Of a stretch of 42,132 bases of DNA, positions 1 through 42,132 are shown piece by piece. The position numbers and the translations under genes are program-made. How positions within the stretch are numbered: position 1 is the first letter of the stretch; every line of letters starts with the position of its first letter. Source of the DNA: Pseudomonadota bacterium (GTDB lineage Bacteria > Bdellovibrionota_F > JAHFAK01 > JBDREC01); NCBI GenBank assembly GCA_043820105.1, contig JBDREC010000088.1:62001-104132 (forward strand), read 5' to 3'. The notes below the pieces were generated by a model. It was not told where the DNA came from and did no database searches. It saw nothing but the letters and a program-made list of their open reading frames with translations.

Positions 1-294
1 GTTTATAAAATTACTAAAAGCTTTCCTAAGCACGAACAGTACTGTTTAAATCAGCAAATAAGAAGATGTGCAATTTCAATCCCATCTAACATTGCAGAAG
101 GTTTCGCGAGAAAACACAACAAAGAATTTAAACAGTTTTTATATATTTCTTTAGGTTCATTGGCTGAACTCGAAACGCAATTAGAAATAGCAAACAAACT
201 AGCATATATGAATAATAAAATTTATGATAACATAATCACAGAAGTTACACATGAATATAAAATGATTTTAAATTTAATAAAAAAACTAAAATAA
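1..294 (+). CDS. Four helix bundle protein (23S rRNA intervening-sequence protein / Avd-like family), 5' end cut off by the window edge
   Basis: Not in the ORF track. Manual frame +1 translation gives VYKITKSFPKHEQYCLNQQIRRCAISIPSNIAEGFARKHNKEFKQFLYISLGSLAELETQLEIA...KKLK*, with the family motifs FP.E.Y.L..Q.RR...SIPSNIAEG and GS..EL.TQL. Stop TAA at 292-294. Confidence 0.93.
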   Translation, partial: VYKITKSFPKHEQYCLNQQIRRCAISIPSNIAEGFARKHNKEFKQFLYISLGSLAELETQLEIANKLAYMNNKIYDNIITEVTHEYKMILNLIKKLK

Positions 295-316
295 AATAGA
301 AAGATTTTCAATAATA

Positions 317-1735
317 ATGAAAAATATCTTCAAAAAATGGACCCCTCTTAAACCAAATACTAAATACCGAATACTGAATACTAACCACGGCCAGGCCCTA
401 ATAATGTTCGCCCTCTCAGTCATGCTATTCATGGTCCTACTCAGCTTTGTTGCAAATATGTCTCGCTTAACAAACTATAAAATCCGCCTGCAAACAGCTG
501 TAGATATGGCGGCCTATAATGCAGCGGCCATCATGGCTTATTATATGTCGAATGATTCGCCTGATGAGGATTCTGTGGCTGAGATAAACAGGGAAATAAT
601 GATAGATTTCGTGAAATTTCGGGAGGGAGTAACTTTGGCGAATTGTTCTAAGATACCGACTGAACATGGTCCTAGAGAAAACTGTTATCCTGGTATGATG
701 TTAGAAATGTCAGAATGTGATGCTGCCCCTGGAATTGGTCCCCCTTGTACACATCCTGGGGTTGGATCACGGGCAAGTGAATCAATAGATGCATATTATG
801 ATGATTATTTGGCAAGAACCGAAAAAAGACATGAAAAAATCTATTATTTAATGTTAAATGCTTATAAAAACGCAATAACTTCTGCTAAAAAAACTATTGA
901 AGCAAATTTACCTAATGTTGATGTAGAAAATGAACTTATAACAATTGCAAATCCATTAAAATTTATCCAGGAATCTGAAAATATTATCCCTTCATTTTAT
1001 TGCCCTGAAATACAAGCGGGATGGCAAACTGAATATAATTGTTTTTGCACATTATCCTCAAGTCCTGACCCAACATTTATGGCAATGCCTTATGATGAAA
1101 AAATAGGCTCTGTAAACCGCCGACTTATTTTTGACAGAACTAATTCTTCTGGTTATTTTTTAGTAGGCGTTGTTCAAAGTGCCCATGATCCGGTCTTTGA
1201 CCCAAGCACAAAAGAAAAGCCAGCCCCATTTGATTATATGAACTTTTCATCTGCCTTTGGAAGACATGATTTCCCGGCTATGCAGGCCTGGGCAGCTGCT
1301 GCGCCTTATAGAGATTGGAATGAAGTAACAAATTCAAGCGATACACCCATTAGAGACCCCTATTTAAAAGAATACATTCAAAGAACAGTTGATGTAATTC
1401 GTAATTGGCATCATGATCACAAGAGATATCATGAATATTGGAGTAGTCTTAATAATCTACATGGTGACTATTATGCTGAAGGCCCCCCTGATGAAACGGA
1501 TTACGCCCCTGACGCCCTCTTTTACCCAAATCCAAAATACAGAGTTCGCTTCATCCCTCTTGCTGGTGGAGAAGGACCATATGGATTAGGATTATATGGA
1601 AAAGATTCAAGTGCAAATCCATTTGAACTTTTTGGATTATCTGAGATATTATTTGGCAATGATGCATATGTAAATCATTTGGCTTCGTCAGGAGTGAATG
1701 CGCAGAATGCTTATAAGGCGTTGTTTAGGCATTGA
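317..1735 (+). CDS. Tad/Flp pilus TadG-like minor pilin with a Cys-rich C-terminal region
   Basis: Basic leader, then GQALIMFALSVMLF hydrophobic helix and RLQTAVDMAAYNAA, typical of the Tad N-terminal domain. Confidence 0.75.
   Translation: MKNIFKKWTPLKPNTKYRILNTNHGQALIMFALSVMLFMVLLSFVANMSRLTNYKIRLQTAVDMAAYNAAAIMAYYMSNDSPDEDSVAEINREIMIDFVKFREGVTLANCSKIPTEHGPRENCYPGMMLEMSECDAAPGIGPPCTHPGVGSRASESIDAYYDDYLARTEKRHEKIYYLMLNAYKNAITSAKKTIEANLPNVDVENELITIANPLKFIQESENIIPSFYCPEIQAGWQTEYNCFCTLSSSPDPTFMAMPYDEKIGSVNRRLIFDRTNSSGYFLVGVVQSAHDPVFDPSTKEKPAPFDYMNFSSAFGRHDFPAMQAWAAAAPYRDWNEVTNSSDTPIRDPYLKEYIQRTVDVIRNWHHDHKRYHEYWSSLNNLHGDYYAEGPPDETDYAPDALFYPNPKYRVRFIPLAGGEGPYGLGLYGKDSSANPFELFGLSEILFGNDAYVNHLASSGVNAQNAYKALFRH
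355..382 (+). repeat. 4 x 7-mer RAATACY inside the prepilin leader of the TadG-like gene
   Basis: AAATACT AAATACC GAATACT GAATACT. Confidence 0.7.
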
Positions 1736-1738
1736 GAA

Positions 1739-1792
1739 TAAGTGGTAAGTCGTAAGTGGTAAGTGGTAAGTGGTAAGTGGTAAGTCGTAAGT
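1739..1792 (+). repeat. 7 full units plus one partial unit of TAAGT(G/C)G directly after a stop codon; left arm of an inverted pair
   Basis: Read directly; begins 4 nt after the TGA ending at 1735. Confidence 0.97.
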
Positions 1793-1885
1793 ATTTGTTG
1801 ATGAAGTTAAGGTTTTTTGATTTGAATTAAAGATTGAGCTAAGGAGCTTATAAATCAAATTCAGGACGCTAACAAAGAGGAATAA

Positions 1886-2629
1886 ATGAATAAAACCAAA
1901 AACATCCAAAAACTAGCAAAGCCCTTACGACTTACGACTTACCACTTACGACTTACCACTTACCACTTACCACTTACCACTTACCACTTACCACTTAAAC
2001 GCCGTGCCCAAACCATCATCGAATTCGCCTTTGTCGTTTTCTTTATTGCTCTGTTTATCCTTGCTGCTCTTTATTTCTCAAGAGTCCTGAAATTCGCTAC
2101 ATCTAAAAACCTTAGAATTAGAACTGACATTATGAAAGAATATACAACCTGTGAATCCAGATTTTATGATTATTATCTTTTGCAGTCCATGGAAGGAATA
2201 GATAATCCACCCAGTGAAAACCTGGGCTTTAGAACAAATACTCATATTGAAAATCAAGAGCCTTTAAGATGGTTCACAACAGATGGTTCTGGATCAAGAG
2301 ATATTGCTTATATTTACGCGGGAAAAAGCCTTGAGGAGGGAGGATATGCTCCAAACATATTTGCAGATCCAGAAGCAAAGTTTTTTGTTGGCTATGGCTC
2401 ATTTTTGTTAATGTTAAATGAAGATGAACTCCCTGATGCTTCTTTGCCAATGAATGATTACGAATCTTTTCAGGAAGAATATGCAGGTGGAACCTCAGAT
2501 TCATGGACAACTGCTTCGCGAATAGAAAAGTTGAAAGATAATCTTGATTATGAACAAAGGCGGCAATCTGATTACAATAGGGTTTTAGCGGATCCTAATC
2601 GGAATGTTTGGATAAATAATCAGAAATAA
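1886..2629 (+). CDS. TadE-like minor pilin with a repeat-expanded leader peptide
   Basis: GAGGA RBS at 1877-1881; KRRAQTIIEFAFVVFFIALF matches the (G/A)Qxx(I/V)EF prepilin motif plus a hydrophobic helix. Confidence 0.75.
   Translation: MNKTKNIQKLAKPLRLTTYHLRLTTYHLPLTTYHLPLKRRAQTIIEFAFVVFFIALFILAALYFSRVLKFATSKNLRIRTDIMKEYTTCESRFYDYYLLQSMEGIDNPPSENLGFRTNTHIENQEPLRWFTTDGSGSRDIAYIYAGKSLEEGGYAPNIFADPEAKFFVGYGSFLLMLNEDELPDASLPMNDYESFQEEYAGGTSDSWTTASRIEKLKDNLDYEQRRQSDYNRVLADPNRNVWINNQK
1924..1997 (+). repeat. 10 units of CTTAC(C/G)A plus CTTA, in frame in the TadE-like leader; reverse complement of the 1739-1792 array
   Basis: Read directly; translates as LRLTTYHLRLTTYHLPLTTYHLPL. Confidence 0.97.
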
Positions 2630-2639
2630 GTGCTAAGTT

Positions 2640-2724
2640 TGTAGTGGAGGGGCTTGTCCCCTCCTTAATACGGGCAGGGCTTGTCCCTCGCGTAAAAAGG
2701 GAGGGGATAAACCCCTCCCCTACA
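2640..2724. repeat. GTAG-type REP doublet (REPIN-like)
   Basis: TGTAG-tGGAGGGGcttgtCCCCTCC ... GGGAGGGGataaaCCCCTCCC-CTACA: two inverted GC-rich hairpins with GTAG/CTAC feet and a degenerate third copy between them. Confidence 0.8.
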
Positions 2725-2742
2725 AGGATGAAGGAAAGATGA

Positions 2743-3819
2743 ATGTTAAATAAACTTAAAAACCGATTACTCAGTCTTTTGAAAATAGAATCCGTTACCG
2801 GAAAGGAAAAAGAAATCGCTGATTATATTGAATCCCTTTTGGCGAAACAGGCTTCCTATAAAAACATCAGACGTTATGAAAATACTATTATTTGTCATGC
2901 GGATTTAGATAAGGAAAAAAAGAATATTTTATTAGCAGGGCATATGGATACTGTTCCAGGTCATATTGAAATTAGAGAAGATAATGCTCGTGTTTTTGGA
3001 CGAGGCTCTGTTGATATGAAGGCAGGGCTTGCTGTTATGCTCTGTTTGCTGGAAAACCTTTTACCTGCTGACTTAAATTATAATCCTATTTTTTGTTTTT
3101 ATTCCGGGGAGGAAGGAGACTTCACGAGCAACGGTTTAAAAAAGATTATTGAGCATGACCAAAAAGAAAGTGATGAACTAAACGATTTTTGGAATAAAAT
3201 TGCACTGGCTTTTTTACTCGAACCAACAGGAAGCGAAATCCAGCTTGGTTGTCAGGGCTCATTGCATGCCAATATAAAAATCTCTGGAAAAGCCGGCCAT
3301 TCAGCAAGGCCTTTCTTGGCAAATAATGCGATATACAAGGCATATGATTTTATAAATAAAATTAAAGACACTAAAAGCATAGTACATAAAATAAATAATC
3401 TGGAATTTACAGAAGTTTTAGTAATAACTCAGATCAATACCTACACTGCAAATAATGTGATTCCTGGGGAATGTTATGTAAATATTAATCACAGATTTCC
3501 TCCGGGAACAACCAAAGAAATGTCTATTGAAGTAATTAAAAAGCTTATTCCTGATGATGCAAGCCTGGAAATAAAAGACTTTGTACCTTCTGGAAAAATT
3601 GCTGATACTTCTATTCTAGCTGATTTCACTTTAAACTCAGGTGCACAAATCGGAGCCAAGCAAGCATATACTGATGTAGGACTTTTATCCCTGCATGGGA
3701 TTGAGGCGATCAATTTTGGGCCAGGTAATCCGGACATGTGCCATACGGAAAACGAGAGTATTGATGCTGGGGATTTGTTGGGGTGTTATATGGTACTAAA
3801 AAACTTTTTAAAATCTTAA
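2743..3819 (+). CDS. dapE: M20 metallopeptidase, probable succinyl-diaminopimelate desuccinylase
   Basis: LAGHMDTVP, GRGSVDMKAG, GEE, GCQG...GHSARP and NFGPG...CH motifs. Confidence 0.75.
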   Translation: MLNKLKNRLLSLLKIESVTGKEKEIADYIESLLAKQASYKNIRRYENTIICHADLDKEKKNILLAGHMDTVPGHIEIREDNARVFGRGSVDMKAGLAVMLCLLENLLPADLNYNPIFCFYSGEEGDFTSNGLKKIIEHDQKESDELNDFWNKIALAFLLEPTGSEIQLGCQGSLHANIKISGKAGHSARPFLANNAIYKAYDFINKIKDTKSIVHKINNLEFTEVLVITQINTYTANNVIPGECYVNINHRFPPGTTKEMSIEVIKKLIPDDASLEIKDFVPSGKIADTSILADFTLNSGAQIGAKQAYTDVGLLSLHGIEAINFGPGNPDMCHTENESIDAGDLLGCYMVLKNFLKS

Positions 3820-3842
3820 TGTATAAAAATTAATTAATTAAT

Positions 3843-3931
3843 AATTATTAATTGTTAACTATTAATTATTTGATAACAGGTGGACGTTTTAAGAAAAATA
3901 ATTAATAAGTAATAATTAACAATTAATAATT
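3843..3931. repeat. Inverted pair of 7-mer arrays: 4 x AATTATT-like (3843-3870) and 5 x AATAATT-like (3897-3931)
   Basis: Read directly between the dapE stop and the coaE start; the variant AATTGTT is mirrored by AACAATT. Confidence 0.85.
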
Positions 3932-3958
3932 AATGAAAAGACAACAACAAGAAGATAA

Positions 3959-4553
3959 ATGAAAAAATTAGTGATTCTATTAGGCCTCACAGGCTCCTTT
4001 GCTACAGGCAAAAGTCTTATTTCAAGTTTTTTTAAAAAGCATAATATCGCCTTAATTGATGCTGACCAAATCGCTAAAGATATTACAAAAAAAGGTAGTG
4101 CTTGCTATAAAGCCATAAGCGAAACTTTTGGAAAAAAGATATTTTTTGATGATGGGCAAATTAACAGAAAAAAACTTCGCAGGCTTGTTTTTAATGATCA
4201 AGCACAAAGAAAAAAACTAGAGGCCATTTTACATCCTGCAATAAGATCTGAAATAATTACTAAAATTGAAATTTATAAAGATAAAAAAGAAAAGCTAATT
4301 GTAATTGACGCTCCACTGCTCTTTGAAAATGGACTTAATAAATTAATGGATAAAACTATTGTTGTTTTTGTTGATGAAAAAACTCAGCTTATTAGAACCA
4401 AAAAACGAGATAAATATAATGCACGAGAATTAAAAAAAATCATAGACTCACAAATGCCAATTTCCGATAAAATTAAACTTGCAGATTATCTTATTGATAA
4501 TTCGGGAAGTATAGATAATACTTATAAAAAATTCATGAAGGTCTTAGAAGATA

Positions 4554-4570
<17 letters not shown>
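3959..4570 (+). CDS. coaE: Dephospho-CoA kinase
   Basis: GLTGSFATGKS P-loop, IDAD, LEAILHP, DAPLLFE, SQMP. Confidence 0.95.
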
Positions 4571-7233
<2,663 letters not shown>

Positions 7234-7238
7234 TTAAA

Positions 7239-7271
7239 TAAGTGGTAAGTGGTAAGCGGTAAGTGATAAGT
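7239..7271 (-). repeat. About 5 units of CCACTTA (sense strand of pyrG) immediately upstream of the pyrG RBS
   Basis: Plus strand TAAGTGG TAAGTGG TAAGCGG TAAGTGA TAAGT. Confidence 0.92.
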
Positions 7272-7373
7272 AAAAATATAGATTAACACTTATAGCATGA
7301 CGCCTAACACTATATGGGGATTTTTTATCACGGGAGTATTAGTTAAATGCTATAAGGATTTTTGTCAAATGAA

Positions 7374-8423
7374 TTAATGTTTCACTCTCCACTTTGCACC
7401 TCGTCCCAATCCTTTTAATTCTAATAATCCTTCTTCTTTCATTATTATTAGTACTTTTTTTATCATAGCAGCACTAACACTTGGGACCTTGTTTGATATT
7501 CTTGCTAGGCTAAATTCACCAGGTTCATTGAGAATTGCTTGCCTTATAAGTTCTGACTTGTTTTTATGGATATGTGTAATTTTTTCCAAACTATCGTTAA
7601 ATTCACGATAAGCTTCTTTAAGAGTTTCTAAAAAATATTTATGCCAAACCCAAATATCATGTTTTGCATCGTGCCAGTTTTTTGAAGATTCCTTTAATGT
7701 TGCATAATAATTAATCTTAGTTTCTTCAATTATCCTTTCTATACTAATATACTTACCGACTCTATATCCATTTTGGTAAAGAAGGAGTAGTTTCATTAAT
7801 CTCGATACTCTTCCATTTCCATCTCGAAATGGATGTATGCACAAAAAGTCAAAAACAAAAGAGGAAATTACCAATAACTCGGGTAATACTTTTTTATCCA
7901 TTAAATCCTGATAAGCTAAACACAACTGTTCAATATATTTCGAAGTTAGAGAGGCTGCAATTGGAGTAAATCTCACATATCTTTCTCCATTTTCAAATAT
8001 TTCAATAATTTCATTATCTTTTTCTTTAAATTTGCCAGCGTCAGAACAAAGTTCTCCCTGCTGGCAAATTTCATGTAATTTTAAAATGCAGCTGGAATTT
8101 ATTTTAATCTGATCAAATGATTCATGTATCCATTTAAGTGCTTTTTTATACCCTAATATTTCCTCCTCTGGCCGATTATTTGGTTTAACATCACCACTTA
8201 AAAGTGGCTTAAGTCGGCTAGAATCGGTTAATATTCCCTCAATTCTATTTGATGATTCTGTACTTTGAATAATGGCGAGTTCTGTTAAAGTTTTAAGCAT
8301 TTCAGGTTTCAAATTAAACCAATACTTTTCTTTTCCTCTTGATTCCATACATGTTCCAATTAACCATGATATATGAGGTGGAATTTGAATTTTTGATAAA
8401 AATTGAGGTTTAAAAGAATGCAT
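7374..8423 (-). CDS. Fic family protein with a C-terminal winged-helix-like domain
   Basis: HPFRDGNGRVSR Fic motif; N-terminal SSNRIEG inhibitory-type motif; C-terminal GRGAKW wing. Confidence 0.93.
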   Translation of the reverse strand: MHSFKPQFLSKIQIPPHISWLIGTCMESRGKEKYWFNLKPEMLKTLTELAIIQSTESSNRIEGILTDSSRLKPLLSGDVKPNNRPEEEILGYKKALKWIHESFDQIKINSSCILKLHEICQQGELCSDAGKFKEKDNEIIEIFENGERYVRFTPIAASLTSKYIEQLCLAYQDLMDKKVLPELLVISSFVFDFLCIHPFRDGNGRVSRLMKLLLLYQNGYRVGKYISIERIIEETKINYYATLKESSKNWHDAKHDIWVWHKYFLETLKEAYREFNDSLEKITHIHKNKSELIRQAILNEPGEFSLARISNKVPSVSAAMIKKVLIIMKEEGLLELKGLGRGAKWRVKH

Positions 8424-8433
8424 AATCTACTCA

Positions 8434-8466
8434 AATAGGATAATAATAAAATAATATTATCCTATT
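8434..8466. promoter_or_regulatory. 12-bp perfect inverted repeat upstream of fic (candidate operator)
   Basis: AATAGGATAATA-N9-TATTATCCTATT, followed by further ATTATCC-like copies up to about 8493. Confidence 0.5.
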
Positions 8467-8576
8467 ATTATCCAATTATCAATACAATTATCCAATTTAC
8501 AAATAAATGATTTGAAGTTAAAGTCTATAGAAGAAACCGATATTTAAATCTTTTCGGATATTGTGTTTTATCCTTT

Positions 8577-9326
8577 TCACAAATGGAATAATAAGTTTAT
8601 CGCGATTCCATGCCCTTCATCAAGAATATTTTGATAGCCAAGCTCAAGAATAAGAAAATTCCAGATTATACCACCAAGGCCTGCTTCAAATCCAAAATTA
8701 TTCTCATCTTGTAAGGTGGCTTGAACAGCCGAATCAAGTGAAGCGTAAGTTGGAATATTTCTTCTAATTCCATACCAGCCTCCTGATGCTGTTAAATAAA
8801 GTCTTCCTGGAACAAAATAAACCTTTGGATTTAGGGACCAGTTTAAGATATTTGCATCCCAACCAGTAGTATCTACACTGTAACCTGATGAATTTGGATC
8901 AAGGTCCATATCTGCAAAAGTGATGCCTAAGCTAAAATATTTGGCTATAAAAAAATCAAGCCCCATTTTAAAACCAAAACCATTGTTCCATTTATCATAC
9001 ATATTTCCAATTGGCATTAACCAATTCATTCCAATATTTAAAGCAAGATCTCCTGTTTCCTTATCTTCAATTTTTATAATGTTAATTTCCTCACACTGAC
9101 TTTCACCGTCTTTCTTTCTAAACTTTTTGATCTTTTTAATTTTGCCCTTATCCTTCTTAATTTCAATAGTCACAACTTCATCACTATCAACTGTATTATC
9201 TTGTTCTTCTATTCCCTTGTTCTCTTGTTCCCCTGTTCCCTTGTTCTCCTGTTCTCCATCTTGCGCAAAAATAGAAACAGCAAATAAGATTATAAAAACT
9301 AGAATGAATAAACCTTTAAACTTCAT
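8577..9326 (-). CDS. Outer-membrane beta-barrel protein
   Basis: Start moved to ATG 9326 (GGAGG RBS); signal peptide MKFKGLFILVFIILFAVSIFA; amphipathic beta strands with aromatic residues. Confidence 0.65.
   Translation of the reverse strand: MKFKGLFILVFIILFAVSIFAQDGEQENKGTGEQENKGIEEQDNTVDSDEVVTIEIKKDKGKIKKIKKFRKKDGESQCEEINIIKIEDKETGDLALNIGMNWLMPIGNMYDKWNNGFGFKMGLDFFIAKYFSLGITFADMDLDPNSSGYSVDTTGWDANILNWSLNPKVYFVPGRLYLTASGGWYGIRRNIPTYASLDSAVQATLQDENNFGFEAGLGGIIWNFLILELGYQNILDEGHGIAINLLFHL
9212..9259 (-). repeat. 6 x 8-mer CAAGGGAA-like array, in frame just after the signal peptide
   Basis: Plus strand TTCCCTTG TTCTCTTG TTCCCCTG TTCCCTTG TTCTCCTG TTCTCCAT; encodes GEQENKGTGEQENKG. Confidence 0.85.
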
Positions 9327-9349
9327 ATTGGCCTCCTGTTCTCCCAATT

Positions 9350-9377
9350 AATTATTAATTATTAGTTATTAATTATT
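9350..9377 (-). repeat. 4 x AATAATT (sense strand) upstream of a start codon
   Basis: Plus strand AATTATT AATTATT AGTTATT AATTATT. Confidence 0.8.
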
Positions 9378-9419
9378 TTAAAAAAGCACCCAAAACTAAA
9401 ATAAACTATTAATGTATTT

Positions 9420-9435
9420 AGCAACATACATGCCA
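9420..9435 (-). promoter_or_regulatory. Sigma54-type -24/-12 promoter
   Basis: Minus strand TGGCATGTATGTTGCT (GG-N10-GC), about 95 nt upstream of the beta-barrel gene. Confidence 0.65.
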
Positions 9436-9516
9436 AAACCATTCCCAAATAATATTAATAGCTTAGTCTCACTATTTTTTTTCATTTTTGGAATAAATTT
9501 CTCAAATTGAGAAAAC

Positions 9517-11967
9517 TTACTCTAGAGTAATACCTAAATAAATTTCAAAGTTCTCTGTTTTTACAGTAGCTTCGCCACCAAATTGGATATCTTTTGCTCG
9601 AGTTGCACTTTTAATATCAATGACCGTATTTTGAAGAGCCTTTGAAATTTCTGCATCTGATTTAATTCTCAGCTCTGGCAATTCAGTATTAAGTGACAAA
9701 GAGTTTTCTGTTTTATATCTTCTCACACCCTTGACAACTTCAACTAAATATTCGCAAGTCTTTTCAGCTTCTGCATTAATAAAACTTTCGTTGAAAACTG
9801 GCCACTTTGAAATATGTACTGATTTTTCAGAGCCCTCTTTTCTCAATAAGCCTTGAAAAATCTCTTCTGTTACATATGGAATAAAAGGTGCATAAAGCTT
9901 AATAATAGAATCAAGGATAATTGAAATTGTAATTTGAGCAGATAGTTTTTGCTCTTCACCATAAACCTCTGGTTTATACAATCTATCTTTGGCGATTTCT
10001 AAATAATTATCACAAAGATCCAGCCAAAAGAAATGATCAACTGCATTTCTTACTTTTGCAAATTCATAAACTTTAAAGTTTTTGGTAGCACTTTCAATAA
10101 CCCTATTGAGTCTTGAAAGGATCCACTTATCAACAACATTAATGATCTCAGCATCATTATGTTTTTCACAATCAAAATCTGTTAAATGCATTTCTATAAA
10201 CTTTGAGGCATTCCATAGTTTGTTGGCAAGTTTTTTACCTTGAGCAACTTCATCTTCGCTGTAATTAAGATTATTTCCAAGATTAACTGAAGCAGACCAA
10301 TATCTGAGCGCATCAGCTGAATATTTATTCATAACAAAATCAGGGGTTACAAAGTTACCTTTTGATTTGCTCATTTTCTTTCCATGCTCATCAAGGCCCC
10401 AGCCTGAAATCATGACTGTTTCCCAGGGCAAGGAATCTGTATGAAAATGTGATTTAACAACAGTATAAAAAAGCCAGGTCCTGATAATCTCGAAACCTTG
10501 AACACGAACAGTCATTGGATAAACCTGATTTTCCCTGTTTACTTCCTCTTTCCAAAGAGCATTTATTAAAGGAGTAAGTGAAGAGGTCATCCAGGTGTCC
10601 ATTACATCTTTTTCCCCAATAAACTCTTTATGTCCACACTTAGGGCAAGTATCAATGCTTGGACTATCTTGTGTTGGATCAACAGGCAGAGCTTTATCAT
10701 CTGGAACTATAATTTCTTCACACTTTGCACAATACCAAACAGGAAAAGGCACCCCATAATATCTTTGGCGTGAGATACACCAATCCCACTTAAGATTTTC
10801 AACCCAGTTATCATATTGAGTTTTATAATAGGCAGGATACCATTTTAATTCATTTCCTCTTTTTAGCATTTCTTCTTTAACATCAAGCACCTTAATAAAC
10901 CATTGTGGGGTCATATAAAACTCGACAATGGTCCCACATCTTTCATGCACACCAACATTGTGATTAAGTGCTTCTTTTTTAACAACTCTTCCCTGGCTTT
11001 CTAAGATTTCCATAACTTTTTCACGAGCTTCAATGATTTTCATTCCTGCAATTGGTCCTGCTTCTTCAGTAAAAACGCCATTTTTATCAAGAAACAAGCG
11101 AGTATCCAGATTATTTTCACGCCATCTATTAACATCTTCAAAGTCACCCCAGGTACAAACCTGCATTAGTCCTGATCCAAATTCAATATCAACATCTTCA
11201 TCTGCCATTACTTTTACTTGGTGATTTGTAATTGGAATTACCACTTCTTTGCCAATAAGATCTTTATATCTTTCATCATTCGGATTAACAAACAAAGCAA
11301 CGCAAGATGGGATAAGCTCAGGTCTGGTCGTCGCAATTATATACTCATTTTCCTTATCCCCAAAATTAATATAATTTAAAGTTGAGGGTTTTTCTTCTGT
11401 TTCTATTTCAGCTTGAGCAATAGCAGTTTGACATCTTGGACACCATATCATTGGATCGTTTTTTCTTTGTATTCTACCTTTTGAAAAAAGATCAATAAAT
11501 GATCTTTGTGAGATTCTTCTACACTTTTCATTAATGGTGCTGTAAAGCAAAGACCAATCTACTGACAAGCCTAAAGCTCTCCAAAGCTTTTCATAGGTTT
11601 TGCCACCTTCTTTTGTTTCTTTAAGACAGAGTTCAATAAAATCAGATCTTTTAATTTTAGATTTATTTATTTTATGTTTTTTTTCAACAAAGCGTTCTGT
11701 AGGAAGTCCATTATCATCAAAACCCATTGGATAATAAACGTTATATCCCATCATTCTAAAAAACCTAATAACAAATTCTGCCTGAGAATAGCTGATCGCA
11801 TGACCAACATGTAAATGAGCTGAACTTACATAAGGTGGAGGTGTATCAACAGAAAACATCGGCTTAGAAGGGTCATATTTATATTTATATATATCTTCTG
11901 CTTCCCAAAAATTTCGAATCTTTTCTTCAAGCTCAGCAGGTTTATATCTTTTTTCAAGTTTGCTCAT
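9517..11967 (-). CDS. valS: Valine--tRNA ligase (short, archaeal-like type)
   Basis: DTPPPYVS...HVGH, DWCISRQR, DVMDTW, KMSKS; 816 aa with no C-terminal coiled-coil arm evident. Confidence 0.93.
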   Translation of the reverse strand: MSKLEKRYKPAELEEKIRNFWEAEDIYKYKYDPSKPMFSVDTPPPYVSSAHLHVGHAISYSQAEFVIRFFRMMGYNVYYPMGFDDNGLPTERFVEKKHKINKSKIKRSDFIELCLKETKEGGKTYEKLWRALGLSVDWSLLYSTINEKCRRISQRSFIDLFSKGRIQRKNDPMIWCPRCQTAIAQAEIETEEKPSTLNYINFGDKENEYIIATTRPELIPSCVALFVNPNDERYKDLIGKEVVIPITNHQVKVMADEDVDIEFGSGLMQVCTWGDFEDVNRWRENNLDTRLFLDKNGVFTEEAGPIAGMKIIEAREKVMEILESQGRVVKKEALNHNVGVHERCGTIVEFYMTPQWFIKVLDVKEEMLKRGNELKWYPAYYKTQYDNWVENLKWDWCISRQRYYGVPFPVWYCAKCEEIIVPDDKALPVDPTQDSPSIDTCPKCGHKEFIGEKDVMDTWMTSSLTPLINALWKEEVNRENQVYPMTVRVQGFEIIRTWLFYTVVKSHFHTDSLPWETVMISGWGLDEHGKKMSKSKGNFVTPDFVMNKYSADALRYWSASVNLGNNLNYSEDEVAQGKKLANKLWNASKFIEMHLTDFDCEKHNDAEIINVVDKWILSRLNRVIESATKNFKVYEFAKVRNAVDHFFWLDLCDNYLEIAKDRLYKPEVYGEEQKLSAQITISIILDSIIKLYAPFIPYVTEEIFQGLLRKEGSEKSVHISKWPVFNESFINAEAEKTCEYLVEVVKGVRRYKTENSLSLNTELPELRIKSDAEISKALQNTVIDIKSATRAKDIQFGGEATVKTENFEIYLGITLE

Positions 11968-12017
11968 TGTTAATTCCTTAGTAATATTTTAAATTTGAAA
12001 TTATTTTTTGAATAAAA

Positions 12018-12045
12018 TGGATCCTGAAACAAGTCCAGGATGACA
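12018..12045. repeat. Small palindromic extragenic element
   Basis: TGGATCCTGAAACAAGTCCAGGATGACA, with stem ATCCTG/CAGGAT. Confidence 0.5.
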
Positions 12046-12073
12046 CCCCATTGCCAGCAACCAGCAACCCCTA

Positions 12074-12157
12074 CCACTTACCACTTACGACTTACGACTT
12101 ATCACTTACCACTTACGACTTACCACTTACCACTTACGACTTACCACTTACCACTTA
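12074..12157 (-). repeat. 12 x TAAGT(G/C)G (sense strand of the diguanylate cyclase gene) directly after its stop
   Basis: Plus strand CCACTTA/CGACTTA/TCACTTA x12, preceded by 2 x CCAGCAA at 12054-12067. Confidence 0.97.
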
Positions 12158-12161
12158 CCCC

Positions 12162-13064
12162 TCAATTCATCTCCTTACTCAACACAACCCTATTTCTACC
12201 TCTTTTCTTTGCCTCATAAAGTGCTTTATCAGAATCTTCAATCATATCATTATAGTTTTTAAACTTTGTAAGCGAAGGAGTTAATGAGGTAACACCCATA
12301 CTAATAGTAACAGGGATATCTTTGTCATTATAATTAAAGTCAATGCCTTCAACTAGCTTTCTAAGCTTTTCAGCTATTTGACCTGCTTTTTCTTCATTTG
12401 TTTCAGGTAAAATAATTCCAAATTCCTCGCCTCCATAGCGTCCAATAATATCTTCTTTCCTTAGGTTTCTGGTAACAAGGGAAGAAAGGCGCTTTAAAAT
12501 GTAATCTCCTGCTGGATGGCCATGAATATCGTTTACAAGCTTAAAGTGATCAAGGTCAAATAAGACCAGTGAAAGATCACGTCTATACCTTTTAGATCTT
12601 GAGAATTCATTAAACAGACATTCCATGAAAAACTTTTTGTTATAAACTTGTGTCAAACCATCTAGAGTTGCAAGCCTGTAAATAACCTCATGATACGCAT
12701 TTTCAATATTATCCTGAGAAATGAATTTTAGGATAGTATTACCAATAAGAATCAAATCACCGTCTTTTAAAATAGTGGTTTTTGTTTTCTTAGTATTTAT
12801 ATAAGTTCCGTTGGTGCTATCAAGATCTTCAATAATTACCTTGTCACCTTTATTAATGATTCTTGCATGCTTTCTGGAAACATTTTCTTCATTAACACGA
12901 ACCTCAACATTTTCGCCCCTTCCAATACACATTTCCAAAGCATCAAGGTTATATTTTTTACCAAGTTGTGAGCCATGAATAATAACAAGGCAAGCATTGT
13001 TTCCAGGTCCTGTTTTTTCAAAGACCTTGTCTTTTTTCTGAATAATGGTAGGATCATCAGCCAT
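12162..13064 (-). CDS. FHA-GGDEF diguanylate cyclase
   Basis: FHA motifs IGRG, VSRKHA and DLDSTNGTY; GRYGGEEF active site with an RKED I-site. Confidence 0.93.
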   Translation of the reverse strand: MADDPTIIQKKDKVFEKTGPGNNACLVIIHGSQLGKKYNLDALEMCIGRGENVEVRVNEENVSRKHARIINKGDKVIIEDLDSTNGTYINTKKTKTTILKDGDLILIGNTILKFISQDNIENAYHEVIYRLATLDGLTQVYNKKFFMECLFNEFSRSKRYRRDLSLVLFDLDHFKLVNDIHGHPAGDYILKRLSSLVTRNLRKEDIIGRYGGEEFGIILPETNEEKAGQIAEKLRKLVEGIDFNYNDKDIPVTISMGVTSLTPSLTKFKNYNDMIEDSDKALYEAKKRGRNRVVLSKEMN

Positions 13065-13084
13065 AATATCTTCTTTATTAATTA

Positions 13085-14470
13085 TTAAACAAAAAATTCA
13101 TCAATTACATTAGAATACTTATCAATATCTTGAAAAAGTTCAACTTCTTTTTTGCTTCCAAGCAAGGCTTTAGCATATTTTTTTCCAACTTCAACCCCTG
13201 GTTGATCAAATGGGTCAATATTTAAGATATATCCTGTTATAGCTGTCACCATTTCAAATAGAAAAAATAAAGATCCAATCGTTTCAGGACAAATCCTTGG
13301 TAAAATAAGCTCAAAACTTGGTTTTTTTTCTTTGGCAAGCCCAATTGCTGTTGCCTTTAGCTCTGCTTTAATTAAATCAGTAAAGCTTTTTTCATGAAGA
13401 TAATCAAACCCTTCGAACAAAGGTTCTTTATTTGAAATAGGAAAGTCTTTTTCGTATTCTGAAACTGAAATTAAACCTATTAGCTTATTGGTAGGACCTT
13501 CCATATATAACTGAAGTTGTGAATGTTGATCGCGGGAACCAAGAGCCTTCAGAGGTGTTTGACCAATATTAACTTCATTTCCATCAAGATCAAACTTCTT
13601 ACCCAAACTTTCACCCCATAGTTGATTAAACCAATCAGAAACATACTCAAGACTATCGGAGTAAGGCATCAAAACCAGCTCTGAAATATCTTTTTCTATC
13701 CAGTAATAAGAAATTATTAAAGCTAAGGTCAAGGAAGGATTAATAAAAGCCTGATCAGGTCTTGAAAGCCTAAGCATATTTTTAGCGCCAACAATAATTT
13801 CCCTTATATTTATTCCCATTAGAGCAGCCGGCAATAAACCCACAGGACATAAAACAGAGAATCTGCCACCAACTGTCGATGGAATATCAAAACATGGAAT
13901 ATTATTTTCAGTGGCAAATACCTTCATTGGGCCCTTTTGGGGATCAGTAATAAAAACCAAATGCTCACAAAGCTTATCTTTAGGAATAACTTTTATAATA
14001 AGATCATAAAAAGCAAAAAAGTGAGAAATGGTTTCAACAGTTGTTCCTGACTTGCTTGTAAAAACATAACAGCTTTCACTTGGATTCACAATGCCGGCTA
14101 GATCATACATTGTCTTTGGATCAACATTATCTACAAAAAATATTTTGGGTTCATTAATTACATTATGATATCTATGAAGCAGAGATTTAAATAAAGTGTT
14201 AGGTCCTAAAGATGAACCACCTATACCAAAAAAGACAATATTTTTATATTTACCACGAACCTTTAAAGCAAAATCTTCAATAGAAGAAAGATCCATATCA
14301 TTCTTTATTAAATTATAAAAACCAAGCTTAGCGTTATTTTGATCATTCAAAAACTTTTCTATTTTATCTTTGTGCAATAAATAAAAATTATTAATTTTCT
14401 TATGAGTCAAACCAAATTCAGGACCAATTATTTTTTCAGATAATTTACTAAAATTCAGGTTTATTTTCAT
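13085..14470 (-). CDS. pgi: Glucose-6-phosphate isomerase
   Basis: GIGGSSLG, SKSGTTVET, VGGRFSV, QLWGESLGK, DQHSQLQ, PFDQPGVE. Confidence 0.96.
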   Translation of the reverse strand: MKINLNFSKLSEKIIGPEFGLTHKKINNFYLLHKDKIEKFLNDQNNAKLGFYNLIKNDMDLSSIEDFALKVRGKYKNIVFFGIGGSSLGPNTLFKSLLHRYHNVINEPKIFFVDNVDPKTMYDLAGIVNPSESCYVFTSKSGTTVETISHFFAFYDLIIKVIPKDKLCEHLVFITDPQKGPMKVFATENNIPCFDIPSTVGGRFSVLCPVGLLPAALMGINIREIIVGAKNMLRLSRPDQAFINPSLTLALIISYYWIEKDISELVLMPYSDSLEYVSDWFNQLWGESLGKKFDLDGNEVNIGQTPLKALGSRDQHSQLQLYMEGPTNKLIGLISVSEYEKDFPISNKEPLFEGFDYLHEKSFTDLIKAELKATAIGLAKEKKPSFELILPRICPETIGSLFFLFEMVTAITGYILNIDPFDQPGVEVGKKYAKALLGSKKEVELFQDIDKYSNVIDEFFV

Positions 14471-14567
14471 GGATATACCTCAAATGTACTTTAATTAGGG
14501 ATGTTTATAAAATTGGTAAATTTAAAGCAAGGTAAAAGTTGGGAATTAAGATTAAAACAATCTATGT

Positions 14568-16079
14568 TTAAAAGAAAACAAATGTAACTAGAATAAAAAC
14601 TGGAATCAATACTGGAATTGAGTATTTAAACATATAACCAAAAAAACTTGGCATTATAATTCCTGCTTCTTCTGCTATTGACTTAACCATAAAGTTAGGT
14701 GCATTTCCAATATAGGTATTAGCGCCCATGAAAACTGCGCCACAAGATATCGCCATCAGATAAATTTCCTGCTCTTTGATTAAGGCAGCCACTGCGCTTG
14801 GTTCAGGCATTCCAGCAAAGAAACTTCCTAAGGCAGTATTAAAGAAAGTTAAGTAAGTTGGTGCATTATCAAGAAAACTTGATAAGATACCAGTTACCCA
14901 AAAATAATGATATGGCTGTTTTACTGCTTCAATTATAAAGGCAAGGCTTCCTTCTGATCCAGCTTTTAATATTGCAAGGGCAGGAATGATAGTCATAAAG
15001 ATGCCTGCGAATAAATAAGCAACCTCCAAGATTGGAAACCAAGTAAAACCATTTTTCTCTCTAATAAGTTTCTTGGTTGTGATCATTGAGAAAACACCCA
15101 TCATAATAATTAGAAAATCCCTAAGAGTGTTTTGAAGTTCAATATGAACACCCAAAATATTTAATTGCCCTAGTTTTAACATACCACTCATTAAAACAGC
15201 GGCAACTATTCCAGCAAGAAATAAAACATTATGATAACCAGAAATTTTAAATTTAACAGCATTAGCTGGGTCAAGTTTTTCGTTTTTATAGGGGTCTTTT
15301 GCATATAAAAAAGAATCAATAGCAAAATAAACACCAAGTAATATTAATGATACAAAGCTCATTGGAGCAATCAATTTTAGAGTCCAGAAAAATGGGACTT
15401 TGTGCAAGAATCCTAGAAATAAAGGAGGATCTCCAAGTGGGGTAAGTGATCCACCAATGTTACAAACTAGAAAAATGAAAAACACAACAGTGTGTGTCTT
15501 TTTTTGCCTTTGATCATTTGCTCTAAGTAGTGGTCTGACTAAAAGCATAGCCGCTCCAGTTGTTCCAACCCAAGAAGCAATTACTGTTCCAATTAATAAA
15601 ATAATAGTATTTACAACTGGAGAGCCTTTCATAGAACCTTCAAGCAAAATGCCGCCTGAAACAGTAAAAAGTCCCCAAAGTAAAATAATAAAAGGAATAT
15701 AGTCTATCATGTAAATGTGCATTATTTCGTAAAAGGCTACGCTTTTAAAGGCAATCAAAAAGGGCACGGCAAATAAAAGGGCCCACATTGCAGAAAGTTT
15801 TGGAAAATGATGGTGCCAAAAATGAGGGGCAAATAATGGAAACAAAGCTATTGACAATAAAATTCCGATAAAGGGAATAATTGACCAAAGTGGCAGTTTC
15901 TGACCTAAATCATTTCCATGTTGGCCTTGATTCTCAGATTCAACATGACCATTTTCAGCCTCTTGCGCGTTATGTGTAATTTCCTGCCCATGACTATTTG
16001 TTTCTTCTGCAAATGAATTAGCAATAAGTGAAAATGCAAATAAAGCTAAACCAATAAACAAAATCCTAACTATTCTCAT
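14568..16079 (-). CDS. Putative sodium:proton antiporter (ion transporter superfamily)
   Basis: Multiple TM helices; NIGGSLTPLGDPPLFLGF, SSFLDNAPTY, TYIGNAPNFMVK. Confidence 0.8.
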   Translation of the reverse strand: MRIVRILFIGLALFAFSLIANSFAEETNSHGQEITHNAQEAENGHVESENQGQHGNDLGQKLPLWSIIPFIGILLSIALFPLFAPHFWHHHFPKLSAMWALLFAVPFLIAFKSVAFYEIMHIYMIDYIPFIILLWGLFTVSGGILLEGSMKGSPVVNTIILLIGTVIASWVGTTGAAMLLVRPLLRANDQRQKKTHTVVFFIFLVCNIGGSLTPLGDPPLFLGFLHKVPFFWTLKLIAPMSFVSLILLGVYFAIDSFLYAKDPYKNEKLDPANAVKFKISGYHNVLFLAGIVAAVLMSGMLKLGQLNILGVHIELQNTLRDFLIIMMGVFSMITTKKLIREKNGFTWFPILEVAYLFAGIFMTIIPALAILKAGSEGSLAFIIEAVKQPYHYFWVTGILSSFLDNAPTYLTFFNTALGSFFAGMPEPSAVAALIKEQEIYLMAISCGAVFMGANTYIGNAPNFMVKSIAEEAGIIMPSFFGYMFKYSIPVLIPVFILVTFVFF

Positions 16080-16185
16080 TTTCTTTACCTTTTTTGTTAA
16101 TATTAATCTAAAAAAACGACCATCTGTTTATCTAATTAAACTAAAAAGGCAATGAAAAAAACCAAGATTTGTCAAAAATGACGTC

Positions 16186-16226
16186 TCCCCTTGTTCCCCT
16201 GTTCCCTTGTTCCCCTTGTTCTCTTG
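16186..16226 (+). repeat. About 5 x 8-mer TTCCCTTG-like array in a divergent intergenic region
   Basis: TCCCCTTG TTCCCCTG TTCCCTTG TTCCCCTTG TTCTCTTG. Confidence 0.85.
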
Positions 16227-16267
16227 AAAAACTTGACCTAAATAAAAAGATAAAGCATATTAAGAAT

Positions 16268-17059
16268 ATGAATTTGTTAAAAATAAAATTGCTCCCATTA
16301 ATCTTTTCAATAATTATCATCCTTAGCTCTTGCTCTTTGCATACAGCTCCAAAGAAATTTTCTAATAATTTAAACTGCAATAATTTTTTATTAAAAATTG
16401 AACAAATTGAACTTGATAGGAATTTAGAAAATATAAAATATCAGGCAAAATTATTTTTAAATGATTCTCAAAGCTCAAAGCAAGTCTTAGTTTACGTTTT
16501 TATTAAGGAAAATAAAAAGTTAAGAATTGAGGCTGTCACTGATTTTGGAACAACTATTTTTCTGCTTATAATTAATGAAAAAACTCTAAGTCTTTATAGA
16601 CCAAATGAAAATGCTATTTATATCGGTAACAATTCAAGCTCTAATATTCATCAGGTTCTGGGGGTCGCGGCTTCATCAAAACTTTTATTTACCCTGCTTT
16701 CCAATAGATTCCCAACTTTTCCTGAAAATACAAGCTGTACAAATAATGAAGATACTATAAAACTTGAGTCAAAAAATAATTTCACAAAAAAAACCGTGCT
16801 AATTAGTCCCCAAAAAAAAGTTATTGAAAATTATAAATATCAAGATTTAGATGGAAATATTTTAGAAATTACTTATAATGACTTTAAAGAAGTTGAAGGA
16901 ATAATGTTTCCGCATGAAATAAAACTTCATGATCCAGGCAAAGAAAACAAAATAATAATAAATGTTAATGCAATATTTATGAAACAAAAACTTGATGAAA
17001 AACTTTTTAGAATTTCAGTTCCCAAGAATGTTGAAGTAAGGACCTTTAATGGCAGTTAA
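16268..17059 (+). CDS. Lipoprotein, DUF4292/LolA-LolB-like fold
   Basis: Start moved to ATG 16268; lipobox LSSC; LRIE...FG and FPHEIKL...LDEKLFRISVP pattern. Confidence 0.6.
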   Translation: MNLLKIKLLPLIFSIIIILSSCSLHTAPKKFSNNLNCNNFLLKIEQIELDRNLENIKYQAKLFLNDSQSSKQVLVYVFIKENKKLRIEAVTDFGTTIFLLIINEKTLSLYRPNENAIYIGNNSSSNIHQVLGVAASSKLLFTLLSNRFPTFPENTSCTNNEDTIKLESKNNFTKKTVLISPQKKVIENYKYQDLDGNILEITYNDFKEVEGIMFPHEIKLHDPGKENKIIINVNAIFMKQKLDEKLFRISVPKNVEVRTFNGS

Positions 17060-17804
17060 GAAAAAATTTGGTCAAATACTACTTGAAGCAGGAGTTATAA
17101 ATCAAGCAATGCTTGAAAAAGCACTTGCAAAACAGGAGATTTGGGATGATAAAATTGGGCAAATTATGATGGCTCTTGGGTATTTTGATGAAAAAATATT
17201 AATAGCTACTCTTTCCTGCCAGCATTCAATTCCAATTGTTGACCTTGATTATAAAACTGTTACTTCAAGGGCCTTAAAAGCCTTACCTGAATCTATTATT
17301 TTAAAACATAAAGTCTTACCAATTGAACTTACCCCAACAAAGCTTAGACTCGCCTATTGTGAAAACAGTGATATGTCTATTTTATCAGACTTATCAGTTA
17401 CTGTTGGATATACAATAGAAAAACAACTTGTTACAACACAACAACTAACAAACAAACTTCAATATTACTTTGGTGTTCCAAAGGTATATACAAAGAAAAG
17501 AAAAATAAGTAAAAAAAGAGCGAAAAATATTAAAAATATAATTAAAAGAAGAATATCTGACATTTTTCCAGGCCTTGAAAAAAGATCAACCCTCATTAAT
17601 GCATTCCTTGGAAAACCAAAAACACCAAAGGAAATTGAATTAAGGATTGGCGAACTTGCAGAAGATATTATAATTGATAAAAATTGGCTCAAAGTCGAAT
17701 CTGAAAAATCAATTAGAGATAGAAGATTAATTACAATTTTAAAAAAATCCCGAGACCTTTTTACAATACTTGATAAAAAAGGAGTTTATAGCTACAAAAA
17801 ATAA
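17049..17804 (+). CDS. Stand-alone MshEN/T2SSE_N domain protein (no ATPase domain)
   Basis: KFGQILLEAGVINQAMLEKALAKQ and KIGQIMMALGYFDE tandem motifs. Confidence 0.8.
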   Translation: MAVKKKFGQILLEAGVINQAMLEKALAKQEIWDDKIGQIMMALGYFDEKILIATLSCQHSIPIVDLDYKTVTSRALKALPESIILKHKVLPIELTPTKLRLAYCENSDMSILSDLSVTVGYTIEKQLVTTQQLTNKLQYYFGVPKVYTKKRKISKKRAKNIKNIIKRRISDIFPGLEKRSTLINAFLGKPKTPKEIELRIGELAEDIIIDKNWLKVESEKSIRDRRLITILKKSRDLFTILDKKGVYSYKK

Positions 17805-17818
17805 GCTATAAAAATAAT

Positions 17819-18403
17819 ATGGAAATTAATTCACAAGGAAACATACAAAAACTCTTAGATTATTTTGCAGAAAATAATATTATCACCATAAGTGAACTTG
17901 GAAATCTACACTTAGAAGCAAAAGCTCAAAACAAACCAATAACCGCTTTGTTAAGAGAAAAAGAGATAATAACCGAGACTGAGCTTTTAAAAATTGTCTC
18001 AAAGCTTTACAAATTAAAAATTATCAACCTTTCGAAATCAAAAGTCTCAAAAGATGTAAAATATCTCCTTTCTGAAAAAATATTATTAAATTTTTCCTGT
18101 GTTCCAGTTGCCCTTGAGGGAAAAAAACTTGTCATGGCTTTTAGTATGCTTCCTGATAATATTTTCATTGAATCAATTGAATCTGTCATAAACAAAAAAA
18201 TTAAAATATTATTGGCAAATCACCATGAAATCGTGACCCTGATTAATAAAGAAATCATCCCTCTTTTCAGAACTAGCGGCTCCCGTCAAGATTCTAGCAG
18301 ACGATATGATATTTATATCGCGAAACTAAACTCTTTAGCAATTTTCATGATCTACTCTGGAATAATGTCAGACAAAGAACTTGAAAACTTTTTGGAAGAT
18401 TAA
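17819..18403 (+). CDS. Degenerate MshEN/T2SSE_N-like protein
   Basis: LLREKEIITETELLKIVS...CVPVALEGKKLVMAF pattern. Confidence 0.6.
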   Translation: MEINSQGNIQKLLDYFAENNIITISELGNLHLEAKAQNKPITALLREKEIITETELLKIVSKLYKLKIINLSKSKVSKDVKYLLSEKILLNFSCVPVALEGKKLVMAFSMLPDNIFIESIESVINKKIKILLANHHEIVTLINKEIIPLFRTSGSRQDSSRRYDIYIAKLNSLAIFMIYSGIMSDKELENFLED

Positions 18404-18410
18404 ACCAATA

Positions 18411-19313
18411 ATGGATCTTAAAAAAAGAATTAAAAGCCTTGCTTTAAAACTTGGGGCAAGTGACATAGCTTTTACAAATGTAAAAAACTTCGATCTTTTA
18501 GATAATTTTTTTATCTATAAAAATGAAAAAAATGTGCCTGGAATGGAATATATTTCTAATTCAATTGAAAAGCGCCTTTTTCCATTAAAAGAGCATCCTT
18601 TTGCAAAAACTGCTATAATGATAGCTGTAGCTAATAAGCTAGAAAAGAAACCAGATCTAGGTTTTAAAATAGCTGAATATGCCCTAAGCCTTGATTATCA
18701 TATAAGAGTAAAGGAAATATTATCTATCATTGAATTTAGCTTACAGAAATTAGGTCTACAGACATATTCATTTGTTGATGCTCAGCCTGTGCTCGAAAAA
18801 CATCTGGCATCGCGCGCAGGTCTTGGAAAGTGGGGTAAAAATGGTCTATTGTATAATAAAAAATGTGGTAGCTATTTTAATATAGGTGGCATATTTACTG
18901 ATTTAAAAATCAAAGTTGTAAATACAAATGATTTAAAGTTAGACTGCGGAGATTGTAATAAATGCATTGAAGCATGCCCAACTAATGCTATTAAAGAAAA
19001 TTATAAAATTGATCCTGTAAAATGCATTTCCTATCAGACCATTGAAAACAAAGAAGATATTAATGAGTCAATCAAGCCAAAATTAAGCAATTATATTTTT
19101 GGTTGTGACATTTGCCAGCTGGTTTGCCCCAAAAACTCAAATATTAAGGGAAGCTTACTTCCACTTGAATTACTTAAAATAAAATCTCTCACTGATCAAA
19201 TATTATCTCTGGATTCTAATAAAGAATATAAAAGAAAATTCAGTGAAAGCCCACTTGGAAGGTTAAAACTTGAAAAAATAAAAAACAACATCAAAGCAGC
19301 AACCAGCAACTAG
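18411..19313 (+). CDS. queG: Epoxyqueuosine reductase
   Basis: DYH, VDAQPVLEK, AGLGKWGKN, CGDCNKCIEACPT, CISYQTIE, FGCDICQLVCP. Start moved to ATG 18411. Confidence 0.9.
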   Translation: MDLKKRIKSLALKLGASDIAFTNVKNFDLLDNFFIYKNEKNVPGMEYISNSIEKRLFPLKEHPFAKTAIMIAVANKLEKKPDLGFKIAEYALSLDYHIRVKEILSIIEFSLQKLGLQTYSFVDAQPVLEKHLASRAGLGKWGKNGLLYNKKCGSYFNIGGIFTDLKIKVVNTNDLKLDCGDCNKCIEACPTNAIKENYKIDPVKCISYQTIENKEDINESIKPKLSNYIFGCDICQLVCPKNSNIKGSLLPLELLKIKSLTDQILSLDSNKEYKRKFSESPLGRLKLEKIKNNIKAATSN

Positions 19314-19325
19314 CAACCAGCAACT
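19298..19325 (+). repeat. 4 x AGCAAC(C/T) spanning the queG stop codon
   Basis: AGCAACC AGCAACT AGCAACC AGCAACT. Confidence 0.85.
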
Positions 19326-19394
19326 ATTTATTTGACTTTTATCAGACATTCGCCTAAAGACGCACTACATTAAAAATGGTTGGAGTACTTTGAA

Positions 19395-19634
19395 ATGGCT
19401 AATAAAGTCAACTTGGAAAAATCACTCGGAGAAATAGAAGAAATTGTAAGCAAGCTTGAAAAAGGCAATATTACGATTGACGAATCAATCAAACTCTTTG
19501 AATCAGGTGCTAAAAAAATTAAAGAATGCGGTGCTTTTTTAGAAAAAATGGAAGAAAAAATTAGTAGCGTTGTTATAAATGATGATAATTATAGCCTAGA
19601 TAAATTTGACTTTCACCTGGATAGTAAAGAATAA
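19395..19634 (+). CDS. xseB: Exodeoxyribonuclease VII small subunit
   Basis: EEIVSKLEKGNITIDESIKLFESG; xseB-ispA-dxs gene order; GGAG RBS before ATG 19395. Confidence 0.9.
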   Translation: MANKVNLEKSLGEIEEIVSKLEKGNITIDESIKLFESGAKKIKECGAFLEKMEEKISSVVINDDNYSLDKFDFHLDSKE

Positions 19635-19677
19635 TTTCTCTGGCATAGAATAAGCACCCCAAAACAGGATCAAATCC

Positions 19678-20553
19678 GTGGAAATAAACAAATACCTATC
19701 CGAAAATAAAAAGTATATTAACACTTTAATTTCAACTTATTTTGATTCACAGAATATAACCCAAAGCACCTTACTAAAAGCAATGGAATACAGCATGAAA
19801 GCTGGAGGAAAAAGACTCAGACCAATCCTGTGTTTATCAACTTTTAATATTTATAATGATAATACAGATAAAATATCAAATTTTTTATTAGCCATTGAAA
19901 TGATCCACACATACTCTTTGATTCACGACGATCTACCTGCAATGGATGATGATAACTATAGAAGAGGAAAGCTTACAAATCACAAAAAATTTGGTGAAGC
20001 CATCGCCATTTTAGCAGGTGATGCGCTTTTAACTGATGCCTTTTGGCTAATGGCAAACACTGAAATTACAGGCTCTAATTTAATTCAAGCAATAAGTTGT
20101 TTTTCCCAGGCAGCTGGCTCAGGTGGGATGGTTAGTGGTCAAGTCCTTGACATAGAAGCAATTGGAAAAGAAATTGACCTTAACGCTTGCTTAAAAATGC
20201 ACGCTAACAAAACCGCTGCCTTAATCAAGGCAAGCATCGTTTGTGGCGCTCTTTTAGCCGAGGCTCCTAAAAATCATTTAGCAAAACTTGAACTATTCGG
20301 TGAAAATATTGGACTTGCCTTCCAAATAATGGATGACGTTCTTGATGATGAAGAAAGTGCAAATATGGGTAAGGATATTGGATCTGACAAGACAAAAAAT
20401 AAACCAACAATATTGTCCTTGCTTGGTAAAGAAAAAAGCTATAAGCTGATTAATGATTATTTTAATAAAGCTATCGAAGCTCTTGAGTTTCTAGATGATA
20501 AGGCTTGTTATCTAAAACAAATAGCAGCTTTTATAATTAAAAGGAAAAGTTAA
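19678..20553 (+). CDS. ispA: Farnesyl/geranylgeranyl diphosphate synthase
   Basis: GGKRLRP, SLIHDDLPAMDDD..RRG, FQIMDDVLD. Confidence 0.93.
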   Translation: MEINKYLSENKKYINTLISTYFDSQNITQSTLLKAMEYSMKAGGKRLRPILCLSTFNIYNDNTDKISNFLLAIEMIHTYSLIHDDLPAMDDDNYRRGKLTNHKKFGEAIAILAGDALLTDAFWLMANTEITGSNLIQAISCFSQAAGSGGMVSGQVLDIEAIGKEIDLNACLKMHANKTAALIKASIVCGALLAEAPKNHLAKLELFGENIGLAFQIMDDVLDDEESANMGKDIGSDKTKNKPTILSLLGKEKSYKLINDYFNKAIEALEFLDDKACYLKQIAAFIIKRKS

Positions 20554-20557
20554 ACTA

Positions 20558-22501
20558 ATGTATAAATTTTTAGATAATATCCAGGGACCTGAAAGCATTA
20601 AAAACTTTGATGAAACCCAGCTTTATTGCTTAGCTGATGAAATCAGACAAAAAATACTTTCAACTTGCTCTCATAATGGTGGACACTTAGCACCGAGTCT
20701 TGGCGCTGTTGAAATTTCAATTGCCTTGCATTATATTTTTAATTCACCTATTGATTCAATTGTTTGGGATGTTGGTCATCAAAGCTATCCTCACAAGCTT
20801 TTAACAGGAAGAGTTTCAAAGTTTGAAACTGTTAGAAAACTAAATGGACTAAGCGGCTTTACCAAAATATCTGAAAGCAAACATGATGCTTTTGGAGCAG
20901 GACACGCCAGCACCTCAATATCAGCAGCAATGGGAATTGCGACCGCGAAACAGCTTTCAAATGACCCTTCAAAAACAATTGCAGTTATTGGAGATGGTTC
21001 AATGACAGGGGGCCTTGCGCTGGCTGCTTTAAATCAAAATGAAATAATGAAAAAAAATCTCTGTGTTGTTTTAAATGACAATGAAATGTCTATATCAAAA
21101 AACGTTTCAGCTATTGCCTCTTTTTTAAGCAGAAAATCTACCAGCAAACAAATGTACAATTTGCAAAATGATATTAAATCGTGGCTCAGCACTTTTCCTT
21201 CTGTTGGACAAAATGTTATTAATCTCATTAGCAAAACAAAAGAAATTGTTAAAAGCATTATTACTCCTGGCATGCTTTTTGAAACACTTGGCTTCAGATA
21301 TATTGGACCTATTGATGGACATAACCTTGAAGAACTCCTTGAAGCTTTCTCAAATGTTAAACACCTTGATGAACCAGTTTTAATTCACTGCTTAACCAGA
21401 AAAGGAAAAGGCTATAAACCAGCGGAAGATGATCCAGAACGTTTTCATGGTATTGGACCTTTTGATCCATTAAAATCGTCAGCGAACAATGAATCCTCAA
21501 GGGTTTCATATACTGAGGTTTTTGGCGATACAATGCTTGAACTTGGAGCAAAAGACTCAAAAATCGTAGCTATCACTGCGGCAATGTCACCTGGAACTGG
21601 CCTTTGTAAATTTAAAAAGAAATATGCAGATCGCTTTTTTGATGTTGGCATTTGTGAAGAAAATGCTGTGATTTTTGCAGCAGGTCTTGCTAAAATGGGC
21701 TATAAACCTGTTGTAGCAATTTACTCAAGCTTTTTACAAAGAGGTTATGATCAAATAATTCATGATGTAGCTCTGCAAAATCTACCTGTAATCTTTGCAA
21801 TTGATAGAGCTGGAATAGTTGGAAATGACGGACCCACTCATCATGGCAACTTTGACATTTCCTTCTTAAGACACATTCCAAACCTTGTTATTATGGCTCC
21901 AAAAGATGAAAATGAACTTGTAAACATGCTTCATACAGCTGCAAGCCTTAACAAACCAGTAGCCATTAGATATCCAAGAGGACATGGCGTTGGGGCAAGA
22001 CTTGATAAGGAAAAATGTATCCTTGAGCTTGGCAAAAATGAAATTATAAGATCCGAAACTTCAAAAAATAAAGTATTAATATTAGCTTGTGGAAATACTG
22101 TTTGGCCAGCAAATGAAGCTGCATCAAAGCTTGAAAAAGATGGAATAAAATCAGATTTAATTAACTGTAGATTTATTAAACCCTTTGACACAGAATTATT
22201 AATAAAACTTAGCAAAAATTGTAAGGCAATCGTAACAGTTGAAGAAAATGTATTAGCAGGTGGTTTTGGCTCATCTGTCTTAGAAGTAATTAATGATTTA
22301 AATATCCCATCAAAACCCTTATTAAGAATTGGAGTTAAAGATGAATTTGTCTGTCAAGGTTCTCAAGCTGAGCTTAGGGAAATTTATGAAATTGATGCTC
22401 AAGGGATCTATAAAAGAACTAAGTCTTTTTGGAATTCACTCTACCCTGAAAAACAACAGCTTCATAAAACAAAAGTTAAAACTAACCAGCAAAGCTTATA
22501 A
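20558..22501 (+). CDS. dxs: 1-deoxy-D-xylulose-5-phosphate synthase
   Basis: GGHLAPSLG, WDVGHQ, GDGSMTGG, YSSFLQR, DGPTHHG. Confidence 0.97.
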   Translation: MYKFLDNIQGPESIKNFDETQLYCLADEIRQKILSTCSHNGGHLAPSLGAVEISIALHYIFNSPIDSIVWDVGHQSYPHKLLTGRVSKFETVRKLNGLSGFTKISESKHDAFGAGHASTSISAAMGIATAKQLSNDPSKTIAVIGDGSMTGGLALAALNQNEIMKKNLCVVLNDNEMSISKNVSAIASFLSRKSTSKQMYNLQNDIKSWLSTFPSVGQNVINLISKTKEIVKSIITPGMLFETLGFRYIGPIDGHNLEELLEAFSNVKHLDEPVLIHCLTRKGKGYKPAEDDPERFHGIGPFDPLKSSANNESSRVSYTEVFGDTMLELGAKDSKIVAITAAMSPGTGLCKFKKKYADRFFDVGICEENAVIFAAGLAKMGYKPVVAIYSSFLQRGYDQIIHDVALQNLPVIFAIDRAGIVGNDGPTHHGNFDISFLRHIPNLVIMAPKDENELVNMLHTAASLNKPVAIRYPRGHGVGARLDKEKCILELGKNEIIRSETSKNKVLILACGNTVWPANEAASKLEKDGIKSDLINCRFIKPFDTELLIKLSKNCKAIVTVEENVLAGGFGSSVLEVINDLNIPSKPLLRIGVKDEFVCQGSQAELREIYEIDAQGIYKRTKSFWNSLYPEKQQLHKTKVKTNQQSL

Positions 22502-22502
22502 A

Positions 22503-22961
22503 ATGACAGATCTTAAAATAAAGATATTAAGACAATTAAAAGATAATGAAAAAGTCGAAGATTTTTTGCCTTCTTACCAAACTCAAGGCTCAGTTGGAAT
22601 GGATCTAAAAGCGTGGATAGATTCTGACATTGTGCTTGAGCCTGGCACACGATTTTTGGTTCCAACTGGTCTAGCGATTGAAGTTAGCGAAGGTTATGAA
22701 GCACAAATCAGACCAAGAAGCGGTTTAGCTATAAAAAATGGAATCTTCATTGTAAATTCTCCAGGAACAATTGACTCAGATTACAGAGGAGAAGTTCAAA
22801 TCATAATAGCGAATTATGGCGAAGAAAACTTCACCATAAAACGCAAAGATCGCATTGCTCAAATGGTGATCAACAAAATAGAAAAAGTTAACATCTCTCT
22901 TTCCGAGAATCTAAGCACCACTGATCGTAGTTCCGGCGGCTTTGGTCATACAGGAGTTTAG
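22503..22961 (+). CDS. dut: dUTP pyrophosphatase
   Basis: GMDL, RPRSGLA, PGTIDSDYRGE, RSSGGFGHTG. Start moved to ATG 22503. Confidence 0.96.
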   Translation: MTDLKIKILRQLKDNEKVEDFLPSYQTQGSVGMDLKAWIDSDIVLEPGTRFLVPTGLAIEVSEGYEAQIRPRSGLAIKNGIFIVNSPGTIDSDYRGEVQIIIANYGEENFTIKRKDRIAQMVINKIEKVNISLSENLSTTDRSSGGFGHTGV

Positions 22962-22974
22962 TAGCTACACAATT

Positions 22975-23009
22975 AATTATTATTTATTAATTATTAATTA
23001 TTAATTATT
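22975..23009 (+). repeat. 5 x AATTATT after the dut stop
   Basis: Read directly; one unit is ATTTATT. Confidence 0.85.
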
Positions 23010-23146
23010 CCCACTCCCTCTTTTCCTCCAATTTCCAGAATCAAGAGCCAAAACGATACTACAATCCAAGAATGCCAGAACACAATAATCCCAAATTACC
23101 CTTCAAACTTAGCAACTTATAGGCAAACAACTTAAACCCGAAAAAC

Positions 23147-23162
23147 TGGCAAGGAATTTGCA
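23147..23162 (+). promoter_or_regulatory. Sigma54-type -24/-12 promoter
   Basis: TGGCAAGGAATTTGCA (GG-N10-GC), 40 nt upstream of ATG 23203. Confidence 0.65.
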
Positions 23163-23202
23163 AATACTGCTTGCACTTTTCAATTAAGCATGGAGTGTAA
23201 TC

Positions 23203-23727
23203 ATGAAAACAGCTATTCAAACAATATTTTATTTAATTTATCTATTTTTATTTTCAGCGAGCGTTCTCGTTGCCTCAACTTTTGAAGCAGGGCTTGATTC
23301 TAAATCACAAGCATGCATTGAAAGATTAACGCTTTCTTATCTTCAGGAAAATGCGGAAACACATTGGACTGATATAGATATCTATCCAAGAGGCGATGGA
23401 TTCATAACACCTTTGAAGTGTGAAACTAATTTAGAAAATGATAAAATGAAAGATATAAGCTGCGATTTTTTATCCACAGCCCAAATAGCCATTATTAACA
23501 ATGCAACAGGTAAACTAGAAGAATTAACCATACAAGTTAACCTTACAGAAACCCTGGTTACTCCTATTATGACTCAACCTTATTTAGTAGATATGAAAGC
23601 AGGCGACAATAGTGAATTGAAAATTTATATCTTAAATTCACAAGACGTCTTTAATTTCGATTTTCTAATGGAGCTTGTTGAGATTTCGAAAGATCCAAGT
23701 GAAATATTTGAAGAATGTTTACTTTAA
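23203..23727 (+). CDS. Hypothetical exported protein
   Basis: GGAG RBS, signal peptide, acidic mature region with several Cys. Confidence 0.65.
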   Translation: MKTAIQTIFYLIYLFLFSASVLVASTFEAGLDSKSQACIERLTLSYLQENAETHWTDIDIYPRGDGFITPLKCETNLENDKMKDISCDFLSTAQIAIINNATGKLEELTIQVNLTETLVTPIMTQPYLVDMKAGDNSELKIYILNSQDVFNFDFLMELVEISKDPSEIFEECLL

Positions 23728-24360
23728 TTGCGAAATCGCTTTTTTATAATCTTCAGCATTAAAAATAGCGTTTCCAGCAACCATCACATGAACGCCGCTT
23801 GCTTTAACTAATTTCGCTGTTTCGGCATTAATACCACCATCCACAGAAATCAAACAATCGGATTTTGCAGCATCAATTGCCTTTCTTAGGTATTTTATTT
23901 TATCTAGTGATTCTTTTATAAACTCTTGACCGCCAAACCCTGGTTCAACTGACATAACTAATATCAAATCAAGATCAGGTAATAATTTTAGTAATTCTTT
24001 ACAATCGGTTTTTGGCTTTATGGAAATACCGGCTTTTTTTTCTAGATTTTTTATATCTTTTAATAAGGTGCTAGGATCATCACTTGCTTCAAAGTGAAAA
24101 GTAATATAATCAGATCCTGCATCTGCAAAGTCCTTTATATATTTTTCTGGATTTGAAATCATAAGATGAACATCAAGGGGCAAGCCCGTAACTTTTCTTA
24201 TGCTTCTAACAACTGGCGCTCCAATTGTAACATTAGGAACAAAGTGACCGTCCATAACATCAATATGGATCCAGTCAGCTCCTGCTTTTTCAACATTTTT
24301 TATTTCTTCACCAAGGCGTGCAAAATCAGCAGACAAAATTGAAGGTGCTATTTTAATCAT
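23719..24360 (-). CDS. rpe: Ribulose-phosphate 3-epimerase
   Basis: IAPSILSADF, HIDVMDGHFVPN, MSVEPGFGGQ, VDGGIN. Confidence 0.97.
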   Translation of the reverse strand: MIKIAPSILSADFARLGEEIKNVEKAGADWIHIDVMDGHFVPNVTIGAPVVRSIRKVTGLPLDVHLMISNPEKYIKDFADAGSDYITFHFEASDDPSTLLKDIKNLEKKAGISIKPKTDCKELLKLLPDLDLILVMSVEPGFGGQEFIKESLDKIKYLRKAIDAAKSDCLISVDGGINAETAKLVKASGVHVMVAGNAIFNAEDYKKAISQLK

Positions 24361-25289
24361 ATAAATTTTATCTCTTTCTTATATCCATTAATAAAATCAA
24401 CACAAGACATGCGCCTTTTATTTTCAAGATGAATCTCTAAAAGTTCCAGGGTGCCATCACCAGTATTTACTAAAAACCCATCATTTGATGAACATGCAAA
24501 GGAGCCTGGCACTCCGGAAACTGACAATTCGCAAAGTCTTGATTTATAAATAGTTACTTTTTTATCATCAATTGTTGAATGAGCTCCAGGTATTGGAGAA
24601 AGCCCTCGAATAAAATTATGAATTTCTTTTGCTGTTTTATTCCAATTAATTCTGGAATTTTCAGGCGTAATTTTTTCAGCGAAAGTGACTTCAGAAGAAT
24701 CTTGTGTTTGTGGCTTTGCTTGGCCTGACATTAATAAATCAATAGCTTCGCACAAGCAATCCGCACCTAAAACAGCAAGCTTATCGTGCATCATGCACAA
24801 ATCATCATTTTCACCAATTTCAATTTCACGCTTCAAAACAATATCACCTGCATCCATTTCATCTGTTAGAAAAATACAAGAAACGCCTGTTTTAGTATCG
24901 CCATTAATTATTGGCCAATATAAAGGAGCTGCTCCTCTGTATTTGGGAAGCAATGAAGGGTGAATGTTTATTGTTTTAATCTTTGGCAAATCTATAATAT
25001 CTTCAGGTAAAAATTTACCATAAGCAACTACTGCCACAATATCAATTTCAAGTTCTTTGATTTTTTGACAAGTTTTTCCCTTTTTAAGACTTTTTGGTTG
25101 AAAAACAGGAAGGTTAAGTTTCTCGGCTTCTGTCTTTACAGGAGGAGGAGTCAATAGAAGCCCTCTGCCCTTTGGCTTATCAGGCTTAGTGACAACACCA
25201 ACAATTTGATAGTTATCATTTGAGGCTAATTTTTTAAGACAAGGAATGGCAAACTCTGGTGTACCCATGAATAATATTTTAGCTTTCAT
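24357..25289 (-). CDS. fmt: Methionyl-tRNA formyltransferase
   Basis: FMGTPEFA, NIHPSLLPKYRGAAP, MDAGD. Confidence 0.97.
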   Translation of the reverse strand: MKAKILFMGTPEFAIPCLKKLASNDNYQIVGVVTKPDKPKGRGLLLTPPPVKTEAEKLNLPVFQPKSLKKGKTCQKIKELEIDIVAVVAYGKFLPEDIIDLPKIKTINIHPSLLPKYRGAAPLYWPIINGDTKTGVSCIFLTDEMDAGDIVLKREIEIGENDDLCMMHDKLAVLGADCLCEAIDLLMSGQAKPQTQDSSEVTFAEKITPENSRINWNKTAKEIHNFIRGLSPIPGAHSTIDDKKVTIYKSRLCELSVSGVPGSFACSSNDGFLVNTGDGTLELLEIHLENKRRMSCVDFINGYKKEIKFI

Positions 25290-25292
25290 AAG

Positions 25293-25820
25293 CTACTTGC
25301 TCCCAATTTCCTTGTTATATCTTCTTACATAGAGTTGCTTTTTAAGACGACTAATTTGATCAAGAATTGTTAAGCCTTGAAGATGGTCCATTTCATGTTG
25401 AATAACAACCGCGTGAAACCCAGAGGCTTCAATTACAAACTTTTCCATCTCTTCATTATAGGCTTCAACTTTAATAGTTTCATATCTTTCAATTTCTTCC
25501 TCAAATTCGGGAACAGATAAACAACCCTCTGTACATTTTTGTAATCCAGCTTTACTTACAAGTTTAGGATTTATTAAAACTTTAGGATTACTAACAATTT
25601 CTTCGTTTTCTGTTTTTTGAGCAGCATATCCCTGATCATAAACAAAAAGACAATGATCCTTACCAACTTGATTAGCAGACAAACCAATTCCAGGTGCTGC
25701 AAACATTGTCTCATACATATCTTCAATTAATTTCTTAATAGAGCTGTCAACTTTTTCAACAGGAACACACTTTTGGCTTAAACTTGGGTCATTAAAATGA
25801 AGAATTTTTAATAAACTCAT
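25293..25820 (-). CDS. def: Peptide deformylase
   Basis: GIGLSANQ, EGCLS, QHEMDHL. Confidence 0.97.
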   Translation of the reverse strand: MSLLKILHFNDPSLSQKCVPVEKVDSSIKKLIEDMYETMFAAPGIGLSANQVGKDHCLFVYDQGYAAQKTENEEIVSNPKVLINPKLVSKAGLQKCTEGCLSVPEFEEEIERYETIKVEAYNEEMEKFVIEASGFHAVVIQHEMDHLQGLTILDQISRLKKQLYVRRYNKEIGSK

Positions 25821-25891
25821 ACTTATATTTCCAAAACATCAAATAATTAAATTAATAAAAAAAGCAGACATACATCAATCTTCTAATTCTG

Positions 25892-26596
25892 TCAACTTTG
25901 CAAATAGCTAGCACTTAAGTTCAAATCTTCTTTATGTGTAATTTTAATATTAGCTGATAAACCTTTGACTACATAAACACTTGCTAAATTGTAATTAAAA
26001 ACAAGACTTACATCATCAGTAACATTTATATTTTGATCCTGCTTAGCCATTTGATGAGCTTTTTTAATCAGGCTTGCCTTAAAGCCTTGCGGTGTTTGCG
26101 CTTGCAATATTAAATTTCTAGCCGGAATTTCTACAATTTCCATTTTATCATTTACTCTATAAATTGTGTCGCTTGAAGCACATGCACAAGACACAGCATC
26201 ATGAGATTTTAAGGCTTCTAATACATCATTGATAAGCTCATCTGCAACAAAAGGTCTTACAGCATCATGAATTAAAATGAGATCATCATCATTTTGAATT
26301 GCATTAACTCCAATAAAAGAGCTTTCTTGCCTTGATAAGCCTCCATCTAATATTTTAGATACTTTTTTATAAGAATTTTTAGAAATAATTTCTTCAATCA
26401 ATAAACGAAAGTCTGGATTTGCAACAAGAATAATATTATCAATATTTTCATTTCTTTCAAAAGCTTCAATTGAAAGTTCAATTACTGTTTTACCCTGAAT
26501 TTCAATGAATTGTTTTGGTAAATCTGTGCCAAACCTTTCACCTTTTCCTGAAGCTAAAATTATTGCATTAGATTTCTGCACTTGTTTATTCTGCAT
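25892..26596 (-). CDS. ispD: 2-C-methyl-D-erythritol 4-phosphate cytidylyltransferase (IspD/TarI family)
   Basis: ILASGKGERFG..LPKQF, IHDAVRPF, QTPQGF, TDD, NIKIT. Start uncertain (26596 or 26620). Confidence 0.85.
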   Translation of the reverse strand: MQNKQVQKSNAIILASGKGERFGTDLPKQFIEIQGKTVIELSIEAFERNENIDNIILVANPDFRLLIEEIISKNSYKKVSKILDGGLSRQESSFIGVNAIQNDDDLILIHDAVRPFVADELINDVLEALKSHDAVSCACASSDTIYRVNDKMEIVEIPARNLILQAQTPQGFKASLIKKAHQMAKQDQNINVTDDVSLVFNYNLASVYVVKGLSANIKITHKEDLNLSASYLQS

Positions 26597-26784
26597 AAGC
26601 TTTATTTTTAATTTATTCAAAGTTAAATCCTATGTTTACTTAATTATAATAACTTTAACAATTGATTTCCCCTAATCTTTAATTTTTGAAAATAAAAGTG
26701 TCAACGTTTGATACAGAATTTTATAGACTTTAGAGATTATATTTTTTATGCAAATAGAATGATTATCTAAATTATTGAAGCAAT

Positions 26785-27435
26785 ATGCTAATTTGCCCAG
26801 AAAATATTTCAAAATGGTCGATTTATCTAAATTCAAATGAAGACAAACTTATAGGCATAAGTCATGCAGATATTGTTACACTAGCTTGCAAGCTAAAAGT
26901 TTCAGCTATTCAATTAACAGATAAACTTGCTAGCCCTAATTCACTTTATGAAACTGCTTTTTGCTTGCGAAAAATTACCAAAGATTTTGGCATTCCATTT
27001 ATTATCAATGATAGATTAGATATTGCGAATGCCATCCTCGCGGATGGTCTTCATATTGGACAGGAAGATATTCCAATAGCTGTTGCTAATAAATTAATTA
27101 ATGACGATATGCTATTAAGTGTAACCTGTAATAATATTGATCAAGTCATTGAGTCAGAAAAATGTTTGTGTGATTTTATCAAAATCGGTCCTTTTTATGA
27201 AGAAAACTTTGAAGGAAAATCAATTAAAAATGATGAAAGCTACCAGCTTTTATTTGAAATAAAAAAAATATCTAACCTTCCTATTATTGGCTTTGGTGAT
27301 TTTAATAAAGACAATGTTAAAACAGCTCTAGATGAAGGAATTAACTGCATTTCAATAACACCCAAGGGTAACAATCTAGAAAAAATTGAAAATAATATTT
27401 GTGAAATAAAATCAGTTTTGGAAAATATCATATGA
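26785..27435 (+). CDS. Thiamine-phosphate synthase (ThiE/TenI)-like protein, divergent
   Basis: FIINDRLDIA...ADGLHIGQED is conserved, other motifs are altered; overlaps the thiL start. Confidence 0.75.
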   Translation: MLICPENISKWSIYLNSNEDKLIGISHADIVTLACKLKVSAIQLTDKLASPNSLYETAFCLRKITKDFGIPFIINDRLDIANAILADGLHIGQEDIPIAVANKLINDDMLLSVTCNNIDQVIESEKCLCDFIKIGPFYEENFEGKSIKNDESYQLLFEIKKISNLPIIGFGDFNKDNVKTALDEGINCISITPKGNNLEKIENNICEIKSVLENII

Positions 27436-28430
27436 GCATTCTAAACAAAACAGGGGAATTTGCTCTTATAGAAAAAATCAAAGAGCTCTTTCCCAAAAAT
27501 TATCCTGATGAGGTCATTTGTGGTATTGGCGATGATACTGCTATTATTAAAAAGGATGATAATCACTCAATTTTAGCAACAGTGGATATGCAAGTTGAGG
27601 GAAAACATTTTGACACAAAATATGCAAGTTTCTATGAAATTGGGCAAAAAGCACTTTCTGTTAATATAAGTGATATCGCTGCAATGGGAGGAAAACCAAG
27701 TTTTGCATTTATTTCACTTGGTCTGCCAGGCAATTTAGAAACAAATACTTTTGATCAAATCATGCATGGCATAAAAAAAGAAGCAACAGAATATCAGATA
27801 AGTGTACTTGGTGGTAATATTGCAAAAACAAATCAAATTATCATTGATATATTTTTAATGGGAGAAATCAATACCAAGCACATCCTTAAAAGAAGTGGAG
27901 CAAAAATAAGTGATAGAATTTTCGTCACCGGAAACCTTGGATCATCGGCTCTTGGTTTAAAAATGTTACAGGATTTTGGGAAAGACTATCCAAGAGAATT
28001 TGAAAACTCTGTAAAGGCTCACTTAAAACCAGTTCCAAGAATAAAGGCAGGACAAGTAATAGCAAAAGCTGGCTATGCAACAGCAATGATAGATATTAGT
28101 GATGGCCTTATCCAAGATCTGGAACATGTTTGCGAAGCAAGTAAAGTTGGTGCAATTATTTATAAAGATAAATTGCCTGTTGCCCATGATGTGCAAACTC
28201 CAGAATATAGCATAAAAGATTTGGCTCTATGTGGAGGTGAAGATTATGAACTGCTTTTTACCATGAAAAGTGACACCTCCATTGGCCTTATAGAATCTCT
28301 TTTTAAGGAGAGCGGAGTTAAGCTTACAGAGATTGGCAAGATTACAGATTATGAGGATAAGATTAAGATTTTGGATAAAGATGGTGGTGATGTTAAGCTA
28401 TTAAGCAAAGGTTGGGACCATTATAGGTAG
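27432..28430 (+). CDS. thiL: Thiamine-monophosphate kinase
   Basis: GEFALI, GIGDDTA, NISDIAAMGG, IDISDGL, GGEDYELLFT. Confidence 0.96.
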   Translation: MSILNKTGEFALIEKIKELFPKNYPDEVICGIGDDTAIIKKDDNHSILATVDMQVEGKHFDTKYASFYEIGQKALSVNISDIAAMGGKPSFAFISLGLPGNLETNTFDQIMHGIKKEATEYQISVLGGNIAKTNQIIIDIFLMGEINTKHILKRSGAKISDRIFVTGNLGSSALGLKMLQDFGKDYPREFENSVKAHLKPVPRIKAGQVIAKAGYATAMIDISDGLIQDLEHVCEASKVGAIIYKDKLPVAHDVQTPEYSIKDLALCGGEDYELLFTMKSDTSIGLIESLFKESGVKLTEIGKITDYEDKIKILDKDGGDVKLLSKGWDHYR

Positions 28431-28504
28431 TAAGTCATAAGTGGTAAGTTGTAAGTTGTAAGTTGTAAGTATAAATCTTTAAAACACTTACCACTTACCA
28501 CTTA
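28431..28504. repeat. Inverted pair: about 6 TAAGTNN units (28431-28470), 15-nt spacer, about 3 CCACTTA units (28486-28504)
   Basis: Fills most of the thiL-anmK intergenic region. Confidence 0.93.
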
Positions 28505-28518
28505 TAAAAAGGATACTC

Positions 28519-29694
28519 ATGTCAAACAATTTATTCATAGGTGCCATATCAGGCACATCAATGGACGGACTTGATGTTTCGATTTTAGACATATGCAAAA
28601 AGTCCAGGGAAAATTATGCTTTTAATTCTATTTTCTTTAAAACGTATAAATATCCTGATGCATTAAACGCAGAATTAAAACAACTTGTTTTCACAAAAGA
28701 ATTTGAGCTTAAGGATTTTTGTGAACTGCAATATAAGATGGGAAAATTCTTTGCAGAAAGTATTCTTAAAGCCGTCAAGGCTTCAGGAATTAATAAGCAA
28801 GATATTAAAGCAATTGGCTCCCATGGTCAAAATATTTATCACCTGCCAAGTAGTATTAGTGATGAACCATATTCTTTTCAAATAGGCCACCCCTCAATAA
28901 TCGCAGGACTTACAGACATTACAACAGTTTCAGATTTTAGAATGGCTGATATTATCGCCCATGGAGAGGGAGCGCCCCTGGCCCCGATTTTTCACTATCA
29001 CTTTTTTAAAAAGTTTAAAAAGTCGTTCATTGTATTGAACATCGGTGGAATTGCAAATATTACAGTGATTGATTATTCAAAAGAAAAAATAAAAGTTTCA
29101 GGCTTTGATACAGGCCCTGGAAATACTCTAATTGACAGAGCAATGAATCGTCTCTTTAAATTGCCTTATGACAAGAATGGACAGATTGCTAAAAAAGGAA
29201 AAGTAGATTATTCAATAATAAAAAAACTATTAAAAAATGATTATTTCCAGAAAAACAACCCAAAGTCTTCTGGTCTTGAAAAATTTGATGACAAGTATTT
29301 AAAAAGCATCATTCGAAAACTACGAGCTAAAAGAGCAAATAAAAATGACATTATTTCAAGCTTAACAGCTTTAACAGCTGAATCGATTTCTTTAAGCTTA
29401 AATAAACATCTCAGAAAAAACATGGATACTGTTGTTTTATGTGGCGGTGGCCCCAAAAATAGCACAATGATTTCCTTTTTAAAAAATCTTCATCCAGACC
29501 TATCTTTTATAAATTCTGATAAATTTGGAATTTCAATCGACGAAATGGAAGCGGACTTATTTGCATTTTTAGCTTATTTATCCATTAATGGCCATAGAGT
29601 TAACCTAAAAACAGTAACAGGTTCAAAAAAAGAAATTTGCTTGGGAGTAATTGCACCTGGTGGTAATTATAGGTCTGTATACCTCTCACATTAA
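28519..29694 (+). CDS. anmK: Anhydro-N-acetylmuramic acid kinase
   Basis: SGTSMDGLD, GSHGQ, DFR..D...GEGAPL, NIGGIAN, DTGPGN. Confidence 0.95.
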   Translation: MSNNLFIGAISGTSMDGLDVSILDICKKSRENYAFNSIFFKTYKYPDALNAELKQLVFTKEFELKDFCELQYKMGKFFAESILKAVKASGINKQDIKAIGSHGQNIYHLPSSISDEPYSFQIGHPSIIAGLTDITTVSDFRMADIIAHGEGAPLAPIFHYHFFKKFKKSFIVLNIGGIANITVIDYSKEKIKVSGFDTGPGNTLIDRAMNRLFKLPYDKNGQIAKKGKVDYSIIKKLLKNDYFQKNNPKSSGLEKFDDKYLKSIIRKLRAKRANKNDIISSLTALTAESISLSLNKHLRKNMDTVVLCGGGPKNSTMISFLKNLHPDLSFINSDKFGISIDEMEADLFAFLAYLSINGHRVNLKTVTGSKKEICLGVIAPGGNYRSVYLSH

Positions 29695-29720
29695 TTATTA
29701 ATTATTGATTATTAATTATT
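29693..29720 (+). repeat. 4 x AATTATT starting within the anmK stop codon
   Basis: AATTATT AATTATT GATTATT AATTATT. Confidence 0.85.
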
Positions 29721-29857
29721 TTCACCCCACCCATCCATATGCCGTATTTTCACCAAAACACTAATTAAATGATACCTTAATGCTCAAAACAAAAACTGTA
29801 AGCCAGATCACACTCCCATAAGGCCTTGATTTGTCTTATGTTTTCAATTGTCCCTTT

Positions 29858-29873
29858 TGGCACGATTCTTCCA
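29858..29873 (+). promoter_or_regulatory. Possible sigma54 promoter with a non-canonical -12 element
   Basis: TGGCACGATTCTTCCA: perfect -24 box, CC in place of GC. Confidence 0.45.
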
Positions 29874-29921
29874 TATAAGCATATACTAATTAGGTTAATA
29901 AAAAAGAAGGTAACAAACACA

Positions 29922-30275
29922 ATGCAAAGCTTAAGTTTTAAAAGATTATTTCTAATCGTACTTTTCACAATTCTTGGTTCATTTCTATATTCACTAAATG
30001 CATATTCGTCTGAGATTGGAATTTTAGCCAAAAATAAAATCGAGCAACATGTAAAAATCATTGAAAATAAGACTTCTATAGAAAAACTTGCCTTTTATGA
30101 TAAAGATATATCGACATATAAAGACATCATGAAATTCATAGCAAGGGCAACTGATAATTTAAATGGCTTGGCCCTGGCTTATGATAATAAGCAAATCCTT
30201 TTCAAACCAGCACTCGTTGAAAGAAATGATAAAGTTCATTTGAATTTAGCAGTATTATTTTCTTATAGAATATAG
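29922..30275 (+). CDS. Small hypothetical exported protein
   Basis: Start moved to ATG 29922; signal peptide MQSLSFKRLFLIVLFTILGSFLYSLNA. Confidence 0.6.
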   Translation: MQSLSFKRLFLIVLFTILGSFLYSLNAYSSEIGILAKNKIEQHVKIIENKTSIEKLAFYDKDISTYKDIMKFIARATDNLNGLALAYDNKQILFKPALVERNDKVHLNLAVLFSYRI

Positions 30276-31022
30276 TTACTTCGTCTTCCTATCTTTCGGA
30301 AACAGCTTATCAACAATTGATCGCTTAATTGGCTCTTCTCCGACCAAAACCCTCAAATTATTCTTAGCAGTATGATTATCTTCCCATAAATCCAGGGCTG
30401 TAGAGTAACTTTTAATGGCATCATTATGCCTTAGAAGATGTCTTTGAATCATTCCGAGATTTGTATAACTTACTGATAATCTTCGATAAGTTTCGACTTG
30501 AGCAATTTCAATCTCTTCGATTCTCTTATTTCTGAATTTTTCAATATCTTTGCCTTTGAAAGCTTCGTCATTTGGCTGGAAATCACCCTTTATTAGATTG
30601 TAAATATCATTTTTTGCTACTTCCCCATAAGTTTTTAGCCATTTTACATAGATTGCAATGCTTTTTAAAGCAAAATCATGTGCTTTTTGTAGATATTCAC
30701 TTTTTTCTTCTTCTGACTTTTGTTCATAAATTGCTAGCATCAAATTTGCGGATGCAAAATTATTATAAATAATTCCAATTTCATATGACTCAGAATAAGA
30801 TGGATATTGCAGATAGATTTCTTCAAGCTTTTGCAATAAAGCAAAACCCAAATTATAGTCCTTATTATTTATGAGCTTATCATATTCTGAAAGCAATTTC
30901 CTTGCTTCAAACACTCTTGGATCTTCATAGGCATTTTTACTTTCATAGTAAAAATAAATTATTACTAAACCTATGATAGAAAAAATAAAAATAAGAGAAA
31001 ATAATATGGTTTTATTAAGCAT
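30276..31022 (-). CDS. Membrane-anchored TPR protein
   Basis: N-terminal TM helix; SYTNLGMIQRH...AIKSYSTALDL..DNHTAKNNL TPR pattern. Confidence 0.8.
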   Translation of the reverse strand: MLNKTILFSLIFIFSIIGLVIIYFYYESKNAYEDPRVFEARKLLSEYDKLINNKDYNLGFALLQKLEEIYLQYPSYSESYEIGIIYNNFASANLMLAIYEQKSEEEKSEYLQKAHDFALKSIAIYVKWLKTYGEVAKNDIYNLIKGDFQPNDEAFKGKDIEKFRNKRIEEIEIAQVETYRRLSVSYTNLGMIQRHLLRHNDAIKSYSTALDLWEDNHTAKNNLRVLVGEEPIKRSIVDKLFPKDRKTK

Positions 31023-31042
31023 AAAAATAATAAGTTAAAATT

Positions 31043-32728
31043 TTAGCTGTGAACTTGTTCAACAAGGAGTTTTCTGATTTCAAGTGGTGTTTCTTTTCCA
31101 AATCTAGAAAAAACAATATTGAATAAAATTGCAAGTGGTGCACCAATCCATGCAAAATACCATGCATTTAACCAATAAGTAATAAAATCATTAAATGGTA
31201 AAACCACGCCAAATTTATTTGCAATAAAGTAGGTTAAAGAAATAAGTGAAACTCCGATTCCTACTGAAAGTCCAGCAATAGCACCTGTTTTATTTGAACC
31301 TGTCCACCAAATTCCAAGTAGGAACAGTGGGAAAATTGTACAACCAGCTAAAGAAAAAGCAACAGCAACTAATTGAGCAATCAAAGCAAGTTTCATAAGT
31401 GCAACGACTGCAACTGAAACCGCCATAAGAATTGTACCAACTCTAGCCATTAATAATTGCTTCTTTGCTGATGCATCAGGATTAAATACTTTAACATATA
31501 AATCATGAGAAAAGGCAGAAGCTCCTGCTACGAGCAAACCCGAAACCGTTGAAAATGCAGCTGACACACCACCTGCTGCTAAAAAGCCAACAATCAGAGG
31601 ATGAATTTTTCCAAGTTGAGCGGTGTAAACAACAATTGCATCTTTAGCGAGGACTCCAACATCTGGATTTGCTGACAATATTTTTCCAAACGCTGAATAA
31701 ATTGGAGCAGACCAATATAATAAACAAATAAAGAAAAGTCCCCAAACAACTGACCATCTGGCGTCATTTGCTTTTGGCACAACATAAAATCTTTGAATAA
31801 CATGAGGAAGTCCAGCAGTTCCAACCATTAAGGAAAAGCTTGTTGCCATCCATTGAAAAAATGTGCTTCCGGTTGCAGGATCCCAGGGCATAGCAAACTC
31901 AGGGCATGGCACAATTGCAAAATCATGCCCATACGAATTCACCAGAGCGACCGCGTCCGCCAGATTTGGGGCCGGGATTCCTGTAACAATGTCAGAAACA
32001 ATGCTTCCATAACCAATTTGAGGAATTATCCAGAAATAATCATATTTAAAGGTAAGCATAAAAAGTGGAATCAAAAAGGATATAATGATGATTACATATT
32101 GAATCTGCATGTTTTTGGTAACACCAAGCATACCTGAAATCAGTGTATAACAAAGCACAACTGAGGCTCCTATTAAAACTGCCCAGGTATAGTCAACACC
32201 AAGTACCCATTTAAACATAAGACCGATTCCACCGAACTGTCCAACACAATAGGCAAAGGAGATGAAAATCGCAACAACAGCACCAGTTGCCCTCAGACCC
32301 TGAGAATAATATCTATCGCCAATAAAATCAGGGGCAGTATATTTTCCGTATTTTCTAATTTGGCCAGCCATTAATATTAATAATAAAACATAGCCGCCAG
32401 TCCAACCAACGACATATGATAAGCCATGATAACCGTAACCATACATGATTGCTGCCATTCCCAGAAAAGATGCAGCACTCATCCAGTTTGAAGCAATAGC
32501 CATACCTGAGCCAACTCTGGATATCTTTCTTCCTGCAGCCCAATAGTCGCCAGTGTCTTTTGCCTTATTTAAAATACCAACTAAAACAAAAAGACAGAGA
32601 ATTGAAATAAGAATAATAGCAGGGCCTACCTTAAAGCCTCCTTCAAGCTTAGTGGCACTTGCAAAGCTTAGGCTGGGTATTACTAATAAAGTAAAAATTA
32701 TATAATATAACTTATTAAATTTAGTCAT
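31043..32728 (-). CDS. Sodium:solute symporter, ActP-like
   Basis: GMAIASNWMSAASFLG, GKYTAPDFIGDRY, LMVGTAGLPH, AAFSTVSGLL. Confidence 0.92.
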   Translation of the reverse strand: MTKFNKLYYIIFTLLVIPSLSFASATKLEGGFKVGPAIILISILCLFVLVGILNKAKDTGDYWAAGRKISRVGSGMAIASNWMSAASFLGMAAIMYGYGYHGLSYVVGWTGGYVLLLILMAGQIRKYGKYTAPDFIGDRYYSQGLRATGAVVAIFISFAYCVGQFGGIGLMFKWVLGVDYTWAVLIGASVVLCYTLISGMLGVTKNMQIQYVIIIISFLIPLFMLTFKYDYFWIIPQIGYGSIVSDIVTGIPAPNLADAVALVNSYGHDFAIVPCPEFAMPWDPATGSTFFQWMATSFSLMVGTAGLPHVIQRFYVVPKANDARWSVVWGLFFICLLYWSAPIYSAFGKILSANPDVGVLAKDAIVVYTAQLGKIHPLIVGFLAAGGVSAAFSTVSGLLVAGASAFSHDLYVKVFNPDASAKKQLLMARVGTILMAVSVAVVALMKLALIAQLVAVAFSLAGCTIFPLFLLGIWWTGSNKTGAIAGLSVGIGVSLISLTYFIANKFGVVLPFNDFITYWLNAWYFAWIGAPLAILFNIVFSRFGKETPLEIRKLLVEQVHS

Positions 32729-32751
32729 TTCTGATTACCTCCATTTGTAAC

Positions 32752-33417
32752 TTAAGCATCATCGTGTGCTGAATATTTTTTATTTATTTTATCTGTTGCT
32801 TTACAATATATAAAACAAAGCGCTACAAAGAGAATTAACAAAAATTCAGCTGTATACCAATAATGAAAAGGAAATCCCAAAAACCTGGTATCAGTTAAAA
32901 ATGATTGGTAATGTGTTAAGTATAGATTCATAATAGAAGGAACAGCACTCATACTCTCTTGGCAAAGCTCCTTAGACACATTTGTTATTATAAAAAAAGG
33001 CAAAAGCTTCACTTCTAAACTATCCTGTTTTAAATTTAAAGCTTGGGCAAGAGCCACAGAGTCTTTAGGATTTAATGATGGATCTAATTTGTAAAGCTCA
33101 TAAGAAAGCACTTTAGAAAGCGTTTCTTTATGTTCTTTTTTAATAGATTTTCCCATAACAGCGATTAAGGACTTAATAAAAACCTGCTGATCTGCAACTG
33201 TTGCCTGTCCACTTTCAACAGAGGACCAAACAGAATTAAAAGCAACAAGTGTTTTTTCCTGAACTGGTTTTTCAATAACTTTTAATAGAATCTGAAATCC
33301 AAAAATAGCGAAAGCCCAAATTAAAACCATTATAATAATCATCCTGGTGTTTGCTTTTGCTCGATCAGTTGTAGGTCTAAAAAAACTGATCCTTACATCT
33401 TGATTTTGTTCCGACAT
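32752..33417 (-). CDS. DUF4212-like symporter small subunit with a large internal insertion
   Basis: N-terminal N...I..MVLIWA..IFG helix and C-terminal FLGFPFHYW...FVALCFIY....DK motif; lies directly upstream of the symporter. Confidence 0.75.
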   Translation of the reverse strand: MSEQNQDVRISFFRPTTDRAKANTRMIIIMVLIWAFAIFGFQILLKVIEKPVQEKTLVAFNSVWSSVESGQATVADQQVFIKSLIAVMGKSIKKEHKETLSKVLSYELYKLDPSLNPKDSVALAQALNLKQDSLEVKLLPFFIITNVSKELCQESMSAVPSIMNLYLTHYQSFLTDTRFLGFPFHYWYTAEFLLILFVALCFIYCKATDKINKKYSAHDDA

Positions 33418-33539
33418 TTTTACTCCTAATTAATATATACTTAAAAAAGGACGAAATTTCCTAACCTAGTAAAAATGTGGAGTCAATGAGAAAAAATTGG
33501 CGGGCAAGTATTGGCAAAAAAGGGATAGGCACTTTTTGA

Positions 33540-36095
33540 CTATGCCTTTAAAAAGTCGAAATCAAGTTTGCTTTGGAAGTTTGAAATTTGGGAAAAGCTA
33601 TTTTGAAGCATTACTCTTTCCATGTGAGTTAAGCGGGATAGATGAATATTATTATTGGGTTTTTCACCCTCATTCATTTTTCTTGCTTGTTTTGCAAACC
33701 TAACTTGCATCAAATAATTATAAACCTGCATAGCTTCTTGATAATCTGTTTTGTTTAATGCACCTTTTTCAAAAAGTTTTTCAAGTCTGTTAATTGTGTT
33801 TGTTTGAAATATATTATTTTGAAGAGCATAAATCCGTGCATATTCTATCAAAGGTCTTATTGCCTTTTTAATATTAAAGATTTCCTCATTATCCTCACTT
33901 TTTTCAGCTGAGATTTTCCCAAAAATATTTAAAGGTGGCTTTGAAAGCATTGCATTTGTAGCGAGGTTTCGAAAAAATGTATTATTTGCCTTTAGTTTAT
34001 CAGAAATAGTATTTTTAATTTCTTCAATAAATTCATCATTTCCGTATATGCACCTAAAATCAAAGAATATGCTTAATTGTAACAAATCTTTTGGATCGGA
34101 ATTTTCGATCCATTTGCTAAAATATTCTTTCCATACAGAAATTGGCTGGCACCAATTTAAATTTTTAGCCATTATTTCACCTGTGCAAAATGAATAGCCA
34201 GCTTTATCTAAATTAGTGCAAACAAGCTCACCTAATTTTAAAAAATAATTTTGATAAGCTTCTGGATTTTCGGTTGAATCATCATAAATAAAAGCATTAT
34301 CCTGGTCTGTAACAAGGGTTTGCTCCTGGCGACCTTCGCTTCCCAAAGCTATGAAAGCAAAGTCGCATGGAGCATTGCCAAGCTCAGCTATTGCAAACTT
34401 AATTAATTTTACTGTAATTGAATCTGATATGGTTGTTATAATTCTTGTTATGTTTTTTGACATGGCTCCTGATTCAATTAAAGTTTTTACGAGCATTGGA
34501 AGTTGCTTATGATAATCAACAATTTCAGCAACTGTTTTTGCTTTCTTTATTTCTTGAAGTAAAATTGTTGGTGAATATGATTTTAGTTTTAAAAGCTCCT
34601 TGTTTTCTAAAACACTTAAAATTTCATTACTATCACTTTTAACAACAATATGACCTATGTTATTTTCCTGCATTTTAATAGATGCTTCAAAACTTAGAGC
34701 TCTGTCTGAAATTGAGATAAGGGGGGTTGAAGCAAGCCCAGCTATGCTTGAATTTAAATTCAAACTTTGTGAAAATATTTTATTTCTAAAATCTTTATCA
34801 GTAACAATTCCAATATAATTTTCTTCTTTATCCTTAATTAAAATCGAGCTTTTATCCATTTTCTTCATAAGCTCAGCAGTTTCCTTGATTGAAGCTGATG
34901 AAGCAATTTCAATAAAGTCTTCAAAAAAATCTTTAACAGGTTTATTAAGATATAAAAGCTCTGTCTGAAGCTGAGATAATATCTCATCTCTTTGTCTATC
35001 TATCTTTCTTTGTTCAACTTGCTTATTAAGACTAAGGTCCTTAAAATTCATGACAATTGTATTTTTTCCATGAAAAACGATCTTTGAGGTATTGAGAATT
35101 ACAGGAACTTCAGCGAAATCTTTCTTTTTAAGTATGACTTCATAATCATTAAAAAGTTCTTTATTTGAATTTCCTTTTAAAAAGGCATCCAAGTTCTTTC
35201 GCCAAATTTTGCTGTCTTCATATTCTGTCACAATGATGTCATCAATTGTAAGTAAATTAAATTCACTTCGACTGTAATCTAAAAGCTCAAGCAAGGTTTG
35301 GTTTGGGTAAAGGTTTTTGCCATCAAGCAAAATCATCGTTCCTTCTGATGAAACGCTAGCCAGTGCTTTATATTTTTCCTTTGATTCTTTAAGCTTAATT
35401 TCTGCCTCAAGTTTTTTGCTTTCAATTGAAAAACTTTGCTTCATTATGAACAATAAAAATAAGGCAAGGCTTAAGCAAATTAGACCTGAAATATTAACAA
35501 GGCTTTTTGTAAGACTTGAAATTTCTAACTTAACATCTTCAATATAAATTCCAGTTCCCACAATCCAATTCCAATCATTAAACCTTTTTACATAAGAAAG
35601 TTTTGGAACAATCTTGTTTGCATCATCCTTCCATTGCCACATGTAATTCACATAGGCCTGACCCTTTTCCTTTGTTGCATTTACAAACTCAACAAAAAAT
35701 TTCTTGCCAGCCTTATCTTCAAAGCTTGACAGGTCCTTTCCATTGAGGTCTTTTCTATAAGGATGCATAATCATTTTTGGGATTAAATCATTTATCCAAA
35801 AATAATCCTTATTTTCATCCCCGTATCTAAGAGCTTCGATTTCTAAGATCGCCATTTGTTGAGCTTTTTTTAATTCTAAATTACCAAGCTTGTTTTCATT
35901 TGAATATTTATTCAAAATCGAAACAGCGCTATTTGTGAGCTGCATTATCATTTCCTGCTTCTTTCTCATAATCATATCTTCATACTTAGGAATAATGATA
36001 TAAAAAATTGAAGAAACGAATAAAACAATGGCAAGTAATGTTGGAAAAATGATCTTAAAAAAGAATCCTTTTAAACTCTTATATTTAGCTGTCAT
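33540..36095 (-). CDS. Membrane sensor: Cache - PAS - CBS pair - DUF294 nucleotidyltransferase-like domains
   Basis: TM-sCache (DYFWIND...MIMHP...PKLSYV...WIVGTGIY)-TM, PAS-like region, CBS (GIVTDKDFR), GSEGRQEQTLVTDQDN NTase motif and DUF294_C. Confidence 0.85.
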   Translation of the reverse strand: MTAKYKSLKGFFFKIIFPTLLAIVLFVSSIFYIIIPKYEDMIMRKKQEMIMQLTNSAVSILNKYSNENKLGNLELKKAQQMAILEIEALRYGDENKDYFWINDLIPKMIMHPYRKDLNGKDLSSFEDKAGKKFFVEFVNATKEKGQAYVNYMWQWKDDANKIVPKLSYVKRFNDWNWIVGTGIYIEDVKLEISSLTKSLVNISGLICLSLALFLLFIMKQSFSIESKKLEAEIKLKESKEKYKALASVSSEGTMILLDGKNLYPNQTLLELLDYSRSEFNLLTIDDIIVTEYEDSKIWRKNLDAFLKGNSNKELFNDYEVILKKKDFAEVPVILNTSKIVFHGKNTIVMNFKDLSLNKQVEQRKIDRQRDEILSQLQTELLYLNKPVKDFFEDFIEIASSASIKETAELMKKMDKSSILIKDKEENYIGIVTDKDFRNKIFSQSLNLNSSIAGLASTPLISISDRALSFEASIKMQENNIGHIVVKSDSNEILSVLENKELLKLKSYSPTILLQEIKKAKTVAEIVDYHKQLPMLVKTLIESGAMSKNITRIITTISDSITVKLIKFAIAELGNAPCDFAFIALGSEGRQEQTLVTDQDNAFIYDDSTENPEAYQNYFLKLGELVCTNLDKAGYSFCTGEIMAKNLNWCQPISVWKEYFSKWIENSDPKDLLQLSIFFDFRCIYGNDEFIEEIKNTISDKLKANNTFFRNLATNAMLSKPPLNIFGKISAEKSEDNEEIFNIKKAIRPLIEYARIYALQNNIFQTNTINRLEKLFEKGALNKTDYQEAMQVYNYLMQVRFAKQARKMNEGEKPNNNIHLSRLTHMERVMLQNSFSQISNFQSKLDFDFLKA

Positions 36096-36936
36096 CTCTA
36101 ACCCCCCTCACAAACGAAGAAAGTTCACTTAAAGTGCTTTTTTTATCTTTGTAATCTGTAAAAGATTCTGGAAATACTTCTAAAGTAATAGCGCCACTAT
36201 AATTATCATTTTTTAATCTTCTAATAAGACATGAAAGCGGCTGGGATCCTTTTCCTGGAAAACGATGTTCCTTTTTAAAAAAATCTGACACATGCAAATG
36301 AATAATTTTATCTTTTAATTTTTCATAATAAACTAAAATATCATGTCCTGTTGTAGCTACATGTGTTGTATCAAAAGTTAGGTGATCAAAGAAAGTAATA
36401 TTTTCAGGCTTGTTTAATGAATAATTTATTTCTTTGCTTCTTAAAAGATAATTTTTAAAGGCTTTGATTGTTTTAAGGCTATCAACCTTTGAAAAATATT
36501 TTTTATATGAATTATTGAAAATTGGAAACATTCCTAAAAAAGGATAAACTTCTGGCATGTTTTCAACTGCTAATTTTATGCTTGTTTCGGCCTGGATTTT
36601 AGGGATATTTTCTTTTTGCCATTTAATTACTTCACAAGCTACCCCAACATGAATAACAACAGTTGAAACATCAAACTCTTTAGCAATTTCTAAAGTTTTA
36701 TAAATCCTTTCCCCAGGATGATTTGGCCACGAATCAATATCCCAAAAGTAAAATGGTTCGTGAATTATCTTAACTGGTTGATTGAATTTATGGGAAATTT
36801 TTTTTATTTCATTAACTGACTTAAGGCTTTTTCCCCAAATAAGCTCTACTCCATCAAATCCTGCTTTGGCTGAAATTTCAAAAATCTCTTCTAGGGGATA
36901 TTTAAAAAGACTGCCTGTAGATAATAATATTTCCAT
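36085..36936 (-). CDS. Sugar phosphate isomerase/epimerase (xylose isomerase-like TIM barrel)
   Basis: GFDGVEL, AVENMP, TFDTTH, HLHVSD...HRFPGKG, TLEV. Confidence 0.85.
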   Translation of the reverse strand: MEILLSTGSLFKYPLEEIFEISAKAGFDGVELIWGKSLKSVNEIKKISHKFNQPVKIIHEPFYFWDIDSWPNHPGERIYKTLEIAKEFDVSTVVIHVGVACEVIKWQKENIPKIQAETSIKLAVENMPEVYPFLGMFPIFNNSYKKYFSKVDSLKTIKAFKNYLLRSKEINYSLNKPENITFFDHLTFDTTHVATTGHDILVYYEKLKDKIIHLHVSDFFKKEHRFPGKGSQPLSCLIRRLKNDNYSGAITLEVFPESFTDYKDKKSTLSELSSFVRGVRDDS

Positions 36937-37177
36937 GAATTAATTAAAAACGAGAAAAGTTTTAATGTCAATTATGTATATAATCAAAGTTGTTGAAATT
37001 CAAGCAAAAATAGACCAAACGCGTCATAACAAAATGTGTTGTCTGAAATCTGTTTTTATAATATTTCAAATGTCCGTCTGACTCTTTTACTAATTTTCTT
37101 GATAAAAAAAACAGCTTTCAATAACCTACTTTTAAAATAAGAACTATGCGAGCGTTCATAAAAAAAAGGAGACTTGA

Positions 37178-37396
37178 ATGAAATTCCTAAAGTACCTTGG
37201 TGTTATTCTTAACATCACCTGCGCGATTCCTGTTGTTTTTTTTCTTACTGTTGGTGGTGAACTTATAACAGTTTATCAGTATGTTGGTTCAGTTTTTCTA
37301 TTTTTCTTTCTTGGACTTAACATATTTTTAATTTTATTTCTGCCTTCTTCTGGCATGAAACCTGTCAGTTCAGACAATAAAAAGCAGCAGAACTAA
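37178..37396 (+). CDS. Small two-TM hypothetical protein
   Basis: AAGGAG RBS; two hydrophobic segments; ends 13 nt before the MATE gene. Confidence 0.55.
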   Translation: MKFLKYLGVILNITCAIPVVFFLTVGGELITVYQYVGSVFLFFFLGLNIFLILFLPSSGMKPVSSDNKKQQN

Positions 37397-37409
37397 AATA
37401 AATTTAATA

Positions 37410-38756
37410 ATGCCAAACAACGACATTGACATAAAAGCAGGCTACAAACAGGTCTTTATCATTGCCTACCCTGTTATGTTTTCAATGATAGCCAACTCCC
37501 TGCACCATTTAACTGACACCTATTTTCTAGGAATGGTAAATTCAGCCCAGCAAGGGGCTTCAGGCCTGGGTGGCACACTCACCTGGACAACCTTTTGTTT
37601 GTTTGTTGGGACTATCAATGTCATTATCACATTCACTTCTCAAAGCTATGGTGCAAAAAAATTTAAAGAATGTGCTAAACCCTTTTGGATTGGAATTTGG
37701 TTTTCTATATTTGCGGGATTTATTACGGCTGGCCTTATACTTTTCTTGCCAGCACTGATCAAACTAATAACTCCTCAAAAAGAAATCATCAGGCCTTTTT
37801 ATCTTTTTACTTCAATAAAACTTGCTGGATCTATATTTGTTTATTTTAATTTTGCTTTTGTTAATTTTTTCAATGGTCTTGGAAAAACTAAAATTCCAAT
37901 GTTTATTGGTATTTTTACAAACCTTTTAAATGTCTTTTTGGACTGGCTTTTGATTTTTGGAAACTGGGGCTTTCCTCGCCTTGAAATCGCTGGAGCCGCC
38001 TGGGGAACCATTATCTCTATTGCCGCTGGAAACATTATTTTATTTTTTATTTTTTCAGCTCCAAAAATGAAGGAGACATTTGCAACAACAAATATCTATT
38101 TTCCTTCGATAAAAGAAATAAAAAGATTTTTAAATATTGGGTTTCCAATTGGCATTCAAATGTGCCTTGGAATGCTAGCCTGGTTTACTTTTTATTCAAT
38201 GATTTCAAATATGGGGGTTGCCCAGCTAGCTGCGAACAGCATTATTTTAACAATTTGCATGGTTTCGTTTATGCCTGGACATGGTCTATCAATCGCTGCT
38301 AACACCCTGGTTGGCAGATATATTGGAGCAGGGAGACTGGACCTTGCCAGACAATCTGCTTATACAGCAATAAAACTGGCCATGATTATAATGTCTCTAG
38401 CTGGTCTATGTTTTCTATTATTCAGACAGCAATTAATGGAATTATTTTCAAAAGATCCTGAAGTTATTTATTATGGATCAAAAATTTTAATGATAGCAGC
38501 AGCCTTTCAGATAGCTGACGCGATTCAAGGAACAACTTCAGGAGCCCTAAAGGGCGCTGGTGACACCAAATACCCCATGTATCTTTCTATAATATTTGCC
38601 TGGACCATATTTGTTCCTTTTATTTATATATTTGGATTTGTTTTTGGATATGGAGTCATAGGAGCGTGGTTTTCAACCTTTATATACTTTACCCTTCTTG
38701 CAATCAGCTATTTACTAAGATTTAAAAATGGTCCATGGGAGAAGATTAAGATTTAA
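37410..38756 (+). CDS. MATE family efflux transporter
   Basis: About 12 TM helices; NVFLDWLLIFGNWGFPRLEIAGAAWGT, GALKGAGDT. Confidence 0.93.
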   Translation: MPNNDIDIKAGYKQVFIIAYPVMFSMIANSLHHLTDTYFLGMVNSAQQGASGLGGTLTWTTFCLFVGTINVIITFTSQSYGAKKFKECAKPFWIGIWFSIFAGFITAGLILFLPALIKLITPQKEIIRPFYLFTSIKLAGSIFVYFNFAFVNFFNGLGKTKIPMFIGIFTNLLNVFLDWLLIFGNWGFPRLEIAGAAWGTIISIAAGNIILFFIFSAPKMKETFATTNIYFPSIKEIKRFLNIGFPIGIQMCLGMLAWFTFYSMISNMGVAQLAANSIILTICMVSFMPGHGLSIAANTLVGRYIGAGRLDLARQSAYTAIKLAMIIMSLAGLCFLLFRQQLMELFSKDPEVIYYGSKILMIAAAFQIADAIQGTTSGALKGAGDTKYPMYLSIIFAWTIFVPFIYIFGFVFGYGVIGAWFSTFIYFTLLAISYLLRFKNGPWEKIKI

Positions 38757-40348
38757 TGAGTAACAGTAAAGTCAATCTCCTGATCAAGGGAAATTAAGCT
38801 AGGTTCAAGTGATAAACCGTAACTATCAGCCATATCTTCCAAGGTAACATGATCAACAGCATCAAGCAAGGTTTGATATGAGGAATCAACCTCTTCTTCA
38901 TTTCCGCTTAAATCAAATGACAATGGATTTTGGTAAAGCAGGTAATTGTAACCACAAGTATCACTATTAGCCAGTTCATTTTCCGAATCCTCACAAATTT
39001 CTTCAAAATAATTGACAAGGTCAGTGCGCACTTCCTCCCAATATTGATCGAATGTAAGCGAATCCTGCAAACTGCCCTCTAAATCAATCCCCCTGTCACA
39101 AAAATCATAACTTGTTGAAATTGAAGCAGCACTAAAATCAGCATTTGTAGTCTCACAAATATTTGCAGAAGTAACTTGCCAAACAGTCCAATTTTCACTT
39201 CCTTCAGTAGCACTATAGTCTTCAAAAATATCTGCACTTTCGTCCAGGCCCGATGAAACCAGGTTTTCAAGATCGTAAAATTCTCCATAATTCATGATAA
39301 GATAATTTTCATCAAGGTCTATAATGCTATTTGTAATGTATGCTGTCTGATATGAAGAGTTACCAATAAAATAAGTCTGCTTCGCATACCTCATTGTTTT
39401 GGCAGCTTCATCAGTTGGATTACTTATTTCAAGATAATTGTTTGAATAGCCGGTTGTATCATCTGTTGATAGGTCAAAAAGCTTTTTGAAAGTTATTTTA
39501 CCATCTGTTGCTTTTGTAAAGGACAAACTAGAGAGCGTTAAATATGTAGTTTCAACAAAATCATTGGCTAAAATTTCTGAATTTTTATCTTTTAAAGAGG
39601 AATATGTATAAGAAGTCAGATTTCCGCTTGAATTAATATTAAACAAGAAATTTGTAACCTGCTGATAATAAAATTCTTCCTCTGTGTATGTTGAAATTGA
39701 ATACTGATAGGTGTCGCTGGAAGATAATGATAAAACAATAAGCTGAGGATAATTCTGACTAATTACATTATCAAAACTATCGTCAACTTCAATATAAATA
39801 GAATCACCAGTTATTGGGCCATAATCTGCCATAATTACATCTATATCATAATAAAATAATAAATGAACCAGCTCAAGCCACTCCTCATTTACTTCTTCTA
39901 TGCTTTCACCTAAAAAACCCCATGCAGGATCTGTAATATAAGGCCAAAAATTATCCCCATATAAAAAATTCAAATTGCCGTTTGTTGTAGCCAGCTCACT
40001 ATCATTAACCGGAAAAGGAAAACTTTCACCCTCATGCAAAGACGAAAAATCAGAACTTGAAATATTTACCCTTGCATATTCAATAGTTGTTGTTGAATTA
40101 GTGCTGTCATCATCAGAAGTTTCATCAGATTCAGACTCTGTTTCTGTATCAATAGATGCAGCATCTCCACCTTCAGCTGTACTACCATCTGTTGATTCTT
40201 CTCCAGCATTGTCACCTGAATCACCAGAACCCTGGTCACTATTACTAGGCCCATTTCCATTGTCAGCAGTCAAACAAGAATTAAAAATAAACAGTGAAAA
40301 TATAATTATTAGAACTAAATATAGGATTTTTTTGAATAAACTTAACAT
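38753..40348 (-). CDS. Acidic Ser/Thr/Asp-rich lipoprotein of unknown function
   Basis: Lipobox IFNSC, low-complexity acidic linker; start ATG 40348 or GTG 40354. Confidence 0.7.
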   Translation of the reverse strand: MLSLFKKILYLVLIIIFSLFIFNSCLTADNGNGPSNSDQGSGDSGDNAGEESTDGSTAEGGDAASIDTETESESDETSDDDSTNSTTTIEYARVNISSSDFSSLHEGESFPFPVNDSELATTNGNLNFLYGDNFWPYITDPAWGFLGESIEEVNEEWLELVHLLFYYDIDVIMADYGPITGDSIYIEVDDSFDNVISQNYPQLIVLSLSSSDTYQYSISTYTEEEFYYQQVTNFLFNINSSGNLTSYTYSSLKDKNSEILANDFVETTYLTLSSLSFTKATDGKITFKKLFDLSTDDTTGYSNNYLEISNPTDEAAKTMRYAKQTYFIGNSSYQTAYITNSIIDLDENYLIMNYGEFYDLENLVSSGLDESADIFEDYSATEGSENWTVWQVTSANICETTNADFSAASISTSYDFCDRGIDLEGSLQDSLTFDQYWEEVRTDLVNYFEEICEDSENELANSDTCGYNYLLYQNPLSFDLSGNEEEVDSSYQTLLDAVDHVTLEDMADSYGLSLEPSLISLDQEIDFTVTH

Positions 40349-40443
40349 ATCCACCTCTCCCCTTGTATATATTTCTTCGAAAAAAGTTATACCCTATTAA
40401 AACAAAAAGCCTTTTTATTATATCAAAGACTTATTGGAAAATA

Positions 40444-40459
40444 TGTGCATTTGATCACA
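40444..40459. promoter_or_regulatory. CRP/FNR-like box
   Basis: TGTGC-N6-TCACA, one mismatch to TGTGA-N6-TCACA, upstream of the lipoprotein gene. Confidence 0.35.
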
Positions 40460-40507
40460 ATACTCATTATTATAGTATAATTTTGAAAGAAAATTAAGAA
40501 ATTTTTT

Positions 40508-41311
40508 TTATTTCTCTTTTAGCCAAAGCTCTTCAAAAGCGTTTAAGAGATTATTCTGAAAAATCGGATCATCAATGGCGCTTTCAATTAATCCTAGATA
40601 GGCATGCAAATTTGATATTTCATTAAAATCATCAATTCCAGCCAAAACGAGTTCTTCTTCAGCAAACAACTTCAAAGGATCAATATTATTTTTTGCAATA
40701 TCATATAATAATATTGCGCTATCAAATTGGGTCGGGCCATTTTCTGCTCTTCTTTGGAAAAATTCATCAGCAAGCATAAATAAAGCAGGGATCTCTGCAT
40801 CGCCCATGCCTAAATTGTCTATAATTTTAATTGGTTGTGAGGCAGGCTTTGAACCAGAATATCCCGGCCTAGGTCCAGCACAATTATCCGCGTAGCCTGA
40901 AGCACCACAGCCTCTACCTTTTGTACCCAAACCTCCAAAGCCAGAGGCTGAAGCTCCACCACCAAGACCTGATCCTCTTGAACCCAAACCTCCACTGCCA
41001 AACTGAATGCCTTTTGCGCCAATAAGTCCCCCAATTCCACCTAATAAGTCAGAATTCAAGCCATATGAGCTGAATACCTCTTCCAGCTCTCCACCATCTC
41101 GAAATGCTGCATGTAAACCGGAACTTTCAGCAATAATTTTATTAATATCGCGTTTGTCCGCTTCTCTCTTGTATGCAGGTGCCCTTTCCAGTTTTATAGG
41201 ATCGCAGTGTGTATCAGCCATTAATGAAAAAAACAGGTTGCTAATAAAAAATGCTCCTACTGCAAAAGTTAAAATAGTGTTTTTGAATTTTGTCTGTTTT
41301 GTAATAAGCAT
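40508..41311 (-). CDS. Exported protein with a GltG/AgmX-like glycine-rich tract
   Basis: N-terminal hydrophobic helix; GGIGGLIGAKGIQFGSGGLGSRGSGLGGG...GGLGTKGRG; GGAG RBS before ATG 41311. Confidence 0.6.
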   Translation of the reverse strand: MLITKQTKFKNTILTFAVGAFFISNLFFSLMADTHCDPIKLERAPAYKREADKRDINKIIAESSGLHAAFRDGGELEEVFSSYGLNSDLLGGIGGLIGAKGIQFGSGGLGSRGSGLGGGASASGFGGLGTKGRGCGASGYADNCAGPRPGYSGSKPASQPIKIIDNLGMGDAEIPALFMLADEFFQRRAENGPTQFDSAILLYDIAKNNIDPLKLFAEEELVLAGIDDFNEISNLHAYLGLIESAIDDPIFQNNLLNAFEELWLKEK

Positions 41312-41438
41312 AGAGGTCTCCAAGCATATTAATAATTGATTTTGTTCTAATATGCTCGGAATTTTTTATAAAATAGCTAGATTCTAAGCGAAAAACATAG
41401 ATTTTTATCCCCAAAACATAAAAATCTTTATTTTCATT

Positions 41439-41454
41439 CGCAAATATTGTACCA
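41439..41454 (-). promoter_or_regulatory. Sigma54-type -24/-12 promoter
   Basis: Minus strand TGGTACAATATTTGCG (GG-N10-GC). Confidence 0.55.
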
Positions 41455-41777
41455 AAGATTTTAAAATTACCAGCCACGCCATAAAACTCATCGAAAACAA
41501 TACGTTATGCAATGTCATCAAGCTTTTTATTAAAAACCATTTAGCCGTTCACACACATTCTTCTCAAATCCGAAAAATCTGATAGATATCACACAATATT
41601 TAAACCTTTTATTAATTGGTACTATTAAAATTCCTTAACACTTATAAACTTTGAAGGTGCCTGGAAATCCAAATAAAAGGCGCCTATGGAAAAGAAAAAA
41701 TAACCTTTATTGGATAAAAGGAACTAATTAAGAACAAAAAAGCTACAGGACGAGCTCTGGATAAAGTTGACTTTGAA

Positions 41778-41972
41778 TAACCAATAGACAAAAATGCTGA
41801 AACAAAAGGAAAATCCTTTCTTAAAATCGATTCTTTTCAGACTGGCAAAATCGATATCGTCCTTGTAGCCAGAGAAGGCAACACCGCCTGTCAAATACTA
41901 GGCAGTAAAAACGCACCATTCCATTCAGTCGTCGTCGGAATTGTAGATGATATATGTTTTTCAGCCGTTTGA
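41778..41972 (+). pseudogene. EutN/CcmL microcompartment vertex protein remnant
   Basis: Manual translation *PIDKNAETKGKSFLKIDSFQTGKIDIVLVAREGNTACQILGSKNAPFHSVVVGIVDDICFSAV*; no ATG/GTG/TTG start and no recognisable N-terminal third. Confidence 0.7.
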
Positions 41973-42069
41973 CAAAAATTGTCACCCTGCCTGTCAATTT
42001 TATTCCAATAATTACAACCCCTTAAAAAAGGTGACAATTTTTGTCACGCGGCCTGACAAAATTTGTCAC
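41970..42069. promoter_or_regulatory. Three TGACA-N5-TGTCA palindromes
   Basis: 41970-41984, 42032-42046 and 42054-42068. Confidence 0.65.
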
Positions 42070-42132
42070 TTTTTGCGTTTTACAGTTTTTTCTCAATTTT
42101 GCTTTTCAATAAAATGTAATATCTATTGTTCA

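Follow-up and report, generated by a model that had tools for sequence, protein, structure and literature searches.

The closest described systems to the cassette discussed here are the ORF-bearing intervening sequences (IVSs) of 23S rRNA, such as the helix-45 IVS of Coxiella burnetii with its S23p ORF and those of Leptospira and Brucella, which encode proteins of the same family, PF05635, a family without known function (PMC4990558). These elements measure 428-444 nt, compared with an arm-to-arm span of 545 nt for the cassette, and terminal inverted repeats are present in both (PMC4990558). Tandem heptamers have been noted upstream of the Coxiella ORF, as in the cassette, and cutting by RNase III is established for that IVS (PMC4990558). 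Unlike these IVSs, however, the cassette lies outside rRNA, its imperfect arms bear no mark of selection for pairing, and its sister pairs without a gene number in the dozens. Heptamer repeats, for their part, are described as over-represented in bacteria and little studied (PMC4692102). Those of Xanthomonas and Nostoc (PMC4692102) and the TAACTGA repeats of Beggiatoaceae (PMC4679880) form intergenic 7-nt arrays on both strands, as here, and the Xanthomonas arrays, mostly of four units and with 70-75 convergent pairs (PMC4692102), come close to the mode of four linkers and five cores that we describe below. They have been read as G-quadruplexes or regulatory sites (PMC4692102, PMC4679880), whereas the units found here are A+T-rich and have no G-tracts; the accessible text on the Beggiatoaceae repeats does not contain the term "helix bundle" (PMC4679880).

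Two further systems are comparable in part. Avd of diversity-generating retroelements (DGRs) shares its fold with the 118-aa protein of the cassette (4DWL, TM 0.79) and is a pentamer that binds nucleic acid via equivalent residues of different protomers (bioRxiv 2023.10.23.563531), but sequence identity is 15%, the protein falls under the Avd family cut-off, and the genome has no reverse transcriptase match. REPIN-RAYT systems likewise combine many dispersed short inverted intergenic pairs with a rare gene-linked copy (bioRxiv 2022.05.22.493013), although the arms here are tandem heptamers rather than palindromic REPs and the gene between them does not encode a Y1 transposase. The protein family, the ORF-bearing IVSs and heptamer repeats are thus known separately, with one IVS reported to have heptamers; the match between five cores and five subunits and the negative covariation tests were worked out here. 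Our literature search, in which subscription journals were thinly covered and the repeat-position supplements of PMC4692102 and PMC4679880 were outside scope, returned no paper on a cassette outside rRNA or on a five-core rule.

The window, a stretch of 42,132 nt from contig C88 of the source genome (3.8 Mb, 92.9% complete; contigs are written C plus a number), opens inside the four-helix-bundle gene: positions 1-294 of the forward strand are the 3' part of a 5'-open frame that falls in a gap of the ORF track. The preliminary description had recognised a four-helix-bundle CDS ending at 294, and the frame and the family scores given below bear this out. It had also reported a RAATACY array about 60 nt past the gene, which Tandem Repeats Finder recovered as 4.3 copies of AAATACT at 355-384, and had predicted a complementary (AGTATTY)n array upstream of the window, which we found as the left arm (Table 1), beginning 8 nt past the TadE-like stop codon. 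With both arms located, the gene proves, as had been proposed, to be enclosed by inverted heptamer arrays that delimit a cassette; the cassette is asymmetric in core number, with six cores in the left arm and five in the right. The "before-start" position assigned to the downstream array, by contrast, proved wrong, as the right arm lies inside the leader of ORF 317-1735, ahead of the G|Q motif, and the Tad match begins at residue 25. There is no ATG, GTG or TTG in frame between the right arm and the G|Q motif, and, judging from the sequence, the start codon of the TadG-like gene would fall within the cassette, downstream of the four-helix-bundle stop and ahead of the right arm. The pseudopilin genes flanking the cassette have arrays in their leaders too.

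Table 1. Features of the tadE-tadG cassette and of other inverted pairs in the window (positions are those of the window unless prefixed by C88)
Feature	Position	Strand	Details
TadE-like gene, array in its leader	C88:61228-61830		upstream, outside window
Left arm	C88:61838-61878		six GT cores, 7-nt pitch, GGT-ATTT-GGT-ATTC-AGT-ATTT-AGT-ATTC-AGT-ATTC-GGT; ~120-160 nt before window
Four-helix-bundle gene, intact	C88:61938-62294 (start 62 nt before window)	+	118 aa, TIGR02436/PF05635
Right arm	352-384	+	five AC cores, ACC-AAAT-ACT-AAAT-ACC-GAAT-ACT-GAAT-ACT; translated PNTKYRILNT in TadG-like leader
TadG-like pseudopilin gene	317-1735	+	PF13400 (Pfam Tad) at residues 25-71
Empty pair, family other than D	1739-1997	.	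TAAGTGG 1739-1792 / CTTACCA 1924-1997; 131-nt loop
Empty pair, AT-rich family	3828-3934	.	TAATTAT / AATAATT; 26-nt loop
Empty pair of A-like units	28430-28504	.	14-nt loop

The remaining inverted pairs of the window had been taken for empty or decayed versions of this cassette. They do resemble empty versions, for which intermediates exist elsewhere (C30 and locus L018), but their heptamer families differ from that of the cassette, which excludes decay of this particular copy as their origin; in the pair at 1739-1997, whose right arm is translated within the leader of ORF 1886-2629, the 131-nt loop holds no four-helix-bundle remnant (E 0.59). By eye, no target-site duplication is evident at the cassette, the orthologous junctions available for comparison all holding arms, and a promoter and terminator scan gave counts no higher than in shuffles. 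Elsewhere in the window, an 8-mer family (GAACAAGG-like) occurs in coding sequences and is translated (5141-5197, 9199-9257 and 16186-16226), and a Fic-domain gene at 7374-8423 adjoins a solo A-family arm at 7239-7271.

The protein scores 132.9 bits against TIGR02436 (cut-off 24) and 135.7 bits against PF05635 (cut-off 33.8), and its predicted structure consists of four helices (pLDDT 97.4). The closest solved relative is Xcc0516 (2GSC; TM 0.93, 39% identity), whose entry contains five chains and which is a homopentamer (PMC4990558). By likeness to 2GSC, the protein of the cassette is most likely a five-subunit ring. We know of no nuclease or recombinase motif in the four-helix-bundle fold.

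The explanation we prefer, and to which we give roughly even chances, is that the locus represents a small insertable cassette in its gene-carrying state, the arms of which would be read as single-stranded DNA (ssDNA) by a ring of its own protein, making the gene a component and not cargo. The mobile unit would consist of the left arm, the four-helix-bundle gene and the inverted right arm. A five-subunit ring of the 2GSC type would bind one arm as ssDNA, one core per subunit, and both ends would represent the identical site on opposite strands, as in transposon ends, with no need for the arms to pair. The TRAP ring serves as an analogy for a ring with one core per subunit. In the Avd pentamer, flipped-out RNA bases are found in crevices between protomers (bioRxiv 2023.10.23.563531). 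Cassettes would settle at gene junctions and duplicate in tandem, and deletion of the gene would leave empty pairs and solo arms, a course for which intermediates speak. Host enzymes probably cut and join the DNA, a proposal made because no catalytic partner was found beside the gene, and this is the weakest step. At the tadE-tadG junction, a D-family cassette would have entered and would now provide tadG with its start codon and with a portion of its leader, which is presumably cleaved off.

Whether the arms act as an RNA stem or as DNA ends is the question that separates this explanation from the first alternative, an mRNA-level intervening sequence in which the arms form a stem, RNase III excises the gene message and the protein is a passenger or RNA chaperone. 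A long stem closing the gene could indeed form from the arms, as the left and right arms give a duplex of -60.7 kcal/mol, a value reached by 0 of 500 shuffles (-38.6 +/- 4.4). The Coxiella IVS, with its S23p ORF, upstream tandem heptamers and RNase III cleavage (PMC4990558), offers a precedent, and the related Avd binds an RNA stem-loop (bioRxiv 2023.10.23.563531). There is, however, no surplus of complementarity: empty D pairs (n = 15, four of them near-identical) show 227 matches, which is not above the 239 +/- 4 obtained with same-family arms from elsewhere. In-register covariation is absent (0.649 against 0.645 +/- 0.008 in 99 cassettes), and on the coding strand of 73 cassettes G·U occurs 92 times and A·C 94 times, showing no G·U preference. 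Hybrid pairs of a D and an A arm exist (C42:4638 and C98:328), and cutting a stem at this locus would take away the tadG start codon and leader. We therefore regard excision at the mRNA level as unlikely. The analogy with RNA stems and rRNA IVSs drawn in the preliminary description is not supported for this locus, given the same covariation and G·U results and the location, since the flanks are protein genes, not 23S rRNA, and an Rfam search of the locus gave zero matches. Two copies of a putative binding site on opposite DNA strands fit these results, and the near-even split of outer arm ends between stops and starts given below, better than a selected RNA stem, and the absence of pairing covariation moves the weight from processing of RNA to recognition of DNA ends; cutting of the arms by RNase III as a side effect may occur and stays compatible with the pairing results.

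The second alternative, also unlikely and ranked after the first, makes the gene cargo: a transposase of the host, such as a Y1 HUH enzyme, would act in trans on REPIN- or MITE-like arms, which would have captured the gene once and carried it along. It draws on the abundance of pairs without a gene. The 78 inverted pairs within 2.5 kb in the source genome include 37 with loops shorter than 50 nt, and filled pairs are far fewer than empty ones. The same genome has 13 Y1_Tnp matches, and linkage alone could explain why arm units are clade-specific. Yet no listed period-7 array lies within 250 nt of any of these 13 matches, several of which stand at contig ends. Moreover, the only ORFs of at least 80 aa inside pairs with loops of up to 600 nt are four-helix-bundle genes, empty pairs follow PF05635 across genomes, and the five-core mode would be left unexplained. 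Coding remnants were sought in 31 loops of 20-600 nt, where two known genes alone scored and the best other match had E 0.02. Enrichment of arrays at paralogues, which had been anticipated, is seen in that 3 of the 16 PF05635 matches (on C88, C30 and C43) are bracketed by heptamer arms, compared with 13 of ~3,007 other ORFs, many of which, by eye, have outward-facing arms of neighbouring sites. Most of the remaining PF05635 matches adjoin hexamer arrays. Three longer paralogues with N-terminal extensions have no arrays (C77:11848, C36:4772 and C1:483) and are possibly domesticated.

Heptamer arrays exceed chance in the source genome, which has 553 arrays of period 7, 95 of period 6 and 46 of period 8. 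Counting against the preferred explanation, families A, B and E, the commonest there, have no matching gene in the 92.9% complete assembly. Eleven arrays lie within 60 nt of contig ends, and further cassettes may therefore be absent from the assembly. A GxxExxY partner gene was not found in this genome, and of 11 candidate viral carriers examined none was confirmed. A GTAG-type REP-like palindrome past the tadE-like gene (window 2640-2705) matches repeats that flank a Y1 transposase gene at C19:60557-61054; a separate REP-RAYT-like system is likely present in the source genome.

Comparison with relatives shows that the tadE-tadG cassette is one copy among many. Full 220-nt flanks were available for 130 of 159 close loci, and 85 of the 130 have inverted repeats, predominantly of period 7, compared with 6.7% of mismatched pairs; of the 143 loci in a broader set, flanks were complete for 134, and inverted repeats were called at 75 of these, compared with 0.6% of mismatched pairs. 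GT chains of at least four on both arms were found in 72 of 126 close relatives and in 27 of 133 broader ones. The deduplicated close loci belong to 14 phyla, counting the 67 of 126 for which a phylum is named. Sub-clades of four-helix-bundle proteins each have their own arm units, and among the 119 of 259 loci that have clear period-7 arms, units become less alike as the proteins grow more distant (Spearman -0.39; null sd 0.047). Between phyla the correlation is weak (rho -0.10 for 394 pairs drawn from 34 loci), and for 25 of the 34 it is the nearest other-phylum protein whose unit is the more similar. Because gene and arms are physically linked, co-inheritance alone could explain this co-variation, and the counts include kin, which are not independent of one another.

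Empty pairs can be followed independently of the gene. PF05635 matched 102 of 301 sampled genomes, and empty five-core GT pairs occur in 34 of these 102 but in only 8 of the 199 negative genomes (odds ratio 11.9, counts inflated by kin). The pattern covers GT-core families only, and 68 of the 102 positive genomes have no GT-type pair; of the eight negative genomes that matched, at least two contain single long arrays. As a control, the same pattern at a 6-nt pitch was found in 0 of 41 genomes, compared with 7 of the same 41 at 7 nt.

The neighbours of the relatives argue against a special tie to pilin loci. Among the 80 of 117 downstream ORFs scanned against Pfam, most are unrelated housekeeping genes, and pilus or secretion genes account for three (2 N_methyl, 1 T2SSF); a pilin motif is present in 2 of the 117. 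The pilin context is incidental, and the tadE-tadG junction is a tolerant landing site.

How freely such sites turn over is apparent from G001 and G002, two genomes of the same order as the source. In both, the tadE-tadG junction lacks a four-helix-bundle gene and is occupied by an empty pair, of GGTTAGC units in G001 and of GGATTTG units in G002, each matching the family that flanks a cassette elsewhere in its own genome. G001 and G002 also differ at a second orthologous junction, where both have a four-helix-bundle gene but neither the gene nor its arms are the same (L011 and L015). Among 259 loci, 21 have a direct-repeat layout. At C30 the left arm and leader are repeated after the gene, and at L018 a full four-helix-bundle gene is followed by an arm-bounded truncated second copy. 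We infer that empty pairs stem from duplication and gene loss. Nested pairs at C28:18587 and C90:92102, in which a D-family empty pair lies within arms of another family, suggest repeated insertion at one spot. Whole empty pairs also appear to lie in frame within pseudopilin leaders at L008:3358-3500 (G001) and L009 ~1786-1896 (G002), and such leaders therefore tolerate these insertions. Two contig joints, found in a comparison of three contig sets and skipping 481 and 486 nt, were considered as excisions of the gene here but proved by their spacer letters to be other empty sites, C10:81015-81042 and C105; no piece in the three sets covers the whole stretch.

The same observations bear on a third alternative, a domesticated regulatory network in which the ring would bind mRNAs, its own included, at heptamer tracts close to starts or stops and control translation or decay. 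Arms do lie close to gene ends, with a median outer distance of 18 nt (n = 241), and translational regulation has been proposed for the Beggiatoaceae TAACTGA repeats (PMC4679880). However, the outer end of an arm faces a stop in 124 cases and a start in 117, so that GT cores after stops and AC cores before starts are nearly equal in number and no single RNA motif would serve both. Different families occupy orthologous junctions of related genomes, and the neighbouring genes have no common function. We consider a regulatory network distinctly improbable. That the locus is part of a DGR acting on pilins, as the relation to Avd had suggested, is hardly credible despite the likeness of fold: the Avd family model gives 32.9 bits against a cut-off of 80, and the 92.9% complete genome has 0 PF00078 (RVT_1) matches, the reverse transcriptase that had been recommended as a check; since none was found, the locus is not a DGR.

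The proposed insertable cassette with a ring-forming protein draws further on the number of cores in each arm. Among 144 D-family chains of the source genome, 63 have exactly five GT cores, 19 have four and 15 have six. Based on profiles, six of the seven families (A, C, D, E, F and G) most often have arms of five cores joined by four linkers, F and G being represented by 8-9 arrays each, and family B is bimodal, with five cores in 42 and six in 48. Under other core choices C and G peak at four and B at six, and the count therefore depends on how the core is defined. Around the 126 close relatives, five is the commonest GT chain length on either arm (45 and 46), with 6 and 6 chains of length six, and in the close clade the [TG][AC]GT core is kept while linkers vary. 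Because period-8 cassettes peak at four cores (16 arms, compared with 12 at five), a fixed length of ~31-35 nt explains the arms no worse than a count of five does.

We put forward, tentatively and as a rather doubtful generalisation, that these loci represent widespread transposase-free mobile cassettes, in which a pentameric ring would read five cores at 7-nt pitch as ssDNA at each end, with a clade-specific core; gene-less remnants would then make up much of the bacterial heptamer excess, and rRNA IVSs and Avd would be offshoots. If five cores do correspond to five subunits, this would tie the PF05635 family to the unexplained heptamer repeats of bacteria, and the match predicts substrate, stoichiometry and a clade-specific code, all within reach of one direct binding test.

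Several minor observations concern other repeats and genes near these systems. The source genome contains a second cassette class, in which two head-to-head four-helix-bundle genes surround a long palindrome, with hexamer arrays outermost (C39:65842-66593, C68:40181-40842 and C75:24086-24485); the palindrome is clear at C39 and C68, its centre is deleted at C75, and several copies are broken. Ahead of the tad operon lies a second palindromic repeat (C88:61136-61204), similar pieces of which occur in public contigs. Upstream of the operon, at C88:53631-61060, paralogous lipoprotein-like genes with DSDGDG motifs are arranged as three tandem pairs, and the tad operon of G001 is likewise preceded by related-looking genes.

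Follow-up and report, generated by a model that had tools for sequence, protein, structure and literature searches.

Tandem arrays of seven-base units stand at gene boundaries in this DNA, and their orientation is polarised relative to the genes. In the window, by which we mean the whole 42,132-nt stretch analysed, Tandem Repeats Finder (TRF) and direct reading gave 18 arrays totalling 743 bases, recovered at most 15 bases from where the original prediction had placed them. About 14 of the 18 lie in or overlap non-coding DNA, which makes up 10.6% of the window on our own 36-ORF map. Contrary to the predicted placement at gene boundaries, two of the three octamer arrays (the GAACAAGG family, 5141-5197, 9199-9257 and 16186-16226) are 24-base in-frame repeats inside ORFs. 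The arrays are as follows (TRF and direct reading unless stated otherwise):

355-384, minus strand: AAATACT ×4.3 (complement AGTATTT), codons 13-23 of ORF 317-1735, preceding a Tad-type N-terminal segment.
1739-1792, plus strand: TAAGTGG/TAAGTCG ×7.7, 3 bases past the stop (TGA) of ORF 317-1735; left arm of inverted pair 1739/1924.
1924-1997, minus strand: CCACTTA/CGACTTA ×10.6, in frame as codons 13-37 of ORF 1886-2629 (peptide of LRLTTYH repeats); right arm of that pair.
2627-2647, plus strand: three degenerate units, TAAGTGC-TAAGTTT-GTAGTGG, the opening TAA being the stop codon of ORF 1886-2629 (direct reading; absent from the TRF list).
3828-3870, plus strand: AATTATT ×6, beginning 9 bases past the dapE stop; left arm of inverted pair 3828/3897.
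3897-3934, minus strand: AATAATT ×5.4, ending 24 bases ahead of the coaE ATG; right arm of that pair.
5141-5197, plus strand: octamer AGAACAAG/CAAGGGAA array, coding, within ORF 4554-5654 (TRF).
7239-7271, plus strand: TAAGTGG ×4.7, upstream of pyrG (minus); the minus strand reads CCACTTA and ends at an AAGGAG Shine-Dalgarno site, 8-15 bases 5' of the pyrG GTG.
9199-9257, minus strand: octamer GAACAAGR array with a 24-base period, within ORF 8577-9347 and encoding EQENKGTG repeats.
9347-9377, plus strand: ATTAATT ×4.4 (AATTATT family); the minus strand reads AATAATT, about 20 bases 5' of an ATG near 9326 (OMP-like ORF).
12054-12069, minus strand: CAGCAAC family, CCAGCAA ×2.3 on the plus strand (GTTGCTG on the minus), adjoining on the minus strand the 3' end of the next array.
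12072-12159, minus strand: CCACTTA ×12.6 on the plus strand; the minus strand reads TAAGTGG from 2 bases past the TGA stop of an FHA-GGDEF gene, with a terminator-like hairpin downstream (12041-12021).
16186-16226, minus strand: octamer CCCTTGTT array, in the spacer that separates the divergently oriented ORF 14568-16079 (minus) and a LolB-like ORF (plus).
19297-19324, minus strand: CAGCAAC ×4 on the plus strand, across the queG TAG stop.
22972-23009, plus strand: ATTAATT ×5.4 (AATTATT family), beginning 10 bases past the dut stop.
28430-28470, plus strand: TAAGTCA/TGG/TTG ×5.9, immediately 3' of the thiL TAG stop; left arm of inverted pair 28430/28485.
28485-28504, minus strand: CCACTTA ×2.9, ending 14 bases ahead of the anmK ATG and adjoining AAAGGA; right arm of that pair.
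29690-29720, plus strand: ATTAATT ×4.4 (AATTATT family), whose first unit holds the anmK TAA stop (29692-29694).

The TAAGTGG and AATTATT families follow one orientation rule in 9 of 9 spacers of the window: the sense sequence is G/T-rich from the stop codon on and C/A-rich ahead of starts or just within them. The 13 boundary arrays that belong to these families all fit the rule; because they share nine spacers, and because an inverted pair (1739/1924, 3828/3897 and 28430/28485) reads alike on both strands and is counted once, the sign test gives p of about 0.002. A rule for genes on both strands had been put forward beforehand, and it stood for these two families but is broken by the CAGCAAC array at 19297, over the queG stop, in which the C-rich strand is sense. 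The G-rich strand of the TAAGTGG arrays lies three times on the plus and three times on the minus strand within 42 kb, which supports the proposal that polarity follows genes without dependence on the replication strand. NCBIfam matches of thiL, dapE, dut and anmK extend to the profile ends, indicating that the C-termini of these proteins are native.

The polarity rule is general beyond the window. Among 80 TAAGTNG loci from many phyla, the nearest ORF lay on the 5' side of the G-rich strand in 44 cases versus 9 (p = 1e-6). Adjacent opposed arrays at the loci of other genomes were convergent in 17 cases and divergent in 0, and many of these convergent pairs have non-complementary units on their two sides. 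Units without stop-codon asymmetry also fit the rule (15 versus 2), and TAAGTNG arrays inside ORFs have the C-rich strand as sense in 13 of 13 cases at these loci and in one more in the window.

One rule that covers both stops and starts, with 17 of 17 opposed pairs convergent, would be simpler under a polar cause at the DNA level. In such a process, the 3' ends of broken or gapped spacers would be extended with G/T-rich repeats, by a telomere-like template or by reiterative repair synthesis, and the ends then rejoined, the survivors being those in which resection stopped at ORF edges. This predicts at one stroke four observed features: a G-rich strand running 5' to 3' away from each flanking ORF whatever its orientation, convergent order even with different units, arrays beginning at or just inside the end of a coding sequence, and genome-specific unit mixtures common to the loci of one genome; the absence of replication-strand bias, both in the window and in the available extract of a study of other heptamers (PMC4692102), agrees with it. 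Nevertheless, we consider it improbable. The window showed no reverse transcriptase, no template RNA and no other candidate enzyme, five unit families per window would need several templates, the spacer of pair 1739/1924 contains a working ribosome-binding site, an ATG and 12 codons, and 123 array cores show no 5'/3' gradient of unit degeneracy. Moreover, we know of no precedent for a polar array-writing process in bacteria.

The arrays are specific to period 7. In our own scan, at a score of at least 14, the window has nine period-7 arrays, one of period 8, four of period 4 and none of periods 5, 6 and 9-12, and thirty Markov-1 shuffles of the window yielded no period-7 array. In 300,838 bases of other genomes we counted 164 period-7 arrays, about 114 of which stem from how the loci were selected, and 11, 3, 6, 10, 3, 0, 0 and 1 arrays of periods 4, 5, 6, 8, 9, 10, 11 and 12, respectively. 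The 80 flanked loci hold 41 additional period-7 arrays and the whole set has 48 distinct units, which speaks for a general mechanism with a 7-base period and against a single factor that recognises one sequence. Unit variation is limited, as first described, being mostly confined to position 6 (TAAGTNG), and in each of 10 other genomes with two or three loci the position-6 variant sets are the same or overlapping. The same units recur at separate loci, as first noted, and the shared variants speak against independent slippage from random seeds. The five families had been called unrelated, but not all are: AAATACT has a complement with the same AGT core as TAAGTGG.

A vehicle for dispersal, or templated synthesis, had also been proposed; we found no supporting evidence for a mobile element or for templated synthesis, the flanks of 117 loci being unrelated and no associated enzyme gene being seen. 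The inverted pairs within spacers do resemble REPINs, and like REP, BIME and REPIN elements the arrays are intergenic hairpin formers, often 3' of stop codons. A REP, however, consists of one conserved palindrome that a RAYT transposase moves, whereas these repeats are strictly tandem heptamers in arrays of at most 92 bases; by direct reading the window arrays have no common flanks, and the 117 loci gave only two weak pairs, with 66-75% identity. In several assemblies arrays stand at contig ends, as an assembly artefact might, but genomes that are complete or come from isolates carry them too (Arcticibacter sp. MXS-1, Calothrix parasitica NIES-267 and Terrimonas ferruginea DSM 30193). A small MITE/REP/REPIN-type mobile element or an artefact is thus a highly improbable source of the arrays.

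At the junctions, arrays occupy untranslated space as far as the edge of the ORF. Their first unit is often degenerate and usually opens with the stop codon, and 13 of 29 stop-adjacent arrays at the loci of other genomes contain the stop codon itself. Leader arrays run up to a Shine-Dalgarno site; at loci of other genomes they may instead run to within a few bases of the start codon (ending 6-10 bases ahead of it in 7 of 18 printed cases). Read from the unit, TAAGTNG has TAA in each of the three frames, which would let an array reach or replace the native stop; CNACTTA has neither a stop nor ATG, GTG or TTG.

As the most likely origin, though with about equal confidence and doubt, we propose that strand slippage generates the arrays and that the tolerance of the mRNA at ORF edges then filters them. 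Slippage would create arrays and change their length, favouring a 7-base register, and the surviving orientation would be set by selection. The G/T-rich strand would be tolerated as sense 3' of the stop, and leaders and N-terminal coding segments would tolerate as sense only the C/A-rich strand, which is G-poor, lacks stop and start codons and is predicted to be unstructured. Long hairpins would be a by-product wherever both orientations share a spacer. A filter on stop codons is not the whole cause, because units without that asymmetry still fit the rule and published GGGAATC arrays also obey it, and it is not obvious that selection on 3' untranslated sequence is strong enough to give 29 versus 4. 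Slippage from random seeds also leaves unexplained the recurrence of one unit family at four loci in 42 kb, the unit mixtures shared within genomes and the presence of TAAGTNG in many phyla.

Under slippage and selection, the two arrays that lie within the leader codons of Tad pseudopilin-like genes could act as frameshift switches of these genes. A stronger form of this idea makes 355-384 and 1924-1997 phase-variation switches of two adjacent genes and the intergenic arrays a neutral background of the same mutational process. Both arrays lie in N-terminal leader codons ahead of a hydrophobic Tad-type segment, a 7-base unit shifts the frame, C-rich sense leaves all frames open across the array, and contingency loci are usually recognised by simple sequence repeats close to the N-terminus of a surface gene (PMC4692102; PMC4679880, both in extract). 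The idea is possible but doubtful, because the Tad match of ORF 317-1735 is marginal (Pfam PF13400, residues 25-71, 22.5 bits against a cut-off of 22.3), ORF 1886-2629 has none and its lead is an Atlas cluster with TadE in 10% of members, and a search for relatives found none. In addition, in contrast to phase-variable contingency loci, which they resemble in having two arrays of non-multiple-of-3 units in the 5' coding part of pilus-like genes, most window arrays flank housekeeping genes, after stops.

We also analysed RNA structure. Single arrays of up to 88 nt, including 12072-12159, have a predicted fold of 0 kcal/mol on either strand. The G-rich strand is predicted to be no more structured than the C-rich strand, so the argument that structure repels ribosomes has no support here. 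The inverted pairs, by contrast, are predicted to form very stable hairpins: -114.7 kcal/mol (z -14.3) for 1739/1924, -22.2 (z -4.3) for 3828/3897 and -24.4 (z -4.0) for 28430/28485. The arrays might therefore be RNA-level or single-strand elements, that is, an unstructured polymer along which a protein with a footprint of 7 nucleotides would bind, the C/A-rich strand being a leader ligand that controls translation and the G/T-rich strand or the paired hairpins acting at 3' ends in stability, processing or termination. Candidate readers would presumably be cold-shock OB-fold proteins, ribosomal protein S1 or HutP-like rings. A lack of structure at such length is unusual, and arrays adjoin Shine-Dalgarno sites or start codons. 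MacGregor suggests that a related repeat binds S1, Csp or CsrA and controls translation (PMC4679880), a Nostoc preprint describes altered reporter activity on deletion of heptamers beside the recO start and speculates on a binding protein (10.1101/2022.06.06.494920), and most Xanthomonas repeats are transcribed (PMC4692102), all as given in the available extracts. Still, we think this reading unlikely. No single sequence-specific protein would read all of the many units of a genome (five families in the window), the flanking genes are ordinary housekeeping genes without a common theme, and the non-complementary convergent pairs imply that hairpins are not the point. The arrays had no match in an Rfam search, the pair hairpins are not among six terminator-like sites in a scan of bases 1-20000, and in the extract of Rehm et al. 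no regulatory role was found (PMC4692102).

The original prediction knew of no established mechanism for the polarised pattern; two papers describe precedents for it. Rehm et al. (2015) describe GGGAATC arrays in Xanthomonas and GGGGA(C/T)T arrays in Nostoc PCC 7120 with identical geometry: repeats sit near the 5' neighbouring ORF irrespective of its orientation, lying on the coding strand at or over the stop when downstream of the ORF and on the non-coding strand when upstream, 70-75 pairs are convergent, leading and lagging strands are not preferred, and array length differs at conserved positions between Xanthomonas species (PMC4692102). Like the window arrays, these G-rich heptamers are dispersed, tandem and mostly intergenic, vary at one or two fixed positions, form frequent convergent inverted pairs and neighbour genes without a functional theme; they differ in unit and lineage. 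Because the window units cannot form a G-quadruplex (TAAGTGG arrays have no GGG run and AATTATT no G), the G4 explanation of Rehm et al. is not the cause of the shared polarity.

The orientation is also matched by the TAACTGA direct repeats that MacGregor (2015) describes 5' of starts in marine Beggiatoaceae, some Cyanobacteria and Bacteroidetes (PMC4679880, in extract), since their complement, TCAGTTA, has an AGT core. TCAGTTA is one base off TGAGTTA, a unit at other loci in this analysis; in the window TAACTGA occurs seven times singly and never in tandem. These repeats are likewise tandem heptamers near start codons, with a scattered phylogenetic distribution and other heptamers mixed in; a reverse-oriented set directly follows a stop in Flexibacter litoralis, and Cyanothece strains differ by 7-base indels (PMC4679880). 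Their spacers lack canonical ribosome-binding sites, whereas our organism uses Shine-Dalgarno sites and its arrays in the window are equally common at stops and starts. According to PMC4679880, Mrazek et al. (2007) had proposed slippage at 7 bases. Cyanobacterial STRR sequences similarly comprise several tandem, intergenic heptamer families per genome, for example three tandem heptanucleotides in Calothrix PCC 7601 (cited in PMC4692102), but the window organism is not cyanobacterial-looking, the one lead to its affiliation being Candidatus Omnitrophota. The classical STRR units do not occur in tandem in the window.

Altogether, the earlier interpretation is partly supported: polarised heptamer arrays at gene boundaries are confirmed, and involvement of a polar process at the DNA level, or of a protein whose footprint is 7 nt, has a low probability. 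The arrays are dispersed heptanucleotide simple-sequence arrays (STRR or 'long SSRs'), a known but unexplained class, within which the unit family (TAAGTNG, plus AATTATT and others) and the lineage are new.

The window carries 18 tandem arrays of five unit families, which cover 743 bases at about 12 loci.

Arrays in the window by unit family (Tandem Repeats Finder and reading of the sequence unless stated)
1739-1792, 1924-1997, 7239-7271, 12072-12159, 28430-28470 and 28485-28504: TAAGTGG family, six arrays
From the stop codon at 2627: TAAGTGG family, one degenerate array of three units (direct reading)
3828-3870, 3897-3934, 9347-9377, 22972-23009 and 29690-29720: AATTATT family, five arrays
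5141-5197, 9199-9257 and 16186-16226: octamer GAACAAGG family, three arrays
12054-12069 and 19297-19324: CAGCAAC, two arrays
355-384: AAATACT, one array

Our own scan of the window returned nine period-7 arrays with a score of at least 14; periods 5, 6 and 9 to 12 gave none, period 8 gave one and period 4 gave four. No period-7 array arose in 30 Markov-1 shuffles of the window, and the arrays claimed by the original prediction are therefore real and strongly non-random. On a map of 36 ORFs the window is 89.4% coding, and the 10.6% of non-coding sequence holds or overlaps about 14 of the 18 arrays. The adjoining genes are housekeeping genes (dapE, coaE, pyrG, valS, pgi, queG, ispA, dxs, dut, thiL, anmK and others). 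Tandem 7-base units in at least three copies, beyond chance, at many separate and strongly intergenic loci, with several unit families in one genome, are the features of the dispersed heptanucleotide array class (LSSR / STRR-like), to which these arrays belong; they do not constitute a new type of system. The arrays are spread unevenly over the contig: Tandem Repeats Finder detected none in the window past 29720, and 29721-42132 lacks any heptamer array with at least three copies despite spacers of 122, 153 and 473 bases. Inside the longest array, at 12113-12159, the position-6 variants repeat as CCA-CCA-CGA. The resulting higher-order period of 21 bases corresponds to three units (or seven codons, or two turns of the helix), which suggests that blocks of three units were duplicated.

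The orientation of the arrays was then read against the neighboring ORFs.

Array orientation relative to ORFs in the window (by reading)
3 bases past the stop of ORF 317-1735: TAAGTGG as sense strand
At the stop of ORF 1886-2629: TAAGTGG as sense strand
Minus strand, 2 bases past the stop of the FHA-GGDEF gene: TAAGTGG as sense strand
Immediately past the thiL stop: TAAGTGG as sense strand
Within the first 37 codons of ORF 1886-2629: CCACTTA, the complement, as sense strand
Minus strand, adjoining the pyrG Shine-Dalgarno site: CCACTTA as sense strand
14 bases 5' of the anmK start: CCACTTA as sense strand
Past the dapE stop, past the dut stop and over the anmK stop: AATTATT family, T-rich strand as sense
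Before coaE and before the ORF starting near 9326: AATTATT family, A-rich strand as sense

The rule can be restated as follows: the G-rich strand runs 5' to 3' away from the nearest ORF, regardless of the orientation of that ORF. Because an inverted pair reads alike on both strands (three such loci), polarity was counted by spacer and not by array; arrays sharing one spacer are not independent. All nine spacers counted in the window obeyed the rule (sign test, approximately 0.002); the CAGCAAC array at 19297, which overlaps the queG stop with its C-rich strand as sense, is an exception. Within 42 kb, the G-rich strand of the TAAGTGG arrays lies three times on the plus and three times on the minus strand, so that orientation follows no single DNA strand. 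This bears out the proposal that polarity is tied to genes and not to replication.

Next, bacterial and archaeal genomes, one for each species, were scanned for three TAAGTNG units (N being the variable position 6). The comparison sample comprised at least 117 loci in no known order, none from the genome of the window, and 80 of them had 2-kb flanks. Bacteroidota were the most frequent among the listed loci, which also came from Cyanobacteria, Chloroflexota, Patescibacteria, Elusimicrobiota, Proteobacteria, Acidobacteriota, Planctomycetota, Firmicutes and Omnitrophota and included isolates with complete genomes. ORFs were called crudely (at least 100 amino acids, table 11, longest first); applied to the window, this procedure dropped dut and thereby created one false violation at 22969. 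Among the 81 TAAGTNG arrays of the listed flanked loci, the nearest ORF lay 5' of the G-rich strand in 44 and 3' in 9 (p = 1.2e-6), 15 were unclassified, and the remaining 13 lay inside an ORF, with the G-rich strand antisense in every case. When the same arrays were split by boundary type (one tie put on the 5' side, 27 of the 81 unclassified), the G-rich strand was sense in 29 and antisense in 4 with a stop nearest, and antisense in 16 and sense in 5 with a start nearest. Period-7 arrays of other units in these loci (n = 41) followed the rule 20 versus 6 (p = 0.009). The pattern of the original prediction is therefore general. Moreover, neighboring arrays of opposite polarity at most 300 bases apart were convergent 17 times and never divergent (p = 1.5e-5, listed loci), with 14 more adjacent pairs of the same polarity. 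Hairpin formation is ruled out as the reason for this convergent order because many convergent pairs carry non-complementary units. At six loci (L001, L014, L037, L058, L060 and L077) a TAAGTNG array, of up to 33 units (L077), occupies the extreme end of a contig; short-read assemblies thus break at these arrays, and censuses will count too few of them.

In some of the 32 stop-adjacent junctions inspected, a unit within the array provides the stop codon as its TAA or TAG; in others the stop codon opens a degenerate first unit (e.g., TGAGGGG-TAAGTGG past the GGDEF gene of the window), and in the remainder the stop codon lies mostly within approximately 5 bases of the array. The stop is inside the array in 13 of the 29 stop-adjacent arrays of the listed loci. 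In the window, the NCBIfam matches of thiL, dapE, dut and anmK extend to the profile ends, indicating that the arrays start at native C-termini and that these four genes are not truncated. Among the 36 ORFs of the window, ordinary stop codons showed no preference for a TAAGT context. On the start side, 7 of the 18 leader arrays inspected stop 6 to 10 bases short of the start codon, which leaves no space for a Shine-Dalgarno site; in L023, L026, L040, L044 and L054, the C-rich array ends 6 to 9 bases before the start with no Shine-Dalgarno-like sequence between. The leader arrays of the window, by contrast, end at the Shine-Dalgarno site. Among the 14 ORF-internal arrays listed, 9 fall in the first 125 bases, and some array-containing ORFs may be over-extended ORF calls.

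Part of this geometry follows from codon content. TAAGTNG places TAA in all three frames, and CNACTTA, its complement, contains neither a stop nor a common start codon; therefore, only the C-rich strand is sense in ORF-internal arrays, reading can continue through such arrays in the leader of the Tad-like ORF, and arrays can extend into a stop codon. Slippage combined with selection at ORF edges is the explanation that we rank first, with about an even chance of being correct. As the full cause of polarity, however, stop-codon content is rejected, because units with stops on both strands, on neither, or on the C-rich strand only still comply 15 versus 2 in the listed loci (7 versus 2 next to stops, 8 versus 0 next to starts). 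The AATTATT arrays of the window have stops on both strands and comply in five of five cases. Slippage plus selection also fails to account for the strictness of the geometry and for the recurrence of one unit within a genome. Loci of the same genome, among those listed and in the window, use identical or overlapping sets of position-6 variants: a Thermoanaerobaculia genome has TCG only in both loci, another has TTG in both, a Lewinellaceae genome has mainly TCG and TTG in three loci, and the window has TGG and TCG in three loci. Across the listed loci all four bases are used (A in 33, C in 31, G in 29 and T in 21 arrays). Among the properties tried on the other-unit arrays of these loci, G over C described orientation best (20 versus 6), followed by keto-richness (20 versus 9); purine-richness was not significant (17 versus 12). 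AGT occurs on the G/T-rich strand of 20 of the 41 other-unit arrays (19% expected, p = 1e-5) and on the opposite strand of only 2, so that many of these families look like diverged TAAGTNG relatives.

Two Tad-pseudopilin-like ORFs adjoin each other at 317-2629, each with a heptamer array in its N-terminal leader codons (355-384 and 1924-1997). For ORF 317-1735 the Pfam Tad match is marginal, lying at the cut-off, and ORF 1886-2629 has no family match. The nearest Atlas clusters of the latter are hypothetical proteins of Candidatus Omnitrophota; a search for relatives gave 7 matches among 691 candidates, only itself at full length (a protein cluster of one member) and six partial ones covering 10-19% of the query on the repeat peptide. 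Both arrays are in frame in the leaders with a unit that is not a multiple of 3, and a frameshift switch of the two genes, whose Tad assignment is marginal or absent, is possible. The octamer arrays at 5141-5197 and 9199-9257 encode EQxNKGTG-like peptides in two ORFs. Common descent of these ORFs is rejected, as they have only the repeat-coded peptide in common (9 of 13 residues, E = 0.028); one of them weakly resembles an outer-membrane beta-barrel. The third octamer array occupies a divergent spacer (16186-16226), and the ribosome-binding site of ORF 8577-9326 comes from GGGAGAACAGGAGG, a stretch related to the octamer array. Between queG and ispA, 19395-19634 contains a 79-codon ORF outside the 100-amino-acid list, by reading a putative exonuclease VII small subunit.

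When folded, the pair 1739/1924 forms a long hairpin of -114.7 kcal/mol (z -14.3), and the pairs 28430/28485 and 3828/3897 reach -24.4 and -22.2 kcal/mol (z approximately -4). For single TAAGTGG arrays the minimum free energy is 0 on either strand. No Rfam covariance model matched at its gathering score anywhere in the window. Intrinsic terminators (G+C-rich stem plus U tract) in bases 1-20000 numbered 6 sites versus 12.0 expected, and none of them is an array or a pair. A separate terminator-like hairpin lies at 12041-12021 (minus strand), past the array that follows the GGDEF gene; beyond the bases scanned for terminators, the pair 28430/28485 is followed, by reading, by UAUAAAAAGG. Promoter-like sites were at shuffle level (88 versus 85.7). 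The segment 2650-2721, between ORF 1886-2629 and dapE, differs from the surrounding A+T-rich arrays: it holds a 27-base repeat in 2.1 copies with G+C-rich stem-loops (GGAGGGG...CCCCTCC), one of which scored as terminator-like (minus strand, 2721-2702). All-against-all blastn among the at least 117 loci listed found no shared flanks save two weak pairs. REP, REPIN or MITE identity is rejected, there being no conserved ends or flanks across the listed loci, and a mobile element or an assembly artefact is very unlikely as the origin of the arrays.

The original prediction named no established mechanism for a polarised pattern of several families; the class is known, and its polarity rule is in print. 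Rehm et al. 2015 (PMC4692102) describe the heptamers GGGAATC (two Xanthomonas species) and GGGGA(C/T)T (Nostoc PCC 7120), which lie near their 5' neighboring ORF in either orientation of that ORF. Downstream repeats are on the coding strand and overlap the stop or lie at most 50 bp from it, repeats upstream occupy the non-coding strand, and 70-75 pairs are convergent. According to the same study, leading/lagging preference is absent, most repeats are transcribed, positions are conserved and lengths vary between species, and no function was identified; the pattern is connected there with G-quadruplexes. The arrays of the window and the listed loci show the same ORF-relative polarity and convergent pairs. 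G-quadruplexes, however, need at least four runs of at least three G, and no TAAGTGG-family array of the window contains GGG; GGGAATC, GGGGATT and GGGGACT never occur in tandem there. In MacGregor 2015 (PMC4679880), TAACTGA repeats lie just 5' of starts, with one reverse-orientation set past a stop, and heptamer mixtures and 7-base indels between strains are reported as well; Beggiatoaceae arrays close to starts likewise lack a Shine-Dalgarno-like sequence. The complement of TAACTGA is TCAGTTA, so these repeats obey the same orientation rule. The units are related through that complement, but the window has no tandem and only seven single TAACTGA and does not belong to that system. STRR sensu stricto have a heterocyst-forming cyanobacterium as host type, and their three classical units are never tandem in the window, whose sole lineage lead, from the Atlas, is Candidatus Omnitrophota; the arrays are not STRR in this strict sense. 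In the literature searched for doubled TAAGTNG units and complements, no bacterial description of the family was found; only the TAAGTAG term gave matches, e.g., a C. elegans neuroscience study. The arrays thus add a new unit family and a new lineage to the class. They also provide evidence that the polarity rule can do without G-quadruplexes, without stop-codon asymmetry and without complementary arms.

As summarized in PMC4679880, Mrazek et al. 2007 found heptanucleotides to be the most abundant long SSR class, and 7 bases possibly fit the polymerase, favoring slippage. A single cause other than codon selection could instead mark gene boundaries across phyla with heptamer arrays. The rule is indifferent to stops or G4 potential in the units, it is seen in Bacteroidota, Cyanobacteria, Proteobacteria, Chloroflexota, Patescibacteria and the lineage of the window, convergent order holds (17 versus 0, listed loci) even with non-complementary units, and AGT recurs on the G/T-rich strand, both in 20 of 41 other-unit arrays (listed loci) and in the published TAACTGA family. 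Despite these points, we consider such a cause doubtful. One form of it would be a polar DNA process that extends 3' ends within spacers by G/T-rich 7-base units; its arrays would invariably face away from ORFs and run into one another head-on. A 5'/3' gradient in unit decay, which would be a sign of polar growth, was absent from 123 array cores, where identity falls alike on both sides, and a polar process is quite improbable. Another would be a protein family with a 7-nucleotide footprint that coats unstructured strands. In a Nostoc preprint (10.1101/2022.06.06.494920), heptamer repeats are reported to adjoin or overlap start codons, and a protein that binds them is put forward as a speculation. 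We consider a protein platform on RNA or a single strand unlikely.

Among the long simple repeats of many bacteria, heptanucleotide arrays are the most frequent, and their orientation toward genes is strict. The published polarity reaches the TAAGTNG family of many phyla, is independent of G-quadruplexes and is not a matter of stop codons alone, which narrows the possible causes. In practice, the arrays break assemblies and lengthen ORF calls through leaders, and they may switch pilus genes through frameshift.
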